NCBI GenBank assembly: GCA_963735115.1
Contig: CAVTJR010000003.1
Coordinates: 1,528,884-1,592,883, forward strand
Direction: 5' to 3'
Source of the DNA: an uncultured Actinomycetota bacterium
GTDB taxonomy: Bacteria; Actinomycetota; Acidimicrobiia; Acidimicrobiales; Bog-793
Length of the DNA: 64,000 nt
Made by a program: the position numbers and the translations under genes. Below, one piece after another: positions 1 through 64,000 of the stretch (positions are counted from its first letter, which is position 1; the number at the start of each line of letters is the position of its first letter). The notes below the pieces were generated by a model that saw only the letters and a list, made by a program, of their open reading frames with translations, made no database searches and had not been told where the DNA came from.

Positions 1-1194
1 GACGACTCGGTCGTGCGCTCCGCCGCCGGCCGCATGCAGGCCGTGCGGCGATCGCGCGGCTTTGCCCCCGAGCCGCTCGCGCTGCCGAGTGCGGCACGGC
101 GGCAGGTGCTTGCAGTCGGGGCGGAGCTGAAGAACACCGTCTCGGTCGCCAAAGGTGCCGCCCTCGTCACGAGCCATCACATCGGCGACCTCGAGCACCT
201 TGCCACCTACCGGTCGTTCCTGCAGGCGTCGGCGCACCTCCCTGCCCTCTACGGCGTCGAGCCGGACGTCGTCGTGCACGACATGCACCCGGAGTACCTC
301 TCCACCAAGTACGCCCTCGATCTCGAGCTCGAGCCGTGGGCGGTCCAGCACCACCACGCCCATGTGGCCTCCTGCCTGGCCGAGCACGGGCGGACAGAGG
401 CGGTGCTGGGCGTGGTCTTCGACGGTCTCGGCCTCGGCCCCGACGGCGTCCTCTGGGGCGGCGAGTTCCTCGTGGCCGATCTGGAGGGTTTCGAGCGGGT
501 GGGGCACCTCGCTGCCGTCGACATGCCGGGGGGGACGGCGGCGATCAAGGAGCCCTGGCGGATGGCGCTCTCCTGGGTGGCTGCGACGGGCGGGGGCACT
601 GCGGCCGCTCAGCTCGGCCCCGGCCTTGACGAGCGGTGGCGAGCCGTTCTCCGTCTCCTCGAAGGTGACGGCCTCCTCCCGAGCACGACGAGCGTCGGCC
701 GGCTCTTCGATGCCGTGGCGGCCCTGCTCGGCATCCGCACGAAGATCACCTACGAGGGCCAGGCGGCCATCGAGCTCGAGGCGCTCGCCGCCGGCGTTCC
801 CGACGCCGTGGCGACGGCCTACCCCGTCGAGTTGCGCCAGGCAGAGACGACGGTCGTGCTCGATCCGGCTCCCTTGATCGGGGCCGTCATCGAGGAGCGG
901 CTCCGGGGAAGGTCGCCGGCGCTCATCGCCGCTGGGTTCCACAAAGGCCTCGGCACAGGGGCGGCGACCCTCGCCGCTCGACTGGCGCTGGACCGTCGTC
1001 TCGACACCGTGGCGCTCAGCGGTGGTGTCTTCCAGAACGCCCGCCTCACACGTGTCATGGAGGGCGAGCTCAAACGTCTCGGCCTGGCGGTGCTTGTGCA
1101 TGAGCTCGTACCGCCCAACGACGGCGGTATCAGCGTCGGTCAAGCCGCCATCGGGGCGACGGCGGCCGGCCCACCGCCCCTAGCTCGCCATTAG
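1..1194 (+). CDS. hypF: Hydrogenase maturation carbamoyltransferase HypF, C-terminal part (5'-partial)
   Basis: Frame is open from base 1 (DDSVVR). Motifs RRSRGFAP, GAELKNT, HDMHPEY, QHHHAH, LWGGE, TTSVGRLFDA, SGGVFQN, PPNDGGISVGQ. Confidence 0.95.
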   Translation, partial: DDSVVRSAAGRMQAVRRSRGFAPEPLALPSAARRQVLAVGAELKNTVSVAKGAALVTSHHIGDLEHLATYRSFLQASAHLPALYGVEPDVVVHDMHPEYLSTKYALDLELEPWAVQHHHAHVASCLAEHGRTEAVLGVVFDGLGLGPDGVLWGGEFLVADLEGFERVGHLAAVDMPGGTAAIKEPWRMALSWVAATGGGTAAAQLGPGLDERWRAVLRLLEGDGLLPSTTSVGRLFDAVAALLGIRTKITYEGQAAIELEALAAGVPDAVATAYPVELRQAETTVVLDPAPLIGAVIEERLRGRSPALIAAGFHKGLGTGAATLAARLALDRRLDTVALSGGVFQNARLTRVMEGELKRLGLAVLVHELVPPNDGGISVGQAAIGATAAGPPPLARH

Positions 1195-1251
1195 AAACCG
1201 ACAGCAGTCACACGGCTCCGCCCGGTCCCGAACCAGCTCGCGCAGCCGGCT

Positions 1252-2379
1252 TCACCTCCTGGGGCCGAGTCCGATGGCTACCTCCCGGTGGAGGCGGCCG
1301 AAGTTGTAGTAGGCAGCACATGCGCCCTCGGAGGAGACCATGCACGTGCCGATCGGCGTCTCCGGCGTGCAAGCCGTGCCGAACACCTTGCATTCCCAGG
1401 GCTTGATGACGCCCTTCAGCACCTCCCCGCACTGGCAGGCTTTCGGGTCGGCCACGCGGACACCCGGCACGCTGTAACGGAGCTCGGCGTCGAACTCGGC
1501 GAACTCCGGTCGCAGCTTGAGGGCGCTCTGGGAGATGAACCCGAGTCCGCGCCACTCGAAGTGGGGCCGGAGCTCGAACACCTCCGCCAGGATCTCGAGC
1601 GCCCGCGGGTTGCCCTCGTCGCGCACGCAGCGCGTGTACTGATTCTCGACACAGCACCTCCCTTGACGGATCTGGAGGAGGAGCATCTCGATCGCCTGCA
1701 GGATGTCGAGCGGCTCGAAGCCGGCCGTCACGAGCGGCTTCCCGTAGGTCTCCGGCACGAAGCGATAGGGCCGTTGCCCCACCACGGTCGAAACATGGCC
1801 GGGCCCGAGAAATCCGTCGAGCCGCAGATCCGGGGACTCGAGAATCGCTTTGATCGGCGGCACGATCGTGACGTGATTCGAGAAGACCGTGAAGTTCCTC
1901 ACGGCTTCCTGGCGGGCGCGCAGCAGGGTCACGGCGGTCGATGGCGCCGTCGTTTCGAAGCCGACGGCGAAGAACACAACCTCGCGGTCAGGGTTCTCCA
2001 CCGCCACCCGCAGGGCGTCGAGGGGCGAGTAGACGAAGCGGACGTCGGCACCGCGCGCCTTGGCCGACAGGAGGTTGCCCGCCGAGCCGGGCACTCGCAT
2101 CATGTCGCCGAACGACGTGAAGATGACGCCGGGCTCCTCCGCCACGGCGATGGCGTCGTCGATGCGACCCATCGGGATGACGCATACCGGACAACCAGGG
2201 CCGTGCACGAGCTCGATCGTGTCCGGCAGGACGTGCTCGATCCCATGGCGGTAGATCGTGTGCGTGTGGCCGCCGCAGACCTCCATGAACTTGAAGTGGT
2301 CCTCATCTGCCAGCTGACTGATCCGCGCAACGAGCGCTCGGGCCGCTGCTGGGTCGCGGTACTCGTCGACGAAGCGCAT
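1252..2379 (-). CDS. hypD: Hydrogenase formation protein HypD
   Basis: Motifs MEVCGGHTH, GPGCPVC, GFETTAP, PGHVS, C-terminal CxCxxxxxG...PxxC...C...GTCMVSSEGAC. Confidence 0.97.
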   Translation of the reverse strand: MRFVDEYRDPAAARALVARISQLADEDHFKFMEVCGGHTHTIYRHGIEHVLPDTIELVHGPGCPVCVIPMGRIDDAIAVAEEPGVIFTSFGDMMRVPGSAGNLLSAKARGADVRFVYSPLDALRVAVENPDREVVFFAVGFETTAPSTAVTLLRARQEAVRNFTVFSNHVTIVPPIKAILESPDLRLDGFLGPGHVSTVVGQRPYRFVPETYGKPLVTAGFEPLDILQAIEMLLLQIRQGRCCVENQYTRCVRDEGNPRALEILAEVFELRPHFEWRGLGFISQSALKLRPEFAEFDAELRYSVPGVRVADPKACQCGEVLKGVIKPWECKVFGTACTPETPIGTCMVSSEGACAAYYNFGRLHREVAIGLGPRR

Positions 2380-2383
2380 GGCC

Positions 2384-2656
2384 TCAGGTGATCTTCGAGT
2401 CGACGACGGAGCGAACCTCGTCCTCGTAGGCCTGACCCATCAATCTCAGGCCGGACATCGCCAGTTCCGCCTCCTCCTCGTCAATCTTCGACATGGCGAA
2501 GCCGACGTGTATCAGCACCCAGTCTCCCGGAACGATGCCCTCATCCTCGAGCAGCCCATAGTTGATGTTGCGCCGCACGCCGGCGACGTCGACCTTCGCC
2601 AGCTGGCGAACGGGGTCGACGATCTCGACAACTTCACCTGGAATGCCGAGGCACAT
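2384..2656 (-). CDS. hypC: Hydrogenase chaperone HypC
   Basis: MCLGIPG start at 2656 preceded by GGAGGAG RBS; GDWVLIHVGFAMSKIDEEEA. The listed ORF start 2800 is too far upstream. Confidence 0.95.
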   Translation of the reverse strand: MCLGIPGEVVEIVDPVRQLAKVDVAGVRRNINYGLLEDEGIVPGDWVLIHVGFAMSKIDEEEAELAMSGLRLMGQAYEDEVRSVVDSKIT

Positions 2657-2659
2657 GGC

Positions 2660-3006
2660 TTCTCCTCCCTGTCGAGCCCGGTACCCGATCAGCTCGAGCG
2701 TGAGCTCGTCGCCGCCGATCTGTGACACCCGCGGGCACCGCAAGCGGGGCAGGCGATGATCGGCTTGCTCGACTCGAATGTCTCCCAACAGGTCAAGCAT
2801 CTACCCCTGACCGGCATGAGCACCAGCTCGGCTCTGAGCGAGTCACTCACGCAGCCGGCGGCCGCCGGCGCGAACGACTGCTCGAAGGCTTCCGGGTGCG
2901 CGTGATGCAGCGGACCGACGCGGGCGCGCACGCCCGCCACGGGACGCTCCCCGGTGCGCTTCTCGACGACATCGACGATCGCCTCGCAGAGGCTGAGCTC
3001 GTGCAT
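2660..3006 (-). pseudogene. hypA: Nickel metallochaperone HypA, frameshifted near 2730
   Basis: MHELSLC start and two CxxC motifs (CLTC, CPAC). The HypA-type C-terminus GGDELTLELIGY lies in another frame. Confidence 0.8.
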
Positions 3007-3518
3007 CACCCCGCCTTGGCGACGATCCGGACCCGGATGGTGACGTCCGGGTACACCCGCAACATCATGATCCTCGGAGGTTCCATCCCGAAGTCCCGCA
3101 GGTTGAACACGTGCTGCCCCTCGAATACGACGGTGCCACCCGCGAGGGTCGAGAATGTCACCTCGTCGGCCACCCGCTGGGTGACGCCCCGGAACGTGAT
3201 GTCCCCGTCAGCCACGTAGCTCCCCTTCGTCTCGCCCGGCGTCAGCTGTCGCAGGACTGCGGTGATCGCCGGGAAGCGTCTGGCTTCCACGCGCCGCATC
3301 ATCTCCCGGTCGTACAAGCCGTTGCCTGATGACATCTCGGCGATCGGCAGCTCCAGGTGGGCTCGCACGGGCGATGACAGGTTGACGAGCCCGTCGGCCC
3401 CGACCTCGCCCTCGAAGTAGCCGTCCATCCCGTGAGTCTCCGAGTGGATCGGATGAAGGCTCGAGCGTGCCTCGATCCACACGGTGGTCTCGTCCGGGTC
3501 GATGGTGTAACGGCCCAT
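3006..3518 (-). CDS. YceI-like (lipid/polyisoprenoid-binding fold) protein
   Basis: WIEARSSLHPIH, SSGNGLYDREM, GDITFRGVT, RDFGMEPP. Its stop overlaps the hypA start (TGATG). Confidence 0.75.
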   Translation of the reverse strand: MGRYTIDPDETTVWIEARSSLHPIHSETHGMDGYFEGEVGADGLVNLSSPVRAHLELPIAEMSSGNGLYDREMMRRVEARRFPAITAVLRQLTPGETKGSYVADGDITFRGVTQRVADEVTFSTLAGGTVVFEGQHVFNLRDFGMEPPRIMMLRVYPDVTIRVRIVAKAG

Positions 3519-3564
3519 CAGCGCACCCGCCGGCTGGGTCGATGCGCTCGGCGAAGCGCCACGG

Positions 3565-3669
3565 TCACAGCGCTCGAGTCTTCAGGTACGAGGCGATGTC
3601 CGGGCGCGACCGACCTACGAGAGCCGTGATGACGGCGAACACAAGTGTCAACGGCACCGTTTCGATCAC
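3565..3669 (-). CDS. 34-aa small membrane protein (DUF6893-like, typical of actinobacterial hydrogenase clusters)
   Basis: Not in the ORF track. GTG start after a purine-rich RBS; VIETVPLTLVFAVITALVGRSRPDIASYLKTRAL has a hydrophobic helix plus a PDIxxYLxxRxM-like tail. Confidence 0.6.
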   Translation of the reverse strand: MIETVPLTLVFAVITALVGRSRPDIASYLKTRAL

Positions 3670-3887
3670 GTTTCTCTCCCCCTTCTTCCTTGCGGGCGGG
3701 ATGTCCCCGCGCCACGGAGGCCTGCGAGCATACGCGGCACGCCGGTGGCATCGACGCCGGCGGGTCCCTGCCCGAGCGTCGACCGGAGTCGACGGCAGCG
3801 TGACGGCGAGGTGTACGGCGCCGTCGACTCAGTTGAGCCCATGCCGGAGGTCCCGCCCGTCGCGGGCAGTCGTCGCACTGTGGAGGT

Positions 3888-6731
3888 TCAGCCGACGAGC
3901 GGCTCGCCCGACAGCTCGGAGACGATCCTCCTAGCCTCGTGGGCAAGGCGCAGTGTCGACTCCCAACCAGGTGGAGCGATCGGCATGAGGTCTCCGATGG
4001 CCACCTCGATGCCGGCGCGGCGAGGAAACTTCTCACCGGGCCGCACGACGTCGCGGGTCCCTCGGATGCCGATCGGCAGCACTGGCGTGGAGGTCTCGGT
4101 GGCGGCGGCGAACGCTCCCAGGTGGAACGGCCGCAGCCCGACAGCCCTGTCGACCGACCCCTCGGGGAACGCCGCCAGGCGGTGGCCGGACCGAAGTACG
4201 TCGACGAGCCTCTCGGCAGCCCCGAGCTCCTCGCTGACGGCCTCCCGGGCGACGAACTGACATCCCAGCCGTCGGAGGAACGGCCCGGCGATCCATTGTC
4301 GCTCGAGGACGTCTCCTGCCACGAAGGTGACCGGCTCCGGCAGGCACTCGATGAGGATGAGACCATCGATGAAGCTCATGTGATTGCCGACGGCCACGTA
4401 ACGCCTTGCCCGCTCCGGCGCTTTCCCGTGCACGGTCAGGCGCACGCCGACCATCGTGCAGAGCCCGCGGCCGGCCGCCCGCACGAGCGACCAGCGAAGC
4501 TGGGGTGACGGGAGAAGGCGCACGCCGATCCACACGGGTATCCCCACGACGAGCACGACCGCCCATGCATAGGCAGCAAACGCCAGAGAACCCGCTGCCT
4601 CGGCCAGACGGCGCAGCCTCGGACGGCTTGCCGACAACCCGAAACGAAGAGCCTGCAACCGCGGGCCGAGTGGGCGCCGCCCGATCTCGTGGCGCTCGTA
4701 GCGGTCCCGGGTGGCGCTCCTCCGGATTTTGCCACTTGGCGTCTTGAGGACGCTGCCGGGTGGCGCCAGCACGACATCGTCAGGCGGCGTGCCCGCCACC
4801 TCCGCGATGGTGGCCCGCACGCGAGCGAGCAGCTCGGAACGAGCCGCTTCGTCGCGGCCGTCCAGGTTGGTCTCCACGACCGCCACGAGACGTTCGGTTG
4901 CCTGCCGCGGGTCGGGGACGGCGAACACGGCTACGCAGCCTCGCCTGGCGCCCGCCAGATGGCCGATCGCTTCCTCCAAGTCCTCCGGGTGCAGGTTGCG
5001 GCCCGCTCTGATGACGAGGTCCTTGGCTCGACCGGTCAGGTAGATCTCGCCCGATACGAGGTAGCCGATGTCGCCCGTGTCGAGCCAGCCGCCGTGGAAG
5101 AGGGCGTCGGTGGCGGCGGCGTCGCCGAAGTAGCCGCTCGTCGCCGAGGGGCCGGTGAACTGGATGCGCCCTTCCCGGCGCTCGGGTAGCTCGTGCCCGA
5201 GGGTGTCGACGACGCGGATGGCATAGCCCGGCAGCGGCGCCCCGCAGGATACGACCGCCCGCGTGACGCCGGCGCGCCCGGCGGGCACCGCCCGCCCGAG
5301 GCGGGCGAGCTCCTCGCGCTCCACGACGTCCACGAGCGGTGGGCGCCCGAGTGGCGGGAAGGTGAGGCCGACGCCGGCTTCCGCCAGCCCGTAGACGGGC
5401 GCCATCGCCTCGCGCCGGAACCCGTATGGCCCGAAACGCTCGAGGAAGCGGTCGATCGTGTCGGCGCTCACCGGTTCGGCGCCGTTGCACGCCAGACGCC
5501 ACGAGGAGAGGTCGATGCCGGCGAGCTCCTCCTCAGTGACATGGCGAGTGACGAACTCGTACCCGAAATTCGGCGAGGCCGACAGCGTGCCGCCCGACTC
5601 GGAGATGGCCCGGAGCCAACGGGACGGTCGGGCAAGGAACGCAAGCGTCGGCATGATCGCGAAGAGGTAGCCGAAGTACAAGCTCGAGAGCCATCCACCG
5701 ATGAGCCCCATGTCGTGGTACAGGGGGAGCCAGCTGACGAAGACGTCCGCCGACCCGAGGCCGACAGCAGACCCCATCGCCCGGATGTTCGCCAGTAGCT
5801 GGTCGTGGCTGAGCACGACCCCTTTCGGGCTGCCCGTGCTGCCGGAGGAGTACTGGATGAATGCCGGGCTCGAGGCCGCCACCGCGGGCAGTCCCAGGTG
5901 ACCGGAGGCTTCGGCTCGCAACTCCGCCACCGTCATGCAGGCGCGCAATTGCGGTACGTCCGCCTTGAGCAGGCGGGCCACCGGGGCAACGGTCTCATCG
6001 GAGACGAGCAGGGAGATCGACGCATCCTTGAGAATGCGTGCCTGGCGCCGAAGGTGATCCTCGAGCAGCAACGGACGGCTTGGTGGGTAGAGCGGAACCG
6101 GTATCGCCCCACAGAGGGCGATACCGAGGAAGGCCTCGAAGTAGTCGACCCCGGTCGGCAGCATGAGTGCCACCGTGGAGCCAGGACTGATCGATTCCCG
6201 CCGAAGCCCCTTTGCCACCTCCCGAGCGCCTCGTGTGAGCTCGCCGTAGGTGAGCTCACAGAGCCCAGCGGGAGCGTCTGACACATGCAACAGCCGGGCA
6301 TGGAGGCGATCGCCGTGGTGGTCCTCGTGCCAGGCCAACACGTCGATCAGCGTCTCTGCTCTAGAGAGCGCCTCGGCGTCGAGCTCGGCCGGTTCGGCCG
6401 CCTTCGCCCGCTCGCCAGACCACTCCCGACCAGGAGAACGTCCCCGCGCGGCCCGGGTGGCGCGGAGCCAGTCTTCAGGCGTCTCGGCCGTCGTGAAGAC
6501 CTCGTCGGGCAGCTGCACTCCGAAGGCGGCTTCGACGCGGGCACGGAGCTCTACGAGCGCCAGGCTGTCGATCCCGAGGTCCGCCGCCAGGCGACTGGTG
6601 AGGCGGACGGGCGGCGCCCACTTGGAGGACTCGTGCAGCTCGGCGACGAGACCCTTTGTGATCCCGAGCATTGCGTCCGCCGCCGCCGCGTCGTCGCCGT
6701 CCGCATGCTGGCCTGATCCGAGAGCACTCAC
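3888..6731 (-). CDS. Fusion of acyl carrier domain, fatty acyl-AMP ligase-type adenylation domain and PlsC-type acyltransferase
   Basis: LGIDSLALVEL (phosphopantetheine Ser); QYSSGSTGSPKG, SWLPLYHDMGLIG, YGLAE, TGD, KTPSGKIRR; NHMSFID (HX4D) and FPEG. Confidence 0.9.
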   Translation of the reverse strand: MSALGSGQHADGDDAAAADAMLGITKGLVAELHESSKWAPPVRLTSRLAADLGIDSLALVELRARVEAAFGVQLPDEVFTTAETPEDWLRATRAARGRSPGREWSGERAKAAEPAELDAEALSRAETLIDVLAWHEDHHGDRLHARLLHVSDAPAGLCELTYGELTRGAREVAKGLRRESISPGSTVALMLPTGVDYFEAFLGIALCGAIPVPLYPPSRPLLLEDHLRRQARILKDASISLLVSDETVAPVARLLKADVPQLRACMTVAELRAEASGHLGLPAVAASSPAFIQYSSGSTGSPKGVVLSHDQLLANIRAMGSAVGLGSADVFVSWLPLYHDMGLIGGWLSSLYFGYLFAIMPTLAFLARPSRWLRAISESGGTLSASPNFGYEFVTRHVTEEELAGIDLSSWRLACNGAEPVSADTIDRFLERFGPYGFRREAMAPVYGLAEAGVGLTFPPLGRPPLVDVVEREELARLGRAVPAGRAGVTRAVVSCGAPLPGYAIRVVDTLGHELPERREGRIQFTGPSATSGYFGDAAATDALFHGGWLDTGDIGYLVSGEIYLTGRAKDLVIRAGRNLHPEDLEEAIGHLAGARRGCVAVFAVPDPRQATERLVAVVETNLDGRDEAARSELLARVRATIAEVAGTPPDDVVLAPPGSVLKTPSGKIRRSATRDRYERHEIGRRPLGPRLQALRFGLSASRPRLRRLAEAAGSLAFAAYAWAVVLVVGIPVWIGVRLLPSPQLRWSLVRAAGRGLCTMVGVRLTVHGKAPERARRYVAVGNHMSFIDGLILIECLPEPVTFVAGDVLERQWIAGPFLRRLGCQFVAREAVSEELGAAERLVDVLRSGHRLAAFPEGSVDRAVGLRPFHLGAFAAATETSTPVLPIGIRGTRDVVRPGEKFPRRAGIEVAIGDLMPIAPPGWESTLRLAHEARRIVSELSGEPLVG

Positions 6732-6794
6732 ATACGTGATCCGGAGCCGAGGAGGACACCATCCATGGAGGCTGAAGTCATCGACTCAAGAAAG

Positions 6795-6808
6795 AGGACG
6801 TTCGCCTC
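6795..6808 (+). promoter_or_regulatory. Degenerate DevR/DosR-like box upstream of hsp20
   Basis: AGGACGTTCGCCTC, followed 23 nt later by CACCAT (6832-6837). Confidence 0.5.
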
Positions 6809-6865
6809 TGGCGGGCGTACGTCCCGCCCCGCACCATACATGTGTACCCAGAGAAGGGACGCACC

Positions 6866-7318
6866 ATGACAATGATTAAACACCAGGAAGCACGGAAGCT
6901 GGAGCCATTCGATCGGTTCTTCGGCCAATGGCCCGAGATCTTCCACCGGCCGCTCATCTTCTGGCCGGAAGAAGCCGAAGCCACGCTGCGGGTTGAGGAG
7001 TACCAGGAGAACGGGACTCGAGTCATCCGAGCTGAAATGCCTGGGATCGACCCCGACAAGGACGTGGAGGTCACGGTCCTCGACGGCGTGCTCCACATCG
7101 GAGCCCAGCGCCTGGCGGAGGAGAAGTCGGAGACGAAGCGCTACGCCCGGCGCGAGCTTCGCTACGGGTCCTTCTCCCGCGACCTGCCGCTGCCAGAAGG
7201 TTGCGCCGCAGCCGACGTCAAGGCGACCTACAAGGACGGCATCCTCGAGTTCCGTCTGCCGGCTGCTTCGATGGCGAAGAAGGCCGAACCGAAGAAGATC
7301 CCGGTAGCCAAGGTTTGA
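6866..7318 (+). CDS. Hsp20/alpha-crystallin small heat shock protein
   Basis: IRAEMPGIDPDKDVEV, RELRYGSFSRDLPLP, ATYKDGILE; GAAGGGA RBS before ATG 6866. Confidence 0.95.
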   Translation: MTMIKHQEARKLEPFDRFFGQWPEIFHRPLIFWPEEAEATLRVEEYQENGTRVIRAEMPGIDPDKDVEVTVLDGVLHIGAQRLAEEKSETKRYARRELRYGSFSRDLPLPEGCAAADVKATYKDGILEFRLPAASMAKKAEPKKIPVAKV

Positions 7319-7329
7319 GTTGACACCTC

Positions 7330-7382
7330 GCCCCGGGGCAGCCCGTTTCGCCAGGGAACCGGCTGCTCCGGGGCTTTCGTTT
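7330..7382 (+). terminator. Intrinsic terminator after hsp20
   Basis: Stem GCCCCGGGGCAGCC...GGCTGCTCCGGGGC followed by TTTCGTTT. Confidence 0.8.
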
Positions 7383-7519
7383 CCTCCGCCGTCGCTAGGG
7401 AGCGTCCTAGGACTGCACGTCGATCTCTTCGGTTCAGGCTCCGGATGACGTAGTCGGATACGTGAACAAGGTAGCGGTCGGTCGCTGCCGGCGGCGTGTC
7501 CCGCTCAGCACCGCGGGAT

Positions 7520-7533
7520 GAGTCGTTTGACCC
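7520..7533 (+). promoter_or_regulatory. DevR/DosR-like box
   Basis: GAGTCGTTTGACCC(TA), followed 23 nt later by CATGCT (7557-7562). Confidence 0.55.
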
Positions 7534-7609
7534 TAGCGGTGCAGTTGCTGTCAACCCATGCTGATGTGAGCCGGGAAATGCCGCGTGCCCGGCGGGAAGG
7601 TGCCTTCCG

Positions 7610-8239
7610 ATGGTGAAGATCGCCACCTGCGACGGTGCACCGGGTCTTGAGGACCCTCTCTTGCCCCAGCCGGAAGGCAGCGTGCGCCTCGACGAGCACA
7701 CCCTCTGCATCGGCGCCGCCGTGACTCTCCAGGAGCTCGTCGACGACGAGCGCGTACCGGCCGTCATCCGCCACGCCGCACGGCGAGATCAGCCGCGGGC
7801 GGTGCGCACGCTCGCGACCGTGGGCGACTGTGTGAGTGCGGCCGACTCCGACAGCGAGCTGCTCTCGACTCTGCTCGCCTACGACGCCACCGTGACCGTC
7901 TACGACCGGCACCGCTCGATGACGATGCCGCTGGCGCGGGCCTTGAGCGGACACGCCAGCCTCATCCGATGCCTGGTTACGGCGCTCGTGATCGAAACCG
8001 ACGGCGTCGCCTTCGCTGCCAGAGTGGGGCGCGCTCCGGACGAGCGCCCCGTCGTGGCGGCTGTCGCTCGTCGGAAGATGAACGGCGAGTTGCGCGTGGC
8101 GCTCTCCGGCGTCGCCACGTTCCCCGTCGTGGCAGCGAAAACCGACGTAGTCGACCCGCCCGGGGACGTCACGGCGTCGAACGAGTACCGGCGCGTGCTG
8201 GCGACCACGGTGATGATCCGGGCCCTTGAAGGCGTCTGA
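7610..8239 (+). CDS. Molybdenum hydroxylase FAD-binding subunit homolog (YgfM/CoxM-like), N-terminally short
   Basis: IGAAVTLQEL, VRTLATVG, RVALSGVA, DPPGDVTASNEYRRVLA. It lacks the usual N-terminal PxSLxEA/AGGT segment. Confidence 0.7.
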   Translation: MVKIATCDGAPGLEDPLLPQPEGSVRLDEHTLCIGAAVTLQELVDDERVPAVIRHAARRDQPRAVRTLATVGDCVSAADSDSELLSTLLAYDATVTVYDRHRSMTMPLARALSGHASLIRCLVTALVIETDGVAFAARVGRAPDERPVVAAVARRKMNGELRVALSGVATFPVVAAKTDVVDPPGDVTASNEYRRVLATTVMIRALEGV

Positions 8240-8250
8240 CACGAGCAAGC

Positions 8251-9255
8251 TCAGCTAGCGGCCTGCGGGGCTCGATGAAATGCCTCCTCGTTGACCAAGG
8301 TGGGCGGGCGCCGCCCCCCGAGGGCCGCGAGGATGTTGTCGACCGCCAGCATTCCCATCGCCAGGCGCGTGTCGACGGTGGCACTTCCGAGATGAGGGCA
8401 GAGCACGACCCTCGGCTGCCCGAGCAGCCGAGGTGACACCTCCGGCTCCCGCTCGAACACGTCGAGTCCGGCAGCGAAGATCCTTCCTCGCTCGAGAGCC
8501 TCGGCGAGCGCCTCCTCGTCCACGACCGGACCGCGGGAGGTGTTGACGAGCACGGCCGTCGGCTTCATCGTGGCGAGGCGGGCGCCCGTGATGAGATGCC
8601 GGGTCTCCTCGGTCAGATTGACGTGGAGACTGACGAAATCAGCGACGGCGAGCAGCTCATCGAGCGTCATCGACTCGGCACCATCGGCGCCACGGCCGGA
8701 TGCCGGCGTGCTCGGGGAGTGGGCGACGTACACGACACGCATCCCGAAACCCGTCGCCCGCCGCGCCACCGCCCGCCCGATCCGCCCGAACCCGATGATG
8801 CCGAGCGTGCGCCCGTAGACGTCGCGCCCGAGCATCGTCTCGGGTCCCCAGGCCCATGGCTGGCCGGAGCGGAGGAGACGATCTCCCTCGGCAACCCTGC
8901 GGGCTGCCGCCATCAGGAGCGCCCAGGCCATGTCGGCCGTGGCCTCGGTCAGCACGTCCGGCGTGTTCGTCACCATGACCGACCGAGCGGTGCAGGCATC
9001 GACGTCGACGTTGTCGACCCCGACGGCATAATTGGCAACGACACGAAGCTGGTTCCCTGCCGCCTCGAGCAGCTCGACGTCGACCCGCTCGGTCAGCAAG
9101 GTGACGATGCCCCGCTTGCCCCTCGCATCGCGGAGAAGGACGTCGCGCGGTATGGCCGCCTCGCCATGCCAGCAGGACAGCTCGCACTCGGCAGCGAGTC
9201 GATCCATGACGGCGGCCGGTAGCCTCCTTGTCAGGAGCACTGGCTCGCGGGGCAC
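8251..9255 (-). CDS. D-isomer 2-hydroxyacid dehydrogenase (glyoxylate/hydroxypyruvate reductase type)
   Basis: ANYAVGVDNVD, NTPDVLTEATAD, GFGRIG, NTSRGPVVDE, GLDVFERE, PHLGSAT. Confidence 0.93.
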   Translation of the reverse strand: MPREPVLLTRRLPAAVMDRLAAECELSCWHGEAAIPRDVLLRDARGKRGIVTLLTERVDVELLEAAGNQLRVVANYAVGVDNVDVDACTARSVMVTNTPDVLTEATADMAWALLMAAARRVAEGDRLLRSGQPWAWGPETMLGRDVYGRTLGIIGFGRIGRAVARRATGFGMRVVYVAHSPSTPASGRGADGAESMTLDELLAVADFVSLHVNLTEETRHLITGARLATMKPTAVLVNTSRGPVVDEEALAEALERGRIFAAGLDVFEREPEVSPRLLGQPRVVLCPHLGSATVDTRLAMGMLAVDNILAALGGRRPPTLVNEEAFHRAPQAAS

Positions 9256-9363
9256 TCACGCGAACCTACAACGGCAGAAGGGGGACCATGAGTCTTCGTG
9301 GGCACTCGTCGGTACAGCTCGGGACGTGCGCGGCGAGGCGGCGCCCCTGGCCAGGTCGACTTT

Positions 9364-9377
9364 GGGCCGAAGGACCC
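9364..9377 (+). promoter_or_regulatory. DevR/DosR-like box upstream of the ade-xdh operon
   Basis: GGGCCGAAGGACCC(TA), followed 23 nt later by CAGGCT (9401-9406). A weaker copy TGACCGAAGGTTCA at 9547-9560 has CACTTT 23 nt later. Confidence 0.7.
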
Positions 9378-9612
9378 TATGCGGGTGATCGGGTCGGGTT
9401 CAGGCTTGAAGCGAGCCGCGGTGAGGCCCCGCGCCGTGATCGGCTCAAAAGACCTGTCGGGGAGCAGTGGTCGTTCTGCTGTCGCCAGGAGGAGGCCGAG
9501 GTCATGAAAGGGTTGGCCGTCGCGACATGGCCGAGCCGAGTCCCCTTGACCGAAGGTTCACTAGAGGCGGTGGCGTGGCTTCGCACTTTGTGCGCTCAGG
9601 AGGAGGGCTGAC

Positions 9613-11334
9613 ATGCCCCGTCGGGCAACACCGGAGCTTCTCGCCGTAGCTCGGGGTGACGCGCCAGCCGATCTGCTCCTCACGGGCGGGCGTGTCTTCG
9701 TTCCGAGCACGCGCGAGTGGGTACTCACCGACCTGGCCATCTACAAGGGCGTGATTGCCGGGTGGGGACAACGTGAGGCCCTCCAGGTCGTCGACGTCTC
9801 CGGGACGTCGCTGACGCCCGCCTTCATCGACGCCCACATGCACCTCGAGTCCACCAAGCTCTGGGTGGACGAGTTCGTGCGGAGGGTGCTCCCCCACGGC
9901 ACGACCGCCGTGGCGGCCGACCCGCACGAGGTCGCCAACGTCTTCGGCATCCCCGGTGTTGTCGCCTTGGCCGAGGCGGCGGCTGGGCTGCCCTTCACCT
10001 TTGGCATCTGCGCCTCGAGCTGCGTGCCGGCGTCACATTTCGAGAGCCCGGGCGCCGAGCTCGGTCCGGGCGACCTCGCCTCCTTGCTGGACGACCACGG
10101 AGCGATCGGAGTGGCCGAGGTGATGAACTTCCCCGGCGTGGTCAATGGCGACCCCGAGGTGCTGGCCAAGATCGCCGCCGCTGGCAACCGTCGCGTCGAT
10201 GGACACGCTCCCGGTCTGTGTGGTCGCCAGCTCGACGCCTATCTGGCTGCGGGCATCGAGTCGGATCACGAGTGCACGGAGCTCGCCGAGGCCGAGGAGA
10301 AACGTCGCAAGGCCATGTGGATCTTCATCCGCGAAGGTTCGGCGTCGCGCAACCTCAGAGCTCTGATTCCGACCGTGATCCGGCACGGCACGGAGCGCGT
10401 TGCCCTCTGCACCGATGACCGCGAGCCGGACACGCTCCTTCGAGCCGGACACGTGAACGACTGCGTGCGCCTGGCGGTGTCGTGCGGCGTCCCGCTGGAA
10501 GACGCCCTCGTGCTCGCCACGAGCAACCCGGCCGATTACCACCACTTCGACCATCTCGGCTGGCTGGCACCCGGTTACCAGGCCGATGTGCTCTGCTTCG
10601 AGGACCTGGCCGGAGTCGTGCCCGCACGCGTCTGGCAGGCGGGCCGCCTCGTGGCCGCCGACGGTGCCGTCGTCGACGGGGCCGTTCCTTCCCGGCCGGC
10701 GCCCGACTTCATGCGCGCCTCGGTCCATCTCGATCCTCCACCGACGGCGGCGGATCTGGACCGCCGCCCACCCGAAGGTGGGCTGGCGCGTGTCATCGGG
10801 ATCGAGGAGCACTCGCTCACGACCCGCCAGCTCATCCTCGACGTCACGGACCCGTCGGTGGAGGTCTCCCGCATCGGGGTCGTGGAGCGGCACCGCCGCA
10901 CCGGTCGTGTCGGTCTCGGCTACGTCCACGGTTTCGGTCTCGCTCGCGGTGCCATCGCCTCGACGGTGGCGCATGACGCCCACAACTGCATGGTCGTGGG
11001 CGCCATCGACGCCACCGGTCCGCCCGACATGGCGGTCGCCGTCGCCAGGCTGGCGGAGATCGGTGGAGGCCAGGTGGCCGTTCTCGACGGCCAAGTGCTC
11101 GCCGAGGTCCCGCTCCCGATCGGTGGCCTCATGAGCGACCTCGACGCAACCACGGTCGCCGTCGAGGTGGAGCGGCTGGCCGAGACGGCCTCGAAGGCGC
11201 TCGGCATCAACATCGCCGCGCCCTTCATGCAACTCAGCTTCCTCGGGCTGTCGGTTCTGCCCGAGCTGAGGATCACCGATCGCGGCATCGTCGATGTGAC
11301 GACCTTCTCTCTGGTCGACGCGGCGGCAGGCTGA
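9613..11334 (+). CDS. ade: Adenine deaminase (AdeC-type, binuclear)
   Basis: FIDAHMHLES, DPHEVANV, AEVMNFPGV, DGHAP, SDHE, REGS, CTDD, STVAHDAHN; AGGAGG RBS. Confidence 0.95.
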   Translation: MPRRATPELLAVARGDAPADLLLTGGRVFVPSTREWVLTDLAIYKGVIAGWGQREALQVVDVSGTSLTPAFIDAHMHLESTKLWVDEFVRRVLPHGTTAVAADPHEVANVFGIPGVVALAEAAAGLPFTFGICASSCVPASHFESPGAELGPGDLASLLDDHGAIGVAEVMNFPGVVNGDPEVLAKIAAAGNRRVDGHAPGLCGRQLDAYLAAGIESDHECTELAEAEEKRRKAMWIFIREGSASRNLRALIPTVIRHGTERVALCTDDREPDTLLRAGHVNDCVRLAVSCGVPLEDALVLATSNPADYHHFDHLGWLAPGYQADVLCFEDLAGVVPARVWQAGRLVAADGAVVDGAVPSRPAPDFMRASVHLDPPPTAADLDRRPPEGGLARVIGIEEHSLTTRQLILDVTDPSVEVSRIGVVERHRRTGRVGLGYVHGFGLARGAIASTVAHDAHNCMVVGAIDATGPPDMAVAVARLAEIGGGQVAVLDGQVLAEVPLPIGGLMSDLDATTVAVEVERLAETASKALGINIAAPFMQLSFLGLSVLPELRITDRGIVDVTTFSLVDAAAG

Positions 11335-11337
11335 TCC

Positions 11338-12219
11338 GTGGCGGTCCTTGTGCCTCGTTCGCTAGACGAGGCATTCGCCATGCTCGAGCGGTCCCCCGAG
11401 GCCGAGCTGCTGGCAGGCGGCACGGACTTCATGGTGGAGGTGAACGCCGGCCTCCGGCGACCCTCCGCCGTGCTCTGTCTTGGACGCATACCCGAGATCG
11501 CCGGCTGGCGACGGGAGGACGGGCACGTGGTGCTCGGCGCCGGTCTGACCTACACCGAGATGATGGAGCCGGAGCTGGCCGGTCTCGTACCCGGGCTCGC
11601 CCGCGCCGCACGGACCGTCGGCTCGCCTCAGATCCGCAACGCCGGCACCGTCGGCGGCAACCTCGGCACCGCCTCCCCGGCCGGTGACTCGCTGCCGTTG
11701 CTGGCCGCCCTCGAGGCCACCGTCGTCGTCGGCCATCTCGCAGGCACGAGGCGCACGCTTTCCTTGAGCCAGCTCCTGACCGGCCCGAAGAGGACGTCAC
11801 TCGAGCCGGGCGAGATCATCCTCGAGGTGCGAGTGCCCGCCAATTTCGGCACGCAGGAGTTCTTGAAGGTAGGCACGAGAAACGCCATGGTCATCGCCGT
11901 CGCCAGCGTGGCGGTCGTCGTCGACTGGGTCGGCCACGGTGTGCGGATCGCCCTCGGTTCCGCTGGACCGGTTGTGATCCGGGCGACCGACGCCGAGGAG
12001 CTGGCGGAGTCGAGAATCGACTGGGAGGAGCGACGCCTCGCAGCCGGCGAGGACGACCTGAGCGATTTCGTCGACCTTGTTCGGGCTGCGGCGCGCCCGA
12101 TCGACGACCACCGCTCGACCGCCCAGTACCGCCGGCATGCCGTCGGGGTATGCGCCGAGCGCGCCCTGCGCCGGGCATTCCAGGGCGATGATCGCAAGGA
12201 AGAGCCATGGAGCAGCTGA
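11338..12219 (+). CDS. pucC: Xanthine dehydrogenase FAD-binding subunit
   Basis: PRSLDEA, LAGGTDFMVEVN, VGSPQIRNAGTVGGNLGTASPAGD, KVGTRNAMVIA, PIDDHRSTAQYR. Confidence 0.9.
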   Translation: MAVLVPRSLDEAFAMLERSPEAELLAGGTDFMVEVNAGLRRPSAVLCLGRIPEIAGWRREDGHVVLGAGLTYTEMMEPELAGLVPGLARAARTVGSPQIRNAGTVGGNLGTASPAGDSLPLLAALEATVVVGHLAGTRRTLSLSQLLTGPKRTSLEPGEIILEVRVPANFGTQEFLKVGTRNAMVIAVASVAVVVDWVGHGVRIALGSAGPVVIRATDAEELAESRIDWEERRLAAGEDDLSDFVDLVRAAARPIDDHRSTAQYRRHAVGVCAERALRRAFQGDDRKEEPWSS

Positions 12220-12707
12220 GCACTGAGGGATCCCTCCTCAGCTACACGCTTCGCGTGAACGGCCGCGACCGGCCGGTCAGCGATGCGCTCATCGAAGAGA
12301 ACCTCCTCTACGTCTTGCGGGAGCGGCTCGGCCTTCGCGGGTCGAAGAACGCCTGCGAGCAGGGCGAGTGCGGGGCGTGCTCGGTGATCCTCGACGGCAG
12401 GCTGGAGTGCGCCTGCACGGTGCTCGCCGCCAGCGCCGTCGGTCGAGAGGTCGTCACGGTGGAGGGTCTCACGCCTGACGGCGACGGGCTCTCGGACCTG
12501 CAGGAAGCCTTCCTCGCCGAGGGGGCCGTCCAGTGCGGCTTTTGCACTCCGGGACTTGTCGTGAGCGTGCACGACCTCCTTTCGCGCAACCCTCACCCGA
12601 CCGAACTCGAGATTCGCGAGGCCATCTCCGGCAACCTCTGCCGCTGCACCGGCTACGGCCGCATACTTGCGGCTGTGAAGGTGGCCGAGGAGATGCACCA
12701 GCCATGA
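12207..12707 (+). CDS. pucE: Xanthine dehydrogenase [2Fe-2S] subunit
   Basis: KNACEQGECGACSV, QCGFCTPG, GNLCRCTGY. Confidence 0.92.
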   Translation: MEQLSTEGSLLSYTLRVNGRDRPVSDALIEENLLYVLRERLGLRGSKNACEQGECGACSVILDGRLECACTVLAASAVGREVVTVEGLTPDGDGLSDLQEAFLAEGAVQCGFCTPGLVVSVHDLLSRNPHPTELEIREAISGNLCRCTGYGRILAAVKVAEEMHQP

Positions 12708-15064
12708 CCACCCTCGACACGCTCGCCGAAGCCGAGACGACCGATCGCACGGCGCAGGGCCTCGGAACGAGCGCCCGCCGGCCGGACGGGCGACCCAAGG
12801 TCCGGGGGCAGTTCGCCTTCTCGTCCGATCTCGAGGCGAAGGACATGCTCTGGGGCCAGCTGCTGCGTTCTCCCCACCCGTCGGCGACCATCCGCCACAT
12901 CGACGTGTCGGGCGCGTGGCGTATCCCCGGAGTCGTGTCCGTCCTCACTGCGGACGACGTGCCCGGCCGCAGCAGCTATGGACTCGACTACCCCGACCAA
13001 CCGGTCTTCGCCTCAGACGTCGCGCGCTACGCCGGAGAGCCCGTGGCGGCGGTGGCGGCTGACCACCCCGTGACGGCGCGACGTGCCGCCGAGGCCATCG
13101 TCGTCGACTACGAGGTGCGCGAGCCGCTCACCGACTCCGAGGCGGCCCTCACGGCCGAGCCGATCCACCCGCTCGGCAACGAGCTCTACCGTCAGACGAT
13201 CCGCCGGGGTGACCCTGCCGCCACTGGCGTCGTCTCGGTCGAGGGCCACTACGAGACCGGCATGCAAGACCAGGCCTTCATGGGGCCTGAATCGGGCCTG
13301 GCCGTTCCGGCGGCCGATGGCGGCGTCGACCTGTACATCGCCACACAGTGGCTGCACGTCGACCAGGACCAGATCGCCGCCTGCCTCGGCTTGCCCCTCG
13401 ACCTCGTGCGCGTTCACCTCGCCGGTGTCGGCGGGGCCTTCGGCGCCCGTGAGGACCTGAGCATGCAGGTGCAGCTCTGCCTGCTGGCGTTGCGCTCGGG
13501 CCGGCCGGTGAAGATCGTCTACTCGCGGGAGGAGTCCTTCCACGGCCATGTCCATCGGCATCCAGCGCGAATGTGGTACCGGCACACGGCCGATGCCACC
13601 GGCCGACTCGTAAGTGTCGAAGCCCGTATCCTCTTCGACGGCGGCGCCTACCTCTCGTCGTCAACGGCCGTGACGCTGAACGCCGCCTGCTTCGCCAACG
13701 GCCCCTACAAGGTGCCCAACGCCTTCGTCGACTGCACGGCGGTGCGCACGAACAACCCTCCATGCGGCGCCATGCGCGGCTTCGGCGCGGTCCAGGTGTG
13801 CTTCGCCCACGAGGCCCAGATGGACAAGCTCGCCGCTGCCCTTTCGATCGACCCAGTCGAACTGCGACTCTTGAACGCCTATGCGCCGGGAGACGAACTC
13901 ATCATCGGACAGGTGCTGACGGGGACGGCGCCGGTCGCCGAAGTCATCCGGGCGTGCGCGGCCGCCCCGCTGCCTCCCGGAAGTCCGGACACGGTGCCCG
14001 AGCTCGCCCTTCCCGGGGGTGCCGGCCGGACGGCCGAACGGCGGCGGGTGCGACGCGGGGTGGGTTTCGCTGTCGGGTTCAAGAACCTCATGTTCTCCGC
14101 TGGCTTCGACGATTACTCGACGGCGCGTTGCCGCCTCGAGGACGGTCAGGTGACGATCACGACCGCCGCTGTCGAGGTGGGACAGGGCCTCGTCACACTG
14201 ATACAGCAGATCGCCCGTGATGTGCTCGGAGTCGACGAGGTCGCCCTCGGAGAAGCTGCGACGGTTGGCATCGGCTCGGCAGGCTCCACCTCGGCGAGCC
14301 GCCAGAGCTGGATGACGGGGGGCGCGGTCGACAGCGCCTGCAGGACGGTCCGCGAGCGACTCCTCTCCTCCATCGCCCAGCGCTTCGAGGTGCCGCGTGC
14401 CGGTCTCGAGCTCGCCTCCGGCCGGGTCGTCTCCGCCGACGGTTCGTTCAACGTCTCCCTGTCCGAGGCTGCCGCCGGAGAGGTCCTCGAGGAGACGGCC
14501 GTCTTCCGCCACCCTGGGACAGCTGAGCTCGACGAGAACGGCCAGGGCGACGCCCATGTCTCGTTCGCTTTCGCCGCTCATCGGGCCGTCGTCGACGTCG
14601 ACCTCGACCTCGGTCTCGTCAAGGTCGTCGAAGTTGCCACTGTCCAGGACGTCGGTCGCGTCCTCAACCCCGTGCAGCTCCTCGGCCAGCTCGAGGGCGG
14701 CATCTCCCAGGGCGTGGGTTTCGCCGTGATGGAAGAGATCGTCCTCGACAAGGGGAAGGTGCGCAACCCTTCGTTCACCGACTACATCATCCCGACGGCG
14801 CTCGATATGCCACCGGTGAGAGTCGAGGCCCTCATCGAGCAGCCCGAGCCGGGCTCGCCTCTCGGTGCCAAGGGCGCCGGCGAGCCGCCGTCGATCTCGT
14901 CCACCGCCGCCGTCGTGGCGGCCATCCGCAACGCCACGGGTCTCGAGCTGGCACGAACCCCGGTGCGGCCGCAGGACATCGCCCTCGCCCTCGCCGGGCA
15001 ACCGTCCGAAGGGGCCGGCGAGGCCCCCGCCACCCCCTCGCCCGCAAAGGAGGCCATGCCATGA
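12704..15064 (+). CDS. pucD: Xanthine dehydrogenase molybdenum-binding subunit
   Basis: ATGA-coupled to the 2Fe-2S gene. [50 protein letters not shown]. Confidence 0.92.
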
Positions 15065-16065
15065 CAACGCCCGTCGCTGTCTACCTGCAGGACGCCCATC
15101 CCATCCGTCAGGGGATGGAGATCGCCAAGTACGCCGAGTCGAAGGGCTTCCACGCCGTCTGGCAAGCCGAGAGCCGCCTCGTGAGGGAGGCGACTGTGCC
15201 GATGGCGGCGTTTCTGTCCGTCACCGAGCGGATCAAGGTCGGCTCCGGCGTGGTCAACAACTGGACCCGCAACCCGGCCCTCCTCGCCTCGACGTTCTCC
15301 ACCCTCGATGACCTCGCCCCCGGGCGCGTCATCCTCGGGATCGGGGCCTGGTGGGAACCACTTGCCAGCAAGGTCGGCATCAAGCGGGAGAAGCCGCTGC
15401 GCGCCATGCGCGAGACCGTGGAGGCCGTCCGCGCCCTGCTCACCGACAAGAACGTCACCTACGAGGGAGAGTTCGTCCACCTCGACGGTGTCGAGCTCGA
15501 TTACGTCTACCAGGAGCGGCGAGCAAAGGACGTGCCCATCTACATCGGCGCCACGGGGATGCAGATGATGGAGCTCGCCGGCGAGATCGGCGACGGTGTC
15601 GTGCTCAACTACCTCGTCTCGCCCGCCTACAACGACCGAGCCCTCGAGCACCTCGAGGTGGGTGCGCAGCGGGCAGGGCGCTCGGCCAGCGACATCGACA
15701 GGCCGCAGCTCGTCGTCTGCTCGCTCGACGAGGACCGCGAGGCGGCCCTCGATGCGGCCCGCATGCTCGTGACGCAATACCTCGGCCAGCAACCCCACAT
15801 CATGAAGGCCTCGGGCGTGCCCCAGTCGCTCCTCGACAAGATCGGCGAGGTGCTGACGTGGCCGGCGACCCACGAGCAGGTGGAGGCCGCCTCGAAACTC
15901 GTCCCGGACGAGATCGTGCAGATGCTGACGGCCTCGGGAACCGCCTCGGAGTGCCGGGCGCAGGTGGCCGAGTACGTGAGGCGGGGTTGCACCTGCCCGG
16001 TGCTCTACCCGCTCGGCCGGGATGTGCACGCCATGATCGACGCCTTCGCGGACTGGACCGCCTGA
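15061..16065 (+). CDS. Luciferase-like (LLM) oxidoreductase, Mer-like, probably F420-dependent
   Basis: ATGA overlap with the pucD stop. [17 protein letters not shown]...[23 protein letters not shown]...LAGEIGDG. Confidence 0.85.
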
Positions 16066-16231
16066 GAGAACAGGGCTGGTCCCGAGCCGCCACCAGCCGG
16101 GCACCGGTGATGGCGCGCCGCGACCTCCCAGGCCTCGGTGCCGTCGGCCGGGGGTGCGAGGTTCGTCGCGACAGGCTGGCGAGCGCTGTGTCTACCCTGG
16201 ACAGGGCAGTCCGGCGTGAGAAGGGGAGACC

Positions 16232-16792
16232 ATGACCACACTGAAGAACCGGCCGAACACCGCCCTCCTCGTCGTCGACGTGCAGAACAGCGTCGTGGAG
16301 GGGGCTCACGAACGTGAGGCGGTCGTCGCCAACGTCGGCCGCCTGGTCGACAAGGCGCGGCGGGAGGGCGTGCCCGTTGTCTGGGTGCAGCACTCCGACG
16401 AGCACCTCGCCAAGGGGAGCGACGAATGGCGGATCGTCCCCGAGCTCACCCCGCAGGACGCCGAGCCGCTCGTCGAGAAGTCCTACGGCGACTCCTTCGA
16501 GGACACCAACCTCGAGAACGTGCTCTCCGGCCTCGGTGTCGGGCGGCTCGTCGTCGCCGGCGCACAAACCGACGCTTGCATCCGCTCGACCCTCCATGGG
16601 GCGCTCGTGCGGGGCTACGACACCACCCTCGTGAGCGACGCCCACACGACGGAGGACCAGACGGAATGGGGGGCGCCTCCCCCGGAGCAGGTCATCGCCC
16701 ACACGAACCTCTACTGGACCTACGAGACGGCGCCGGGCAGGACGGGCGGGACGGTCGAGACGAAGGACGTCGACTTCGCCGGGACGGCCTGA
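16232..16792 (+). CDS. Cysteine hydrolase / isochorismatase family amidase
   Basis: ALLVVDVQN (Asp), VEKSYGDSF (Lys), GAQTDACIRST (Cys), SDAHTT. Confidence 0.9.
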   Translation: MTTLKNRPNTALLVVDVQNSVVEGAHEREAVVANVGRLVDKARREGVPVVWVQHSDEHLAKGSDEWRIVPELTPQDAEPLVEKSYGDSFEDTNLENVLSGLGVGRLVVAGAQTDACIRSTLHGALVRGYDTTLVSDAHTTEDQTEWGAPPPEQVIAHTNLYWTYETAPGRTGGTVETKDVDFAGTA

Positions 16793-16868
16793 GCGCCGTC
16801 GTCTGCCGCGTCCTCAGCCCAGGACGGCTGGCGGGCTCACCCGACGGCGCACCACGCCGAGGCGGGTT

Positions 16869-17891
16869 TCAGAGGCGGGCGAAGAGCCGAGCCGCCTGCT
16901 CGCGGGCGCGTGCTCGGATCTCGGCCGGATCGACCCTCGTGGGCTGGCCGTCGCGCAGGACGGCCTCTCCGTCCACGACGACCTCGAGCGGGCGCACGCC
17001 GGGCGTGAAGGCGAGGTGCCAGGCGTCCATCGGCTCGTAGCTCCAGCGCACGCGGTCGTCACGCGCCTCTGGCACGAGCTCGTAACCGCCCTCCAGCCAG
17101 GACCAAGCCGCCGACGGTGCGGCCGTCACGTCGTCTTCCCGATGGCGGGCATACGCGACTCGGAACTCCTCGAGCATGTCGGCCCCGATGCCGTCGGTGC
17201 CGAGAGCCACAGTGCCCTCCCACCGAGCGGGACGGCCGTAGCCGACGGCGTTGTTCATGTTCGAGCGTGGGTTGTGTGCCACGGTGCCCCGAAGCGGTCG
17301 GTCGAGGTGCACGCAGTGGGCGAGCAGCCAATTGTCAGCCGCCACCGCCTCCAGCCGTCCGCCTGCGGCGGCGTCGACACGGTCCTCCGACACATGGATG
17401 TGCACGCCGGCCCCGAGGTCGGTAGCGAGTCCCACGACCTCCTCGAGCGTCGCTTCCGAGAGCGTGAAGCACGCATGGGCACCAACGAAACCTCGTCCGC
17501 CGCCTTTCAAGAAACGCTCGTTCTCCGCCAGTCCTGCCCTCGTTCCCGCTGCACCGTTGCGGTCCGTGACCTCGTAGCAGCACAGCGACCGCACGCCCAC
17601 CTCTGCACAGGCCTCGGCGATGACGTCGAGCGAACCCTCGATGGCGTTCGGCGAGGAATGATGATCGACGATGGCCGTGGTGCCGCCTTCGAGCGCCTCC
17701 AGCGCCCCCAGCAACGCCGACCAGCGGATCATGTCGAGGTCGAGGGCGCAGTCGAGCCGCCACCACACGAGCTCGAGGATCTCGGGGAAGTCCCTGGGCA
17801 CTCGCGGTGGCGGCGGCATCCCCCGGGCGAGGGCGGAGTACAGGTGGTGGTGTGCACAGACGAGCCCCGGCGTCTCCTCACCGGGCGTCAT
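16869..17891 (-). CDS. ssnA: SsnA-like metal-dependent amidohydrolase
   Basis: PGLVCAHHHLYSALARG, EILELVWWRLD, GTTAIVDHH, GAHACFT, HIHVSE, HNPRSNMNN, LGTDGIG. Start 17891 lies just after the upstream Mo-enzyme stop. Confidence 0.8.
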   Translation of the reverse strand: MTPGEETPGLVCAHHHLYSALARGMPPPPRVPRDFPEILELVWWRLDCALDLDMIRWSALLGALEALEGGTTAIVDHHSSPNAIEGSLDVIAEACAEVGVRSLCCYEVTDRNGAAGTRAGLAENERFLKGGGRGFVGAHACFTLSEATLEEVVGLATDLGAGVHIHVSEDRVDAAAGGRLEAVAADNWLLAHCVHLDRPLRGTVAHNPRSNMNNAVGYGRPARWEGTVALGTDGIGADMLEEFRVAYARHREDDVTAAPSAAWSWLEGGYELVPEARDDRVRWSYEPMDAWHLAFTPGVRPLEVVVDGEAVLRDGQPTRVDPAEIRARAREQAARLFARL

Positions 17892-17895
17892 GGGG

Positions 17896-20499
17896 TCATT
17901 CCTCGGACGAACCGGCTGAGGCGGCCACCGCCCGTCGCATGGGAAGCGTGTCCCTCCATTCGCCGTCGAGATCGTGCAACGCAGTCGCCACGGCTCCCGC
18001 CGTCGGGACGAGGCCGATCTCCCCCATCCCCTTGATGCCATACGGGCTTCGCGGCTGAGGCACCTCGACGAGGACCGCTTCGATGGGCGGGACATCCTTC
18101 GCTCGCAGGATGCCAAGACCCCGGAGCGTCATGTGCGTCGGGCGTCCGTCCTCGTCGGCAGGGAACTCCTCCGACAAGGCGTACCCGAGCCCCATGTGAA
18201 CGGCACCCTCGATCTGCCCTTCGCAGAGCATCGGGTTGACGGCGCGGCCGACGTCGTGAACGGCCACCACCTTCTCGATCTGGCTCGTCTCGCGATCGAT
18301 CGTCACGAGCTGGGCGGCATAGGAGAAGGCCGAGTGGATGATCGGGTTCTCCACCCCCTCGTCGAGAGAGTTCGTCCAGTCGACGCGGTACTCGCCCTCG
18401 TAGTCGACGCCCGGCTTGCATCCGTCCTCGATCGCCCGCTGGCAGGCGGCCGCGATGGCGCCCGCCCCCATCAGCGTGCCGCGGGAGCCGGTCGTCTGGC
18501 CTGCTCCGAGCTCGCGGGTCGTGTCCACGACGACCCGAACCCGCCCGGGGTCCAAGCCGAGCTCCTCGACGGCAACCTGCTGCGCGACGGTGTGGATTCC
18601 CTGTCCCATCTCCGTCCAGCAGTGGCGTACCTCGACGTCGCCGCTCTCGTCGAAACGCACGACTGCCCGCACGATCTCGAGGAACCCGTTGCCGAGGCCG
18701 GAGTTCTTCAGCCCGAGGCCGAGGCCGACGGCCTTGCCGGCCGCCACGGCGGCGTCGTAGGCAGGCTCGACGGCATCGAGGCAGGCGAGGGCGCCGAGGC
18801 AGCCGTCGTCCATCACCTGCCCCGGCCCCCAGACACATCCCGGACGGATGGCGTTGCGGCGGCGCATCTCGAGACCCGAGATTCCCACCTTCTCGGCCAA
18901 GCGGTCCATGACGCCTTCCATGGCGAACTGGGCCTGATTCGCACCAAAACCGCGGAAGGCGCCGCACACGGGGTTGTTCGTCCGCACCGCCAGGGCCTCG
19001 ACGTCGATCGCCGGCAGCACGTACGGGCCGGAGGCATGGCCGGCCGCCCTCTCGAGCACCTTCATGCCGACGGAGGCGTACGGCCCGGAATCGCCGATCA
19101 TGCGCGCCTTCAATGCGGTCAGCATCCCGTCGGCATCGCAGCCTGCCCAGTACTCGAGGCGGATCGGGTGACGCTTGGGATGGAGGAGGAAGGACTCCTC
19201 ACGCGACAACGTGCATTTCACCGGTCGCCCGAGCAGGAAGGCCGCCAGAGCAGTCTGCGCCTGGTTCGACATGTCCTCTTTCCCGCCAAAGGCTCCGCCG
19301 TTCGAGACCAGCTCGACGACGACCTGGGTTTCGGGGACGGCCAGGACGGAGGCGATCTGGTCGCGGTCGTCCCAAACCCCCTGCCCACCGGAATAGACCG
19401 TCAAGGTGCCGTCAGCTTGTGGCACGGCAAGGGTCGACTCGGGCTCGAGGAAGGCGTGCTCCACGCGCTGGGTCTGGAACACCTCGTGCAGGCGATGCTC
19501 CGAAGCGGCCAAGGCGGCCTCCACGTCGCCCCGCTGATAGGCGGAGCGGGAGAGGACGTTGCCGTCGAGCTCCCAGACGGCGTCCTCCGGGTCGTCGATC
19601 GCCGCCACGGCGTCGGTGAGCGCTCGCAGCGGCCGGTATTCGACATCGACGAGCTTGGCTGCCTCACGCGCCTCTGCGAGCGAGCGAGCGACGACGATGG
19701 CGAGGACGTCGCCGAGATAGGCGGTGCGCCCGCCCTCCGGGATGAAGACGGGCCAGTCGGTGTAGATGATGCCGACTCGGAGCTTGCCCGGTACGTCGGC
19801 TGCGGTGAACACGGCCTCCACGCCCGGCGCCGCCAGCGCCGGGCCGGTGTCGATGCGAACGATGTCGGCTCGGGCGTGGTCGGCCAGCCGGAGCGCCCCA
19901 TGGAGCATGCCGGGGACGCGCAGGTCGTCCACGTAGGCGCGATCCCCGAGAGCGAGCTGCAGGCTCTCGTACTTCGGGCTGCGAGCGCCTATGCCGTGCT
20001 TCGTGCCGTTCGTACCGTTCGTACCGTCGCCCGCCGCAACGAGAGGGGCCCTCCCGCTGGCGAGGAGCTCGACGGCGTCGAGGATCTTCGTGTAGCCCGT
20101 GCAGCGGCACAGGTGGGCACCGAGGTGGCGGGCGGCGTCCTCTCGGGTCAGCTCCGAGCCCTTCTTGTCGAGCAGCGCCTTCACGCGCACGACGATCCCC
20201 GGCGTGCAGAACCCGCACTGCAGGGCACCCGTGGCGGAGAAGGCGTTGGCGAAGCGCGCCCGCTCGTCCTCATCGAAACCCTCCAGCGTCGTGACGGACT
20301 TGCCGGCGACACGGGCGAGAGAGGTGCTGCAGCTGATCATTGCTTTGCCGTCGATGAGCACCGTGCAGCACCCGCACTGCCCCGACGGCGAGCAGCCATC
20401 CTTCGGCGAGGTGATGTCCAGCTCCTCGCGGAGGGCTGCCAGGAGATTGGGGTGCTCGCCGACCTCGACCAACTTGCCGTTCAACGTGAACTCGGTCAT
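17896..20499 (-). CDS. Fused [2Fe-2S]-molybdopterin hydroxylase (XdhD / Se-dependent xanthine dehydrogenase-like)
   Basis: N-terminal KDGCSPSGQCGCC, QCGFC, HLCRCTGY; then EHAFLEPES, GGAFGGKED, AFRGFG, EMGQG, TTGSRGT, KGMGEIG. Confidence 0.9.
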   Translation of the reverse strand: MTEFTLNGKLVEVGEHPNLLAALREELDITSPKDGCSPSGQCGCCTVLIDGKAMISCSTSLARVAGKSVTTLEGFDEDERARFANAFSATGALQCGFCTPGIVVRVKALLDKKGSELTREDAARHLGAHLCRCTGYTKILDAVELLASGRAPLVAAGDGTNGTNGTKHGIGARSPKYESLQLALGDRAYVDDLRVPGMLHGALRLADHARADIVRIDTGPALAAPGVEAVFTAADVPGKLRVGIIYTDWPVFIPEGGRTAYLGDVLAIVVARSLAEAREAAKLVDVEYRPLRALTDAVAAIDDPEDAVWELDGNVLSRSAYQRGDVEAALAASEHRLHEVFQTQRVEHAFLEPESTLAVPQADGTLTVYSGGQGVWDDRDQIASVLAVPETQVVVELVSNGGAFGGKEDMSNQAQTALAAFLLGRPVKCTLSREESFLLHPKRHPIRLEYWAGCDADGMLTALKARMIGDSGPYASVGMKVLERAAGHASGPYVLPAIDVEALAVRTNNPVCGAFRGFGANQAQFAMEGVMDRLAEKVGISGLEMRRRNAIRPGCVWGPGQVMDDGCLGALACLDAVEPAYDAAVAAGKAVGLGLGLKNSGLGNGFLEIVRAVVRFDESGDVEVRHCWTEMGQGIHTVAQQVAVEELGLDPGRVRVVVDTTRELGAGQTTGSRGTLMGAGAIAAACQRAIEDGCKPGVDYEGEYRVDWTNSLDEGVENPIIHSAFSYAAQLVTIDRETSQIEKVVAVHDVGRAVNPMLCEGQIEGAVHMGLGYALSEEFPADEDGRPTHMTLRGLGILRAKDVPPIEAVLVEVPQPRSPYGIKGMGEIGLVPTAGAVATALHDLDGEWRDTLPMRRAVAASAGSSEE

Positions 20500-20598
20500 G
20501 GCTCCATTCTCCCACTGCCCTGATCGGCGGCGCGCCCCACCTGGCCGGCGCCGAGAAGTGCCTCGTTCCATGATCGCTCGGCCGTGGGCGCCTAGGTA

Positions 20599-20661
20599 GG
20601 GGCGAAGGACCCTAAGGCAGCCCCACGGGCTTTCGCCTGCTCCTAAAGGGTCCTTCGGCCC
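20599..20661. promoter_or_regulatory. Pair of DevR/DosR-like boxes in a divergent promoter
   Basis: TA-GGGGCGAAGGACCC-TAA (20599-20612) with minus-strand GATCAT 23 nt away, and GGGTCCTTCGGCCC (20648-20661) with plus-strand TACCCT 23 nt away. Confidence 0.75.
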
Positions 20662-20766
20662 TTCAGGCCGCCCGCCCTCATCTTTACCCTTCGGTTACAA
20701 GCAGCGTTACCAGCCCTCCATCAACACCGAGGTTGGGGGGGAGGTCGACCGGGAGAGGAGTCGCGA

Positions 20767-21996
20767 ATGCCGCCGGAGGGCTCGCAGTCTCGATGGGCGC
20801 AGCGACGCACGAGCTGGGAGCGCTTCCTCCTCAGCTGGTTCGCCCTCCCCGGGTCGCTGCTGGCGGCACTCCTCCTCGGCGCCCTCATGATGGCCGTGCT
20901 CGGCGCCAACCCGCTCACGGGTTACCACGCCCTCTTCGACGGTGCCTTCGTGGGCAGCTACGCCCTCGGCGCTACCGCCGTGAGGGCTGCTCCGCTCCTT
21001 CTCGTCGGGGTCGGAATCTGCATCTCGTTTCGCGCCAGCATGCTCAACATCGGCGGCGAGGGCCAGCTGGCGATGGGCGGCCTCGCCTGCGCGGCGACCG
21101 CCCTCGCCCTCCCGAACCTGCCGAGCATCGTGCTCATCCCCCTCGTGCTCCTCGCCGGCGCGGCCGGCGGGGCCATCTGGGGCGCCATCCCGGGCGCCTT
21201 CAAGGCCTATTTCAACGTCAACGAGATTCTCAGCACGATCATGCTCAACCTCGTCGCCGTGCAGATCATGAACTACCTCTTGGCGGGCCCCATGGTTGAC
21301 AACACCCAGAACTCGACCTATGGCCTCATCCCGGAGACACGGCTCCTCTCCTCCCACTCCTGGCTGCCGATTCTCATCCCCGGAACCCAGCTCCATCTCG
21401 GCGTCGTCATCGCTGTCGTCGTTGCCGGGGGTGCCTACGTGCTGCTTTTTCACACCGGCGTGGGGTTCCGGCTGCGCGCCGTCGGGATCTCGCGCGAAGC
21501 CGCCAATTACGCCGGCATCAAGGTGAAGCGGACGATGGTGTTGGCAATGACCCTCAGCGGGGCGATGTGCGGTCTCGGGGGGGCGATGCTCGTCATCGGG
21601 AGCATCTCGCACAGGATGGTGACCGACGGGAGCCTCACCGGCTTCACCGGCTCTGACGGCTTCAACGGCATCGTCGTGGCTCTCTTCGGCGGGCTCAGCC
21701 CCCTCTGGAGTGTCGTCTCTGCCTTCCTCTTCGGAGGGCTGCTCACCGGCGGCGACGCTCTCCAGGTGGCCACGGGCGTGCCGGCCGACATGGTGACGGC
21801 CCTCGAAGGCCTCGTCGTGGTGTTCGTCGTATCGCTCGAGTACATGAGGCGCCGGGCCCGCACGGCCGCCTTGGCCCCGCCGGTGACGCCCTCGCGCTCA
21901 TCGCGGGCAAAAGACGATGTCCCTCCGCTCGTCGGGGTGGGACGGGCCCCAGGGCTCGGCTCGCACGAGGCCTCCAGGACGGGAGCGTCACCGTGA
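20767..21996 (+). CDS. Nucleoside/purine ABC transporter permease (CUT2, BMP-associated)
   Basis: NIGGEGQ, NEILSTIMLN, GFRLRAVG...AANYAGI, GFNGIVVALFG; multiple hydrophobic helices. Confidence 0.9.
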   Translation: MPPEGSQSRWAQRRTSWERFLLSWFALPGSLLAALLLGALMMAVLGANPLTGYHALFDGAFVGSYALGATAVRAAPLLLVGVGICISFRASMLNIGGEGQLAMGGLACAATALALPNLPSIVLIPLVLLAGAAGGAIWGAIPGAFKAYFNVNEILSTIMLNLVAVQIMNYLLAGPMVDNTQNSTYGLIPETRLLSSHSWLPILIPGTQLHLGVVIAVVVAGGAYVLLFHTGVGFRLRAVGISREAANYAGIKVKRTMVLAMTLSGAMCGLGGAMLVIGSISHRMVTDGSLTGFTGSDGFNGIVVALFGGLSPLWSVVSAFLFGGLLTGGDALQVATGVPADMVTALEGLVVVFVVSLEYMRRRARTAALAPPVTPSRSSRAKDDVPPLVGVGRAPGLGSHEASRTGASP

Positions 21997-22925
21997 GCCA
22001 CTTCTTCACCTACGCCGTCCTCACCTCCACGGTGGCCGCCGCCATCGCCCTCGCCAGCCCGTTCCTGCTGGCCTCCCTCGGCGAGACGATGGGCCAGCGA
22101 AGCGGCGTCATCAACCTCGGTGTCGACGGGATCATGCTGCTGTCGGCCTTCTCGACCTACTTCGTGGCCCTCAAGACGGGCAGCCTCCTGTTCGGGGTCC
22201 TCGCCGGCGTCGGGGTCGGGATGGTGATGGGCGTCATCACCGCCTTCATCTCTGTCACCTTGAAAGCCGAACAGGGCATCAGCGGCATCGGGATCTACCT
22301 CTTCGGCCTCGGCTTCAGTGATCTGCTGTTCATCAAGCTCGTGGGCACACCGCTGCCCATCAACGAGCTGACTCCGATCGGCATCCCCCTGCTCGACCGC
22401 ATCCCCGCTGTCGGGAACATGCTGTTCAAGCAGACGATCCTCGTCTACCTGGCCTTCCTGCTCGTCCCCGTGTTCGCCTTCGTGCTGAACCGCACGACCT
22501 ACGGCCTCAAGATCCGCGCCTGCGGGGAGAACCCGGCCGCCGCCGACACCGTCGGCATCAGCGTGGCGCGCATCCGTTGGTCGACCGTGCTCATCGGCTG
22601 CACGATGGCGGGTCTGGCGGGCGCCGCCTTGCTCCTCTACGACGGGATCTTCATGGAGAACCTCACGCAGAGCGAGGGGTTCATCGCCGTGGCGCTCGTG
22701 TACTTCGGTGCCTGGCGCCCCCTCGGCGTCATGGGCGGCTCCGTCCTCTACGGGTTCACGATCGCCGTCGTCCTCGAGTGGAAGTCGCTCGGCATCATCC
22801 CGCTCAGCGCCTCCGATCTCGCCGCCACGGCTCCGGCCGTCATCACGATCCTGGCCTTGTTGCTGGTGGCTCGCCGCTTCCGGCAGCCCGCCGTCCTCGG
22901 CAAGCCCTACGAGAGAGGAGGTTGA
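21993..22925 (+). CDS. Nucleoside/purine ABC transporter permease 2
   Basis: SGVINLGVDG, GLKIRACGENPAAADTVGISV, GFIAVALVYFGAWRP, LGKPYER. Confidence 0.9.
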   Translation: MSHFFTYAVLTSTVAAAIALASPFLLASLGETMGQRSGVINLGVDGIMLLSAFSTYFVALKTGSLLFGVLAGVGVGMVMGVITAFISVTLKAEQGISGIGIYLFGLGFSDLLFIKLVGTPLPINELTPIGIPLLDRIPAVGNMLFKQTILVYLAFLLVPVFAFVLNRTTYGLKIRACGENPAAADTVGISVARIRWSTVLIGCTMAGLAGAALLLYDGIFMENLTQSEGFIAVALVYFGAWRPLGVMGGSVLYGFTIAVVLEWKSLGIIPLSASDLAATAPAVITILALLLVARRFRQPAVLGKPYERGG

Positions 22926-23027
22926 TGCCCCCCGCACGTGTCTTCCCATCTACTCGGGGCCGGCCGCCCCTGCGGTCGCCCACCTCGACACATTCAGTTC
23001 AGTCCGAACCCTAAGAAAGGAATGACA

Positions 23028-24047
23028 ATGCATGCACATCTGACCAAGAAGGTCGGCGTGCTGCTCGTCGCAATCGGTGTGGCCCTCGGCCTGGCCGCCT
23101 GCGGGAGCACCGCCTCGACCAGCACGACCACCACCAAAGCCTCTTCATCTGCGCCAAAGGTGTTCAAGGTGGCTCTGATCGCTCCGAGTGCCACCAACGA
23201 CCTGGCGTTCACGGAGTCGATGTACAACGCCCTCGAGGGCCTCAAGACGACTGAGAACCTGCAAATCTCGGTCTCGGCCAACGAATTCATCGTGGCAGAC
23301 GCCGCCAACATCATCCGCGAGTACGCCTCGGAGGGGTACAACCTCGTGATCGCGCACGGATCCCAGTACGGCTCGACAATCGAGCAGCTGGCTCCGCAGT
23401 TCCCGAAGGTGTCGTTCGCCTGGGGCACGGCCGGCTCGACGTTCGGCTTGCCGAACGTCTTTGCCTACGAGGCCAGCTCGAACGAAGGCGGCTACGTGCA
23501 GGGGTACATGGCAGCGCTGTTGAGCAAGTCGCACGTGCTCGGAGTCATCGGGCCGATCGCGACGGGCGATGCCAAGCTGTACGTTGACGGCTTCGTCGCC
23601 GGGGCCAAAGCGGCCGATCCGACGATCACCGACCACCCCGTGTACACGGGCTCCTTCAGTGACGACAGCCTGATGGCCACGGCCGCCAAGACGTTCGTCT
23701 CCGACGGTGCTGATGTCCTCACGGGCAGCTCGCAGTCGGTCGTGGGAGCCATCGGTGTCGCTCGCGCTGACCACCTCCCCTGGTTCAGCACGCAGTGGAG
23801 CCAGGCGACCCTGGCGCCGAGCAACGTCGTGTCGGCGCAGGTCTACAACTGGACGCCCGTCCTCACCCAGATGATCACGGAGATCCGTTCGGGCAAGCTC
23901 GGCGACGCCACGTACGTCATCGGGCTCGGCAACGGCGGTGAGCAGATCGTCTTCAACCCGGGCTACAAGCTCCCGGCATCGGTGAAGGCCAAGGCGCAGA
24001 AGCTCATCACCGACATCACCAACGGGTCCCTCACGGTTCCTCAGTGA
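23028..24047 (+). CDS. BMP family (PnrA/Med-like) purine nucleoside-binding lipoprotein
   Basis: Signal peptide with lipobox LAAC, Thr/Ser linker, GYNLVIAHGSQY, EGGYVQGYMAA; AAAGGA RBS. Confidence 0.88.
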   Translation: MHAHLTKKVGVLLVAIGVALGLAACGSTASTSTTTTKASSSAPKVFKVALIAPSATNDLAFTESMYNALEGLKTTENLQISVSANEFIVADAANIIREYASEGYNLVIAHGSQYGSTIEQLAPQFPKVSFAWGTAGSTFGLPNVFAYEASSNEGGYVQGYMAALLSKSHVLGVIGPIATGDAKLYVDGFVAGAKAADPTITDHPVYTGSFSDDSLMATAAKTFVSDGADVLTGSSQSVVGAIGVARADHLPWFSTQWSQATLAPSNVVSAQVYNWTPVLTQMITEIRSGKLGDATYVIGLGNGGEQIVFNPGYKLPASVKAKAQKLITDITNGSLTVPQ

Positions 24048-25696
24048 TCGCAGGAAGCGACGGTACGGAGGCCACAGTGGCAACCACGAGCAACAGCCCT
24101 ACGGCTACCGCTACCGCGACCGCCCATCCGGAGGAGGCAGTACCGCTCCTCCGGATGAGCAGCATCACCAAGCGCTTCCCCGGCGTGCTCGCCAACGACG
24201 ACGTGGACTTCGATGTCCGAGCCGGCGAGGTCCACACGCTCTTCGGAGAGAACGGCGCCGGCAAGAGCACGCTCATGCGCATCCTCTACGGCCTCTACCG
24301 CCCCGACTCGGGCGAGATCCGCGTCCACGGCGAGGCCGTCCAGATCTCCTCGCCGGCCGCCGCCATCCGCCATGGCATCGGCATGATCCACCAGCACTTC
24401 ATGCTCGTGAACACCTTGACCGTGGTCGAGAACGTCGCCCTCGGGCTGAAATCGTCCCGCGGTCCGCTCACGGACCTCGGCAAGGTCTCGGTACGCCTCG
24501 AGGAGCTCGCCGAGCGGCACGGGCTCGAGGTCGACCCTCATGCCCTTATCTGGCAGCTCTCGGTCGGCGAGCGCCAGCGCGTCGAGATCCTGAAGGCGCT
24601 CTACCGCGACGTCGGTCTCCTCGTCCTCGACGAGCCGACTGCCGTGCTCACCCCGAACGAGGTCGACGATCTCTTCCGGGTCCTCCGCCAGCTTGCCGCG
24701 AGCGGACGAGGGCTCGTGTTCATCTCCCACAAGGTGAACGAAGTGCTCGAGATCTCCGACCGCATCACCGTCCTTCGCGCCGGCAAGCGCATCGGCACGG
24801 TCTCCAGGGCGGAAGCCTCACAAAGCCGGCTCGTCGAGATGATGGTGGGGCACGACCTGTCCGCCGATGTGCGACCGACGGCCGCCGCTGCAGGCGAGAG
24901 ACGTCTCGTCGTGCGCGACCTCACGGTGAAGGGAGACCGCGGGCAGGACGCCGTACGCGGGCTCGATCTCGAAGTCGACGCCGGCGAGATCGTCGGGATC
25001 GCCGGAGTGTCAGGCAACGGCCAGCGTGAGTTCGCCGAGTCGGTCGCCGGCATTCGTGCCCCTACGAGCGGCTCGATCCTCCTCGGCGGGAGCGAGGTAG
25101 CCGGCGCCCCGCCTGCCCAGGTGCGGGCTGCCGGGCTTGCTTATGTCCCCGAGGAGCGCATGCGCGACGGCATCGTTGCAGATTTCACCGTCGCCGAGAA
25201 CCTCATGCTCGTGGACAACAACAAGCCGAGCTTCTCCCGGCTCGGGTTTCTCCGCAGCCGCGTGATCAAGCGACACTGCCAGGAGCTCGTCGACGCCTTC
25301 GACGTGAGAACGCCGAGTCTCGACACGCCGGCACGCAACCTCTCCGGTGGCAACATTCAAAAGCTCATCATGGCCCGGGAGCTATCCGGCCAACCTCGCC
25401 TGCTGCTCGTCGCCCAACCGACGCGGGGGATCGACGTCAGTGCCGCCCAGTACATCCACCGGCGGCTCGTCGAACAGCGCGACGCCGGTACGGCCGTGCT
25501 CATCATCTCCGAGGATCTCGACGAGGTGATGTCGATCTCCGATCGCATCCTCGTGATGTACGAGGGCCGGATCATCGGCTCCGCCGACCCGCGCACGAGT
25601 ACGCGTGAAGCCATCGGCCTCATGATGGCCGGCATCGAAGCCGAGCAGTCGGAGGAGGCTGCGGCCGCTGTCGAGCCGGTGAGCGTCGATCGCTGA
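24044..25696 (+). CDS. ABC transporter ATP-binding protein, double ATPase domain
   Basis: GENGAGKST, LSVGERQRVEI, LDEPT, GVSGNGQ, LSGGNIQK, AQPTRGID. Start uncertain. Confidence 0.93.
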   Translation: MIAGSDGTEATVATTSNSPTATATATAHPEEAVPLLRMSSITKRFPGVLANDDVDFDVRAGEVHTLFGENGAGKSTLMRILYGLYRPDSGEIRVHGEAVQISSPAAAIRHGIGMIHQHFMLVNTLTVVENVALGLKSSRGPLTDLGKVSVRLEELAERHGLEVDPHALIWQLSVGERQRVEILKALYRDVGLLVLDEPTAVLTPNEVDDLFRVLRQLAASGRGLVFISHKVNEVLEISDRITVLRAGKRIGTVSRAEASQSRLVEMMVGHDLSADVRPTAAAAGERRLVVRDLTVKGDRGQDAVRGLDLEVDAGEIVGIAGVSGNGQREFAESVAGIRAPTSGSILLGGSEVAGAPPAQVRAAGLAYVPEERMRDGIVADFTVAENLMLVDNNKPSFSRLGFLRSRVIKRHCQELVDAFDVRTPSLDTPARNLSGGNIQKLIMARELSGQPRLLLVAQPTRGIDVSAAQYIHRRLVEQRDAGTAVLIISEDLDEVMSISDRILVMYEGRIIGSADPRTSTREAIGLMMAGIEAEQSEEAAAAVEPVSVDR

Positions 25697-25801
25697 GCAG
25701 CCGGCTTTGCCGGCGTCCTGGTCTGCCGACGGCGGCACTTGGTCCAGTGGCAGGCTCCAAAACGGCTCGTCTCCGACACCACAGGCGTGCGGCCGAGAAC
25801 C

Positions 25802-25843
25802 TGGTAGTGAGTTCCGGTCACATATGCGTGCAACCGACTACCA
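25802..25843. repeat. Imperfect intergenic palindrome (REP-like)
   Basis: TGGTAGT...CACATATGCGTG...ACTACCA between convergent genes; single copy in this window. Confidence 0.35.
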
Positions 25844-25909
25844 CGTCGGGCGGCAAACGGCTCCCACCGGTGTGCGCGATCGGCGAGACACGAGAGACAA
25901 CATTCGGCC

Positions 25910-26863
25910 TCAGCCCGGCACGAAACGCGTGCCCGTCTCGCCTGCGAGGGCCCTCTCGACGTTGGCGGGATCGGTCACGATGGCTTCCGTGCCACCCGCG
26001 TCGAGGTAATTGAGGACGGCCTGGATCTTCGGCGCCATGCTGCCGGCGGCAAAGTGGGTACCCTCCGCCAGGTACGCCCTCGCCTCGGATGCGGTCAAGC
26101 GGTCCACGAAACGCTGCTCCGGTCGTCCGAAGCTGAGCGCCACCTGCTCGACCGCCGTCGAGATGAGGAGGAGGTCGGCGCCAAGGTTGGTGGCCAGCAG
26201 CGCCGAAGCGAGGTCCTTGTCGATGACGGCCGCGACCCCCTCGAGATCGCCGTCCTCTTTGCAGACAACCGGAATGCCGCCCCCGCCGGCGGTGACCACG
26301 ACGATGCCGGCCTCGACGAGCGTGCGGATGGCAGGCATCTCGACGATCCGCACCGGAGTGGGAGAGGCGACGACGCGGCGCCAACCGCGGTTGGCATCTT
26401 CGATGAGCTCCCAGCCCTGCTGCCGTCGGCGCTCTGCCATCGCCTCGTCCATGAACGACCCGATCGGCTTGCTCGGATGGCTGAAGGCAGGGTCGTCGGC
26501 TCTCACCTCCACCTGGCAGATGACGGTGGCTGCGTTGCGATCCATGCCGAAGCGGCGGAACTCGTTGCAGAGGTTCTGCTGCAGGGCATATCCGATGGCA
26601 CCTTGCGTGTCGGCCCCGCACACGTCGAGGGGAACCTCGTGCAGCTCGCTCGCCGCCAGCTCGGAACGTCGCAGGATGAAGCCGACCTGGGGCCCGTTGC
26701 CGTGGGCGATGACGACGTTCCAGCCGGCGCGGATCATCCCGACGATGTGGTGGCAGGTTTCTTTGGCGGCGATGTACTGATCTTGCACCGATTCGTGCTG
26801 CTTGTCCTTGATGAGTGAGTTGCCACCGATGGCGACGACGGCCGTGCGGCTCGCTGTGTCCAT
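25910..26863 (-). CDS. arcC: Carbamate kinase (ArcC/YqeA)
   Basis: VVAIGGNSL, HGNGPQVG, ADTQGAIGY, KPIGSF, WRRVVASP, GGGGIPV, AVIDKD, GSMAPK. Confidence 0.96.
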   Translation of the reverse strand: MDTASRTAVVAIGGNSLIKDKQHESVQDQYIAAKETCHHIVGMIRAGWNVVIAHGNGPQVGFILRRSELAASELHEVPLDVCGADTQGAIGYALQQNLCNEFRRFGMDRNAATVICQVEVRADDPAFSHPSKPIGSFMDEAMAERRRQQGWELIEDANRGWRRVVASPTPVRIVEMPAIRTLVEAGIVVVTAGGGGIPVVCKEDGDLEGVAAVIDKDLASALLATNLGADLLLISTAVEQVALSFGRPEQRFVDRLTASEARAYLAEGTHFAAGSMAPKIQAVLNYLDAGGTEAIVTDPANVERALAGETGTRFVPG

Positions 26864-26866
26864 GGG

Positions 26867-27844
26867 TCAGCTCATCGTGAGCGCCATCACTGCCTTCTGG
26901 CCGTGGAGGCGGTTCTCGGCTTGGTCGTAGACGATGGACTGCGGCCCGTCGATGACCTCGTCGGTCACCTCGACGTTGCGATCGGCAGGCAGCGGGTGCA
27001 TGAAGACGGCATCTTCGTTGGCCGTCTTCATGTGGCGGGCGTCTGTCATCCACGAGTGGTACTGGTTGATGAGACGTGTGTCTTCGGCCTCGTCGGGTGT
27101 GGTCACCATGGCACCCCAGCTCTTGGCGTAGACGACGTCGGTGCCGACGAAACCCGCCTCGAAGTCGTCCATGAGCTCGAACCCGGCGTGCCCGATGCGA
27201 GCGTTCTCCCTCGCCTGCTCGACGATCTCGGGCATGAGTGAGAACTCGGGTGGGTGCACGAGGCGAACGTTCATGCCGAAGCGGGGCAGCAGGAGCACGA
27301 GGCTCTGGGCGACGCTGACGGGCTTCAAGTAGGAGGGGTCGTGCGCCCAGGAGATCGTGGCGGTCTTGCCTCGCGGGTCGCCGAAGCGCTCGATGATCGT
27401 CATGAGGTCGCCGAGCGCCTGATGGGGGTGGTAGACGTCGCATTGCATGTTGAGGACCGGAACCCTGCTCGCCTCGGCGACGTCGCGCAGGTACTGGTTC
27501 CCCACGCCGAAGTCACAGTGGCGGATGGCGATGCCGTCGTTGTAGCGGCCGAGGATCTCGCCGATCTCCTTCGGAGTGTCCCCGTGGGCGATCTGGGTAG
27601 TACGGCTCTCGATGAACTGGGCGTGGCCGCCGAGCTGGGCCATGCCGGCTTCGAAGGAGGCCCGCGTGCGCGTGCTCGAGAAGAAGAAGAGCATGGCGAG
27701 GACCTTGTCGCGAAGGAGCGGGTGGCCGATGCCGAGGGCGCGCTCGCGCTTCAAGTGGAAGGCGATGTCGAGCAGCGTGTCGACTTCGTCCTTCGTCCAC
27801 TCCTGCAGGTCGATGAGGTCGCGTCCGCGAAGGTGTGTCTGCAT
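26867..27844 (-). CDS. YgeW-like (ornithine/knotted-type) carbamoyltransferase
   Basis: SSTRTRASFE, HPHQ, SWAHDPSYLKPVSVAQSL (resembles YgeW WAYSPSYGKPLSVPQ), YAKSW, HPLPADR, QAENR. Confidence 0.8.
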   Translation of the reverse strand: MQTHLRGRDLIDLQEWTKDEVDTLLDIAFHLKRERALGIGHPLLRDKVLAMLFFFSSTRTRASFEAGMAQLGGHAQFIESRTTQIAHGDTPKEIGEILGRYNDGIAIRHCDFGVGNQYLRDVAEASRVPVLNMQCDVYHPHQALGDLMTIIERFGDPRGKTATISWAHDPSYLKPVSVAQSLVLLLPRFGMNVRLVHPPEFSLMPEIVEQARENARIGHAGFELMDDFEAGFVGTDVVYAKSWGAMVTTPDEAEDTRLINQYHSWMTDARHMKTANEDAVFMHPLPADRNVEVTDEVIDGPQSIVYDQAENRLHGQKAVMALTMS

Positions 27845-27848
27845 CGGT

Positions 27849-28802
27849 TTACTCCATTGCTCCCAGCACGAGGGACAGAAGGGACATGCGCATGACGACG
27901 CCGTTGAAGGCCTCCACCCAGTAGCGGGCGTGCCGCGTGCTGTCGACGTCCGGCGGCAGCTCGTCCATGCGGGGGAGGGAGTGGAGGATGATGGCGTCGG
28001 ACTTCGCCTTCGCCGCCAGCAGCTCTCGGGTGACGCGGTAGGCCGCCGGCGTGCCGCCGCGCTCCCCGCTCGCTTCCACCCGCGACTGGGTGTAGTCGGC
28101 CTGCACGACCGGCTCCATGTAGATCACGTCGGCGTCGGCGATGCAGGCCTCGACGCTCTCGGCCTCGCGGTATTGCACGCTGCGCTCGTCGAGCTCCGAC
28201 TTGAACTCGTCAGTGAGCGACATGTCCTCCGGCGAGACGACGAAACCCTCGAGGTCGAACTGCGACATCGCATACAGGATCGAGTGCATCGTCCGCATCC
28301 TCATGTCCCCGACGAGCAACATTTTCAAGCCGTCAAGGCCACCGCGTGCCTGCCAGATCGTGTAGAGGTCGGTGAGCACTTGCGTCGGGTGCTCACCCCA
28401 GCCGTCGCCGCAGTTGATCACCGGGACCGACGCCCAGCGGGCGGCCTCCTCCGGCGCCCCCTGCTGGAAGTGGCGCATGGCGATGACGTCGCCGTAGTAC
28501 TCCAGCATGTGGACGGTGTCCTTGATGGACTCCTGGTAGAAGTCGCCGGCTCGCGTCATCTTGGCATCGGAGAAACCGAGCACATGGCCGCCGAGCCGGT
28601 GCATGGCCGCCTCCGTCGCCAGCCGAGTGCGGGTGCTCGGCTGGTAGAAGGCCGTCAGCAGCGTCTTGTGCTTGAGGAGATCCCCGTTCCGCCGTTCCGC
28701 CGCGTACGGTCGCAAGCGGTCCGCCACCCGGAAAATCTGGAAGAACTCCTCACGCTCCATGTCTTTGAGGGACAGAATGTCCCGACCGAGAAAACTTCGC
28801 AT
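27849..28802 (-). CDS. Aspartate carbamoyltransferase-like protein (second transcarbamylase)
   Basis: PSTRTRL, ESIKDT, MRHF, INCGDGWGEHPTQVLTDLYTI, VGDMRMRTMHS, HSLPRMDEL. Confidence 0.85.
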   Translation of the reverse strand: MRSFLGRDILSLKDMEREEFFQIFRVADRLRPYAAERRNGDLLKHKTLLTAFYQPSTRTRLATEAAMHRLGGHVLGFSDAKMTRAGDFYQESIKDTVHMLEYYGDVIAMRHFQQGAPEEAARWASVPVINCGDGWGEHPTQVLTDLYTIWQARGGLDGLKMLLVGDMRMRTMHSILYAMSQFDLEGFVVSPEDMSLTDEFKSELDERSVQYREAESVEACIADADVIYMEPVVQADYTQSRVEASGERGGTPAAYRVTRELLAAKAKSDAIILHSLPRMDELPPDVDSTRHARYWVEAFNGVVMRMSLLSLVLGAME

Positions 28803-28838
28803 GCATGCATCTTGCCTGCTCCGGAATGTGCCGAGCTA

Positions 28839-28852
28839 GGGCCTTTCGGCCC
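28839..28852 (-). promoter_or_regulatory. DevR/DosR-like box upstream of the transcarbamylase-carbamate kinase operon
   Basis: TA-GGGCCTTTCGGCCC; minus-strand CAAGAT 24 nt away, 6 nt before the ATG at 28802, consistent with a leaderless transcript. Confidence 0.75.
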
Positions 28853-28935
28853 GATTGTCGCCCTCGGCGCGCCGATACAGTTGCCTGGCCAGCACGGACG
28901 GCTGGGCGCAGCGACGAATCGGAAGGACGCCATCG

Positions 28936-30654
28936 GTGGCTCGGCACGGGCAAGCAGCGAGGTCGCTGTGGGTTCGGGGCGCCACCATCATCGACGGCAC
29001 GAACGCCGCCCCCATCACGGGCGACGTCGTCGTCGACGACCGCGGTGTCATCGCCGCCGTCGGACCGCCGTTGCGGCAGGCACCTTTCGAGGTGGCCTCG
29101 ACGGTGGACGGGTCCGGTTACGTGCTGTCGCCCGGTTTCGTCGACCTTCACTCCCACTCCGACCTTTACACGCTGTTTCGCGACGCGCCCGGCAACCCGC
29201 CCATCGGTGACTCGCCGAAGCTCGTGCAGGGCTGCACGGCCCAGGTCTTCGGCCAGGACGGCATCTCGGCCGCTCCCGTCTCCGAGGACGACCTCGGCGA
29301 TCACGTCGCTTTCCTCGCCGGCCTCGACGGCACGATCCCGCCCGAGTCCTGGACGTGGCGCTCCTTCGGCGAGTACCGCCAGGCGGTGACCGCCAGCTCG
29401 ACGACGCGCACCGCTCTCCTCGTCGGGCATGCCACGATCCGGCGGCTCGTCATGGGCGACGTCGCGCGTGAGGCGACAGCAGCCGACATCGAGGCCATGC
29501 AGCAGGCGCTCGCCACCGCCCTCGACGAGGGTGGGCGAGGCTTCTCCACCGGCCTCGTCTACGTTCCGGCCGCCTACGCGACGACAGACGAAGTGGCCGC
29601 CCTCTGCGAGGTCGTGGCGGCCCGCCAGGTGCCCTTCTTCGTGCATGTGCGCTCGGAGAGCGACCGCGTCGTCGAAGCCACCGACGAGGTGCTCGAGATC
29701 GCCGCTCGCACCGGCTGCCATCTCCACTACAGCCACATCAAAGCTGCCGGGCGGGAGAACTGGCACAAGGCCTCCGTGCTGATCGACCGCATGGCGGCGG
29801 CCCGCGAGGCGGGCGTGCACATCTCGGCGGACGTCCACCCCTATATCGCCGGCTCGACGTCTGCCATCGTCTTGCTCCCACCCTGGGTGCAGGACGGCGG
29901 CCACGAGGCGGCGATCGCACGCCTCTCCGAACCGGCCATCCGCGCCAAGCTCCGCCTGCAGCTGCTCGAGGACACGACCTCGTGGGACAACTGGTGGCGG
30001 TTCTCCGACGGCTGGAGCGGGCTCAAGGTGGCGCGGTCGCGACGGCCGGAGCTCGTCGGGCGCTCCTTCGCCGAGGTCATCTCCTCGGCCGGCGTGAGCG
30101 ACCTCGCCTCCCAGGAGGCATTCGACGCCATCTTCGACCTGCTGGCGGACGAGAACCTCGGCATGTCCCTCGTCTCGTTCAACAACGTCGAGGAGAACGT
30201 CGCCCGTTTCATGGGCCAGCCCTACACCTCGATCGGCACCGACGCCGTCGTCGACCACGGTGGGCACCCGCACCCCCGCCTGCACGGGACCTTTCCCCGC
30301 GTGCTCGGCCGTTTCGTGCGTGAGCTCGGAGCGCTCTCGCTCGAGGAAGCCGTCCGCAAGGTGACCTCGCAGGCCGCAAGCGTCGTCGGCTGGGGCGGTG
30401 TGCTCGGTGAGCTCCGGCCCGGACTGCCGGCCGATCTCGTCCTGTTCGATGCCGACGTCATCGCCGACCGGGCGACCTTCGAGTCGCCGTGGGAGTACCC
30501 CGTCGGAATCGAAGGCGTCTGGGTCGGAGGGTTCCGGGTCGTGCAGCAGGGAGACCTCGCCCCGGAGGCCGACGTCGTCGCCGGTGACCCGCGTGCGGCG
30601 GAGTCAGACGGCGCCGGTCAGCGCCCTTCGACGACGGGCGAGCGGGCAACGTAA
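28936..30654 (+). CDS. N-acyl-D-amino-acid deacylase family amidohydrolase
   Basis: PGFVDLHSHSD, GQDG, GFSTGLVY, HVRSE, SHIK, IGTDA, HPRLHGTFPR; GGAAGGA RBS before GTG 28936. Confidence 0.9.
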   Translation: MARHGQAARSLWVRGATIIDGTNAAPITGDVVVDDRGVIAAVGPPLRQAPFEVASTVDGSGYVLSPGFVDLHSHSDLYTLFRDAPGNPPIGDSPKLVQGCTAQVFGQDGISAAPVSEDDLGDHVAFLAGLDGTIPPESWTWRSFGEYRQAVTASSTTRTALLVGHATIRRLVMGDVAREATAADIEAMQQALATALDEGGRGFSTGLVYVPAAYATTDEVAALCEVVAARQVPFFVHVRSESDRVVEATDEVLEIAARTGCHLHYSHIKAAGRENWHKASVLIDRMAAAREAGVHISADVHPYIAGSTSAIVLLPPWVQDGGHEAAIARLSEPAIRAKLRLQLLEDTTSWDNWWRFSDGWSGLKVARSRRPELVGRSFAEVISSAGVSDLASQEAFDAIFDLLADENLGMSLVSFNNVEENVARFMGQPYTSIGTDAVVDHGGHPHPRLHGTFPRVLGRFVRELGALSLEEAVRKVTSQAASVVGWGGVLGELRPGLPADLVLFDADVIADRATFESPWEYPVGIEGVWVGGFRVVQQGDLAPEADVVAGDPRAAESDGAGQRPSTTGERAT

Positions 30655-32000
30655 CGGCCCCAACCGGCTTCGCCCGTGAAGCTGCCGTCTCTCGCCACGA
30701 CGCGCCCTCGGCTCAAGACGAGGGCAGGCCAGCCGACGACCACGCGGCCGGCGTAGGGCGAATGGTCGACAGCCATGTGCAAGTCGGCTGCCTCGAGCGA
30801 CTGGCGGCGATCCGGATCCCAGATGACGACGTCCGCATCGGCGCCCACGGCGAGTGAGCCCTTCTGCGGCCACAGCCCGAAGGTCTTCGCCGGCGCCTCG
30901 GCACAGAGCCGCACCCAATCCCCCACCGTGATGCGGCCCACCCGGACGCCTTCCCACACGAGGGCGAGGCGGGTTTCGATGCCGGGAAGGCCACCGGGGA
31001 TGTCCGTGAAGTCGGCCGCCCCCCCGGGTCGGCCTGCCACACCGGCGCGGCGGTCGGCGCGGGTGAAGGGGCAGTGGTCGGTGGCAACCGTATCGATGTA
31101 GCCCTGCGCCAGTCCCTCCCAGAGCTCCTCGGAGTGCCACGGCTGGCGTAGCGGAGGCGTGCACACGTAGTCGGCCCCGTCGGGCCCCTCCAACCGTGAG
31201 GTGTCGAGGTAGAGGTACTGCGGACAGGTCTCGGCGCGGACGTTCACGCCTCGGTCGCGGGCGGCTCGCACTGCCGCCAGCGCCGGAGCGGAGGAGACGT
31301 GAACGATGAAGATCGACGCCCCCGTCACCTCCGCCAGCGCACAGGCCCGGCCGACGGCTTCGGCCTCGAGCACGGCCGGGCGCGTCAGGGCGTGCTCGAT
31401 GACGGCCGTTCGCCCGGCCGCGAGCGCCTGGTGGCGCAGCTCCTCGACGGCACCGCCGTTTTCGCAGTGCAGTGTGACGAGGGAACCGTTCCGCCGGGCA
31501 GCCTGCATGAGACGCAGCACGGTGCCGTCGTCCACCTGCAGCCGCTCCGGGTACGCCAGGTAGAGCTTGAACGACGTGATGCCCGCTTCGACACCAGCGG
31601 CCACGACGGCCTCCGGCACGGCTTCGGTGAACGTGAGATGCAGGCCCCAGTCGATGGCGGACGGCTCCGCCCACGCCCGCCAGATCGCCACGGTCGCCAT
31701 CGGGTCGTCACCGCGTTGCACCGTGACGTAGTCAACGATGGTGGTGGTCCCGCCCACGGCGGCGGCCCGCGTGCCGCTCGCGAAGTCGTCCGACACGCGC
31801 ACGGCACCCACCGGCATGTTGAGGTGCGTGTGGGCGTCGACGCCACCCGGCGTGACGAGCTTGCCCGTGGCGTCGTGCACCTCCTCTCCAGGCAGCGGCG
31901 TGAGACGACCCACCTCGGCGATGCGACCGTCGGCGGCGACGCGAACATCTCCTCTTCGCTCGCCGGCCGCGTCCACCACCGTGCCGTCGCGGATCAGCAT
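30618..32000 (-). CDS. hydA: Dihydropyrimidinase / D-hydantoinase (HyuA-like)
   Basis: PGGVDAHTH, GGTTTIVD, SFKLYLAY (carboxylated Lys), HCENG, VHVS, ETCPQYL, ATDHCPF, PGGLPGIETR. Confidence 0.92.
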   Translation of the reverse strand: MLIRDGTVVDAAGERRGDVRVAADGRIAEVGRLTPLPGEEVHDATGKLVTPGGVDAHTHLNMPVGAVRVSDDFASGTRAAAVGGTTTIVDYVTVQRGDDPMATVAIWRAWAEPSAIDWGLHLTFTEAVPEAVVAAGVEAGITSFKLYLAYPERLQVDDGTVLRLMQAARRNGSLVTLHCENGGAVEELRHQALAAGRTAVIEHALTRPAVLEAEAVGRACALAEVTGASIFIVHVSSAPALAAVRAARDRGVNVRAETCPQYLYLDTSRLEGPDGADYVCTPPLRQPWHSEELWEGLAQGYIDTVATDHCPFTRADRRAGVAGRPGGAADFTDIPGGLPGIETRLALVWEGVRVGRITVGDWVRLCAEAPAKTFGLWPQKGSLAVGADADVVIWDPDRRQSLEAADLHMAVDHSPYAGRVVVGWPALVLSRGRVVARDGSFTGEAGWGRYVARSPVVEGR

Positions 32001-32105
32001 GCCGCCGGACCCGGCCGTCTCGCCTGCACCGCCCGGAAGCGGGCCGCCGCGGGCCACGGGCGGCGCGCTGGCATACGAAGAGGTCTCACGACCACGATCC
32101 GCTGC

Positions 32106-33407
32106 TCAGGGCCAGAGCCGGCGCGCCCGACGGGCGAGCTCGCCCCGGGCGGCGGCGAGCTCGAGACCTACGAGCTCCCCGTCGCTGACGACGAGCTCAC
32201 CGCCCACGAGGAGATGGCGCACACGCCGGTCCGGGCCGAGCACGAGGCCGGCGATCGGGTCGGGCACGTCGCCGAGGTCGTCGCCCGGCCAGATGGCGAT
32301 GTCGGCCGGCGACCCGGGCTCCAAGCGACCGAGCTCGCCTCGGCCGAGGCACCGTGCCCCGCCGGAGGTCGCCAGCCCGAGCGCTTCTGCCGGCGAGAAG
32401 GCGCTGGCGTGACCATCTCGTAACCTCGCCAGGTAGAGGGCTTGCCGCATCTCGGGCTGCAGAACGCCGGCCTCGTTCGATGCGGCGCCGTCGACACCGA
32501 GGCCGACGGGGGCGCCGGCGTCGACGAGCTGGCGGACCGGGCAGATACCCGAACCCAGACGGCCGTTCGAGCTCGGGCAGTGGGCGACGCCGGCGCCGGC
32601 AGCACCGAGGCGGGCGACCTCGCTCGGATCGAGGTGGATGGCATGGGCGAACCAGACGTCGGGGCCGAGCCAGCCGAGGCCCTCGACGTAGTCGAGCGGC
32701 CGGCAGCCGAAGCGCGCCAGGCTGTCGCGTTCCTCGTCCAACGTCTCTGCGAGGTGCGTGTGCAGGCGGAGCCCGAGCCTGCGGGCGAGATCGGCTGACT
32801 CGACCATCAGCTCCTTGCTCGTCGAGAAGGGACTGCAAGGGGCGACGACCACACTCACCCGGCTGCCGTCGTGCAGTCGCGCCGCTACGGCCTCGGTGGA
32901 GGCGAGGATGACCTCGACGTCCTCGACGATGTCGTCCGGCGGCAGCCCTCCAGCGCTCTCCCCGAGGTCCATGGAACCGCGAGAGAGGTGGAGGCGGACA
33001 CCGACGGTGCGGGCGGCAGAGGCGATGGCGTCGAAAACGCTGTCGTCACCGTGGGGGACGACGTAGTGATGGTCGGCCACCGTCGTGGCGCCGCTGCGAG
33101 CGAGCTCGGCCAGGCCGACAAGGGCAGCGGCGCCGACGTCGTCGCTCGACAGCTGGTTCCAGACGGGGTAGAGCTCCTGCAGCCATCCGAAGAGGTCGCA
33201 GCTCGTGGCACGCCCCCGCGTCATCCACTGGTAGAGGTGATGGTGCGTGTTGACGAGCCCGGCCGTCACGATGTCGCCGTCGCAGCGCAGCTCCCGGTCG
33301 CCCGGTCTCGCTTCGACAGAACCGATCTCGGTGATGAGCCCGTCCTCGACAGCGACGTCTGCGGGGAAGCGGGCGCCCCGCAGCACGAGGCGCGATTCCG
33401 TTGACAT
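32106..33407 (-). CDS. 8-oxoguanine deaminase / AtzB-like amidohydrolase
   Basis: GLVNTHHHLYQWMTRG, DHHY, APCSPFS, HTHLAET, HCPSSNGRLGSG, GVDGAASNE. Confidence 0.88.
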   Translation of the reverse strand: MSTESRLVLRGARFPADVAVEDGLITEIGSVEARPGDRELRCDGDIVTAGLVNTHHHLYQWMTRGRATSCDLFGWLQELYPVWNQLSSDDVGAAALVGLAELARSGATTVADHHYVVPHGDDSVFDAIASAARTVGVRLHLSRGSMDLGESAGGLPPDDIVEDVEVILASTEAVAARLHDGSRVSVVVAPCSPFSTSKELMVESADLARRLGLRLHTHLAETLDEERDSLARFGCRPLDYVEGLGWLGPDVWFAHAIHLDPSEVARLGAAGAGVAHCPSSNGRLGSGICPVRQLVDAGAPVGLGVDGAASNEAGVLQPEMRQALYLARLRDGHASAFSPAEALGLATSGGARCLGRGELGRLEPGSPADIAIWPGDDLGDVPDPIAGLVLGPDRRVRHLLVGGELVVSDGELVGLELAAARGELARRARRLWP

Positions 33408-33427
33408 GTGGACCTCCGGGTGCTCGA

Positions 33428-34779
33428 TCATCGACGGCCCCCCGTGAAGAGCACGGCGACGCTCTCGCCCGGCCCGACGACGCCCTGCTCACGCAAGGCC
33501 ACGAGACCGGCGAGTCCGGCTGACCCGGTCGGGTCGACCTGGATGCCCGTTGTTTCGAGGGCGAGGGCATTCGCCTTCTCCAGCTCTTCCTCGCCGACTA
33601 CGACGGGCCGACCCCCGGTGACGAGCATCGCCTCGACGACGGCCAACCAGTCGTAGGTTTCGTCGTCGAGAATGCCGTGGGCGATGCTGTGCGGCGTCGT
33701 CTCCCAAGGCCACATGAACTCGGACCGGTGCTGGGCGGCCTGGCGGAGAGCCCGGTGGATCGGGTCAGGACCGCTCTGGCCGTCAAGGAGGGCCGCCACG
33801 CGGTCGAAGGCGCGCTTGAGCGGCCAAGCGCTCTCGGTCTGGACGGTGTGGAAGCGCGGGGGGCGCTCGAGGAGACCGAAGGTGACCGCTTCGCCGAAGG
33901 CGGCGGCGACAGCGCTGGCGAGTGCCCCTCCACCGACCTGGACGACGACGTGATCGAGAGGAGCTCCGGTGGCCGCCAGGTGGGCCACGATCTCGTAGCC
34001 GAGCGTCTGGCCGCCTTCGATGGCGAGGCCGTTCTCGTTGCCCTGGCAGGTGAACGGCAGAGCTCCTTCAGCGATGGCCGCCCGCATGCGGTGGTAGGTG
34101 GGATCGCCGTTCACTCCGGCTTGGCGGGCGCACACGGTGATGCGAGCCCCGAGGGAGGAGAGCCGCGCGACGACGGCCGGGTCGGCGTCGGTGGGCACGA
34201 ACACGAGCAGCTGCCGCCCGCCTGCCGCCGCCACGACCGCCGCAGCCAAGGCGGCGTTCCCGCAGCTGGCGATCGCCAGCGGGCGTCGCTCGCTCGCATC
34301 GATCAGGCCAAGCTGTTCGGCCACCTCGAGGTGGAGGAGCAAGCCGAAGAGGTGGCGTCCCTTGTGAGAGCGGGCGACATTGTGGGTCTCGTCCTTCACG
34401 AACACGGGACCGAGGACACCAGCACCTTCACCGAGACGCCCCTCGAAGGTCAGCGGCGTCGTGACGAACCCGCTGCCGTCGACGTCTGCCACGGCGGCGT
34501 CGAGCCGCCGCACGAGAGCGACGAACTGCCCGTCGCCGAGACCGCCGGCGACGGCGAGGTGCTGGGCGTGCAGCAGCGATCGGAACCGCACGAACGGGTT
34601 CTGCTCGCCCTCGTCGCCCGCAGGGAAGGTGACGGCGTCCGCATCGAGCACCCTGCGAAGGACGTGGTCGACACCATCGCCGGCGCGCGGGCAGGAGAAC
34701 GGGTATGGCTCGAACGGCTCGAGGACCGTACCGCACCCGCGGCAGACCATCAGGCTCGGCAAGGGCGTGTGCCGCAGGT

Positions 34780-34783
<4 letters not shown>
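33428..34783 (-). CDS. Fold-type II PLP enzyme, threonine synthase-like, with N-terminal Cys motif
   Basis: CRGC...[15 protein letters not shown] (PLP Lys), [40 protein letters not shown]. Confidence 0.85.
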
Positions 34784-36282
<1,499 letters not shown>

Positions 36283-36561
36283 GCGACACCTCCATCCATG
36301 GCGTCCTCGCCATCATCGTGCGAAACGCTTGGCGTCTCGTATGCCGACTGTTCGTTGTACCGGCGCCGCTCGTCCCCACCTGCGTGCGAGCCTGCGGGTG
36401 GCGGCTGCGTTCCGCAGGCTGCGGGCGAATGAGAAGAAACGTAGCTCCGCCAGCTCGAGCTCTCCGAGCAGGGTGCTCGGTGGTCGCCGGCGGACCGCAG
36501 CAAGGCCGGTGGCGTTCTTTGAGCTGGTGCCACTCGTTCGAGCACGTCCCGGGCCCTCGCC

Positions 36562-37920
36562 TCAGATGACGGCTTCGTCGAGCATGGCGTCGGCGACCTT
36601 CACGAATCCGGCGATGTTCGCCCCCACGACGTAGTCCCCGTCCTCGCCATACCGCTCGGCTGCTTCCCGGCAGTGCGAGTGGATCGCCCCCATGATGGAC
36701 CGCAAACGTTCGTCCACCTGCTCGCGTGTCCACTGCAGATGGAGGCTGTCCTGCGCCATCTCCAGCCCGGAGACGGTGACACCGCCTGCGTTTGCTGCTT
36801 TGCCCGGTCCGAAGAGGACCCCGGCGGTACGGAACTGCGAGGCGCCGTCCGGCATCGTGGGCATGTTGGCCCCTTCGGTGACGGCGATCACGCCGTTGCC
36901 CACGAGGTTGGCCGCATCCTTGCCGTTGATCTCGTTCTGGGTGGCGCACGGGAAGGCACAGTCGGCCGGGACCGCCCAGAGCGGGTTGCAGTCCCCGTGA
37001 GTGGCGGCGGTGAAGCTTGCCGTCGGGAACTTCGTGGCGTACTCCGAGATGCGCCCGCGGCGAACGTTCTTCAAATCCATGACCCAGCAGAGCTTCTCTT
37101 CATCGATGCCGTCTGGATCGTGCACGAAGCCACCCGAGTCGGACAGCGTCACCGGTTTCGCACCGATGGCGATGAGCTTCTCGGCGGCGTATTGGGCGAC
37201 ATTGCCGCTGCCGGAAATGAGACACGTCTTGGCCTCGAGGCTCTGCGAGCGGGTGGCGAGCATCTCGGCGGCGAAGTAGACAGCGCCGTAACCGGTCGCC
37301 TCCGGACGGACGAGGGAACCGCCCCAGCCGTAGCCCTTGCCGGTCAAGGTGCCGCTGAACTCGTTGGTGATGCGCTTGTACTGGCCGAACAGGTAACCGA
37401 TCTCGCGGCCGCCCACACCGATGTCACCCGCAGGAACATCGGTGAACTGACCGATGTGGCGGTACAGCTCACTCATGAACGCCTGGCAGAACCGCCGCAC
37501 CTCGGCGTCACTCCTTCCCTTCGGGTCGAAGTCGGAGCCACCCTTGGCGCCACCCATCGGCAGCGTCGTGAGCGAGTTCTTCAACACCTGCTCGAAGGCG
37601 AGGAACTTCAGCAGCCCGGCGTAGACGCTCGGATGGAAGCGAAGCCCGCCCTTGTAGGGCCCGATGGCACTGTTCATTTGGACGCGGAAGCCGCGATTGA
37701 TCTGTATCTCCCCCTCGTCGTCCACCCAGGGGACGCGGAAGATGATGGTGCGCTCCGGCTCCGCCATGCGTTCGAGGATCTTGGCCGCCTCGTACTCGCG
37801 GTGCTCGGCAAGCACCGGCGCGAGCGAGGTGTAGACCTCCCCAACGGCCTCGAGAAACTCCGGCTCACCAGGGTTCTGGCGCGCCACGTCGTTCAGCACG
37901 CGTTCGATGTAGTTCGACAT
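36562..37920 (-). CDS. gdhA: NADP-specific glutamate dehydrogenase
   Basis: GPYKGGLRFHP, MGGAKGGSDFDPKG, DVPAGDIGVG, RPEATGYG, SGSGNVA, EGANMP, KAANAGGV. Confidence 0.97.
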   Translation of the reverse strand: MSNYIERVLNDVARQNPGEPEFLEAVGEVYTSLAPVLAEHREYEAAKILERMAEPERTIIFRVPWVDDEGEIQINRGFRVQMNSAIGPYKGGLRFHPSVYAGLLKFLAFEQVLKNSLTTLPMGGAKGGSDFDPKGRSDAEVRRFCQAFMSELYRHIGQFTDVPAGDIGVGGREIGYLFGQYKRITNEFSGTLTGKGYGWGGSLVRPEATGYGAVYFAAEMLATRSQSLEAKTCLISGSGNVAQYAAEKLIAIGAKPVTLSDSGGFVHDPDGIDEEKLCWVMDLKNVRRGRISEYATKFPTASFTAATHGDCNPLWAVPADCAFPCATQNEINGKDAANLVGNGVIAVTEGANMPTMPDGASQFRTAGVLFGPGKAANAGGVTVSGLEMAQDSLHLQWTREQVDERLRSIMGAIHSHCREAAERYGEDGDYVVGANIAGFVKVADAMLDEAVI

Positions 37921-38025
37921 TGGCGTCGTGACTCCTTCTTGTCTCGCTTCGTTGCGATGTCGGCCAGCTGAATCAGGCACAGACGCTCGTGAACAAATGA
38001 TGCGCCCGGCTCGACGAGCGAACTA

Positions 38026-38039
38026 GGGCCGAAGGTCCC
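38026..38039 (-). promoter_or_regulatory. DevR/DosR-like box upstream of gdhA
   Basis: TA-GGGCCGAAGGTCCC; minus-strand CATCAT 23 nt away (38002-37997). Confidence 0.75.
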
Positions 38040-38223
38040 CCGCCTGCGCTTCAAGCGTCCCTTTACCTGTAGGAACCTCTGCGTGCGCCGCCATGGCAAC
38101 GCATCGCGGCCCGAGGCGCATCCCCTCCGCGCCCTGCGGCGCTAGCCTCCGGTCCGGCGTCCGCGTTCATGAGGTGAGCCGTGCCGCAGCCATCGACGAC
38201 GACAGCCCGATGACACCTTGGCC

Positions 38224-39351
38224 ATGAGCGCAGACGATCGCGCCGGACCTCGCCCCTTCGGTGTGCCCACCCTCGAGGACCTCGGGGACCTGAGCGGACG
38301 CTCGGTGCTCGTGCGGGGGGACCTCGACATCGCCGAGCTCGAGCCCGGTTCGCTGGCTCGCGAGCGACGCCTCGGTGTTCTCCTGCCGACCCTGCGATGG
38401 TTGCTCGACCGCGGTGCCCGCGTGTCGGTCTGCGGCCATGTCGGGAGCCTCGTTGGTGAAGCTGACGAGGCGTCCTTCTTGGGAATCCGTCGGGAAGTGG
38501 AGGATGCCTGTCCCGGAGTGAGCGTCCTCCCGAACCTGGCGGGCGAGCAGGAGCGCTTGGGGGACCGACAGCTGGCGGTGGAGCTTGCGCGGGGGCAGGA
38601 CTTCTATGTGAACGAGGCCTTTCAATGGTGCTGGATGTCGCTCGCCTCCATCGTGGGGCCTCCCGCCCTGCTTCCGTCAGCTGCTGGGCTGCGGCTGGCG
38701 GCCGACCTCGTGCTGCTCGAGCCTTTGATCCTCCACCCCCCGCGACCGTTCGTGGCCGTGTTCGGAAGCGATCAGTCGCTTTCACGGCTTCCCGGCTTGC
38801 GCGGGCTGATACTTCGCGCTGATGCGACCCTCGTCGGTGGGGCAATGGCCCTGCCCTTCCTGCAGGCGATCGGTGTGCAAAGCGCCCCAAAGCCCGAGAC
38901 CGAGCTGCTGCGGGAGTGCCGAGCGTGCTTCGGGCTCGCCCGGGAGATCCAGCACAACGTTCGCCTTCCCTCGGACCTCGTCTGGGAACAGCCGGACGGG
39001 ACGGTGGTGCTCGCCCCCTCCGCCTCATCGCTCGACGGCTCCGTCTCCGACATCGGGTCGACGACGCGCCTTCGCTACGCCGAGGTGCTGCGGGGAGCGG
39101 GCAGTGTCCTGTGGACGGGCGCCCTCGGCCGAGCGGAGGACACACGCTTCGCCCAGGGTACGCGAGCGGTGGCCGCCGGCCTGCCGCCGCAGGGCCACGT
39201 AGTACTCGGTGGGGACGCTGCGCTGGCCGCCCTCGAAGACCTCACGAGTGCCGCCACCGGAGTGCTCAGTGCCACCGACAGCGCCGTCACGTTGTTGAAG
39301 GACGGGGATCTACCGGGCTTGGCGGCGCTCCGGGGGAGCCGGCGGGGCTGA
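38224..39351 (+). CDS. Phosphoglycerate kinase-like protein with degenerate active site
   Basis: PGK scaffold motifs VLVRGDLD, YVNEAF, AAGL, PPRPFVAVFG, VGGAMA, DIG, GGD, LPGLAAL; substrate and catalytic motifs are replaced. Confidence 0.75.
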   Translation: MSADDRAGPRPFGVPTLEDLGDLSGRSVLVRGDLDIAELEPGSLARERRLGVLLPTLRWLLDRGARVSVCGHVGSLVGEADEASFLGIRREVEDACPGVSVLPNLAGEQERLGDRQLAVELARGQDFYVNEAFQWCWMSLASIVGPPALLPSAAGLRLAADLVLLEPLILHPPRPFVAVFGSDQSLSRLPGLRGLILRADATLVGGAMALPFLQAIGVQSAPKPETELLRECRACFGLAREIQHNVRLPSDLVWEQPDGTVVLAPSASSLDGSVSDIGSTTRLRYAEVLRGAGSVLWTGALGRAEDTRFAQGTRAVAAGLPPQGHVVLGGDAALAALEDLTSAATGVLSATDSAVTLLKDGDLPGLAALRGSRRG

Positions 39352-39401
39352 GCCACAGCAACCCGCCGCAGTCCTCCTCCAGCTCGCGAGCAAGGCGCCC
39401 G

Positions 39402-40949
39402 TTACGGCAGAGGCGCCACCGGCTCAGCCGAGGTGAGCGGGCCGACCGACGTGAGAGGCGCTACTGGCTCCGACGCCGTGAGCGCCGCTTCCTTGCGGAC
39501 GCTTGTCCTGGACAGGATCCCGTAGGCAACTCCGCCGACGATCATCCCGACGAGCCAGCTGAAGTCCGCTCCATGCGTCCAGTTCGAAAGCGGACCGGTG
39601 TAGGAGGGCACATAGAAGGCGGCATCGATCCACATCATGGCAGCGAACATGCCGAGAGCCAGCGACGAGAGCGCCTTCCAGTTGAAGCCGCCGTCCCGCC
39701 AGTAGAGACCGCCACGCTTCTCAGCCAGCGAAAGGACGTCGTAGCGGCCGCGACGCAGCAGGTAGTCGACGATGAGGACGCCGAACCAGGGCCCCAGCCA
39801 CACGACGATGTAGTCGAGGAAGCCCGACAGGTCCGCGTAGAAGTTGCCCTTGAAGATCACAAGGGCCGTCACCCCGCCGGAGATGACGGTGTCGATGAGC
39901 ACGCAACCCCACCGCTTGAGGGGGATGCCGAGCGCCTGCAGGGTCACGCCGGAGGAGTACATGTCGATCGAGTTGATGGCGAACAGCTGCGGGATCGCCA
40001 GGATCAAGAAGGGCCAGAAGAACCAGCTGGCAAACGACGACGGGACGCCCGTAACGGCAGTGACACTCGGGCTGACGAGGTAGGCAGCCGCTCCGAGGAG
40101 CTCGAGCAGGATCGACGGAATCGCTCCTCCAAGCGTGGCGGCCCAGAAGGTCTTCATCTTGGCTGTGTCCCGCGGAAGGTACCGAGAGTAGTCAGCGGCG
40201 TTCTCGGTCCAGCCGAGCCCGCCGGCGGAGACGATGAGCACGAGCGCCGTCGTCCAGAGCCACCAGGTGGTGTGCTGGTGGAAGGTGCTCAGGTGGGCGT
40301 GCGGAATGACAAGGCATGCCATGACGGCGAAGACGACGATGAACACGAAGGACAGGTAGCGCAGCACCTTGATGATGGTGGCGTGGCCGAGGAACGGAAC
40401 GATGAACTGGATGGCCACCGCGCCGATGATGATGGCGACCTTGGCGCCGGTGTCGACATGGGTTCCCTCCCGCAGGAACATGGCAATGACGACGAGCACG
40501 ATGATGACGATGCCCTCGATCTCGAAGCCGACCTGGGTGATCCAGTTGAAGAGGGAAGGGGCACGGTTGCCGTTGCGACCAAAGGGAGCTCGGCTGACCA
40601 TGAAGGCGGTCGTGCCGGTCTCCGGCCCGGGCAGGCTCGCCCAACCGAGGAAGGCATAGCCGAGGTTGCCCACGAGGATGGCCAGCACGGCCTGCCAGAA
40701 CGACAGCCCGAAGGAGACGATGAGTGCTCCGTAGACGAGGAACTCGACGTTCCAGATCGCCCCCGCCCACATCCAGAACAGCCCGGACGGCTTCATCTTG
40801 CGGTCCGAGTCGGGAATCAACTCGATGCCACGTTGCTCCAGCTTGAAAGCTTCGTAGCTCTCCGACGTCGGGGGGGCATCGAGGTCAACGGCGCCACCTC
40901 GCGCGCCTCCGCCAAAGCCGCCGGTCACAGCGCCTGTCCCATCGGCCAT
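39402..40949 (-). CDS. NCS1 family purine-cytosine permease
   Basis: EQRGIELIP, SRAPFGRNG, WTENAADYSRYLP, NSIDMYSSG, PWFGVLIVDY; about 12 hydrophobic segments. Confidence 0.92.
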   Translation of the reverse strand: MADGTGAVTGGFGGGARGGAVDLDAPPTSESYEAFKLEQRGIELIPDSDRKMKPSGLFWMWAGAIWNVEFLVYGALIVSFGLSFWQAVLAILVGNLGYAFLGWASLPGPETGTTAFMVSRAPFGRNGNRAPSLFNWITQVGFEIEGIVIIVLVVIAMFLREGTHVDTGAKVAIIIGAVAIQFIVPFLGHATIIKVLRYLSFVFIVVFAVMACLVIPHAHLSTFHQHTTWWLWTTALVLIVSAGGLGWTENAADYSRYLPRDTAKMKTFWAATLGGAIPSILLELLGAAAYLVSPSVTAVTGVPSSFASWFFWPFLILAIPQLFAINSIDMYSSGVTLQALGIPLKRWGCVLIDTVISGGVTALVIFKGNFYADLSGFLDYIVVWLGPWFGVLIVDYLLRRGRYDVLSLAEKRGGLYWRDGGFNWKALSSLALGMFAAMMWIDAAFYVPSYTGPLSNWTHGADFSWLVGMIVGGVAYGILSRTSVRKEAALTASEPVAPLTSVGPLTSAEPVAPLP

Positions 40950-41047
40950 CTTCGGACCTCCCTTGTGCCGGAAAGAGAAACCCGCAAGTTCCCCTCGGTG
41001 CGGCTCGTCCGTTAACAAACATGTTCCTTTCGAGGGCGGCTTCTCTA

Positions 41048-41114
41048 GGGTCTTTGTGCCCTACTTCGAGCAGGCAGAGGAGGCGGGGATCATCGATGCA
41101 GGATCGAAAGTCCC
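41048..41114. promoter_or_regulatory. Two DevR/DosR-like boxes in a divergent promoter
   Basis: TA-GGGTCTTTGTGCCC-TA (41048-41061) with minus-strand CATGTT 24 nt away, and GGATCGAAAGTCCC (41101-41114). Confidence 0.7.
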
Positions 41115-41128
41115 TCTAGAGTGACCAC

Positions 41129-41389
41129 GTGGTTGAAGCCATCGTCCTCGTGAATGCGGAGCCCGCCCACTTGGCGAGCCTCGGTCGCCAGCTCGCCGAC
41201 GTGGCGGGAGTCTCGGCCGCCTTCTCGGTTGCGGGTGACGAGGATTTCGTCGCCGTAGTACGTGTCGTCAATCACGAGGAGTTGGCCGAGGTCGTCACGA
41301 CGCGGATCGCCGTCCTCGAGGGCATCACGCGCCTTCGAACACTCATCGCCTTTCGTAGCTACGGCACCGAGGACGAGCGTTACTTCTAG
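41129..41389 (+). CDS. Stand-alone Lrp/AsnC ligand-binding (RAM) domain protein
   Basis: 86 aa; FSVAGDEDFVAVVRV, LEGITRLRTLIAF; no HTH domain. Confidence 0.85.
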   Translation: MVEAIVLVNAEPAHLASLGRQLADVAGVSAAFSVAGDEDFVAVVRVVNHEELAEVVTTRIAVLEGITRLRTLIAFRSYGTEDERYF

Positions 41390-41483
41390 ACGCTCTCTCG
41401 CCTGAGCTCGGAGGCCGCCACGTTCGCCCGTCCAGGCGCTCGTGGCCCCGCAGCCGGCCGCTCGGGCGAGAGAAGATGAGGGG

Positions 41484-42869
41484 ATGAGCGATCTCCGCCA
41501 CCTTCTGGCCGACGCCGCCAGACGCGCCGCCGAGTACCGGGAGAACGTGTCCGACTCGCCTGTCTTCCCCTCCGACCTGGGGATCGAGTCGTTGCGTGGC
41601 GCCCTTTCCCTCCTGCCGGACGGGCCGACACCGCCTCTCGAGGTGATCGCCCAGCTGGCCGGCCTCGTCGAGCCGGCTCTCGTCGCCAGCACAGGACCGC
41701 GCTACTTCGGGTTCGTAACGGGCGGTTCGCTTGATGCAGCCACGGCGGCCGACGTGCTGACGACCGCATGGGACCAGAACGCCTACAACGCCGTCACCTC
41801 GCCTGCTGCCGCCGTAGTCGAGGAGGTTGCCGGCGGCTGGTTGAAGGGGCTGCTCGGCCTGCCGGCGGGAGCCGCCTTCGGCTTCGCTACGGGGGCACAG
41901 GGTGCCAACACGGTCTGCCTGGCCGCCGCCCGCCATGGCGTGCTCGCCGAGGCAGGCTGGGATGTCGAGCGCCACGGCCTGCTCGGAGGACCACGGCTGC
42001 GGGTGGTCGCCAACGGCGAGCGGCATGCCACGATCGACCGTGCGCTCAGGCTGCTCGGCCTCGGCGCCGAGCTGCTCGAGCCGGTGGAGACCGATTCCGA
42101 CGGGGCCATCGACGTCGACGACCTGAGACGGGTGCTCTTGCGGTCGCCGCCCGGCCCCACCATCGTCTGCCTGCAGGCCGGCAACGTCAACACGGGCGCC
42201 TTTGACGAGTTCACCTCAGCCGTGGCTGCCGCCCACGAGCACGGTGCCTGGGTTCATGTCGACGGCGCCTTCGGCCTCTGGGCGGGGTGCAACCCCGCGA
42301 CGGCCCACCTCGTGGCCGGCGTCGAGGGCGCCGACTCCTGGGCGACCGACGGACACAAATGGCTCAACGTCCCCTACGACTGCGGCTACGCCTTCTGTGC
42401 CCACCCGGACAGCCAGGCTGCCGCCATGTCCTACACGGCCGCCTACCTCAACAGCCCGGCAGGCGGCAGCTTGCGGTCGCCGGGCGACTTCGTGCTCGAG
42501 TCCTCCCGTCGGGCGAGGGGTTTCGCCACCTGGGCCGCCCTCCGCCAGCTCGGCCGCGAGGGCCTCGCCCAGCTGGTGGAGCGGTGCTGCGCCCTCGCCC
42601 GGCGCTTCGCCGCCGGGCTCGGCACGTCCGAGGGAATCTCGGTCGTGAACGACGTCGTGCTCAACCAAGTCCTCGTGCGCTTTGGCGACGACGAGCGGAC
42701 GGCTCGCGTCATCGAGACCATCCAGCGCTCCGGCGAGTGCTGGATGGGTGCTACCTCGTGGCATGGCATGCGCCTCATGCGGATCTCGGTGTCGAGCTGG
42801 CGCACGACAGAGGCCGACGTGGACCGCTCGGTCGCGAGCATCCTTGCGGCCTCGAGGGCGGCGAGCTGA
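41484..42869 (+). CDS. Group II PLP-dependent decarboxylase (aromatic L-amino acid decarboxylase-like)
   Basis: GPRYFGFVTGG, WDQN, AGNVNTGAFD, HVDGAFG, SWATDGHKWLNVPYDCG. Confidence 0.9.
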   Translation: MSDLRHLLADAARRAAEYRENVSDSPVFPSDLGIESLRGALSLLPDGPTPPLEVIAQLAGLVEPALVASTGPRYFGFVTGGSLDAATAADVLTTAWDQNAYNAVTSPAAAVVEEVAGGWLKGLLGLPAGAAFGFATGAQGANTVCLAAARHGVLAEAGWDVERHGLLGGPRLRVVANGERHATIDRALRLLGLGAELLEPVETDSDGAIDVDDLRRVLLRSPPGPTIVCLQAGNVNTGAFDEFTSAVAAAHEHGAWVHVDGAFGLWAGCNPATAHLVAGVEGADSWATDGHKWLNVPYDCGYAFCAHPDSQAAAMSYTAAYLNSPAGGSLRSPGDFVLESSRRARGFATWAALRQLGREGLAQLVERCCALARRFAAGLGTSEGISVVNDVVLNQVLVRFGDDERTARVIETIQRSGECWMGATSWHGMRLMRISVSSWRTTEADVDRSVASILAASRAAS

Positions 42870-42894
42870 GCGCGGCCCCGCGGCGGCGAGGTTG

Positions 42895-43938
42895 CTATGG
42901 GGCGGCGAGGCTGGGCTCGCGATTGACCTCGTCGACGAGGTCGATGAGCTGCGCCAGGGTGTCGAGGCGGTGGATGACGTCGCCCGCCAGCTTGGCTTGC
43001 AGCGTCGTGATGCCCGCCTGGCGGTAGAGGCGTAGGCGCTCGCTCACCGTCTCCGGGGGACCGAGCAGGTTGGTCTTGAAGCCGAGCTCGGTCGGCACTC
43101 GGTCGGCCGCCTCCTGGCGGCGGCCGGAAAGCCACAGCTCCTGCACGGCCTGCACGTCGTCGCCGAACCCCTGTCGGGCGAAGGCGGCGTTGTAGAAGTT
43201 CTTGCCCTTGGAGCCCATCGCCCCGATCGTGAAGGCGTAACCCCGGGCGTGGCGCCCGGCCGCCTCCTCGACGTCCTCGGTGAGCTCCACCGCCACCGGG
43301 ATGACGAGCTCTAGGTCGGCCAGCGTCCGACCGGCGCCGGCGGCACCCGAGGAGAGATGCTGGAGGAAGACGGAGGCATGCTCGGGGATGAAGGCGTTGC
43401 CGATCCAGCCGTCCGCCAGCTCGCCGGTCAGCTCCAGGTTCCGCGGTCCGAGGGCGGCCACGAAGATGGGCACCTCGACGGGGGCGATCATCGAGCGCAA
43501 GGCGCGGCCAGGACCATCGGGCAAGGGCAGCTGGAAGACCTCGCCCACGTAGCTGAGGCGATCGCCGCGGGCGACGGTGCGGACGATGTCGATCGTCTCG
43601 CGGGTGGCCGCCAGGGGCGAACGAAAGCGGACGCCGTGCCAACCCTCCATGACCTGCGGCCCGCTCGTGCCGAGGCCGAGGAGGAAGCGCCCGCCCGAGA
43701 GCAGCTGCAGCGACATCGCCGACATGGCGAGGTTGGCCGGTGTTCGCGCACCGAGCTGAACGATCCCGCTGGCGAGAGCGATCGTCGTCGTCTGGCCGGC
43801 CAGATACGCCAACGGCGTCAGGGCGTCCTGCCCCCAGACCTCCGGCACCCACACGGAGGTGGCACCCAACCGCTCGGCCTCGACGACGAAGGCGGCATCA
43901 TCGGCTGTTGAGACGAGGGCGCTGATCCCCACTTGCAT
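42895..43938 (-). CDS. LLM class F420-dependent oxidoreductase
   Basis: PEVWGQDA, ARTPANLAM, LGLGTSGPQVMEGWHG, AALGPRNLELTGELADGW. Confidence 0.9.
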   Translation of the reverse strand: MQVGISALVSTADDAAFVVEAERLGATSVWVPEVWGQDALTPLAYLAGQTTTIALASGIVQLGARTPANLAMSAMSLQLLSGGRFLLGLGTSGPQVMEGWHGVRFRSPLAATRETIDIVRTVARGDRLSYVGEVFQLPLPDGPGRALRSMIAPVEVPIFVAALGPRNLELTGELADGWIGNAFIPEHASVFLQHLSSGAAGAGRTLADLELVIPVAVELTEDVEEAAGRHARGYAFTIGAMGSKGKNFYNAAFARQGFGDDVQAVQELWLSGRRQEAADRVPTELGFKTNLLGPPETVSERLRLYRQAGITTLQAKLAGDVIHRLDTLAQLIDLVDEVNREPSLAAP

Positions 43939-44017
43939 GCTGAGCAACCTCCGGCGAGACGCGGCGGACGCTCGGCCGGCTCCGGTTCGCCGCGCCAGTG
44001 AACTCGCACCTCACTAC

Positions 44018-44063
44018 GCTGTCAAGGGCCAGCCTCGGTGCCGTCAAGGGCCAGCGCCTCGGC
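44018..44063. repeat. Imperfect tandem repeat with 22-bp period in a divergent promoter
   Basis: GTCAAGGGCCAGC at 44021-44033 and 44043-44055. Confidence 0.6.
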
Positions 44064-44098
44064 GCGGAAACAGAGCCAGCCTGGGTGAGAAGGGTGAC

Positions 44099-44605
44099 GT
44101 GGAGCCTCCCGAACTGCGTTACAGCGACGGCCCAACGGTCGAGGTTGTTCTCGTGATCGCCGCGCCCCTTGACGTCGTGTGGACCTGTGTGTCCGACATT
44201 CAGCTGCCGGCCCGCTTCAGCACCGAGCTCCTCGGCGCCGAGTGGCTCGACGGCGCCACCGGAGCGCACGTGGGCGCCCGGTTCGTCGGCCACAACCGCC
44301 ACCCGGCTATCGGTGACTGGGACACGACGTCGACGATCTACGCCTGCGAACCGGGACACGTGCTCGGCTGGGCGGTCGGCGACATCGAGGCTCCCTCGGC
44401 TCGCTGGTGCTTCACGCTCGCACCGGAGGGCGCGGGCACGAGGCTCACCCAGTGGATGCAGATGGGGCCTGCTCGAAGTGGCATCAACCTCGCCATTGAC
44501 ACCATGCCCGACAAGGAGTCCAAGATCCTGCGTCGTCGGCTCGCCGAGCACCGCGCCAACATGGAACGCACGCTTGTCGGCATCAAGGAGACGGCGGAGG
44601 CCTGA
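44099..44605 (+). CDS. SRPBCC / polyketide cyclase family protein
   Basis: IAAPLDVVW, GARFVGHN, GWAV...ARWCFTL, GTRLTQ, NMERTL. Confidence 0.85.
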   Translation: MEPPELRYSDGPTVEVVLVIAAPLDVVWTCVSDIQLPARFSTELLGAEWLDGATGAHVGARFVGHNRHPAIGDWDTTSTIYACEPGHVLGWAVGDIEAPSARWCFTLAPEGAGTRLTQWMQMGPARSGINLAIDTMPDKESKILRRRLAEHRANMERTLVGIKETAEA

Positions 44606-44620
44606 GAACCCCCCGCCCGG

Positions 44621-46165
44621 TCACGCTCGCCGTGAGCCCTCGATCGCATCGCTCACGTCGCCGCCAGCCGATGGCCCTCGTCTCTGCCGAGCAGACGGGA
44701 GGCCGCCGCTCGTGACCTCGGCCGTCCGTTCAGCCGTCCTGAGCGCCCATGGCGTCGTCGTCACGATGCCGAGCGAGAGGACGAGGGCGCCGCAACCGGT
44801 CATCAGCCACCAGCCGTCATGGGTGGCAGACGGGAAGCGTTCCACGAACCGACCACCCGCCAGGCCGGCCACGGCGGTTGCCCCGACGATGGCGACGCCG
44901 AGAGTCTGGCCGATCTGGCGGCTCGTGGAGGCGATGGCGCTCGCCACGCCCGCTTGGCTGGCAGGCATGCCGGAAACGGCCGCCACCGTGATGGGGGCGT
45001 TCACGACTCCGAAGCCGACGCCGACGATGACGTAGGCAACGAACAGGCGCGTGAAGGACGTCGTGGCGGACAGGTTCGTAAGCAGGAGACCGCCGATACC
45101 GAGCCCGGCGCCGCCGAGCAGCAGCGACGGACGGGCACCTACCCGCCCGACCAGACGGCCCGAGATGGGAGACATCAGCACCGTCACTCCCGCCATCGGC
45201 ATCGTGTCAAGGCCGGCCCGAAGGGCCGAGAGACCTCGAACCTCCTGCAGGTACAACGTGTTCAGGAACAAGAAGCCCGCCAAGCACACGAAGGAGGCGA
45301 CGGCGATCACGGTCGCTCCGGAGAAGGGGGCGCTCTTGAAGAACCGCATGTCGATAAGCGGCTCTCTTCTCCTGCGCTCGTAGGCGACGAGCGTCCCGAG
45401 GCTCACGGCGGCGACGACGAAGAGACCGAGAATGAGCGGGGACTCCCAGCCACGCCGCGGACCCTCGATGATTCCGTACGTGAGAGAGAACAGCGTCACG
45501 ATCACGAGCAACTCGCCGAGGGGATCGAGCCGGCGGGCGGTCGGCGCCCTGGACTCCGACACGAAGGCACCGGTCAGCACGATGGCGGCAATCCCGATGG
45601 GGATGTTGACCCAGAAGATGGACCGCCACCCGACTGCTGCGACGAGGACGCCGCCCGTCACTGGCCCGAGCGCCATGCTGACGCCGACGACCGCTCCCCA
45701 GATGCCGATGGCCTGGGCCCGCTCTCGGGGGTCCTCGAAGGTGTTGCGGATGATCGACATGGCCACCGGGTTGAGCATCGACCCGCCGACGGCCTGCAGC
45801 ATCCTGAAGAGCACGAGCGACGTCAGGTTGGGCGCCAGGCTGCAGGCGAGCGAGCCCAGTGTGAACAGGATCAGGCCGAGCTGGAAGACCCTCCGGCGAC
45901 CAAAGCGATCCGCCATCGATCCTGAGAGCATGAGGAGACTCGCCAGCACGAGGGTGTAGGCGTCCACGATCCACTGCAAGCCGGACACCGAGGCGTGGAG
46001 CTGCTTCGATATCGAGGGCAGCGCCACATTCACGATGGTGTTGTCGAGCCCGACAATGAACAGGCTCATGCAGCAGATGAACAGGACTCCGATGCGCCGC
46101 CGCCGGGAGGCAACCACCGCGATCCCGCTCGATGGAACCTCGCCCACCCGACAACCGTACGGCAA
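44621..46165 (-). CDS. MFS transporter, DHA2 (EmrB/QacA) family
   Basis: LDNTIVNVALP, ADRFGRRR, RMLQAVGG, WRSIFWVNIP; 14-TM pattern. Start uncertain. Confidence 0.92.
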   Translation of the reverse strand: MPYGCRVGEVPSSGIAVVASRRRRIGVLFICCMSLFIVGLDNTIVNVALPSISKQLHASVSGLQWIVDAYTLVLASLLMLSGSMADRFGRRRVFQLGLILFTLGSLACSLAPNLTSLVLFRMLQAVGGSMLNPVAMSIIRNTFEDPRERAQAIGIWGAVVGVSMALGPVTGGVLVAAVGWRSIFWVNIPIGIAAIVLTGAFVSESRAPTARRLDPLGELLVIVTLFSLTYGIIEGPRRGWESPLILGLFVVAAVSLGTLVAYERRRREPLIDMRFFKSAPFSGATVIAVASFVCLAGFLFLNTLYLQEVRGLSALRAGLDTMPMAGVTVLMSPISGRLVGRVGARPSLLLGGAGLGIGGLLLTNLSATTSFTRLFVAYVIVGVGFGVVNAPITVAAVSGMPASQAGVASAIASTSRQIGQTLGVAIVGATAVAGLAGGRFVERFPSATHDGWWLMTGCGALVLSLGIVTTTPWALRTAERTAEVTSGGLPSARQRRGPSAGGDVSDAIEGSRRA

Positions 46166-46206
46166 TGCAACGGACCTGGCTGCGAGGTGACCGACTCGAA
46201 CGCAGC

Positions 46207-47277
46207 TCAGGTGCTTGTGGACCTCGGTCCGATGGCGGATCCACCCGCGATGGTCACGAGCTCAGTGAGCACGCGCCGGAGCTCCATCGTGTTGCGGTCG
46301 GCCCGCGTGTGCACCTCCGTGCGGAGGTTGAGGGGCAGCGACAGCTCGTCATAGCGCGTCTGCACGGCGAGGTCCTCGTTGAGGACCTCCTGCTCGAAGG
46401 CGATGGCACCCGCCTTGGCGTCGAGATCACCACCAAGATCGTCGCGCCAGAGCGTCGTGTAGAGCCTGCAGCGCTCTTCGCTCAACGGCTGGATGAAGAA
46501 GCCGATCACGTTGCGGCCGCGAGCCTCCAGGAACTCGAGCCGAAGCGAGAGGAAGAACGGCACCTGGTACCGGTAGGTCATGCGACGGGTCTGGACGAGT
46601 GGGCGGATGCCCTCTGCCACCCCCGGATCCTCCCGGTTGGCGAAGGGATGCTCGTAGACGACGCGAAAGCCCCAGCCGTCGCGTTCGACGTCATAGGGAG
46701 CCAACGTCCTCGACTCGTCCGTGCCGAAGGTACCGGCGTGGACGAACGGGAAGTGGGCAAAGTCGAGGAAGTTGTCCGCCATGAGCCCGGCGCTTGCTCG
46801 AGCCTCGGTAGGAGGCAGCTCGAGCATCTCGAAACCGCCCTCCTCGGCCTCCGGGATCGAAGGCAACTCGACGATGGGAGTCTCAGGAGCGAGAAAGACC
46901 ATCCCAAAACGTTCAGCTACGCCGGCTGGGGCCTCTAGGCGGGCGTTCGGCGGGAGGGCGGCCCCGGGTCCGAGCGCCGGAATCTCGACGCATCGGCCCG
47001 AGACGTCGTAACACCAGCCGTGGTAGGCGCAGCGCAGGACGTCGTCCTCGCGACTGCCGAGGGAGAGAGGAGCGAGCCGGTGGGGGCAGCGATCGAGGAA
47101 GACAACGGGTTTGTCGCCCGACCGGAAGGCCACGTACGGCTCTCCGAGCAGCTCCAGCCTCAGCGGCTGCTCGCCGATCTCGGCCGAGCGGGCTACCGGA
47201 TGCCAACATCGCCGCAGCGCGGGATGGGTGTTGTTCAATCGCTCGACGTCATCGGATGGCCGCACGGGGTCCCTCAC
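46207..47277 (-). CDS. Rieske non-heme iron oxygenase alpha subunit (VanA-like)
   Basis: CPHR...CAYHGW Rieske motif and NFLDFAHFPFVH mononuclear Fe motif. Confidence 0.9.
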   Translation of the reverse strand: MRDPVRPSDDVERLNNTHPALRRCWHPVARSAEIGEQPLRLELLGEPYVAFRSGDKPVVFLDRCPHRLAPLSLGSREDDVLRCAYHGWCYDVSGRCVEIPALGPGAALPPNARLEAPAGVAERFGMVFLAPETPIVELPSIPEAEEGGFEMLELPPTEARASAGLMADNFLDFAHFPFVHAGTFGTDESRTLAPYDVERDGWGFRVVYEHPFANREDPGVAEGIRPLVQTRRMTYRYQVPFFLSLRLEFLEARGRNVIGFFIQPLSEERCRLYTTLWRDDLGGDLDAKAGAIAFEQEVLNEDLAVQTRYDELSLPLNLRTEVHTRADRNTMELRRVLTELVTIAGGSAIGPRSTST

Positions 47278-47379
47278 CTTCGTCAGCAGGGCCGGGCGGG
47301 CTCAGGCTAGGCGAAGGCACCATGGGCGGTTACGGGTGTGGCACCGAGTTCGCCCTGGAGCCGCCTCGCGTGCCGGTTG

Positions 47380-47393
47380 TTGACCTTCGGCCC
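47380..47393 (+). promoter_or_regulatory. DevR/DosR-like box
   Basis: TTGACCTTCGGCCC(TA), followed 23 nt later by GACACT (47417-47422). Confidence 0.55.
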
Positions 47394-47472
47394 TATTCGC
47401 CTCCGCCCATCGAGCCGACACTGTCAGCAGAGGCTTCGCGAGGCGCAGCCCGAAGCAGGAGGGACGAGCCAC

Positions 47473-47703
47473 ATGACCGACGTGATGATGCCTGAGGGGA
47501 TGGTGCACGCCGAGCGCGCCGAGGTGCACGAGAAGCAACCGGCGGTGTACGCGGCCGGGCGCATCTGCGACGAGCCGTTGTGTGGAACAAGGCTGTCCAT
47601 CTACAACCGTTCGACGACCTGCGCGCTTCATGCCCACGTCTCCTATGCCAGCAGCGGCCACCGCGTGCATCGCGGCCGTCGCAGGGCTGCCTCGGCGGCC
47701 TAG
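47473..47703 (+). CDS. Small hypothetical protein with putative Zn finger and basic tail
   Basis: AGGAGG RBS; GRICDEPLCGTRLSIYNRSTTCALH (C-x4-C-x12-C-x2-H); RVHRGRRR tail. Confidence 0.65.
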   Translation: MTDVMMPEGMVHAERAEVHEKQPAVYAAGRICDEPLCGTRLSIYNRSTTCALHAHVSYASSGHRVHRGRRRAASAA

Positions 47704-47757
47704 CCCCAACGCGGACACGCTGAGCGAATTCTCAGGTTCAGGTGCGATACTGGAGCC

Positions 47758-48930
47758 ATGGCGGATACAAAGACATGGACGATCAGGACGGGTGTCGGCC
47801 TCGTGCTGGTGTGCGGGCTCGCAGCCGGTGGCTACGGCATCGTGCACGCAGCCTCCGGCTCGCATGACGGCGCCCTCGCAGGCACTGACACGGCATCCCG
47901 CTCAGCAGCGAAACCCTCTGGTTCGAGCTCGCCCCCGAGCTCGTGGCCGAATGGCGGGTTCCGGCGAGGCGGTGCGGGCTTCGGGCCTGGCGCCTTCGGA
48001 CGGGTCGGCGCCGGCTTCGGGCCTGGCAGCTTCGGGCTAGGTGGCGCCTCGGGCACGGTCGCAACGGTCGCAACCCGGTCGTTCACCGTGAAGACCCAGC
48101 AGGGAAGCACCCTCACTGTCGACACAACAGCCTCCACCACGTACTACGAGGCCGTCTCGAAGGTCGGAGCATCTGCCCTCAAGGCCGGCGAGCGGGTCGC
48201 CATCTCGTTCACGCGACCGGCGTCGTCAGCCGCAGGATCGAGCTCAGCTGGCACCGCCAAATCTGTGACACCCGTGGCCGCCACCGTCAACATCATCCTG
48301 CCCACGCTGCAGGGCGAGGTGGTCTCGAACTCCGGCGGGACGATCGTCATCGAGGACGCCCAGGGTTTCCAGCGCACGGTCGACACGTCGGGCTCGACGA
48401 CGTATACGGAAGCCGGCGCCACCGTCCCGACATCGGCGGTGACCAACGGCCTCGACATCATCGCCTTCGGCACCATCGCCTCTGACCACACCGACCTCGA
48501 CGCCACGACCGTCGAGGTGATCGGGCCGGTCGCCGCAGGCAAGGTGACGAAGATCTCGGGCACGACGATCACCGTCTCGTCGCCATGGGGCGGCGGGGGT
48601 TCCACAACGATCGCCACGACGCCGTCGACGATCTTCCGGAAGGGTGGGAAGGCATCGTCACTCGCCCGCCTCAAGGTCGGGGACATCGTGACGGCGATCG
48701 GCACCCGTGAGAGCGGCGGCACCTTTGCCGCCACAGCCGTCAGCTTCGGCTCGCTCGCCAGCACGCCGAGGAACGCCGGGGGGCTCGGGCTCGGCGGCGG
48801 CTTCTTCGGCGGCGTCGGGTCTCGGCCGAGCTTTGGAGGCTCTGGTGCCCCCGGTCCAGTGCCCGCTGCCGCCGGCGGCGGTCTTGACGGAGCGAGCGGC
48901 TTCGGCTCCTCGAGCCTGCTCACGTACTGA
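47758..48930 (+). CDS. Exported Gly/Thr-rich protein with three repeated beta domains (DUF5666-like)
   Basis: N-terminal TM/signal; three repeats of G-x-V...T.TVxTTxSTxY...LKxGxxV; Gly-rich termini. Confidence 0.7.
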   Translation: MADTKTWTIRTGVGLVLVCGLAAGGYGIVHAASGSHDGALAGTDTASRSAAKPSGSSSPPSSWPNGGFRRGGAGFGPGAFGRVGAGFGPGSFGLGGASGTVATVATRSFTVKTQQGSTLTVDTTASTTYYEAVSKVGASALKAGERVAISFTRPASSAAGSSSAGTAKSVTPVAATVNIILPTLQGEVVSNSGGTIVIEDAQGFQRTVDTSGSTTYTEAGATVPTSAVTNGLDIIAFGTIASDHTDLDATTVEVIGPVAAGKVTKISGTTITVSSPWGGGGSTTIATTPSTIFRKGGKASSLARLKVGDIVTAIGTRESGGTFAATAVSFGSLASTPRNAGGLGLGGGFFGGVGSRPSFGGSGAPGPVPAAAGGGLDGASGFGSSSLLTY

Positions 48931-48970
48931 GGAGCAGGAACGCCGGCAGCCCTCGAACGGCACCAAACCG

Positions 48971-49861
48971 TCACACCATGGAGGCGGTGGCCCGAAGGGC
49001 CTCGATGACCCGTTGCTGGCGTGGGGTGACGGTCAGCAGCGAGAGCAGCTCCGTGCGGTGAACGAGTCGTGGGCTGCCAAGCGGCACGCGTGAGATGCCC
49101 GCGACGCCGGGGCACGCGGGTGCCGGTAGCAGCGCGACGCCGAGGCCGGCAGCAACGAGGGCGAGCAGCGTGAGGAGGTCACTGCCCTCATAGACCAACC
49201 GGGCACGCCGTCCCACCGCGACCGGCGGCCGATCGTAAACGCTGGTGCCGGTGAGGGCTGGAGCCACGATCCAGGGGGCGTCGGCGAGAACGGCGAGATC
49301 GATGCTTGCCCGAGCCTGCAACGGATGATCGGAGGGGAGCGCCACCACCAGGCCGGCTTCGGCCATCGCGGCCGACGACAGCAGCCCGGCGTCGGCCAGG
49401 TGCAACGGCTCGTTCGGGGCGGCGATCCCATCGACGAGAGCGGCGTCCACGGCTCCCGAAGCCACCTCCGCGACGGCGGCGCGCGGATCGGCCGAGCGAA
49501 CCGTGACGCGCAAGCGGGGATCGATGGAGCGCACCTCCCGCAGCGCCGCTGCCAACAGCTGGGGAGCGGCCAAGGGGCAGGCGGCGACGCGAACCTCCAT
49601 CGGTTCGTTGCCGAGATGGCTCAGCTCGCTGCGGGCGACATCGAGGCGCAGGAGAACCCGCGCGGCGTGCTCGGCGAGTCGCTCGCCGGCCGGCGTCGGC
49701 CGCACCGGGCGACGCTGCACGAGCCGCTGCCCGACCTCGAGCTCGAGGGCCGCCACCTGCTGCGAGACGGCCGACTGGGTGTAACCGAGCTCTCTGGCGG
49801 CGGCGGTGAACGACCCGCAGCGAACGACAGCCAGCAAGGCGCGTAGTTCACGGACCTCCAT
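48971..49861 (-). CDS. LysR family transcriptional regulator
   Basis: GSFTAAARELGYTQSAVSQQVAALE, PTPAGE; divergent from the GATase gene. Confidence 0.93.
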   Translation of the reverse strand: MEVRELRALLAVVRCGSFTAAARELGYTQSAVSQQVAALELEVGQRLVQRRPVRPTPAGERLAEHAARVLLRLDVARSELSHLGNEPMEVRVAACPLAAPQLLAAALREVRSIDPRLRVTVRSADPRAAVAEVASGAVDAALVDGIAAPNEPLHLADAGLLSSAAMAEAGLVVALPSDHPLQARASIDLAVLADAPWIVAPALTGTSVYDRPPVAVGRRARLVYEGSDLLTLLALVAAGLGVALLPAPACPGVAGISRVPLGSPRLVHRTELLSLLTVTPRQQRVIEALRATASMV

Positions 49862-49864
49862 TCG

Positions 49865-49879
49865 ATAAGTATTACTGAT
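49865..49879. promoter_or_regulatory. LysR-type T-N11-A box
   Basis: ATAAGTATTACTGAT, an AT-rich dyad immediately upstream of the lysR start. Confidence 0.55.
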
Positions 49880-49935
49880 GTAGAGATAGCGGAACATCGT
49901 TGGACGTTCTGTTCGGCTTCAGCGAGGATGCAGAC

Positions 49936-50715
49936 ATGACGTCATCGCCTGCTCCCCCATCCCCTCGGCTTGCCCTCGTCGGCGACCGCTCGCCCTCGGT
50001 GCAAGCACACGTCAAGATCCCGGACCTCATCGATGCGCTCGCCACGGACACCGAGGAGCTCATCGAGATCTACTGGCTGCACAGCACGAGCATCACGGCG
50101 CCCGGCGACGTGGCCGGCTTCGACGGCATCTGGGTCACTCCAGGGAGCCCGTACGAGAACCCGGACGGAGTCCTGGCCGCCATCACGGCGGCCCGAACCG
50201 GGGCGATCCCGTTCCTCGGGACGTGCGGCGGCTTCCAGCACCTGCTCCTCGAGTTCGCTCGCAACGTGTGCGGGCTTGCCGAGGTGGAGAACGCCGAGGA
50301 GCATGAGGAGGCTCCAAAACAGCTCATCGTTCCGCTCGAGTGCTCGCTGCTCGGGGAGGAAGCGCCCGTGGTGGTCGAGGCGGGCACGACGGCCGCCAGC
50401 GCTATGGGCGCCGGACAGTCGACGGAGCGCTTCTTCTGTCGTTACGGCCTGAACGTCGACTACCTCGCCGTCCTGCAAAGCCACGGCCTCGTCATCAGCG
50501 GGCATGACGACCTCGGCGACGCCCGCGTAGCGGAGCTGGCGATGCATCCGTTCTTCGTCGGCTCGCTCTTCCAGCCTGAGCTGTCATCCGATCCGACGTG
50601 GGTGCACCCGCTCATCGTCGCTTTCGCGGCGGCCGTTCGCAGGCATGCCGCCGCCCGCGCCGATACCTCGGGCCCCCAGCGAGCGCCCGTCTCGTCGCTG
50701 GCGGGGGTGGAGTGA
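49936..50715 (+). CDS. Stand-alone CTP-synthase-like glutamine amidotransferase domain protein
   Basis: ALVGD, DGIWVTPGSPY, PFLGTCGGFQH, HPFFVGSLFQPE; no synthetase domain. Confidence 0.85.
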   Translation: MTSSPAPPSPRLALVGDRSPSVQAHVKIPDLIDALATDTEELIEIYWLHSTSITAPGDVAGFDGIWVTPGSPYENPDGVLAAITAARTGAIPFLGTCGGFQHLLLEFARNVCGLAEVENAEEHEEAPKQLIVPLECSLLGEEAPVVVEAGTTAASAMGAGQSTERFFCRYGLNVDYLAVLQSHGLVISGHDDLGDARVAELAMHPFFVGSLFQPELSSDPTWVHPLIVAFAAAVRRHAAARADTSGPQRAPVSSLAGVE

Positions 50716-51266
50716 TGCCGATCGTTCCTGAGACGAAGGACTGGACGTGGGTGATCGAGCGCCCCTGCCCCGAGTGCGGCTTTGACGCCACGAGCATCCC
50801 GTCTGAGACGGTGCCGAGGCTGCTGCGCGAGACGGCGGCGGCCTGGCAAGCCGTGCTGGGAGAAGGCGACGCACCTGCTCTCCGGTCTCGGCCCTCGGAG
50901 GACCGCTGGTCCACCCTCGAGTATGCCTGCCACGTCCGAGACGTCTTCGCCCGCTTCGACGAGCGGCTCCGCTTGATGCTCGCGGAGGACGACCCGACGT
51001 TTCCGAACTGGGACCAGGACGCCACCGCCGTCGCCGATCGCTACAACGAGCAGGACCCGGCCGTCGTGATGACGCAATTGAGCGCCGCCGCCCTCGCCTT
51101 TGCCTCGAACCTCTCGGCGCTGTCTGCGGACGACTGGCATCGACAGGGCTCGCGCAGCGACGGTGCCCACTTCCGTCTGGATGGCTTCGCCCGATACATG
51201 ATCCACGACCCGATCCACCATCTGCACGACGTCGGCAGCCCACTGCGGTCCGTCGAGCGAAGCTGA
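50715..51266 (+). CDS. DinB family protein
   Basis: KDWTWVIERPCPECG, WSTLEYACHVRD, HDPIHHLHD; TGATG coupling to the upstream gene. Confidence 0.85.
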   Translation: MPIVPETKDWTWVIERPCPECGFDATSIPSETVPRLLRETAAAWQAVLGEGDAPALRSRPSEDRWSTLEYACHVRDVFARFDERLRLMLAEDDPTFPNWDQDATAVADRYNEQDPAVVMTQLSAAALAFASNLSALSADDWHRQGSRSDGAHFRLDGFARYMIHDPIHHLHDVGSPLRSVERS

Positions 51267-51473
51267 GAGCCGGCCGCCGGCGGCGACGCCCATCGTCGCT
51301 CGCTCTTCCGGCGGGAGTCTGACCGCCTCGAATGCGCCACGCGGAAAGAGGGCGCGCCGGCACGCCGCCCCTTCCAAGACGCTCGACCTGCGGCGCGCGA
51401 CAATGTCGGGCGAGGGGCCGGGCACCCCCCTCCTTGGAGCACTGGGCATGCTGGCGCTGGGCGACGGAGGCTC

Positions 51474-53126
51474 GTGGGACCGCTGGACCCGACAAGGACA
51501 CCTTCCTCGAGAGCGCAGGAGCGCGAGAACGCCCGTATCCAGGCGTTCAAGCTCGTCGTCGACGTCCAGGCGGCCGTGTACGGTGCCTCCGAAGCGATCG
51601 ATCGCCTCCTCGACGACGCCTTGGCAGAGGGGTGGCCGGAGGTCGTTCGGGCAGGCATCTTCGCCGCCGCCGTGGCCGCCGTGGCTCTTGACTACAAGCA
51701 CGGGCTTCCCGCTATCGAGCGCCTTCTCGCCCAAGCCGATGCAGATGGCGACCATGCGATGGTCGCCCTCGCCCTCGCCATGCGCTCCAGCCTGGACACG
51801 ACCGGAGAGCATCAGTCGGCCGCCTTGGATGCAGACGCCGACCTCGCCCGCGCCACCGTGCTGCTCGAGTCCGCTCACGGCGACGAGCTCACGCGCATGA
51901 CGGCGCACAACGAGTGTGCGCAGGCGTTCGGCGATCGCTGGCTCTGGGAGCTGGCCGACGAGCAGTACGCGGCCGCCTTGAGCTTGGCTCCCTCCGAGCC
52001 CCCCGCGTGGTTGCCGTTCGTCCTGCCGGCGATCGTCTACAACCAGGCCGAGATGCAGGTCGACTGGGCCTGTGCACAACGCCAGCTTGGCGACGACGAG
52101 GGTGTGGCCGAACGTTGGCAAACTTGGGAGACGACGATGGCGACGGCTGTCGGCGTCGAGCTGCCCCACCTGTGGCGCACTGAGTTGAACGCTCTCGGCT
52201 GCCTGCTGGGGGCCATCGCCGGACACGACACGGGCGAAGAGGCGCAGGCTCAGCTGGCGGCTCTTTCGCCGGATGAGCACGTCCGCGCCTGGCCACTCGG
52301 GCACCTCTGGCTGGCGATGGCGCTGCAGCGCACAACGTCGGGCCACCTCGCCGAGGCGGCGGAGGCGACAGAGGCCGCTCTGATGAACATCGACCCCCAC
52401 GGCTCACCCGACACCTACGACCTCGCCCTCTCGGTCGCCGCCGAGCTGGAGGGTCGCGGAGGTCACGCCGTGGGGCTTCGCTACGGGCGTCGCCAGCTCG
52501 AGCGCCGCTCCGCCAACCGCCTCGCCGCCCTCGGGTCCATGCGGTCTCGCCTGCAGGCTGAGCGACTCCACAGCGAGCACGATCTGTTGAGCCGCCACGC
52601 CCATCTCGACGACCTGACAGGTCTGTCGAACCGACGCGGCTTCGATCGGTACCTGGCTGCGCTGGATCACCAGGGCATCGACGCCGTGGCGATCCTCCTC
52701 GTGGACCTCGATGGCTTCAAGGCCGTCAACGACCACTACGGTCACGCCACGGGCGACGCCGTCCTCATCGCCGTCGCCGGCGTGTTGCAGACGAGCGTAC
52801 GACAGGTTGACTGCGCCGTGCGGCTGGGGGGCGACGAGTTCGCCGTCGTCCTGGCCTCCGCCAATCTCGAGGTGGCGCGCATGCGAGCAGAGGCTGTGGT
52901 GGGCACCGTTCGCCAGCATCCCTGGGCCGGCATGGCTCCCGACTTGAACGTCTCGATCAGCGTGGGCCTCGCAGCCGGTCCATCGTCGAGCATGCGCGAG
53001 CTCATCGCGGCGGCGGACTCAGCCCTCTACGAGGCGAAGGCCGCAGGAGGTCACCGCATCATCTCCCGGCAGTTGCCGGCTCGAGCCTCGAAGGGGCGCG
53101 ACCCTACGGAAGAGACCTTGACCTAG
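51474..53126 (+). CDS. Diguanylate cyclase (GGDEF) with helical N-terminal region
   Basis: DDLTGLSNRR, DLDGFKAVND, GHATGD, RQVD I-site, RLGGDEF, ADSALYEAK. Confidence 0.9.
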   Translation: MGPLDPTRTPSSRAQERENARIQAFKLVVDVQAAVYGASEAIDRLLDDALAEGWPEVVRAGIFAAAVAAVALDYKHGLPAIERLLAQADADGDHAMVALALAMRSSLDTTGEHQSAALDADADLARATVLLESAHGDELTRMTAHNECAQAFGDRWLWELADEQYAAALSLAPSEPPAWLPFVLPAIVYNQAEMQVDWACAQRQLGDDEGVAERWQTWETTMATAVGVELPHLWRTELNALGCLLGAIAGHDTGEEAQAQLAALSPDEHVRAWPLGHLWLAMALQRTTSGHLAEAAEATEAALMNIDPHGSPDTYDLALSVAAELEGRGGHAVGLRYGRRQLERRSANRLAALGSMRSRLQAERLHSEHDLLSRHAHLDDLTGLSNRRGFDRYLAALDHQGIDAVAILLVDLDGFKAVNDHYGHATGDAVLIAVAGVLQTSVRQVDCAVRLGGDEFAVVLASANLEVARMRAEAVVGTVRQHPWAGMAPDLNVSISVGLAAGPSSSMRELIAAADSALYEAKAAGGHRIISRQLPARASKGRDPTEETLT

Positions 53127-53196
53127 TCAAGTCATCCCGTCAGCCGAGGCTGTTGGGTGGGTGCTCGGCTCTGAGCGGCCCGAGGGGCGTTTGCTT

Positions 53197-53224
53197 GACG
53201 AACCCGCAACCGGATCCCTACGGT
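53197..53224 (+). promoter_or_regulatory. Possible sigma-70 promoter
   Basis: TTGACG-N18-TACGGT upstream of the beta-helix gene (approximate coordinates). Confidence 0.4.
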
Positions 53225-53320
53225 CGGCTCCGCACCACGGGGGCTGGAGCCGACGGCGGGAATTCGAGGTGTTGCGGCCTGCAGGCACGTGGTGGTCCAA
53301 CAACGAAGGAGGCGGTGCTC

Positions 53321-54538
53321 ATGCAACCAAGGATCCTGCGGGCCGTCGTGCCCGCCGTCGTGCTCCTTGGAGCCGTGACCGTCGGCGCAGCTGGAGTCGC
53401 CGGCGCAGCCACACCTCGGGCGAAGACGCTCTGGGTGGCGCCACTGGCGACGAAGAGCAAATCGGCGGCATGTCGGGACGCCGCCTACCACGAGATCAAC
53501 GCCGCAATCGCCGCCGCCTCGCGCGGCGACACAGTCATGGTCTGTGCAGGCACGTACACCGGCTCTACGACGATCACGACCGGCGTGGCGCAACAGCCGA
53601 CGATCACGACCGAGGCGGACATCGACAAGTCGATCCGCCTGATCGGCCAACGCGGCGCCACCATCGACGCCGCCGGCGTCGACAACGGCGTCACGTTCTT
53701 CGTGACGACCAACGCCACCGTGAAGGGGTTCTCCATCAGGGGCGCAACGGGAGAGGGTGTGCTGGCCTTGCTCTCGAGCCACCTCACGATCGAGAACAAC
53801 ATCGTCGAGAGCAACGACACCGGCAGCTCGACGAGCTCTTGGTCCGAGTGCCAGGCGAGCGGCTTGGTCCCCAACGACTGCGGCGAGGGCATTCACCTGA
53901 TGTCGAGCACGTACTCGAAGGTGCTCGACAACACCTCGGAGTTCAACTCCGGCGGCATCCTCTTGAGCGACGACTTCGGCCCCAACCACAACAACGAGGT
54001 CAGCGGGAACCTCGTCGAGGACAACGAGTCGGACTGTGGCATCACCGTCGTCGGCCACAACCCCGATGCCGTCAACAGCGCAGGGGTACCCCGCCCGACC
54101 AAGGGCGGAACCTACGACAACACCATCAGCGACAACGTCGTCATCTCGAACGGCACGACGGGTGACGGCGGTGGCGTCCTCCTAGCCTCGGGCGTCTCGG
54201 GCGGCGGCTCCTACGACAACACGGTGACCGGCAACGAGATCGCCGGCAACGGGCTGAGCGGCATCACCGTCCACCAGCACGCACCGCTGTCGGACGTCTC
54301 GGGCGACGTCTTCAGCGACAACTGGGTCGGGACGAATGACCTTCTCGGCGACCCGGGCACGGGCGACTCGGCCACCACGGGCATCCTCGTCGACAACGGC
54401 GGCACCGGCAAGACGATCTCGGTGACGGTCGAGGGCAACACGATTGCCTGGAACACCTATGGCGTCTACGACGACGCCCCTGGCATTACCCGCGTCGGCA
54501 ACACCTTCGTTCACGTCAAGATCCACTTCAAGAGGTAG
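53321..54538 (+). CDS. Secreted right-handed parallel beta-helix (NosD/pectin-lyase-like) protein
   Basis: Signal peptide; INAAIAAASRGDTVMVCAGTY; repeated Asn-ladder GI.L...N.VxxN units; AAGGAGG RBS. Confidence 0.85.
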   Translation: MQPRILRAVVPAVVLLGAVTVGAAGVAGAATPRAKTLWVAPLATKSKSAACRDAAYHEINAAIAAASRGDTVMVCAGTYTGSTTITTGVAQQPTITTEADIDKSIRLIGQRGATIDAAGVDNGVTFFVTTNATVKGFSIRGATGEGVLALLSSHLTIENNIVESNDTGSSTSSWSECQASGLVPNDCGEGIHLMSSTYSKVLDNTSEFNSGGILLSDDFGPNHNNEVSGNLVEDNESDCGITVVGHNPDAVNSAGVPRPTKGGTYDNTISDNVVISNGTTGDGGGVLLASGVSGGGSYDNTVTGNEIAGNGLSGITVHQHAPLSDVSGDVFSDNWVGTNDLLGDPGTGDSATTGILVDNGGTGKTISVTVEGNTIAWNTYGVYDDAPGITRVGNTFVHVKIHFKR

Positions 54539-54785
54539 CCCCACGGCGCACCGCCTCCGCGGGGCGCTGGACGCGATGACAAAACGGCTTCGCAGCGGTT
54601 GACCGTAGGTGGTAGGCGCAGGCGACACCCCGGCGCCTACCACTGGTTTCGGGCTCACGATCGAACCACGTCCCCGTGGTCGATGCGGCTCGAATCTGCC
54701 CGCAGAGGGCGCAACCGCGACCGGGTGGCTGATCCCTTGCGGTCTCGGGCGGCCCCCCGGGGCCCGGTTGCCGCGCCCTTGCGAT

Positions 54786-54820
54786 GGGTCTTTTGCCCTC
54801 GCAGGTGGGACTTTCGGCAC
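54786..54820 (+). promoter_or_regulatory. Tandem DevR/DosR-like boxes
   Basis: GGGTCTTTTGCCCT (54786-54799) and GGGACTTTCGGCAC (54807-54820), 21 bp apart; CAGACT 24 nt after the second. Confidence 0.65.
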
Positions 54821-54894
54821 TGGGGATGGCACCTCACGGGCGCCCAGACTGAGTGCAAGGTCGGCGGGAGCCCGACCAGAAAGAAGGAAGTCCG

Positions 54895-55497
54895 ATGAAC
54901 AACCCGATTGCACAACCGATTGCACTGATTGGCGAGCCCTCGAAGAGGACCACCCCGGACGTGCTGGAGTGGCTGGGCAGGTCCAAGGTCATGGCGGTCG
55001 GTTGGCTCGCCATGCGGGTCTGGCTCGGCATCATGTGGATGCAGGCAGGCTGGGCGAAGCTGTTTGGCGCCGAGAACGGCTACTTCCTCCACAACCACGG
55101 CGCCGGCGTGGCCGGCTTTGCGGGCCACGGTGTGGCCGCCTACAGCTGGTGGGGGAGCTTCCTGCACAGCTTTGTCGTCCCGAACGCCAGCTGGATCGCC
55201 GTCCTTGTCGCCTTCGGAGAGTTCGCGATCGGCTGTGGCCTCGTGCTCGGGTTCTTCACCCGGACGGCCGCCATCGCCAGCCTCTTGCTGCTCTTCACCT
55301 ACGTCATGACGGGCACGGCGAGCGTGTGCGCCTTCTACGCACTCTTCGCCATCGTGATCCTGGCGACGTGGAGGACGTCGAGCTGGATCGGCGTCGACGG
55401 ACTGGTGGCTGGCTACCGCCAGCGTCACCCCAGCGGCCGGCACGCCGTAGTGCACCCCGCCGTGACCCCGATCGCCGGGCAAGCCACGGCCGCCTAG
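54895..55497 (+). CDS. DoxX/DoxD (TQO small subunit-like) membrane protein
   Basis: RVWLGIMWMQAGWAK, FGEFAIGCGLVLGFFTR, IGVDG; four TM segments. Confidence 0.85.
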   Translation: MNNPIAQPIALIGEPSKRTTPDVLEWLGRSKVMAVGWLAMRVWLGIMWMQAGWAKLFGAENGYFLHNHGAGVAGFAGHGVAAYSWWGSFLHSFVVPNASWIAVLVAFGEFAIGCGLVLGFFTRTAAIASLLLLFTYVMTGTASVCAFYALFAIVILATWRTSSWIGVDGLVAGYRQRHPSGRHAVVHPAVTPIAGQATAA

Positions 55498-55524
55498 ACG
55501 ACCCCATATCCAACCCCGTCAAGT

Positions 55525-55555
55525 CGATGCGGCCTGCTTCGAGCAGGCCGCATCG
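55525..55555 (+). terminator. Perfect GC-rich hairpin after doxX
   Basis: CGATGCGGCCTGC-TTCGA-GCAGGCCGCATCG; no U-tract. Confidence 0.6.
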
Positions 55556-55691
55556 GCGCGTCCGCACGGACAGTCGCCGGGGTTCCGCGCCCCTGCAACG
55601 GGCCGGAAGCAGGTGCCCGACTGGCGCGCCTACTTGTTCATGAAATGCCCTGCGACCATCATTAGCTTCCGACGTCGCAGGGAGGTGGCCG

Positions 55692-56096
55692 ATGCTCGAG
55701 CAGCACGAAACCATGGAACGTCTCGGACAGCAGGTGAAGAGCGCCTTGGAGGCAGCAGATCTGGAGGCGTATGCCGACCTCCTCGACCCCAACGTGCACT
55801 GGGGGCCGCCTGACTCGCCCTCGCCGCCCTGCCAGAACCGTGAGCAGGTCCTGAGCTGGTATCGGCACGGGCGGGACTCGGGTGCCCGAGCCCACGTGGC
55901 GGAGGTCTCCGTCCTCGGGAATCGGCTCCTCGTCGGTCTCAAGGTGGCCGGCACGGAAGAGGCGAACGAGCGCGGCGGCATAGCCACCCGGTGGCAAATT
56001 CTCACCGTGCGAGATGGTCGAGTCGTCGACATCGTCGGGTTCGAGACGCGAGGCGAAGCCGTGGCTCACGCCGGCCCAGACGCTCCCTCGGACTGA
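55692..56096 (+). CDS. SnoaL/NTF2-like protein
   Basis: DLEAYADLLDPNVHW, CQNREQVL, WQILTVRDGRVVDI; GGAGG RBS. Confidence 0.8.
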   Translation: MLEQHETMERLGQQVKSALEAADLEAYADLLDPNVHWGPPDSPSPPCQNREQVLSWYRHGRDSGARAHVAEVSVLGNRLLVGLKVAGTEEANERGGIATRWQILTVRDGRVVDIVGFETRGEAVAHAGPDAPSD

Positions 56097-56110
56097 GCCC
56101 GGTCGCTCGG

Positions 56111-56644
56111 ATGCTCTACTGCTTCGGCTTTGAGTCCGTCGCCGTCCTCGTGAGCGACCTCTACTTCTTCGACGCCGCCGCCGCCGGGGATCAGCACGGC
56201 GCTGAGCGCGGCGTCCGCCTCGAGCTGCGGTCCCTCGAGGGCGAGGAGCTGGTCGGATCGGTCTACTCGGCGCAACCGCTCCGCGTCGGGCGGCCGATCT
56301 GGCGAGTCGACCTGCTCGAGTCGCTCGCAGGGCCACCGGGAAGCTTCGACCGCACGCACCACCACCCGCGCTTTGCCGGCTGGGAGCCACAGGATCGTGT
56401 CTTCGACGCGCAGCTGTCGGCCGAGCCGATCGAGTGGGTGGGCCGCCGCCTCGTCGACCTCGACGGCATCTTCGAGCAGGCAGGGCTGGAGCCTGCCGCC
56501 GCCGGAGACGCCGTCGAGCTCCGGGCCGCCGTTCCCGAGATTCTCGACAGCGTGCGCCGGCTGCTGGCACTGGTGCACGCAGGTGAGCTCGCCAGCCCCC
56601 CAGCCAAGCCTCCGACTGCCACCACGCGCATCGGTTGGCTCTGA
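56111..56644 (+). CDS. Hypothetical protein
   Basis: Coding-like composition; GAERGVRLE, PIWRVDLLE, DRTHHHP, ends RIGWL. Confidence 0.7.
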   Translation: MLYCFGFESVAVLVSDLYFFDAAAAGDQHGAERGVRLELRSLEGEELVGSVYSAQPLRVGRPIWRVDLLESLAGPPGSFDRTHHHPRFAGWEPQDRVFDAQLSAEPIEWVGRRLVDLDGIFEQAGLEPAAAGDAVELRAAVPEILDSVRRLLALVHAGELASPPAKPPTATTRIGWL

Positions 56645-56737
56645 AGCGACTCCCGTCGCTTTCTGACGTGCTCGGCGACGCCGGGACGAACGTCTGTTCG
56701 TGAGAACGCGGGCGGGCTTGGCCAACAGGTTCGCCGG

Positions 56738-58052
56738 GTGCGACACTTTGGTGTGCCCGCAACCACGCCGCACGAGGCGAGCGCCGAGTTGGCCGAGCCG
56801 ATCCTTCACCTCTCACGGGTCGTCAAACGCCCGCTCGTCGACGACGGCGGGGAGAAGATGGGCCGCGTCGAGGATCTCATCGTGCGCCTGGACGAGCAGC
56901 CGCACCCGCCGATCGTCGGAGCGGTCGTGCGCATCGCCGGACGTGACCTGTTCGTACCTATCGGCAAGATCGCCGATCTCGAGGACGGCCGCGTCCGCTT
57001 CGAAGGCGGGCCGGTGGACCTGCGACACTTCGAGCGCCGCCCCGGCGAGCTCCTCCTCGCGAGGGACCTGCTCTCCCGCCACCTCATCAACCTTGTAGGC
57101 GGACGTCTCATCAGCGCCAAAGAGATCGAGCTGGCGAAGGTGCACGGCGTGTGGGAGGTCGTCGGCGTCGATCCGAGCAGCCGGCCGGCGCTCAGGCGTC
57201 TCTTGCCGGGAAGGATGGGACGCAACATCTCGCCGGGCTCGCTCGTCGACTGGGCGAGCATCGAGCCGTTCGTCGCCCACGTGCCGACCGCCCGATTGCG
57301 TATCCCCTATCGGAAGTTGGCCCGGCTCCACCCGGCCCAGATCGCTGACCTCGTGGAAGCCGCCTCGCACGAGGAGGGAGAGGAGATCATCGAGGCCGTG
57401 AAGGCAGACCGCGAGCTCGAAGCCGACGTGTTCGAAGAGCTCGATGTCGAGCACCAGGCGGAGTTCGTCCGATCGAGGACCGACGCCGAAGCCGCCCGGC
57501 TGCTCTCGCGCATGGCGGCCGACGACGCCGCCGACCTCATCATGGAGCTCGACCAGGAGCGGCGGATGCCCATTCTCGACCTCTTGTCCGCTCCCCAGCA
57601 GCGCAAGGTACGTTCATTGCTCAGCTACAACCCCGAGACGGCCGGGGGCCTCATGAGCCCCGACTTCCTGGCCCTGCCCGAGCAGACGACGATCGCTGAG
57701 GTGCTGTCGGCCATTCGCCTGAGCACGGCGCCGCTCGAGACGCTCCAAGTCGTCTTCAGCCTCGATGAGGGCGGGATCCGTGTCCGGATCGGCGCCTCTC
57801 GTGTCGTTGATCAGGTCCGACCCGGCAGAGCTTCTCTCATCGGTGGCTCGAGCCGTCTCCGCCCACATTCATGCCGACTGGGACCTCCACGCCGTCGTGC
57901 GAAAGATGTCCGATTTCAATCTGACCGTTGCCCCCGTCATGGACGGGGAGCACCACAGCATCCTCGGCGTAGTCACCGTCGACGACGTCTTGGAGTTGCT
58001 GCTACCGAGCGGTTGGCGGCGCGACGCCGGCATGACGGCGGCTGAGGAATGA
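56738..58052 (+). pseudogene. PRC-barrel/MgtE N-terminal/CBS domain protein with an internal frameshift near 57775
   Basis: LARLHPAQIADLVE, MAADDAADL, YNPETAGGLMSPDF; the second CBS motif (APVMD...LGVVTVDDVLE) continues in the shifted frame to 58052. Confidence 0.8.
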
Positions 58053-58149
58053 CGACGCTCCTCGGCGCCCTGTGCCACCGACGGCCCGGCGTGGGCGGCG
58101 CCCGTCTCGGACGGCGCGCCCCGCAGGGGGCTGCCGCACCGAGCGGTCC

Positions 58150-58291
58150 GCATGAACCGGGGGTTCCGAGAGCCCCCGCGCGTACGTCGACGTTCAGGTC
58201 CCGAGGAGCTCCGCCACCTCGCAGTTGACCGGTGTCGGCGTGCGCGCCTCGAGGCGCACGACCGAGACCGAGCACTGAAGGAGGTGAAGCG
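58150..58291 (+). ncRNA. Candidate cis-regulatory RNA leader of the NRAMP gene
   Basis: A long hairpin 58215-58286 pairs CACCTC with the SD GAGGTG; the alternative stem 58202-58221 is mutually exclusive with it. Confidence 0.45.
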
Positions 58292-59923
58292 ATGCCCAGC
58301 AGGGGTGAGACGGCGAACACGAGCGCTGTACTCGACGAAGCTCACGCCGGCGACATCCAAGGCGCCCTCGGAACGATCAGGGAGCACGACACCGACCGGC
58401 GCCGCACGTGGGCGGCGCGGCTGTTGGCGCTGCTCGCCATCATGGGTCCCGGGCTCATCGTCATGGTGGGCGACAACGACGCCGGCGGGGTTTCCACCTA
58501 TGCACAGGCTGGCCAGAACTTCGGTCTGACCCTGCTGTGGACCCTTCCCCTGCTCATTCCGGTCCTCATCGTGAACCAGGAGATGGTGGTCAGGCTGGGC
58601 GCAGTCACCGGTGTCGGCCACGCCCGGCTCATCATCGAGCGGTTCGGCAAATTCTGGGGGGCGTTCTCGGTGGGCGACTTGTTCGTCCTCAACTTCCTGA
58701 CGATCGCCACCGAATTCATCGGCGTCAGCCTGGCGCTCGAATACTTCGGCATCAGTGAGTACATCGCCGTGCCGCTTGCAGCCGTCGGGCTGATCCTCAT
58801 GACCGTTTCCGGCAGCTTCCGTCGCTGGGAGCGCTTCATGTACGTCTTCGTGCTGGCCAACTTCCTCGTCATCCCACTCGCCATCTTCAGCCACCCCCCT
58901 CTCCGGCCCTTCCTCCACGGCATGTTCGTCCCGGGCGTGCGGGGCGGCTTCACGTCCACCTCGGTGCTGCTCATCATCGCCATCGTGGGAACGACGGTGG
59001 CGCCCTGGCAGTTGTTCTTCCAGCAGTCCAACATCATCGACAAGCGCATCACCCCGCGGTGGATCAACTACGAGCGGGCCGACACCTTCATCGGTTCGGT
59101 CGTGGTTGTCTTCGCCGCCTCAGTGTTGGTGGCCGTACCCGCCGCCGCCTTCGCCGGGACGAAGGCGTTTGGGAGCTTCACGGATGCCAACGGTGTCGCC
59201 CACGAGCTGGCGCACTACGTCGGGCATGCCTCCGGGGCGATCTTCGCCATCATCCTGCTCAACTCCTCGATCATCGGTGCGGCCGCCGTGACACTGTCGA
59301 CGTCGTACGCCTTCGGCGATGTGTTCGGCGCCAGGCACTCGCTCCACCGAGGGTGGCGCGACGCCAAGCTCTTCTACGGCACGTTCTCAGCCATGGTGGT
59401 GCTCGCCGCCGGCCTCATCCTCATCCCCGGCGCTCCACTCGGTCTGATCACCACCGGTGTGCAGGCCCTCGCCGGCGTGCTACTACCGAGCGCAACCGTG
59501 TTTCTCCTCCTGCTCTGCAACGACAAGGACGTGCTCGGTCCGTGGGTGAACAAGCCATGGCTGAACGTCGTGGCCGCCTTCATCGTCTCGGTGCTGCTGG
59601 CGCTGTCTCTCGTCCTGATGGCGACCACGTTGTTCTCCACCATCAACGTCAAGGCGCTCACCGTCGTCCTGGCCGCCGTGCTCCTCCTCGGCTACGCCGC
59701 CGCCGGCGCAGTCGTCGTGCGCGGAAGGCGACGCCACCCTCCGCAACCTCAGCCCGTCCTCGGGCAGCGTCGCGACACCTGGCGGATGCCGCCGCTCAGC
59801 CTTCTCGATCGGCCGAAGTGGTCGCGGGGACGGCTGACCGCCATGTACCTGCTGCGCGCCTACCTCGTCGTGGCGGTCCTCTTGCTTCTCGTGAAGGCCG
59901 TCGAACTGGGCGTGCACAAGTAA
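58292..59923 (+). CDS. NRAMP family divalent metal transporter (Mg-type subfamily)
   Basis: GPGLIVMVGDNDAGG, QEMVVRLG, GTTVAPWQLFFQQS; AAGGAGGTG RBS. Confidence 0.92.
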   Translation: MPSRGETANTSAVLDEAHAGDIQGALGTIREHDTDRRRTWAARLLALLAIMGPGLIVMVGDNDAGGVSTYAQAGQNFGLTLLWTLPLLIPVLIVNQEMVVRLGAVTGVGHARLIIERFGKFWGAFSVGDLFVLNFLTIATEFIGVSLALEYFGISEYIAVPLAAVGLILMTVSGSFRRWERFMYVFVLANFLVIPLAIFSHPPLRPFLHGMFVPGVRGGFTSTSVLLIIAIVGTTVAPWQLFFQQSNIIDKRITPRWINYERADTFIGSVVVVFAASVLVAVPAAAFAGTKAFGSFTDANGVAHELAHYVGHASGAIFAIILLNSSIIGAAAVTLSTSYAFGDVFGARHSLHRGWRDAKLFYGTFSAMVVLAAGLILIPGAPLGLITTGVQALAGVLLPSATVFLLLLCNDKDVLGPWVNKPWLNVVAAFIVSVLLALSLVLMATTLFSTINVKALTVVLAAVLLLGYAAAGAVVVRGRRRHPPQPQPVLGQRRDTWRMPPLSLLDRPKWSRGRLTAMYLLRAYLVVAVLLLLVKAVELGVHK

Positions 59924-59943
59924 CAGCTGGAAGGACACCATCC

Positions 59944-61041
59944 TCACCGGCTGACGCGCCGGACAGCCTGCGCGAGCCACTCCGGCCTGATCTCGACCCC
60001 CCACCCCGGTCCGTCAGGAATCGCCACGGCACCGTCGCGCACTGACAGTCGAGGTTCGAACAGCCCCGCCTGGAAGGGGTAGTACTCGTCGGGCTCGATG
60101 GAGAATTCGACATACGGCCCGGCGTTCGGAATGGCCCCCATGAGATGGAGGGCGAACACGGTCACGAGGGACAGGTTGGCCGAGTGGGGCACGCAGCGGA
60201 GTCCCGCCTCCTCTGCCATGGCGGCCACTTCGACAGCTCGCGTGAGTCCTCCCACGTAACAGACGTCCGGCTGCACGACGTCCACCGCTCGCAGGGCGAT
60301 GATCCTGCGCCACTGGCTGAGGGAACAGTCCTGCTCCCCGCCGGCGACGTCGAGCGACAGGGCGCGCGCCACCTGAGCTGTCCACTCGAGCTCCCAGTAC
60401 GGACATGGCTCCTCGAAGTGGCAGACGCCGTAGTCCTCCAGCAGATGCCCCACCTCGATCGCACGAGCCGGCGTATAGGCGCTGTTGGCGTCGACGAGCA
60501 GCCCGGCGTCGTCACCGAGGGCGCTGCGCAAGGCAGGCACGATCGCCTCCGTCCTCCCGGGCCACTCGTCGGCATCGTGACCGCACTCGCGCCCGATGCG
60601 GAACTTGAAGGCTGAGAAGCCGGCCACCTCCCTCAGTCGCGCCAATCGGGCCGCCTCGTCGCCCGGAGTGATGTCGCGTCGCATGCTCGAGGCGTAGACG
60701 GGAAAGGGCCGCGGAGAACCTCCGAGCAGCTCGCACACGCTTTGGCCGGCTCGACGACCACGCAGGTCCCACAGGGCGGTGTCGAGTCCTGCTAGCGCTC
60801 TGCAGAGGTAGGAGCCGGGAAACTTGTGCTCGCGTTGTGGGATGACCGCCACGAGACCGGCGATGTCGTCGGCGTCGGCTCCGACAGCGTGCGGCGCCAC
60901 TTGGCGGTGCAGCACGGCGGAGGTGATGTCGGCGTTGAACGGCGCCACCTGCCCGAACCCTTCCCACCCGTCGTCGGCGACCACCCGGACGATCGCGACC
61001 TCCTCGGTCGCGTACGTCTCGATCGCCGAGATGCTCGCCAT
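59944..61041 (-). CDS. Mandelate racemase / muconate lactonizing enzyme family protein
   Basis: [41 protein letters not shown]. Confidence 0.9.
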
Positions 61042-61087
61042 GGCAGATCGCTCCTTAAAACTGACGGCGTCCGCGGGTCATCTTGGC

Positions 61088-62182
61088 TCAAACGACGGCG
61101 CCCGGGAACACGATCACCGGACGCAGCTGCTCCCCCCTCTTGGCCGACGACACGGCTTCATTGATCTCCGCCAACGCGAAGCGACTGGAGATCAGCTCGT
61201 CGAGCATCAACTCCCCGGTCAGATACGACTGCGCCGCCCGGGGTATGTCGAGGCGCGGCTGCGAAGCTCCCATCTTGCTCCCGAGGATGCGGAGGCTCCC
61301 GTCGGCGATGGCGACCGGGTCGAGAGACAGTACGGTGCCGCTCGGGGGTATCCCCACGATGACGAGCGTCCCCCCCCGGCGGAGCAGGCCGAAGCCGAGC
61401 GCGCTCGCCACGCTCGAACCCGTCGCCACGAGCACGTAATCGGCCCCGTGGCCGTCCGTCAGCTCCTCCACTTGCTCTCTGGCATCGGTCAGGGAGGGGT
61501 TGAGCACGTCCGTGGCGCCGAAGAGCTTGGCAGCGGCCAGCTTGTCGTCCGAGAGGTCGAGCGCGACGATGACGGCCGCACCGGCCAGGCGGGCGCCCTG
61601 CACGCAATTGAGGCCGACCCCGCCCGTACCGACGACAACGACGGACGACCCGGGACGCACCTGAGCGGTGTTGACGACGGCCCCGAGGCCCGTGAGGACA
61701 CCGCAGGCGAGCAGGCAGGCGCGATCGAGCGGGAGCTCGCTCGGTACGACGATCGCCTGCGACGCATCCACCGTGACGAGCTCGGCGAAGGCGGCGGTGT
61801 GCATCGCCTGCAGGAGCGGACCGCCCTGGCGGGTCCGAAGCGGTGGAGACGTATCGGAGATGAAGCCGCCTTCGCACAGGGTCGGCTGCTCCCATCGACA
61901 CGGCCCGCATCGTCCGCACGAGCGGACGAGCGTAACGACGACGTGGTCACCCTGCTTGAGCACATCCACGCCGGCGCCGACGACTTCGACCACTCCGGCG
62001 CATTCGTGGCCGTAGACAGCTGGCAGGTCCCCGCCCCAGGCTCCCGACATGTAGGCGATGTCGCTGTGACACACGGCACAGGCGCTGACTCGAACTGACA
62101 CCTCGGCGGCTTCCGGCGGTCGCAGCTCGACCTCTTCGAGCTCAAGGGGACCGCCGAACTCGTGGCAGACAGCTGCGATCAC
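61088..62182 (-). CDS. Zn-dependent alcohol dehydrogenase (MDR)
   Basis: CHSD, GHE, CGRCGPC...C, ACGVLTG, GTGGVG; GTGA overlap with the upstream stop. Confidence 0.92.
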   Translation of the reverse strand: MIAAVCHEFGGPLELEEVELRPPEAAEVSVRVSACAVCHSDIAYMSGAWGGDLPAVYGHECAGVVEVVGAGVDVLKQGDHVVVTLVRSCGRCGPCRWEQPTLCEGGFISDTSPPLRTRQGGPLLQAMHTAAFAELVTVDASQAIVVPSELPLDRACLLACGVLTGLGAVVNTAQVRPGSSVVVVGTGGVGLNCVQGARLAGAAVIVALDLSDDKLAAAKLFGATDVLNPSLTDAREQVEELTDGHGADYVLVATGSSVASALGFGLLRRGGTLVIVGIPPSGTVLSLDPVAIADGSLRILGSKMGASQPRLDIPRAAQSYLTGELMLDELISSRFALAEINEAVSSAKRGEQLRPVIVFPGAVV

Positions 62183-63252
62183 TTTCCGACCCCCGGACCG
62201 TCTGCGCCATTGCGTCCGCCACCGAGAGCGCTCAGCAACGCCGGCGACCGGCGGAGGAGATCGAGGAGATAGCTCCCACGATCGGGCGTGTACCCGTTCG
62301 GGATCGACAAGGTCGCAAGTGAGCTCAACGAGTCGGCGCCGAGGCCGGCTGCCGAAAACGAGGTTGCTGTCGAGAAAAAGAGCACCGTGCCATCGTCCTT
62401 CGTGAGCAGGATCGCCGTGCCTTCGCAGCCGGTCACGTTCGTGCATACGAGCGTGAGGTCGCCCCGCCAGAGGCCGCGGGCGCCGAGCATGCCGGCGACA
62501 CCGAAGGCGTCCGTGGCGTCGGCCACAACGGTCGTGGCAGCAGGGTCAACGGCGGCTGCCCACCCGAGCGCATCGGTCGAGGGATCGATCACCGTGACGC
62601 CACCTGTTGACCCGACGGCTTCACGGGCGGCGGCGGCGGCGGCGAGGCCGGCATGGCCGGATCCGATGATGATGACATGATCGCCTGGACGGGCGAGCGA
62701 ACGTACATGCGACGCCGCCGGATACACGTCGAGGGCCGTGAGGACAACGGAGAGCGGCAGGTCGTCCGGGACAGCCGCACAGGACATCCGGCCCGTGACG
62801 ATCGCCCTGCCGCGGGCGGGCACCTGCGGGCTCGTCAGATCGACAGGGCCGACGTCGTCGAGGCGAAGTGGCGTCGCCACGAGGGAGGCGAGGGGCACCA
62901 CCCGCTGGCCGAGGAGGAGGCCAGCCTGCCAAAAACTGGCGCCGAGCACGCTGAGGTGACCGAGGAGAACACCACCGGATCCGGTGACCGGGTTGTGCAG
63001 CTTGCCTCGCTCGGCGACGATCGCTCGGATCCGCGCCGCCATGGCGTCGGCATCGTTGTCACAAGCAAGGCGGATCTGGCGGTAGCTCGTAGCGTCAAGG
63101 TTCAACATCTCGACTTCGACCTCGGCTTCGAACTCGTTGGCGGGAGCCGTGGCGTCAAGGCGATCCGCCATGTGAGGCAAGGAGCCCTTTGGCGACAGCG
63201 ACCGCTGGCTACCGAGTGCCGCCGGGTTGACGAAGTACAGGTCGCTCGTCAA
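62179..63252 (-). CDS. L-erythro-3,5-diaminohexanoate dehydrogenase (Kdd)-like protein
   Basis: PKGSLPHMADRLD, LNLDATSYRQI, RGKLHNPVTGSGGVLLG, LDVYPA, FFSTATSF, IPNGY. Start uncertain (TTG 63252). Confidence 0.75.
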   Translation of the reverse strand: MTSDLYFVNPAALGSQRSLSPKGSLPHMADRLDATAPANEFEAEVEVEMLNLDATSYRQIRLACDNDADAMAARIRAIVAERGKLHNPVTGSGGVLLGHLSVLGASFWQAGLLLGQRVVPLASLVATPLRLDDVGPVDLTSPQVPARGRAIVTGRMSCAAVPDDLPLSVVLTALDVYPAASHVRSLARPGDHVIIIGSGHAGLAAAAAAREAVGSTGGVTVIDPSTDALGWAAAVDPAATTVVADATDAFGVAGMLGARGLWRGDLTLVCTNVTGCEGTAILLTKDDGTVLFFSTATSFSAAGLGADSLSSLATLSIPNGYTPDRGSYLLDLLRRSPALLSALGGGRNGADGPGVGK

Positions 63253-63349
63253 GATGCCGAATCTAGTCTCGCCTCCCCCTCGGCTCAGCGGGCCGACGGC
63301 GACGAGTGCCGCGCCTCTTTCGCCTTGTCGGTCTTCACGGGGGCGTCTG

Positions 63350-64000
63350 TCAGCCGGGCCTGCGCTCCCGAGCGAGGGCGGCGACATCGGCCGGCAGAGC
63401 GATCGCCCGAGCAGGGTTCTCGACGAGGAGCCGCAGCCGGAGCGTCTCGTCGATTCCGAAGCGGTCCATGACCGGGACCACGTCGCGCAGGATGTGTGCG
63501 TAGCCCTCGCCCCCGTATCGCACCCAGTAGGCCTTGGAGTAGACGTCTTGGGACACGACGATGCGCTGGTCGAAGCCGAGGTCAGCCACTGCCCGGATGA
63601 GTTTGAGTCGCATGGCGTCGTTAGGCATCGCAAAGTCCGAGTACGGGTAGAAGCTCGACTCGTGCCCGAACAGGTCGAACGACACGAAGGCGCCCGCCCT
63701 GGCGAGTTCGGCGACGGCTGCCGGGTCGTCAAGGGTGCGGTCGAGGTGGCTCATGACGACACGGGCGGGGTCGGCACCGGCGCTGCTCGCCACCTCGAGC
63801 GCCTCCCTCGGAGCGGCCGGATGGCGGCCGGGGTGGATGATGAGCGCCCTTCCGGTACGTGCCTGTGCCCGTGAGGCGGCCACGAGCGCCTTGCGCTCGC
63901 ATTCGACCATGGGCCAGCTCAGGCCGATCTCGCCGATCACTCCGGCCTTGACGGCGACTCCCTGCCGATCTGACGGCACGCCGTCGACACAGTCGGAGAC
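63350..64000 (-). CDS. Phosphotriesterase-family (PTE/PHP) protein, 5'-partial
   Basis: GVIGEIG, IHPG, SHLDR, FDLFG, SQDV, NPARA; frame runs off the window end. Confidence 0.88.
   Translation of the reverse strand, partial: VSDCVDGVPSDRQGVAVKAGVIGEIGLSWPMVECERKALVAASRAQARTGRALIIHPGRHPAAPREALEVASSAGADPARVVMSHLDRTLDDPAAVAELARAGAFVSFDLFGHESSFYPYSDFAMPNDAMRLKLIRAVADLGFDQRIVVSQDVYSKAYWVRYGGEGYAHILRDVVPVMDRFGIDETLRLRLLVENPARAIALPADVAALARERRPG

Follow-up and report, generated by a model that had tools for sequence, protein, structure and literature searches.

The window analysed here, 64,000 nucleotides from an actinobacterium assigned to the Acidimicrobiales, contains a recurrent 14-bp palindrome that is very probably, judging from its sequence and setting, the operator of a NarL-family response regulator, the only DevR/DosR orthologue in the genome, whose gene lies on another contig. 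Ten of the 13 copies in the window are probable operators. A purine/nucleobase catabolic island of about 40 kb has nine to ten box promoters, which cover the majority of its transcription units, as the initial annotation had proposed; the elements of that proposal open to in silico testing were all borne out. A purine-degrading route that finishes with carbamate kinase is likely to be induced within an anoxia-survival programme, and we infer hypoxia as the signal and activation as the mode of control. The operator type is already known, and it is the regulon content that is notable; no link between DosR and purine metabolism was found in the literature searched.

Box structure, spacing and genome-wide scans

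The initial annotation listed 13 intergenic palindromes, eleven of them followed by a NANNNT hexamer. Every string is present at its coordinate and falls in a gap between our own gene calls, although these come from a crude GC3 caller that covers 76% of the genome (leaving 24% as non-coding), so that 'intergenic' is only approximate. Each of the eleven hexamers begins 23 or 24 nt past the 14-mer. The loose pattern GGGNCNNNNGNCCC, with one mismatch or fewer, shows no excess in the window (81 matches versus 119.7 expected from shuffles), and its exact matches across the whole genome number 112 in coding and 65 in non-coding DNA. The specific form, with an A/T centre and TA flanks, is far more frequent than chance. 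A 20-mer matrix built on 11 window sites (matrix 1) yields 29 genomic matches scoring at least 15, 26 of which are non-coding, and all 13 of those scoring at least 18 are non-coding. A composite of box and hexamer (matrix 2), trained solely on 28 promoters outside the window, yields 56 matches at a score of at least 18, all intergenic and none coding, with 11 inside the window; ten Markov simulations of non-coding DNA gave 0–2 matches, compared with 49 observed in the same segments. The matrix 2 training sites were found via matrix 1, which derives from window sites, and the scans are therefore not fully independent; we regard as independent evidence only the spacing, the contrast between coding and non-coding DNA, and the relatives. 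The window holds only about a fifth of a regulon of roughly 56 promoters and therefore does not on its own define it, contrary to the initial annotation.

Spacing between box and hexamer played no part in the training. Among 33 intergenic sites outside the window, read in 66 directions, NANNNT begins at gap 23 in 19 cases and at gap 24 in six, compared with a mean of 2.44 per gap over gaps 0–60 at the same sites (binomial P about 2e-12), and weaker sites peak at these gaps too (9 and 5, versus 1.8). With the hexamer 23 nt past the box, the box centre lies 30 nt ahead of the position where a weak -10 begins and therefore at about -42.5/-43.5, in agreement with the class II geometry (centre near -42) suggested at the outset. 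In M. tuberculosis the tgs1 and hspX boxes are centred alike, at -42.5 (available text of PMC3177182) and -43.5 (available text of PMC13486717), respectively.

The 28 promoters outside the window have the consensus TTAGGGACGTTCGACCCTAG. Read in promoter orientation, the boxes are not symmetric: 25 of 29 have a central TT, and CCCTA is nearly invariant. The -10 hexamers are weak, just 6 of 29 having T as the first base. None of the 56 promoters has a second box at offset -21. At six of the 56 the predicted transcription start coincides with the start codon of the best open reading frame.

Promoters in the window and in related genomes

The sites are listed in Table 1. In genomes of the same genus the boxes and hexamers are conserved islands amid diverged spacers, and the islands of relatives have five to nine composite promoters each.

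Table 1. Palindromic strings in the window, with predicted -10 hexamers and downstream genes.
Position	Strand	String	Composite score	-10 hexamer	Downstream	Operator
6795..6808	+	AGGACGTTCGCCTC (weak)	22.6	CACCAT, 6832-6837	HSP20 gene, 6842 or 6872 to 7318 (Pfam)	probable
7520..7533	+	GAGTCGTTTGACCC	25.8	CATGCT, 7557-7562	FAD-binding-subunit-like ORF, 7610-8239 (Pfam, NCBIfam)	probable
9364..9377	+	GGGCCGAAGGACCC	26.4	CAGGCT, 9401-9406	long leader, small ORF 9503-9610, then unit 9613-16065: adenine deaminase, xanthine dehydrogenase subunits, F420-type oxidoreductase	probable
9547..9560	+	TGACCGAAGGTTCA	<14			unsupported
20599..20612	-	GGGTCCTTCGCCCC (minus strand)	29.4 (window's best)	GATCAT, 20570-20575	selenium-type xanthine dehydrogenase-like gene (20571-17896), SsnA-like amidohydrolase	probable
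20648..20661	+	GGGTCCTTCGGCCC	26.2	TACCCT, 20685-20690	BMP-family ABC transporter operon, 20767-25696	probable
28839..28852	both		21.9 and 18.9, one per strand	CAAGAT, 28809-28814 (-); TACAGT, 28876-28881 (+)	(-) two carbamoyltransferases, carbamate kinase, 28802-25910; (+) amidohydrolase, 28936-30654	probable
38026..38039	-	GGGACCTTCGGCCC (minus strand)	23.1	CATCAT, 37997-38002	NADP-glutamate dehydrogenase, 37980-36562	probable
41048..41061	-	GGGCACAAAGACCC (minus strand)	17.6	CATGTT, 41018-41023	NCS1 nucleobase permease, conserved ATG 40949, end 39402	probable
41101..41114		GGATCGAAAGTCCC	15.3 (symmetric score)			unsupported
47380..47393	+	TTGACCTTCGGCCC	25.6	GACACT, 47417-47422	76-residue Cys-rich ORF (47473-47703), DUF5666 protein (47758-48930)	probable
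54786..54799	+	GGGTCTTTTGCCCT			box 54807, 21 nt downstream	unsupported
54807..54820	+	GGGACTTTCGGCAC	18.8	CAGACT, 54845-54850	DoxX-family membrane protein gene, 54961-55497 (Pfam)	probable

At 28839 a single box serves two divergent promoters, and the box and both hexamers are conserved in all seven same-genus loci, with diverged flanks. Of the 15 nearest public loci, nine also have a composite promoter ahead of the gene; of 65 more distant ones, none does. The carbamoyltransferase ATG is 6 nt past its hexamer and is conserved, and the minus-strand transcript is predicted to be leaderless. Box 20648 is conserved in all five relatives, each with an equally spaced TANNNT, and boxes 41048 and 20599 in four and three of five. 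Box 9364 and its hexamer are retained in all three relatives that have ade, and box 38026, which perhaps also heads the genes down to 32106, in all three that have the gdh anchor. Box 47380 points away from a Rieske oxygenase gene and is conserved in unchanged orientation in G003 and G008. The anchor gene of box 7520 was not found in the fragments of relatives compared, and for the HSP20 gene behind box 6795, of the small heat shock class anticipated for such a regulon, five relatives yielded no orthologue; in G006 an HSP20 paralogue likewise has a box upstream. The promoter and gene at 54807 have a second copy at C1:929990-930789 (95% identity).

Three of the 13 strings are not credible as operators. 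The string at 9547 is probably not one: it is below both matrix thresholds, is not retained in any of three relatives and falls within the short, conserved open reading frame there. The one at 41101 is doubtful, having no hexamer at gap 23 or 24, and the surrounding stretch is missing from the aligned relatives. Scored as an additional box (offset -21), 54786 falls below threshold, and it is absent from both matrix scans.

Regulator, kinase and target genes

The DevR/DosR orthologue (C2:396654-397313), the only one in the genome and located outside the window as predicted, aligns along its entire length with M. tuberculosis DevR (3c3w_A; E 2.5e-77), with the phospho-acceptor Asp aligned and the recognition-helix stretch FLAEKTVKNYVS identical. 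It shares an operon with a cytochrome-b-like gene, and this operon is headed by a box scoring 28.3. An orphan kinase (C3:191862-193001) with a box scoring 23.4 upstream has one GAF domain, which matches DosT 2vzw (E 3e-46) and DevS 2w3d and retains the proximal His (of HPPM). By homology, this DosT/DevS-type haem-GAF histidine kinase would phosphorylate the regulator on falling oxygen or on binding of NO or CO. A regulator dimer would then occupy the palindrome GGGNC-N4-GNCCC plus its TA flanks, and the box, at the observed spacing, would replace the -35 element and recruit RNA polymerase in class-II fashion.

Island enzymes include adenine deaminase, 8-oxoguanine deaminase, two xanthine-dehydrogenase-type enzymes, an SsnA-like enzyme, a hydantoinase, two carbamoyltransferases and carbamate kinase, together with transporters; the window's box promoters also head the HSP20 and DoxX genes. 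RNA-library contigs map on island genes, with DNA carry-over possible and starts not visible. Elsewhere in the genome, boxes precede dormancy-type genes identified by Pfam (USPs, a CBS protein, two WS/DGAT and a P-type cation ATPase), the arginine deiminase pathway, a PFOR-type oxidoreductase, ADP-forming acetyl-CoA synthetase and a hydrogenase-like operon (Fer4, NAD-binding, NiFe small subunit).

The likeness to M. tuberculosis (Mycobacteriales) extends to the operator frame and half-sites, GGGNC here and GGGAC for DevR in the available part of PMC3177182, as the initial annotation had recognised, and to the orthologue with its recognition helix, the haem GAF-A-like domain and autoregulation. 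Small heat-shock protein, USP, CBS, DGAT and P-type ATPase genes are also shared; the same part of PMC3177182 lists Rv1996, ctpF, Rv2005c and tgs1. There are departures too. Each promoter here has one box, whereas M. tuberculosis is described as requiring boxes in tandem, 21 bp from each other (PMC3177182, in part). The kinase here is single-GAF and unlinked to the regulator gene, the regulator is in an operon with the cytochrome-b-like gene, and the regulon adds the purine island, the arginine deiminase pathway, and the PFOR-type enzyme with ADP-forming acetyl-CoA synthetase.

OsdR/OsdK of Streptomyces coelicolor provides a non-mycobacterial DevR orthologue with a 16-nt palindrome and USP genes nearby. 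Its consensus AGGGCCGATCGGCCCT (available text of PMC5069765) shares a 16-nt frame with that of our promoters and resembles the boxes at the C/G-rich inner half-site positions, although its centre is a symmetric AT rather than an oriented TT and the -10 spacing here is fixed. The OsdR targets described there are in development and stress, and 'purine' and 'xanthine' do not occur in that text. Mycobacterium smegmatis is an aerobe-type actinobacterium that induces hydrogenase and fermentation-like routes in hypoxia, according to abstracts that, unlike the regulon here, include no purine or carbamate-kinase branch. In M. smegmatis hydrogen production is linked to DosR, which controls the hydrogenase, and here too a hydrogenase-like operon lies behind a box.

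The gut-bacterial cluster for anaerobic urate and 2,8-dioxopurine use includes an XdhAC-type enzyme, YgfK, SsnA, HyuA, YgeW, YgeY, YgeX and YqeA. The island resembles it in having a selenium-type XDH-like protein, an SsnA-like amidohydrolase, hydantoinase, carbamoyltransferases and carbamate kinase, although its SsnA and YgeW matches are under the NCBIfam cut-offs and YgfK, YgeY and YgeX have no clear counterpart among our gene calls. In the urate pathway YgeW and carbamate kinase together generate ATP, according to the available part of bioRxiv 10.1101/2025.04.24.650524, where gene regulation comes up only as something that may underlie variation among strains.

Signal, mode of action and binding protein

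The operator and regulator could be as proposed with a signal other than oxygen, such as redox state, NO/CO, energy starvation or stationary phase, and the purine island would then serve to scavenge nitrogen or necromass rather than to ferment. We consider this unlikely. It would suit a kinase without a second GAF domain, the PAS-GAF kinase and GAF-GGDEF-EAL proteins present in the genome and regulon, targets such as glutamate dehydrogenase and an ammonium transporter, and the lack of clear YgfK, YgeY and YgeX counterparts in the island. However, the kinase GAF domain is nearest the haem GAF-A of DosT/DevS, the co-regulated arginine deiminase, PFOR-type, ADP-forming acetyl-CoA synthetase and hydrogenase-like functions are typical anoxic routes, and the DNA occurs in peat and wetland metagenomes. 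With oxygen as the signal, a DosR-type operator before purine island promoters suggests that purine breakdown is induced on oxygen loss, so that a peat-soil actinobacterium would turn it on once oxygen is exhausted.

It is very unlikely that the DevR orthologue binds the box as a repressor, covering -35 and excluding RNA polymerase until released. The box does occupy the expected -35 place, but the hexamers are weak and no -35-like hexamer follows the box, as is usual where a promoter depends on an activator. In M. tuberculosis the orthologue, DosR, is an activator at this very position and contacts sigma region 4 and alpha, in the available text of PMC13486717.

Binding by another regulator, be it a different member of the NarL/LuxR family or a dimeric factor unrelated to it, is highly improbable; in that case the likeness to the Dev box would reflect convergence or a property of the whole family. 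There are 11 more NarL-type regulators (by tblastn) and 11 HisKA_3 kinases in the genome, and GGGNC...GNCCC palindromes are simple at 68% G+C, but the best paralogue is merely 42% identical to the orthologue, whose recognition helix is that of DevR, boxes head the operons of both the orthologue and the DosT-like kinase, and the target list resembles a dormancy regulon.

The idea that these palindromes represent terminator hairpins, REP-like elements or other structural or mobile repeats can practically be dismissed: they are G+C-rich, inverted and intergenic, and one box has been duplicated with its gene, but they are positioned ahead of genes, in many cases between two divergent ones, at a fixed 23–24 nt from a hexamer, they have the orientation-specific asymmetry described above, the window has no match to any Rfam family, and relatives keep their actual sequence beyond mere pairing potential.

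Box form and promoter architecture

The initial annotation described thirteen copies of a 14-bp DevR/DosR-like box in the window, eleven of them 23–24 nt from a -10 hexamer (NANNNT), and read these as a DosR-type regulon. All thirteen strings are present, and each of the eleven hexamers is 23 or 24 nt past its 14-mer. The loose pattern GGGNCNNNNGNCCC was rejected as evidence, as the window has fewer matches at one mismatch (81) than shuffled sequences do (119.7), and because of this under-representation weight matrices were used in its place. A symmetric 20-mer matrix built from eleven window sites gives 29 matches at a score of at least 15 in the genome (4.42 Mb, 68% G+C, three contigs, C1–C3); 26 of these are in non-coding DNA, which is 24% of the genome, and 21 are outside the window. 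A composite matrix of box plus hexamer, trained on 28 promoters outside the window, gives 56 genome matches at a score of at least 18, and Markov simulations of non-coding DNA yield 0–2. All 56 are intergenic, a term that is approximate here since some matches several kb from any called gene (e.g. C3:1319635) sit in regions that the gene caller misses. The caller uses codon-position G+C (GC3) log-odds and covers 76% of the genome, with names from Pfam and NCBIfam. Eleven of the 56 are in the window, which spans C3:1528884-1592883 and constitutes 1.45% of the genome (P ~5e-10).

Not all of the thirteen sites hold as operators. Ten are supported by their composite-matrix scores, including box 28839, which serves both strands, whereas 9547, 41101 and 54786 fail. 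Neither matrix supports site 9547, which relatives do not keep and which falls within a conserved 35-codon ORF, the stop of this ORF abutting the start of the adenine deaminase gene (ade). Site 41101 lacks a correctly spaced hexamer and is in a stretch absent from relatives, and site 54786 scores below threshold.

The spacing was tested on sites outside the set of the initial annotation. Among 33 intergenic sites beyond the window, NANNNT occurs at a gap of 23 nt in 19 of 66 directions and at 24 nt in six, and the mean count per gap over gaps of 0–60 nt is 2.44 (P ~2e-12); the 23–24 nt gap is enriched about 8-fold. Weak sites (scores of 10–12) have the same peak, with nine at gap 23 and five at gap 24 versus 1.8.

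Both the window sites and the consensus of the 28 training promoters have GGGNC half-sites 4 bp apart, forming a 14-bp core in a 16–20 bp site. The box is asymmetric in promoter orientation, with a nearly invariant proximal half (G-N-CCC-TA), a looser distal GGG, and TT at the centre in 25 of 29. In published work, Streptomyces OsdR has the consensus AGGGCCGATCGGCCCT and also binds the Dev boxes of M. tuberculosis (PMC5069765); in M. tuberculosis, where a pair of phased boxes is required, those of tgs1 are at -42.5 and -63.5 (PMC3177182), and the hspX box is centred at -43.5, with the DosR dimer contacting sigma region 4 and alpha (PMC13486717). The predicted geometry here is like that of the M. 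tuberculosis promoters so described, with the box centred near -42.5/-43.5 over the -35 region, and the predicted leaderless starts fit. The number of boxes differs: a second box at -21 (score of at least 8 at offsets -20 to -22), the position corresponding to -63.5 in M. tuberculosis, is absent from all 56 promoters, and the only nearby second boxes are in back-to-back divergent pairs at -49 and -27. A start codon is at the predicted transcription start in six of the 56 predicted promoters, and since the carbamoyltransferase ATG is 6 nt past its -10 hexamer, CAAGAT (both within window 28800–28814), its transcript is likely to be leaderless, as are others genome-wide.

Predicted regulator, sensor and targets

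The regulator had been proposed to be encoded elsewhere in the genome, and this is supported: there is no NarL-type gene in the window, and a DevR orthologue is encoded on contig C2. It aligns with M. tuberculosis DevR (3c3w_A) over its full length (residues 1–214, E 2.5e-77); the receiver domain is about two thirds identical, as counted on the alignment, the phospho-acceptor Asp of VLDV is aligned, and FLAEKTVKNYVS, of the DNA-reading helix, is identical to M. tuberculosis DevR. The DNA-contacting residues of DevR are K179, K182 and N183. The orthologue is single, other NarL-type genes being at most 42% identical. A box scoring 28.3 precedes its operon, in which it comes last, after a small ORF, a cytochrome-b-like gene and an unknown one; a divergent USP gene has a box of its own. 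The operon's box is ~2.1 kb upstream of the regulator gene, beyond the reach of the 1.5 kb upstream of the relatives' DevR orthologues in which no box was found.

A canonical two-GAF DevS was not found in the genome. The candidate sensor is an orphan 379-residue kinase with only one GAF domain, for which DosT (2vzw, E 3e-46) and DevS give matches in their haem GAF-A domains, and haem binding is predicted. The His of HPPM is kept, HisKA_3 and HATPase domains are present, and a box scoring 23.4 precedes a DUF4118 gene and then the kinase gene. A PAS-GAF-HisKA_3 kinase near 939 kb of C2, beside an RR-EAL protein, was rejected as DevS as it does not have a DevS-like GAF domain.

Pfam matches behind the predicted promoters include the hallmark DosR targets (alpha-crystallin-type HSP, USPs, CBS protein, triacylglycerol synthase, ctpF-type ATPase) and autoregulation. 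The dormancy-type genes behind boxes are the USPs, the CBS protein, two WS/DGAT, a P-type cation ATPase, pyridoxamine-oxidase-family proteins, a flavodoxin-like protein and dodecin. Targets related to anoxic energy metabolism are arginine deiminase and ornithine carbamoyltransferase, together with an amino-acid permease; an ADP-forming acetyl-CoA synthetase and, divergent from it, a PFOR-type oxidoreductase; a Fer4/NAD-binding/NiFe-small-subunit operon; and GAPDH. Nucleobase genes are also represented outside the window, by a locus on C3 with a xanthine/uracil permease and an AtzD/TrzD-type ring-opening amidohydrolase (barbiturase/cyanuric-acid-hydrolase family), and there is another XDH-like pair; other targets are an ammonium transporter and a GAF-PAS-GGDEF-EAL protein.

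The box observation is confirmed, and the DosR-type interpretation is supported as far as sequence goes: the predicted DosR-type regulon belongs to a new lineage and is unusual in its fermentative content. To our knowledge, DosR has been known almost only from mycobacteria and, as OsdR, Streptomyces, where it is interpreted as a switch for dormancy or development.

The nucleobase island and its conservation

The nucleobase catabolic island spans ~6.8–47 kb of the window. Its gene set is only partly shared with the anaerobic urate (2,8-dioxopurine) cluster. Carbamate kinase and D-hydantoinase are above NCBIfam cut-offs, and the segment at window 17896–20571 scores 814.6 bits on TIGR03311 (XdhAC-type Se-dependent molybdenum hydroxylase) against a cut-off of 830.45. 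The matches to SsnA (266 vs a cut-off of 444) and YgeW (176 vs 453) are below NCBIfam cut-offs, and YgfK, YgeY and YgeX have no match among 49 called proteins (Pfam) or 31 island proteins (NCBIfam). The two PALP-family enzymes in the island have weak matches to other subfamilies.

Features of the window and related loci (window coordinates unless a contig is named; boxes are named by start and are the ten supported ones)
Feature	Position	Strand	Remark
hypF, hypD, hypC	1-2800		left edge, adjoining island
Box 6795	6795
HSP20 gene	ends 7318		island
Box 7520	7520
FAD-subunit-like ORF	7610-8239		island
Glyoxylate-reductase-like gene	8251-9255	minus
Box 9364	9364		kept in 3/3 relatives with ade anchor
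35-codon ORF	9503-9610	plus
Adenine deaminase (ade)	9613-11334		island
XdhB-, XdhC-, PucD-type xanthine dehydrogenase subunits and F420-type oxidoreductase	after ade, to 16065
SsnA-like amidohydrolase and fused selenium-type XDH-like protein	16869-20571	minus
Box 20599	20599		kept in 3/5 relatives
Box 20648	20648		kept in 5/5 relatives with fetched islands
BMP-type ABC transporter	20767-25696
Carbamate kinase and two carbamoyltransferases	25910-28802	minus
ATCase-like carbamoyltransferase	27849-28802	minus
Box 28839	28839
Amidohydrolases including D-hydantoinase and 8-oxoguanine deaminase			island
Two PLP enzymes and NADP-glutamate dehydrogenase (gdh)	to 37980	minus
Box 38026	38026		kept in 3/3 relatives with gdh anchor
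NCS1 permease	39402-40949	minus
Box 41048	41048		kept in 4/5 relatives
Box 47380	47380		kept in 2/3 relatives with Rieske anchor
76-residue Cys-rich ORF	47473-47703	plus
DUF5666 protein	47758-48930
Box 54807	54807
DoxX gene with box-bearing promoter	54771-55564
DoxX unit, copy	C1:929990-930789		95% identity over 800 nt
DoxX unit, further copy	C2:607171-607639		84% identity over 469 nt
DevR orthologue	C2:396654-397313
One-GAF kinase	C3:191862-193001
Nucleobase locus L050	C3:158645-162300		outside window

Of 30 related genomes, nine encode the carbamoyltransferase (seven of the eight in the genus and two in other genera of the family), a tally that includes one unpublished genome, G002, which has no match. 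Across seven same-genus loci the spacer has diverged except at box 28839 and the hexamers on either side of it, which stand out as conserved blocks. Each of five relatives' islands has five to nine composite promoters. Anchor genes for footprinting the HSP20 and 7520 promoters were not found in the fetched fragments of relatives, nor was an HSP20 orthologue found with this query in five same-genus genomes. Among 80 public carbamoyltransferase loci, a composite promoter precedes the gene in nine of the 15 closest, which are labelled Acidimicrobiales, Acidimicrobiaceae or unclassified Actinomycetota and some of which may duplicate the relatives' assemblies. It precedes the gene in none of the 65 more distant loci, where there are only two stray matches, and the association of box and carbamoyltransferase is therefore confined to one clade. 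Of the relatives searched, 24 of 29 have a DevR orthologue, as do all 17 of those in the family (G002 included), which argues that the regulator is old and recruitment of the island recent.

DNA of this genome is found in peat, wetland and soil metagenomes, with 15 runs containing at least half of the sampled words, and the 20 runs with the DNA come from 14 studies. Four RNA-library assemblies have contigs with no differences on island genes; these contigs are without starts, strand or level and may derive from DNA carry-over, and so are not readable as expression.

It is possible, and we suggest it only tentatively, that a DosR hypoxia switch captured a 40-kb island in a peat/wetland Acidimicrobiales clade, the 'dormancy' regulon here being a fermentative ATP programme. 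Under this scheme an ancient switch would also control the arginine deiminase pathway, the PFOR-type enzyme with ADP-forming acetyl-CoA synthetase, and a hydrogenase; anoxia in water-logged soil would trigger growth on nucleic-acid necromass, with substrate-level phosphorylation at carbamate kinase. What the regulon contains (a route from purines to carbamoyl phosphate with ATP, arginine deiminase, oxidation of 2-oxoacids, hydrogen) points to an active energy metabolism in anoxia, and offers a hypothesis for how abundant peat actinobacteria survive oxygen swings. Recently described enzymes of oxygen-independent purine degradation would be tied to a defined oxygen-sensing circuit, and here a DosR-type operator, regulator and promoter geometry are legible from the DNA of an uncultured soil lineage. 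Single-box class-II promoters and a one-GAF sensor may represent a simpler, perhaps ancestral, DosR circuit, and such promoters could provide a simpler natural system for studies of DosR activation. No report linking DosR with purine, xanthine dehydrogenase or adenine deaminase was found in a literature with limited coverage of subscription journals; a term search of the OsdR paper (PMC5069765) found no purine/DosR link, and the available part of PMC13284343 has nothing on purines.

Additional features of the window

Hydrogenase maturation genes adjoin the island at the left edge of the window, and no box was found by them. The 200-nt leader of the adenine deaminase operon contains the 35-codon ORF, which has a Shine-Dalgarno sequence, an ATG kept in three same-genus genomes, and a TGA stop ending 1 nt before the ade ATG; a role as coupled leader peptide or as upstream ORF is possible. 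An Rfam scan of the window gave no match, arguing against a purine riboswitch in this long leader. Directly behind promoter 47380 is the Cys-rich ORF, with a GC3 of 0.84, a good Shine-Dalgarno sequence and no Pfam match; the gene for a DUF5666 protein is next, where the caller had chosen an antisense ORF instead.

The ATCase-like carbamoyltransferase is 75–94% identical to homologues among the 80 public loci (L080–L159) from MAGs labelled Chloroflexota, Planctomycetota, Spirochaetota, Verrucomicrobiae and others, and this unusual conservation across phyla suggests wide horizontal spread of the enzyme. At the right of the window, the DoxX unit, with its predicted box-regulated promoter, is duplicated, with a nearly identical copy on C1 and a more divergent one on C2.

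Follow-up and report, generated by a model that had tools for sequence, protein, structure and literature searches.

Oxygen-independent breakdown of uric acid is a known pathway of gut bacteria, and the reactions considered here follow the work of Li et al. 2025 (PMC12507026) and of Liu et al. 2025. Li et al. described an F420 luciferase-family protein that replaces YgfK/UacX in Chloroflexota and a D-aminoacylase, UacY, in place of YgeW/YqeA, and proposed that the Glu606 loop of XdhD serves to orient urate. The DOPDH of C. sporogenes is a fused FeS/Mo protein, of which residues 307–839 form the Mo domain.

In the current study, an island spanning about 7.6–36.3 kb of the window (the whole stretch of DNA analysed, 64 kb in length), from an actinobacterium of soil or peat, was compared with these systems. 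With a probability of roughly 0.6, we read it as encoding the reductive route of purine breakdown via 2,8-dioxopurine (‘yanthine’) in an Acidimicrobiia-type variant, several steps of which would be carried out by unrelated enzymes. The original prediction of an undescribed variant is thus best narrowed to a modified 2,8-dioxopurine pathway, the F420 substitute and UacY having already been reported by Li et al. The gene content and co-occurrence given below are observations, from which we infer the substrate of each enzyme.

Genome searches and island content

Families were called using NCBIfam and Pfam profiles with curated cut-offs, and the genome (4.42 Mb, 91.7% complete) was searched for missing pathway genes, YgfK, YgeY and YgeX being additionally sought by tblastn with the E. 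coli proteins. Gene neighbourhoods were compared in 80 loci around the 80 best relatives of the short SsnA (g09), which derive mostly from Acidimicrobiia MAGs and bear out the actinobacterial host first suggested. A class sample of 201 genomes, of which 60 carry a short SsnA and 141 are SsnA-negative, consists of kin, such that counts taken from it are not independent; YgeX-like genes were accepted in this sample at E ≤ 1e-40, and LLM and YgfK were counted after scoring only about ten first-look candidates per genome.

The predicted lack of ygfK, ygeY and ygeX in the window was confirmed by the family models, and the genome-wide search by profiles and tblastn revealed no orthologue anywhere; SelD and YqeB were also without a match above family cut-offs in the whole genome. 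CofD is present, and F420 can therefore be made. Since CtaD of an aa3 oxidase scores above its cut-off in this genome, the ‘anaerobic’ or low-oxygen label is unsupported.

After some corrections the gene content first described proved real, with SsnA-like, HyuA-like, carbamate kinase, Ade, 8-oxoguanine deaminase-like, PucCED and GDH genes, an LLM protein, a second carbamoyltransferase, a D-aminoacylase, a cysteine hydrolase and two PLP enzymes all recognised by NCBIfam/Pfam. The feeder, uptake and peripheral genes are:

g02, 8251..9255 (−): D-2-hydroxyacid dehydrogenase, glyoxylate/hydroxypyruvate-reductase-like; PRK13243 360 bits (cut-off 455); peripheral
g03, 9613..11334 (+): adenine deaminase Ade; TIGR01178 497 bits (cut-off 472.5)
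g04–g06, 11338..15064 (+): xanthine dehydrogenase PucC (FAD), PucE (2Fe-2S) and PucD (Mo; start taken at 12704)
g08, 16232..16792 (+): isochorismatase-family (cysteine) hydrolase; PF00857 133 bits, weak BiuH/RutB matches
g11–g14, 20767..25696 (+): BMP-family ABC transporter with two permeases, binding protein and ATPase
g20, 32106..33431 (−): 8-oxoguanine-deaminase-like amidohydrolase; NF006055 541 bits (cut-off 532)
g23, 36562..37980 (−): NADP-glutamate dehydrogenase GDH; NF006929 720 bits (cut-off 536); peripheral
g25, 39402..41018 (−): NCS1 nucleobase:cation symporter; PF02133 167 bits; peripheral

Purines would be taken up by the BMP-ABC system and the NCS1 permease, and channelled towards urate by Ade (putatively converting adenine to hypoxanthine), PucCED and the 8-oxoguanine-deaminase-like enzyme. 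PucD (TIGR03196 824 bits, cut-off 783.65) adjoins the short SsnA in 30 of the 80 loci, Ade occurs in 15, and g20, which is co-operonic with the PLP genes g21/g22, is found in 31 and often adjoins that pair. The transporter genes g11–g14 are probably for nucleoside or purine uptake, and their best matches are NF047927–NF047930, all below cut-off; orthologues of 49–92% identity lie beside the short SsnA in L017, L034, L046, L050, L057 and L064, and weaker matches (22–49%) are seen in other loci. The symporter g25 is present in two of the 80 loci and has a second copy, 79% identical, on C1. GDH is found in none of the 80 loci and is not kept beside the core, while g02 is also found in none at 50% coverage and in one (L031) at 40%. 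The cysteine hydrolase g08, equally absent from all 80, is a lineage-specific addition rather than the pathway replacement it had been taken for. An ORF at 38063–39145 (−) was rejected on account of non-coding codon-position GC, the real gene at that site being a PGK-like ORF at 38218–39351 (+).

The proposed upper pathway: Mo enzyme, LLM protein and short SsnA

Candidate genes for the first steps are:

g01, 7610..8239 (+): N-terminally truncated remnant of a YgfM-like FAD subunit, 209 aa; TIGR03312 65 bits (cut-off 241.5)
g07, 15061..16065 (+): luciferase-like (LLM) reductase, Mer-like; PF00296 242 bits
g09, 16869..17891 (−): short SsnA, 340 aa; PRK07203 265 and TIGR03314 249 bits (cut-offs 444 and 455)
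g10, 17896..20571 (−): fused 2Fe-2S and molybdopterin hydroxylase of the TIGR03311 type

Concerning the Mo enzyme, which had been called XdhD-like, g10 is no XdhD orthologue: its score against TIGR03313, the XdhD family, is only 200 bits, it shares 25% identity with E. coli XdhD, and it lacks the Glu606 loop. It matches the 848-position TIGR03311 model end to end (814.6 bits, cut-off 830.45), is a fused FeS/Mo protein like the C. sporogenes DOPDH, and lies directly upstream of SsnA in 56 of the 80 loci. We propose g10 as a candidate urate/2,8-dioxopurine oxidoreductase that would remove the 6-oxo group of urate, probably independently of selenium. The predicted YgfM-like subunit, g01, is a fragment that matches only residues 91–271 of a 272-aa paralogue at C3:722230-723048 (42% identity); no upstream frame supplies its N-terminal FAD-binding part, and it recurs in a single one of the 80 loci.

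The start of g07 overlaps the PucD stop, and its best NCBIfam matches are all F420 families, none above cut-off, which suggests that it is probably F420-dependent. It is proposed as a candidate 2,8-dioxopurine reductase that, with F420H2, would dearomatise 2,8-dioxopurine in the place of YgfK. An LLM gene lies within 10 kb of the short SsnA in 58 of the 80 loci and, in the class sample, occurs in 29 genomes, all SsnA-positive (0/141 of the others). True YgfK is found in 12 of the 60 SsnA-positive genomes and shares just one of them with LLM, a near-exclusive distribution that supports the predicted replacement; true YgfK follows SsnA in L038, L041 and L071, where no LLM was seen. At the thresholds used, with about ten candidates scored per genome, 20 of the 60 have neither.

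The short SsnA, of which more than 570 relatives exist in species genomes, starts at the HxH motif, retains the SsnA catalytic motifs and is 37% identical to residues 56–352 of E. coli SsnA, the next-best family after the SsnA models scoring 69. Its ATG lies 4 nt past the g10 stop, and it is put forward as a candidate amidohydrolase that may open the ring. The gene combination is conserved, both by the frequency of LLM and Mo enzyme near the short SsnA and by the restriction of LLM and g22 to SsnA-positive genomes. Several points count against the proposed scheme: SsnA, LLM, g10 and the carbamoyltransferase g16 all score below their curated cut-offs, g10 is devoid of the Glu606 loop, the island's own YgfM-like gene is a fragment, and a third of the SsnA-positive genomes have neither LLM nor YgfK at the thresholds used.

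The proposed carbamoyl-phosphate module and the PLP pair

The lower half of the island comprises:

g15, 25910..26863 (−): carbamate kinase; PRK12352 390 bits (cut-off 266)
g16, 26867..27844 (−): short YgeW-related carbamoyltransferase of the OTC family
g17, 27849..28802 (−): ATCase-like carbamoyltransferase; TIGR00670 248 bits (cut-off 237)
g18, 28855..30654 (+): D-aminoacylase-like amidohydrolase, UacY-like; PF07969 89 and PRK09061 177 bits
g19, 30618..32057 (−): D-hydantoinase/dihydropyrimidinase, HyuA equivalent; TIGR02033 491 bits (cut-off 393)
g21, 33428..34783 (−): Zn-ribbon ThrC-like PLP fold-II enzyme; PF00291 138 bits, PRK08197 91 bits (cut-off 303)
g22, 34780..36282 (−): CysK-like PLP fold-II enzyme, 500 aa; PF00291 43 bits

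The hydantoinase g19, 43% identical to E. coli HyuA and with a second copy at C1:1521217-1522590, would open the hydantoin to 2,3-diureidopropionate, from which g16 and g17 may remove both ureido groups by phosphorolysis, g17 standing in for the hydrolase YgeY. Carbamate kinase would then convert carbamoyl phosphate to ATP, giving at most two ATP per purine. The term YgeW-like holds for g16 as far as 32% identity (E 4e-56) and common motifs go, but the insertions of YgeW are missing and the YgeW models score far below their cut-offs (176 and 165 bits versus 453 and 500). In g17 the second-substrate site is altered, reading YMEPVVQADYT instead of RIQKER, and is invariant in ten orthologues. The kinase is single-copy in the genome, 48% identical to E. 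coli YqeA, and scores 358.0 for TIGR00746 against a cut-off of 358.25. The predicted making of ATP through carbamoyl phosphate fits the g17–g16–carbamate kinase operon, since g16 and g17 occur in the same 18 of the 60 SsnA-positive genomes, with carbamate kinase present in 18/18. YgeY above cut-off was found in none of the 60. Against the proposed scheme, g16/g17 and YgeY are alike absent from 42. The D-aminoacylase g18, the start codon of which is uncertain, could provide a hydrolytic bypass; its orthologues (54–57% identity) adjoin true YgeY in L027, L032, L033 and L059, and only paralogues of 35–40% were seen in the class sample.

The C3 amino-acid end would be finished by g22 and g21, replacing or acting beside diaminopropionate ammonia-lyase. 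There are at least 8000 homologues of g22 with E ≤ 1e-10, and among the 120 best listed identity ranges from 62 to 100% and nearly always exceeds 70%; its predicted model (pLDDT 86.5) is closest to cysteine synthases at 19–29% identity. Present in 53 genomes of the class sample, all SsnA-positive, and in 0/141 SsnA-negative ones, g22 is a signature gene of the variant. Its neighbour g21 adjoins it in 36 of the 60 genomes, all g22-positive, and a type-B partner, a PRK08197 member, is 29% identical to g21. A YgeX-like gene is carried by all seven SsnA-positive genomes that are devoid of g22, and each of the 60 has at least one of the two. The PLP enzymes are nevertheless no simple YgeX swap, as six genomes have both g22 and a YgeX-like gene, two of these in one cluster; because one such cluster, L106, contains g21 and g22 together with a true DAP ammonia-lyase, their role is not simply that of YgeX, which also counts against the proposed scheme.

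Alternative readings and implications

Conversion of urate to 2,8-dioxopurine, and perhaps the reduction as well, might instead be performed by a distant locus at C3:722230-735422, leaving g10 as another purine hydroxylase and the LLM protein to act on another intermediate. This locus encodes the YgfM-like subunit in full length, a Mo enzyme of the XdhD type, a flavin reductase, a DHODH-like protein, PFOR and an NAD(P)-binding Fe-S protein that is GltD-like. The Mo enzyme (C3:723045-726008), approximately 820 kb from the island, is 36% identical to residues 1–955 of E. coli XdhD (E 2e-160) and retains the LGE (Glu606) loop, and its presence beside a full YgfM-like subunit (C3:722230-726008) counts against the proposed scheme; XdhD-type enzymes also stand beside the short SsnA in L030, L038, L041 and L060, and similarity to parts of PydA/UacX and YgfK (Li et al., PMC12507026) is seen in the DHODH-like and GltD-like proteins. 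However, the distant locus is without SsnA, its TIGR03313 score of 668 is below the cut-off of 1102, and the genes on either side of PFOR, DHODH-like (PRK07565) and PRK12771, may be simply its partners. Moreover, g10 directly adjoins SsnA and is translationally coupled to it, here and in 56 of the 80 loci, and the fused DOPDH of C. sporogenes fits the very model that g10 matches. We regard this alternative as unlikely, and hold it a shade less unlikely than one in which the PLP pair salvages a product, for instance by beta-replacement on a 3-substituted alanine, while another enzyme handles diaminopropionate. Such salvage is consistent with the folds most similar to g22, which belong to beta-replacement enzymes (cysteine synthase, cystathionine beta-synthase and beta-cyanoalanine synthase), with the threonine and cysteate synthases related to g21 and with the L106 cluster. 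It sits poorly with the confinement of g22 to SsnA-positive genomes, 47 of which (out of 60) have g22 without a YgeX-like gene; something there must therefore clear the C3 unit.

Least probable of all is a mosaic without a common pathway, consisting of purine oxidation (Ade and PucCED), hydantoin or pyrimidine breakdown (HyuA and D-aminoacylase), an arginine/agmatine-type module yielding ATP from carbamoyl phosphate, and Cys/Thr-like PLP enzymes of biosynthesis. Every family indeed has well-known roles elsewhere, g17 and g19 exceed the ATCase and dihydropyrimidinase cut-offs, a hydantoinase is present in 54 of the 60 genomes and is not specific, and g26, like g02, g08 and g23, is absent from the related loci at the thresholds of that set. 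A mosaic would, however, leave the strict association of g22 and LLM with SsnA unaccounted for, and in other families g16, g17 and carbamate kinase share clusters with SsnA, YgfK and g22 (L038, L041, L104 and L105). The two carbamoyltransferases are extra paralogues, housekeeping PyrB-like and ArgF-like genes lying elsewhere in the genome, and for an oxidative route no uricase was found in a genome search of the cofactor-less family.

Based on these findings, the variant of the 2,8-dioxopurine pathway is retained as the preferred reading, and what it adds to the systems already described is an apparent selenium independence, two carbamoyltransferases that would act jointly by phosphorolysis, and the PLP enzymes g21 and g22.

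Gene content and conservation of the island

The island is a real and conserved gene cluster that represents a partly new variant of a known pathway, and we assign it, with a probability of about 0.8, to reductive purine degradation. In the accounts of this pathway by Li et al. (2025, PMC12507026) and Liu et al. (2025), urate is converted to 2,8-dioxopurine, which is reduced and then ring-opened by SsnA before HyuA yields 2,3-diureidopropionate; the two ureido groups are subsequently lost and diaminopropionate gives rise to pyruvate and ammonia. Since the G+C content of the window is approximately 69%, genes were picked by third-position GC, and they were named using NCBIfam and Pfam. The island genes (g01 onwards, in order) and their right-hand neighbours are as follows.

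7610-8239, YgfM-like remnant (g01), comprising only residues 91-271 of its full-length paralogue, with no FAD-binding N-terminus in any frame
Between g01 and the Ade operon, D-2-hydroxyacid dehydrogenase (g02)
9613-16065 (+), operon Ade-PucC-PucE-PucD-g07, with PucD and Ade over their cut-offs; g07 is a luciferase-like (LLM) protein
After g07, isochorismatase-type hydrolase (g08)
17896-20571 (-), fused 2Fe-2S/Mo hydroxylase (g10), followed 4 nt on, on the same strand, by an SsnA-like gene (g09, 340 aa)
Beyond g10, BMP-type ABC transporter (g11-g14)
Operon (-) of g17 (ATCase-like), g16 (OTC-family) and g15 (carbamate kinase)
Between the g17 and g22 operons, D-aminoacylase-like amidohydrolase (g18)
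Operon (-) of g22 (CysK-like), g21 (ThrC-like), g20 (8-oxoguanine-deaminase-like) and g19 (hydantoinase)
Right part, up to 41 kb, GDH, PGK-like gene and NCS1 permease

The inventory of the original prediction was essentially right, given five corrections which concern the type of g10, the state of g01, the length of SsnA, the affiliation of g16 and an ORF at 38063-39145 (-), initially taken as an unknown 360-aa gene, which has no family match and is non-coding by codon-position GC. The predicted YgfM-like subunit does have a gene here, but a truncated one, and neither an N-terminal extension nor a frameshift was found 5′ of position 7610.

Directly upstream of g01, the left edge of the island carries genes for a 947-aa fatty acyl-AMP ligase-like protein (3888-6731, -) and Hsp20 (6842-7318, +). 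Where the non-coding ORF had been called, the real gene is the PGK-like ORF on the opposite strand (38218-39351, +; PF00162 154.8 bits in two stretches). It is flanked by GDH and the NCS1 permease, with no gap-pgk-tpi setting, and the permease has a 79% identical second copy at G000:C1:923698-925128 of the source genome. A PLP-dependent decarboxylase (41442-42869, +; diaminobutyrate/aspartate decarboxylase-like, under cut-offs) and a second F420-type LLM (42895-43947, -; TIGR03559 326 against a cut-off of 335) were not seen in related loci. At its gathering thresholds, Rfam yielded no riboswitch or other RNA family anywhere in the window.

When one genome per species was scanned, more than 570 stretches were found to encode proteins related to the short SsnA. 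The top 80 show 66-83% identity in alignments that begin at about residue 1-9 and, with two exceptions that end sooner, run to residue 340; they derive mostly from Acidimicrobiia MAGs, with a few labelled Acidobacteriota, Nitriliruptorales or Egicoccus. Conservation of the neighbourhood, on which the original prediction depended, was borne out by the frequency of LLM and g10 near SsnA, and the order Ade-PucCED-LLM / SsnA-g10 / CK-g16-g17 / g20 / g22, in which CK is carbamate kinase, is repeated in the nearest relatives (L017-L023).

Genes found within 10 kb of SsnA in 80 loci, many of whose contigs are shorter than that
LLM: 58/80
g10: 56/80
g20: 31/80
PucD: 30/80
g22: 17/80
g16: 11/80
g17: 9/80
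CK: 9/80
g19: 7/80
g21: 7/80
g18: 4/80
g08: 0/80

Three loci (L038, L041 and L071) have a true YgfK after SsnA, and no LLM was seen there; in four others (L027, L032, L033 and L059) a true YgeY, 41-43% identical to that of E. coli, adjoins the g18 orthologue, and YgeX-like genes occur in 16 loci. Co-occurrence was also counted in 201 genomes sampled evenly from the class, 60 of which encode the short SsnA and served for part of the counts; these genomes are relatives, and the counts are descriptive rather than a statistical test.

Proposed conversion of urate to 2,8-dioxopurine, reduction and ring opening

The E. coli uricolytic cluster has the order ygeW-ygeX-ygeY-hyuA-yqeA ... ygfK-ssnA-ygfM-xdhD (Li et al. 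2025, PMC12507026). The island resembles it in SsnA (37% identity), HyuA (43%), carbamate kinase (48%) and the YgeW-related carbamoyltransferase (32%), in a fused FeS/Mo hydroxylase adjoining SsnA, and in the purine permeases and purine deaminase nearby. It differs in having no YgfK, YgeY or YgeX, a Mo enzyme of another subfamily, a truncated FAD subunit and an SsnA 100 aa shorter, and in its extra ATCase-like enzyme, LLM and pair of PLP enzymes (g21/g22). The absence of ygfK, ygeY and ygeX, originally noted for the window, extends to the source genome (4.42 Mb, three contigs, 91.7% complete), whose contig C3 carries the window at 1528884-1592883 and in which no match reaches a family cut-off: the best scores are 292 bits against 835 for YgfK (TIGR03315; model positions 433-936 only, in a PRK12771 protein beside PFOR), 116.6 against 321.5 for YgeY and 40.2 against 274 for YgeX. 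Searches by tblastn with the E. coli proteins agree, YgeX having no match at E<=1e-5.

The Mo enzyme g10, which had been called XdhD-like, is of the TIGR03311 type (814.6 bits against a cut-off of 830.45); its score for TIGR03313 (XdhD) is only 200 against 1102, and its identity to E. coli XdhD is 25%. Glu606 of XdhD, proposed to orient urate (Li et al. 2025, PMC12507026), sits in our alignment in the loop LKILGAIGEGK, which is missing in E. coli XdhA, PucD, g10 and five g10 orthologues. The main rival to g10 for the first pathway step is a locus 820 kb from the island that holds the genome's closer XdhD/YgfM pair (C3:722230-726008), in which a YgfM-like gene of full length accompanies one for a fused Mo enzyme with 36% identity to E. 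coli XdhD from end to end and a TIGR03313 score of 668 bits, under the cut-off of 1102. This distant paralogue keeps the loop with its LGE motif, as do XdhD-type enzymes adjoining short SsnA in three loci (L030, L038 and L060). Against it stand the translational coupling of g10 to SsnA and the build of g10 as a fused FeS/Mo protein equal in size to C. sporogenes dioxopurine dehydrogenase (Mo domain residues 307-839; Liu et al. 2025), an enzyme compared here by its description rather than its sequence. Position and architecture suggest that g10 is the enzyme that would convert urate to 2,8-dioxopurine.

The wider region of the distant pair (G000:C3:722230-735422; L098, L099) also encodes a flavin reductase, a DHODH-like PRK07565 protein, PFOR (split between two overlapping ORF calls, perhaps by a frameshift or by the start calls), a GltD-like PRK12771 Fe-S flavoprotein and another F420-type LLM. 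The DHODH-like and GltD-like proteins resemble building blocks of UacX and YgfK, yet may be just PFOR partners. The genome holds at least four xanthine-dehydrogenase-family loci, among them an XdhB/XdhC/XdhA-like cluster (G000:C3:158808-166057) beside a UacT/XanQ-like NCS2 permease.

In the gut strain library of Liu et al. (bioRxiv 10.1101/2025.04.24.650524) the selenium cofactor trait accompanies every uricolytic cluster, and the C. sporogenes enzymes need SelD. The selenium-dependent molybdenum hydroxylase trait, a TIGR03311 enzyme together with SelD, YqeB and YqeC, was not found here: g10 falls under the cut-off and, in the 91.7% complete genome, SelD reaches 60.9 bits at best against a cut-off of 125, YqeB has no match and YqeC no tblastn match, which sets the organism apart from E. 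coli. The clostridial 2,8-dioxopurine pathway employs DOPDH/XdhAC and DOPOR/YgfK in C. sporogenes and UacX/UacY in C. difficile (Liu et al. 2025, bioRxiv 10.1101/2025.04.24.650524; Li et al. 2025). Compared by description, the island would share with it a fused FeS/Mo hydroxylase lacking a working FAD subunit, a UacY-type D-aminoacylase (g18) and ATP formation via a carbamoyltransferase and carbamate kinase, whereas the clostridial enzymes need SelD and YqeB/C, none of which was found here, and the clostridial reductase is YgfK or the PydA-like UacX where that proposed for the island is the LLM.

The LLM protein g07 (PF00296, 242 bits) is encoded approximately 0.8 kb from SsnA, its start overlapping the PucD stop, and a profile search found no PF01180 or YgfK gene within the island. 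Scoring about ten first-look candidates per genome, LLM was found at E<=1e-90 in 29 of the 201 genomes, all SsnA-positive, and YgfK in 12 of the 60 SsnA-positive genomes (11 over the cut-off and adjoining SsnA); the two occur together in one genome only (G138), and 20 of the 60 have neither. Li et al. (2025, PMC12507026), who place SsnA in both Chloroflexota and Actinomycetota, remark from genome neighbourhoods, without experiment, on an F420 luciferase-family protein at SsnA in Chloroflexota. What the island has in common with that variant is a PF00296 gene close to SsnA, standing where YgfK/UacX would otherwise be, and F420 can be made, since the genome encodes CofD (314.8 bits, above 257). 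Its restriction to SsnA-positive genomes, its near-complete separation from YgfK and its place in the operon together argue that g07, with F420H2, would carry out the reduction step.

Loci with neither LLM nor YgfK after SsnA were sampled (L046, L039 and L042). One has a carbon-nitrogen hydrolase upstream of g10 (L046:6436-7395) and a 680-aa protein with a 4Fe-4S dicluster domain after SsnA (L046:10777-12819), which may be a further reductase or decarbamoylase variant; a Marinacidobacterales locus with g10 and SsnA has an FAD amine-oxidase-like gene and a further amidohydrolase after a YgeX-like gene (L042:12263-13588).

The best families by far for g09 are the SsnA models (265 and 249 bits), both under their cut-offs (444 and 455), with the N-terminal approximately 55 residues absent. 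This short form starts at the HxH motif, is about 100 aa shorter than E. coli SsnA and keeps its HxH, DHHxSP, HNxRSNMNNxVGY and LGTDGIGxDMxEE blocks, motifs which suggest that it opens the ring; being under the TIGR03314 cut-off, it perhaps falls outside the IPR017700 network of Li et al.

The setting had been predicted to be anaerobic or low in oxygen, a view that lacks support, since the genome has a CtaD gene scoring over its cut-off, on account of which "anaerobic" describes the chemistry at most and not the organism. No cofactor-less uricase was found in the genome, and neither was urease alpha, for which reason urea-releasing chemistry is judged less likely.

Proposed removal of the ureido groups, and the PLP enzyme pair

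The HyuA, carbamoyltransferase and carbamate kinase that mark an E. coli-type cluster are all present. The hydantoinase g19 (TIGR02033 491 bits, above 393) would open the hydantoin, as its identity to HyuA suggests, and g15 scores 390 bits for PRK12352 (above 266), its E. coli counterpart being YqeA. Several YgeW-specific motifs are common to g16 and YgeW; g16 is without the YgeW insertions and fails the knotted-YgeW cut-offs. The ATCase-like g17 passes TIGR00670 (248, above 237), fails NF002032 (218 against 263) and falls outside PyrB, aspartate carbamoyltransferase, given that PVVQADY, invariant in 10 orthologues, stands where the genome's PyrB-like copy has RIQKER. The RxQxER motif of PyrB we take to be the site for the aspartate side chain. 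In g17 both the carbamoyl-phosphate motifs and the HSLPRMDELP block are intact, and its altered pocket would fit an N-alpha-carbamoyl amino acid without a beta-carboxylate. Both g16 and g17 are extra paralogues, the genome also having an ArgF-like gene and a PyrB-like gene that adjoins a dihydroorotase-like gene.

In the scheme proposed here, g16 and g17 would each phosphorolyse one ureido group and g15 would make ATP from both, g17 thereby doing by phosphorolysis what YgeY does by hydrolysis. Substrate-level phosphorylation of the arginine deiminase type combines a catabolic carbamoyltransferase with carbamate kinase. By analogy with that type, which Liu et al. (2025, bioRxiv 10.1101/2025.04.24.650524) also cite, the g17-g16-g15 operon would couple ureido phosphorolysis to carbamoyl phosphate with ATP formation by carbamate kinase; it differs in having two distinct carbamoyltransferases and in the proposed substrates, 2-/3-ureido derivatives of diaminopropionate rather than citrulline. 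C. difficile has the D-aminoacylase UacY instead of YgeW/YqeA (Li et al. 2025, PMC12507026), and the UacY-like g18 may provide a bypass by hydrolysis. Li et al. (2025, PMC12507026) and Liu et al. (2025) differ as to which of the ureido groups is taken off by YgeW, and the order of cleavage is in dispute between them. Within the class sample, g16 and g17 lie side by side in the same 18 of the 60 SsnA-positive genomes, all 18 with carbamate kinase; YgeY over the cut-off was found in none of the 60, and 42 have neither g16/g17 nor YgeY. The region G000:C1:1521217-1532142 encodes a second D-hydantoinase (TIGR02033 588 bits, above the score of the island copy) with XdhC/CoxI-like and CoxLMS-like genes in its vicinity; this copy might serve a separate route for pyrimidines or hydantoins.

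Neither PLP enzyme belongs to the cysteine or threonine synthases by score (g22, cysK 74.6 bits against 351; g21, PRK08197 91 against 303 and thrC 39 against 167). The predicted fold of g22 is cysteine-synthase-like, at 19-29% identity and with approximately 170 extra residues, and its PLP motifs are intact. Among PDB chains, a sequence search gave g21 and g22 only distant matches of cysteine, threonine and serine-racemase type; among roughly 40 listed of at least 500 Foldseek matches to the g22 model, none is a diaminopropionate (DAP) ammonia-lyase, and the protein atlas holds only unnamed PALP clusters for the pair. At least 8000 homologues of g22 were found, all at E<=1e-10. The best 120 of these, drawn from several phyla, have identities of 62-100%, in nearly all cases over 70%; g22 is a large, highly conserved family whose functional names are generic automatic labels only.

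The association of this family with the pathway is strict: g22 is present in 53 of the 201 genomes, all of them SsnA-positive, and in none of the 141 SsnA-negative ones. YgeX-like genes (E<=1e-40) occur in 19 of the 201, including all seven SsnA-positive genomes without g22, so that none of the 60 lacks both. That g22 simply replaces YgeX, as this pattern might suggest, is ruled out by six SsnA-positive genomes that have both, two of them in one cluster; in L106 (G080) a bona fide diaminopropionate ammonia-lyase (NF006058 323, above 276) shares a single cluster with HyuA, g22, g21, g10, SsnA and LLM, and the pair is hence not a plain YgeX substitute. The ThrC-like g21 was found in 36 of the 60 genomes, always adjoining g22, and in genomes without it the g22 homologue is more divergent (49-53% identity). 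A two-PLP-enzyme module is a general feature, because in both g21-less clusters examined (L104 and L105) the g22 homologue is preceded by a Zn-ribbon ThrC-like PRK08197 enzyme (314.6, above 303; 29% identical to g21). Beta-elimination or beta-replacement on a 3-substituted alanine would be the most natural g22 chemistry; the role of the pair is the least certain part of the scheme.

The proposed pathway and its significance

By family assignment, Ade, PucCED and g20 would feed purines to urate, from where g10, g07, g09, g19 and the carbamoyltransferases would act in turn. The main thrust of the original interpretation stands, having been overstated on novelty, XdhD orthology and anaerobiosis. 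We hold the full step-by-step enzyme assignment with little better than even confidence at most. Still more tentative, and on balance rather doubtful as a whole, is the joint reading that environmental Acidimicrobiia and some other Actinomycetota/Acidobacteriota run a selenium-independent, F420-driven reductive purine pathway, in which the short-YgeW/ATCase-like pair would phosphorolyse both ureido groups (two ATP per purine) and an obligate, as yet unnamed module of the 500-aa g22 and the Zn-ribbon enzyme g21 would perform downstream chemistry other than that of diaminopropionate ammonia-lyase, one possibility being direct beta-elimination or beta-replacement on 3-ureido- or 3-amino-alanine.

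The pathway had been predicted to be undescribed, yet the LLM substitution is anticipated in print by the remark on Chloroflexota (Li et al. 2025, PMC12507026), besides which a full-text literature search found no paper with both the intermediate name and F420. In that paper's neighbourhood analysis every PF00185 gene passes for YgeW and every PF00291 gene for YgeX, which leaves the second transcarbamylase and the g21/g22 pair without a category of their own. As far as literature searches show, the LLM in Acidimicrobiia, the apparent selenium independence, the short SsnA, the g16/g17/CK module and the strict association of g22/g21 with the pathway are undescribed.

Concerning environmental presence, at least half of the sampled words of the stretch 14000-21000 were present in 16 runs whose labels read soil, peat, wetland or just metagenome, among 24 listed runs from 13 studies; for five of the 16, identity with the source sample is possible. 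Short contigs without differences from the window, present in four metatranscriptomic libraries of three studies, cover parts of g07-g10, g14-g18 and g20-g22, and a g19 piece has 11 differences. DNA carry-over is possible and uncovered stretches carry no meaning, so that these contigs are only a hint of transcription, not proof of expression.

It was only in 2025 that the reductive urate pathway was elucidated, in gut bacteria, where it depends on selenium and on YgfK or, in C. difficile, on selenium and the PydA-like UacX (Li et al. 2025; Liu et al. 2025). The island points to a pathway of like core design in soil and peat actinobacteria that possess an oxidase, where the reductant differs (F420) and selenium is apparently dispensed with, and it offers candidates for the replacement of YgfK, for the harvest of ATP from both ureido groups and for the role of the g22 family. 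Such a selenium-free enzyme set could serve engineered uricolytic strains and, given the presence of the short SsnA in 60 of 201 genomes of the class, this variant may be a common environmental purine sink.

Follow-up and report, generated by a model that had tools for sequence, protein, structure and literature searches.

A Mer-like luciferase-family protein as a candidate F420H2-dependent substitute for YgfK in the purine island of an uncultured Acidimicrobiia bacterium

Gene layout of the purine island

The gene under study (LLM) is a 334-amino-acid open reading frame at 15061..16065 on the forward strand of the window (the whole 64,000-nucleotide stretch of Actinomycetota DNA that was analysed), where it is the last of an ade-pucC-pucE-pucD series. 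Its product matches the Bac_luciferase profile PF00296 over residues 11-311 (E 9.9e-72; 242.4 bits against a cut-off of 27.9), and this score, together with a TIM-barrel fold, places it in the luciferase-like monooxygenase superfamily. The gene is real, as homologues 82-92% identical to it fill the best 120 matches and, over the window protein and 79 orthologues, 101 of the 334 positions never vary. The features of the locus are as follows.

9613..11334, forward: adenine deaminase, the operon's first gene (TIGR01178, 497 bits, cut-off 472.5)
11338..12219, forward: xanthine dehydrogenase FAD subunit, PucC/XdhB-like (PF00941, PF03450; NF043083, 164 bits, below cut-off)
12207..12707, forward: xanthine dehydrogenase 2Fe-2S subunit, PucE/XdhC-like (PF01799; NF043084, 158 bits, below cut-off)
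12704..15064, forward: molybdopterin subunit PucD (TIGR03196, 824 bits, cut-off 783.65)
15047-15053, forward: Shine-Dalgarno sequence AAGGAGG of LLM, 7 nt before the ATG (read from the sequence)
15061..15064, forward: ATGA overlap of the LLM start (ATG, 15061-15063) and the pucD stop (TGA, 15062-15064), read from the sequence
16232..16792, forward: isochorismatase-family hydrolase between LLM and ssnA (PF00857, E 1.5e-38; BiuH/RutB matches weak)
16869..17891, reverse: short SsnA-like amidohydrolase of ~340 aa (NF005540, 265 bits; TIGR03314, 249 bits; both below cut-off)
17896..20571, reverse: fused Fe-S and molybdopterin protein of the selenium-dependent xanthine dehydrogenase type, xdhD-like (TIGR03311, 814.6 bits, cut-off 830.45)
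20767..25696, forward: BMP/PnrA-type ABC transporter with two permeases, binding protein and ATPase (PF02653 twice, PF02608, PF00005)
25910..26863, reverse: carbamate kinase, YqeA-like (NF009007, 390 bits, over cut-off; 48% identical to E. coli YqeA)
26867..27844, reverse: carbamoyltransferase, the nearest YgeW relative in the window (32% identical to E. coli YgeW, 176 bits), below the cut-offs of every NCBIfam model
27849..28802, reverse: second carbamoyltransferase, aspartate carbamoyltransferase-like (TIGR00670, 248 bits, cut-off 236.95)
28855..30654, forward: Amidohydro_3 protein (PF07969, E 6.7e-25)
30618..32057, reverse: D-hydantoinase/dihydropyrimidinase, HyuA-like (TIGR02033, 491 bits, over cut-off; 43% identical to E. 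coli HyuA)
32106..33431, reverse: 8-oxoguanine deaminase (NF006055, 541 bits, cut-off 532)
33428..36282, reverse: two PLP-dependent (PALP) enzymes (PF00291)

The original prediction placed the LLM start codon over the pucD stop behind ade-pucC-pucE-pucD, and this arrangement is borne out by the sequence and by profile matches of the genes; an ATGA overlap also joins the pucE stop to the pucD start at 12704-12707. The accompanying claim that LLM is the operon's last gene is likely: a 166-base gap separates it from the isochorismatase-family gene starting at 16232, but a search of 15900-17000 gave no terminator-like site.

The ssnA-like gene lies 0.8 kb downstream of LLM, and its probable start is the ATG at 17891. 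Its matches to NF005540 and TIGR03314 span model positions ~58-340, and the protein is 37% identical to residues 56-352 of E. coli SsnA. PF07969, the family of the Amidohydro_3 protein, serves as the Pfam marker for UacY in Li et al. (PMC12507026). PALP enzymes also occur beside xdhD-ssnA-LLM in seven loci of other lineages (L039, L041, L043, L087, L090, L091, and L093), and the two in the window are possible stand-ins for YgeX.

Gene linkage and exclusion of YgfK across relatives

Linkage was assessed over 80 loci carrying orthologues 69-92% identical to LLM, a sample that is biased to close orthologues (≥69% identity). The context search was seeded with 9 closer sequences; an earlier 24-sequence alignment had no conserved stretch. 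In 51 of the 80 loci LLM came immediately after ssnA on the same strand, and in a further nine immediately after an xdhD-like gene; ssnA or the xdhD-like gene was inside the locus in 71/80, and the xdhD-like gene was present in 63/80. Five genomes showed the order xdhD-LLM with no ssnA within 10 kb, and a short ssnA was located elsewhere in all five. This linkage extends over several phyla. LLM directly followed pucD at only 4/80 loci (three by the adjacency rule, plus L014, where the rule missed the overlap), and pucCED shared the locus in 36/80, often right after LLM. Hence, across the family LLM is partnered by the ssnA-like/xdhD-like pair, which belongs to the reductive 2,8-dioxopurine pathway, rather than by PucD, and the linkage to PucCDE is a local rearrangement. 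The original prediction had read the overlap as a partnership with the PucCDE xanthine dehydrogenase, which fails as a family-wide rule (4/80 loci compared with 60/80 directly behind ssnA or the xdhD-like gene). Translational coupling of pucD and LLM is seen in the window and in L014-L017; since LLM is coupled here to pucD and not to ssnA, its role in the host lineage may be linked to what PucCDE makes.

Among 201 Chloroflexota genomes sampled, 33 carried orthologues 58-72% identical to the window protein. A strong SsnA match was present in 31 of these 33; in 14 of the 31 the two genes shared a contig and lay no more than 18 kb apart. For another 10 of the 31, the two genes were on different contigs or, in G345, 178 kb apart, so that co-occurrence in these ten genomes is genome-wide only.

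In a sample of 301 Actinomycetota genomes, where related genomes are non-independent samples, LLM was present in 20 (five of them, G018, G120, G174, G239, and G268, being unpublished records) and the YgfK N-domain in 17, and no genome had both. None of the 20 LLM genomes had a YgfK match at E ≤1e-100, and all except G213 had an SsnA-type match at E ≤1e-45. Likewise, no YgfK N-domain was detected at E ≤1e-20 in five LLM genomes from other groups (two Anaerolineae and one each of Blastocatellia, Armatimonadota, and Thermoleophilia). Conversely, all seven Acidimicrobiia that carry the short ssnA type without LLM encode a YgfK N-domain homologue. Five LLM-less Acidimicrobiia loci illustrate the arrangement: in every one, the short ssnA is present and a gene homologous to residues 5-408 of E. 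coli YgfK (37-40% identity) comes after it, directly behind ssnA in L097, L098, and L099 and 1.5-3.5 kb off in L100 and L101. Four of the five also carry the xdhD-like gene (69-74% identical), which was not detected in locus L098. These counts agree with the anti-correlation with ygfK that had been proposed as a check, and with the original view of LLM as a candidate substitute for YgfK.

At E ≤0.001 the YgfK N-domain was not matched anywhere in the host genome, and the genome's matches to the YgfK model TIGR03315 were confined to model positions 433-936, the GltD-like part (≤292 bits). YgfK and PreA queries gave no match in the window; over the 80 LLM loci, E. coli YgfK matched one, in the GltD-like part only, and E. 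coli PreA none. LLM thus fits a described pattern, namely a PF00296 gene in an SsnA neighbourhood without YgfK or UacX. Elsewhere in the host genome is a second XdhD/YgfM-like pair, which is 36% identical to E. coli XdhD (24% for the xdhD-like protein of the window), and ~2 kb from this pair is a DHOD-like gene (PRK07565, 445 bits). The latter might be a UacX-type reductase, which would count against the reading of LLM favoured here.

Enzyme family, predicted fold and F420 supply

F420-dependent LLM families head the NCBIfam ranking of the protein, although none is above its own cut-off. The two best models are both Mer (PRK02271, 196 bits against a cut-off of 276; TIGR03555, 186 bits against 348.7), while FMN-type models score far lower (MupA type, 52.8 bits; SsuD TIGR03565, 46.7 bits against 518.2) and RutA is absent from the 25 best families. 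The label "Mer-like" from the original prediction therefore stands as a resemblance, with Mer models scoring best and Mer nearest in fold, but not as membership of Mer. Of 11 PDB sequence matches, 10 are named F420-dependent enzymes; the remaining one is named just "Luciferase family protein", in an entry titled as an F420-dependent G6P dehydrogenase, and no FMN enzyme was matched at E ≤1e-10. An AlphaFold2 model (pLDDT 93.7, with alternating strand and helix elements) retrieved only F420-dependent enzymes at Foldseek ranks 1-24, with Mer at TM 0.84-0.91; FMN enzymes appeared from rank 25 onwards (TM ≤0.78). Residues G63-V64 align with G61-V62 of jMer, described as a non-prolyl cis-peptide that forms the F420 backstop after strand 3 (PMC11094777), and are invariant in 80 sequences, although the cis conformation is not readable from sequence. 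Within the division of F420-dependent LLM enzymes into reductases and dehydrogenases (Mascotti 2018, PMC6279831), sequence and predicted fold support placement of the protein with the reductases, nearest Mer. The predicted F420 rather than FMN/O2 type is favoured by both rankings.

The host genome also has the capacity for F420 synthesis, a point the original prediction had singled out for checking: CofE (254 bits), FbiC (CofH part, 469 bits), and CofD (315 bits) all exceed their cut-offs, as does Fno (179 bits, cut-off 149.8). FGD was rejected as the source of F420H2, with no canonical FGD over cut-off (best 145.8 bits against 420) and Fno present instead. CofE was found in 20/20 LLM genomes and in 190 of the 301 Actinomycetota genomes sampled; as nearly every Acidimicrobiia genome has it too, the seven with the YgfK N-domain among them, its co-occurrence with LLM is weak evidence, and F420 biosynthesis failed to discriminate LLM genomes from those with the YgfK N-domain.

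Proposed route, alternatives and known systems

Taken with homology, the gene context suggests that LLM is probably an F420H2-dependent oxidoreductase of the Mer branch, most likely responsible for ring reduction (dearomatisation) in the reductive urate/2,8-dioxopurine pathway. The original prediction of an F420-dependent purine ring reductase is in this respect supported by the family, fold, gene linkage, YgfK exclusion, and genomic F420 genes described above, while what LLM acts on, which way the reaction runs, and that F420 is its cofactor are our deductions from homology and gene context. Of the three observations named beforehand as speaking against the prediction, none was made: F420 biosynthesis genes are there, sequence and fold do not indicate FMN/O2 chemistry, and LLM does not co-occur with YgfK in the genomes sampled.

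Several alternatives were weighed against this reading. One is that LLM is an F420H2-dependent reductase that belongs to the same purine island but takes xanthine, urate, or some other oxopurine, or else an intermediate with the ring already open, as its substrate. This is unlikely but deserves consideration, as pucD, translationally coupled to LLM here and in four other loci, would yield xanthine or urate, and pucCED is a frequent neighbour. Against it, the xdhD-like gene retained in most loci is of the TIGR03311 type, whose fused Fe-S/MoCo architecture is that described for the clostridial urate 6-dehydroxylase, and the slot held by LLM is otherwise filled by a homologue of the N-domain of YgfK, an enzyme selective for 2,8-dioxopurine among three xanthine isomers (bioRxiv 10.1101/2025.04.24.650524). 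It is quite improbable that LLM serves as a redox link through F420 for the xdhD-like or PucCDE molybdoenzymes without reducing a purine itself: this would leave unexplained both the replacement by a YgfK N-domain and the closer tie to ssnA than to xdhD (51 compared with 9 adjacent loci). Moreover, characterised F420-dependent LLM enzymes exchange hydride between the cofactor and a small molecule, and are not known to deliver it to a protein Fe-S centre. Such a link would, nonetheless, accord with the lack of an adjoining FAD subunit for the xdhD-like protein in the usual xdhD-ssnA-LLM order and with a report in which the clostridial enzyme has no known electron donor (bioRxiv 10.1101/2025.04.24.650524).

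An FMN-dependent monooxygenase, either RutA/SsuD-like as the original prediction had allowed or a urate hydroxylase, could open or hydroxylate the purine ring with O2. FMN oxygenases are numerous in the superfamily, two heme-copper oxidase genes are encoded in the genome, and the search for a uricase came up empty, leaving a gap that an oxygenase could fill. However, we consider this very improbable given the NCBIfam scores, PDB matches, and fold ranking, and the partners of LLM, ssnA and the xdhD-like gene, are genes of the reductive route (PMC12507026). Least probable is a true Mer, or an unrelated function merely located in the island. Although Mer is the top-scoring family and nearest fold, LLM falls below both Mer cut-offs. 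The pterin-binding Asp96 of jMer is replaced by Trp98 and, by extension of the ungapped register and through a further alignment, the catalytic Glu6 by Tyr8 (residue roles from PMC11094777), both Trp98 and Tyr8 being invariant among the orthologues; the second mapping we infer, since none of 69 search representatives, of which two pass PRK02271 and none TIGR03555, has Glu at the Glu6 column. In addition, Mch (PF02289), the single H4MPT marker searched, gave no match at E ≤0.001 in the genome (91.7% complete), and an unrelated function would not account for ssnA/xdhD linkage that persists over several phyla.

For LLM as the ring reductase, the route would run as follows. Adenine deaminase and PucCDE would convert adenine and hypoxanthine to urate, from which the xdhD-like Fe-S/Mo enzyme would form 2,8-dioxopurine by stripping off the 6-oxo group. 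LLM would then transfer hydride from F420H2, regenerated from NADPH by Fno, to the pyrimidine ring, and ring opening by the short SsnA-like amidohydrolase would pull the reaction forward, with hydantoinase, carbamoyltransferases, and carbamate kinase performing the final steps. YgfK alone is reported to have no detectable activity and to be active only when coupled with SsnA, for which the authors suggest unfavourable thermodynamics as the cause, noting that ygfK and ssnA co-localise (PMC12507026). This dependence agrees with the tight adjacency of ssnA and LLM.

On a broader scale, we regard as evenly balanced the proposal that aerobic Acidimicrobiia and many Chloroflexota possess an oxygen-compatible, F420H2-driven 2,8-dioxopurine pathway in which the small LLM displaced YgfK at the same operon place. 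If correct, LLM would be the first purine ring reductase to depend on F420, and dearomatising reduction of a purine a new class of F420 reaction. The reductive urate pathway, described in 2025 from gut anaerobes, would extend to oxygen-respiring Actinomycetota and to Chloroflexota and, beyond guts, act as a major sink for purines in organisms that yielded no uricase match. It would also be redox balanced from hypoxanthine, with the 4 [H] that PucCDE gives off matched by the 4 [H] that the xdhD-like protein and LLM take up. The either-or occurrence of LLM and the YgfK N-domain at one operon position offers a ready pair for probing the requirements of ring reduction, and a small LLM without Fe-S clusters could be handier than YgfK for rebuilding the pathway in vitro.

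Compared with characterised enzymes, LLM is nearest to Mer (PDB 1z69, 8qpl) by sequence (E 3.5e-42) and by fold. Both have the Gly-Val pair that forms the backstop in jMer, and the carboxamide residue Asn183 of LLM occupies the position of Asn178 in the jMer chain, whereas Asp96 of jMer gives way to Trp98, within the invariant GAWW.P motif, and Glu6 probably to Tyr8. YgfK/DOPOR of E. coli and C. sporogenes (NAD(P)H:2,8-dioxopurine oxidoreductase) acts at the pathway step proposed for LLM, sits at the same place beside ssnA in most relatives, and is mutually exclusive with it genome-wide. The two have no sequence relationship: YgfK is an Fe-S flavoprotein of ~1030 aa using NAD(P)H, while LLM, at 334 aa, is a TIM barrel that lacks Fe-S motifs and is predicted to take F420H2 as its donor. 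UacX of C. difficile, a PydA-like FMN reductase, is likewise a non-orthologous replacement of YgfK at this step (PMC12507026), but belongs to PF01180 and is probably ferredoxin-dependent.

The closest precedent is the luciferase-family, F420-dependent yanthine (2,8-dioxopurine) reductase that Li et al. (2025, Life Metab, PMC12507026) proposed for Chloroflexota SsnA clusters. Their putative reductase belongs to PF00296 and is encoded close to SsnA in clusters that lack both YgfK and UacX, with the same proposed role. LLM matches it in described family, context, and predicted role, and the Chloroflexota orthologues of LLM may be the proteins that Li et al. had in view. It differs in that the LLM gene of the window has moved behind pucD, and in that the reductase is named by Li et al. 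for Chloroflexota only, with merely SsnA occurrence given for Actinomycetota. The central idea is, therefore, already in print as a bioinformatic suggestion for Chloroflexota, and the LLM gene is a further predicted member. What is gained here is not a first sighting but firmer comparative support and an extension to a second phylum.

The LLM gene and the surrounding purine island

The window is of high GC, and close homologues of the luciferase-like (LLM) protein are labelled Acidimicrobiales or Acidimicrobiaceae by their sources. The original prediction placed LLM behind ade-pucC-pucE-pucD, overlapping the pucD stop, a description with which the open reading frame, domain matches and junction all agree: the LLM ATG is shared with the preceding TGA (ATGA, 15061–15064), AAGGAGG lies 7 nt upstream of this ATG, and the pucE/pucD junction is also an ATGA overlap. 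The features are as follows.

Upstream of LLM: adenine deaminase (TIGR01178, over cut-off)
Upstream, after adenine deaminase: PucC-like FAD subunit
Upstream, after the PucC-like gene: PucE-like 2Fe-2S subunit
Directly upstream of LLM: PucD (TIGR03196, 824 bits against a cut-off of 783.65)
15061–16065, +: LLM, open reading frame of 334 aa (PF00296, luciferase-like, E 9.9e-72)
Downstream of LLM: isochorismatase-family gene
16869–17891, −: short SsnA-like amidohydrolase, ~340 aa
Downstream island: fused Fe-S/molybdopterin protein, selenium-dependent xanthine dehydrogenase type (TIGR03311, 814.6 against a cut-off of 830.45)
Downstream island: BMP-type ABC transporter
Downstream island: carbamate kinase
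Downstream island: two carbamoyltransferases, one 32% identical to E. coli YgeW
Downstream island: Amidohydro_3 protein
Downstream island: D-hydantoinase, 43% identical to HyuA
Downstream island: 8-oxoguanine deaminase
Downstream island: two PLP (PALP) enzymes

The match of the short SsnA-like protein is limited to positions ~57–340 of the 441-position SsnA model, and its HxH metal motif is near the N-terminus. The reductive urate (2,8-dioxopurine) cluster was characterised in 2025, and the island is a variant of it. Two reports (PMC12507026; bioRxiv 10.1101/2025.04.24.650524) describe the steps: urate becomes 2,8-dioxopurine through XdhD/DOPDH, the ring is reduced by YgfK (in C. difficile by UacX) and then opened by SsnA, and HyuA, YgeW/YqeA, YgeY and YgeX carry out the last steps. 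No YgeY or YgeX homologues were found in the window; in the whole genome, YgeX had no match (E ≤1e-8, >60 bits), and the sole YgeY match was weak and on another contig. Because this genome is 91.7% complete, absences from it are read as "not found" only. The two carbamoyltransferases, carbamate kinase and two PALP enzymes (25910–36282) also accompany xdhD-ssnA-LLM in seven loci fetched from related genomes (L039, L041, L043, L087, L090, L091 and L093; records labelled Thermoleophilia, Actinomycetota or Actinomycetes), and this linkage hints at another way to remove the two ureido groups and amino groups.

Elsewhere in the window, a short YgfM-like FAD-binding ORF (7610–8239, +; TIGR03312, 65 bits) may be truncated; its reading frame extends upstream no further than 7565, and the first ~55 model positions are absent. 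Hydrogenase-maturation genes for HypF and HypD lie at 13–2379, and a 947-aa protein with PP-binding, AMP-binding and acyltransferase domains is encoded at 3888–6731 (−). A second F420-type LLM (42895–43947, −; TIGR03559, Rv3520c type, at 326 bits, below its 335-bit cut-off) adjoins a PLP-dependent decarboxylase (41442–42869).

Family, fold and cofactor supply

The leading NCBIfam matches of LLM were all F420-dependent LLM families, with Mer first (196 and 186 bits, short of the respective cut-offs). At E ≤1e-10, 11 PDB chains matched: ten carry the names Mer, F420 alcohol dehydrogenase, FGD or F420 hydroxymycolate dehydrogenase, and the remaining one, 9hav, is called simply "Luciferase family protein", in an entry titled as an F420-dependent G6P dehydrogenase. 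An AlphaFold2 model (pLDDT 93.7) matched Mer structures at TM 0.84–0.91, and Foldseek ranks 1–24 were F420-dependent enzymes. These ranks argue against a RutA-like FMN monooxygenase, offered originally as the alternative, as do the scores of FMN families (at most 52.8 bits, against 196 for Mer).

In jMer (PMC11094777), Gly61–Val62 form a cis-peptide backstop for F420; this pair aligns with LLM Gly63–Val64, a candidate backstop. Position 178 of jMer (Asn in the PDB chain, Gln178 in the paper's text) aligns with Asn183, and Asp96 with Trp98. Glu6 is not covered by the alignment; extending the register places it on Tyr8, in agreement with alignment A3. Gly63–Val64, Asn183, Trp98 and Tyr8 are invariant in 80 sequences (the window protein and 79 orthologues), which also have a common GAWW.P motif. 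A true Mer was rejected: the Mer scores are below cut-off, Trp98 replaces Asp96 and Tyr8 probably replaces Glu6, and no Mch gene was found in this genome (91.7% complete). Given these points and the F420-type family and fold matches, sequence and model indicate a Mer-like F420 reductase that is not a Mer.

F420 biosynthesis genes, a check named at the outset, are present: CofE, FbiC (778-aa open frame) and CofD scored over their cut-offs in a profile search of the genome, as did Fno, and no FGD did. CofE occurs in 20/20 LLM genomes, which is weak evidence because 190/301 Actinomycetota genomes, and nearly all sampled Acidimicrobiia, carry it. The genome also has two heme-copper oxidase genes, and no uricase domain was found in it.

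Gene neighbourhoods and the distribution of YgfK

Gene context was compared by tblastn of window proteins against 80 loci, one genome per species, with LLM orthologues 69–92% identical. Most were Acidimicrobiia, with a few records labelled Thermoleophilia, Anaerolineae, Blastocatellia or Armatimonadota. LLM lay directly 3′ of a same-strand ssnA in 51/80 loci, of an xdhD-like gene in nine and of pucD in three (plus L014), with other arrangements in 16. Coupling to xanthine dehydrogenase, as originally proposed, thus holds for the window through the pucD overlap but not for the family; conversely, the window's own LLM is a caveat to the ssnA pairing. The usual order is xdhD-ssnA-LLM, then often pucC-pucE-pucD, and the window's order is common only to its four closest relatives (L014–L017). 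Overall, ssnA and xdhD-like genes each occurred in 63/80 loci, 71 had at least one of the two, and pucD was present in 36. Nine loci had neither ssnA nor xdhD-like: seven of these were cut short on one side, and two (L081 and L085) had full flanks. E. coli YgfK matched in one of the 80 loci, through its GltD-like part alone; PreA matched in none.

Among 301 Actinomycetota genomes searched with TIGR03314 (SsnA) and TIGR03315 (YgfK, E ≤1e-100), 20 carried a single-copy LLM orthologue (at least 66% identity; five of the 20 are unpublished records, leaving 15), and none of the 20 had YgfK. Canonical SsnA, over cut-off, gave 11 matches, all in genomes lacking LLM, nine of which had YgfK or its N-terminal part. 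LLM was present in all 12 genomes with matches at 320–430 bits (same contig in 11/12) and in seven of the 14 with short-type SsnA (model positions ~57–340, 206–265 bits). The other seven (G290, G147, G091, G133, G212, G160 and G238, none from the unpublished records) all match YgfK at ~5–400 only (YgfK-N). The anticipated anti-correlation with YgfK was therefore borne out, and the pattern, although drawn from related genomes and not independent samples, is what non-orthologous displacement at a single step of the pathway would be expected to produce.

Five YgfK-N loci (L097–L101, from G133, G091, G160, G290 and G147) all carried short ssnA and YgfK-N; YgfK-N directly followed ssnA in L097–L099 and lay 1.5–3.5 kb from it in L100 and L101. 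An xdhD-like gene lay upstream in four, and none was seen in L098; in L097 it is ~7 kb away, with other DNA between, and runs off the edge of the retrieved sequence. YgfK in these LLM-less Acidimicrobiia is reduced to its N-terminal ~400 residues, the GltD-like FAD/NAD(P)H module being missing; L098 and L099 additionally carry a short fragment resembling YgfK 898–986. In a further genome, G299:C1:2354543-2355148 encodes only the first 206 LLM residues (67% identical), adjoining SsnA, possibly as a result of truncation or decay.

Proposed reaction and relation to known systems

The F420 genes, the exclusion of YgfK and the F420-type sequence and fold support the prediction of an F420-dependent purine ring reductase, with a putative substrate. 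Fno would make F420H2 from NADPH, and with 2,8-dioxopurine lying over the deazaflavin, its pyrimidine ring would accept the hydride. The Trp97–Trp98 pair and Tyr8 are candidate residues for stacking against the purine and for its protonation, and the SsnA-like hydrolase would next open the ring. YgfK was active only in combination with SsnA, for which the authors suggest unfavourable thermodynamics (PMC12507026); this fits the tight ssnA-LLM gene pairing.

The same genome holds a second YgfM-like/XdhD-like pair (G000:C3:722230-726008; L096:5231-9009), 36% identical to E. coli XdhD and closer than the window copy. The operon convergent with this pair (L096:11290-17726) encodes a PRK12771 NAD(P)-binding protein, pyruvate:ferredoxin oxidoreductase (two overlapping ORFs, possibly frameshifted) and a DHOD-like PRK07565 protein, whose gene, ~2 kb from the pair, might encode a UacX-type reductase.

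LLM orthologues (58–72% identical to the window protein) occur in 33/201 sampled Chloroflexota genomes (one unpublished), 31 with an SsnA match of at least 378 bits and two with partial matches; in 14/31, a single contig holds both genes, no more than 18 kb apart. Ten Chloroflexota genomes have SsnA without LLM, two of them with full-length YgfK. In a subset of Chloroflexota, LLM (67–72% identical) and SsnA (409–430 bits) are on different contigs (G441, G357, G378, G321, G423, G450, G387, G308, G369 and G414) or 178 kb apart (G345), a co-occurrence without linkage. Because Chloroflexota carry these orthologues, mostly with SsnA, the window gene very probably belongs, by sequence, to the orthologous group behind the luciferase-family, F420-dependent yanthine (2,8-dioxopurine) reductase proposed for Chloroflexota in PMC12507026. 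Novelty is limited by that 2025 paper; a full-text literature search found no biochemical study of F420 with dioxopurine, yanthine or ssnA. Our results extend the predicted LLM reductase to Actinomycetota and add its setting in an oxygen-respiring organism, the displacement of the YgfK N-domain at the same operon place, and signature residues that set the LLM group apart from Mer: Trp98, which aligns with Asp96 of jMer, and Tyr8, which probably takes the place of Glu6.
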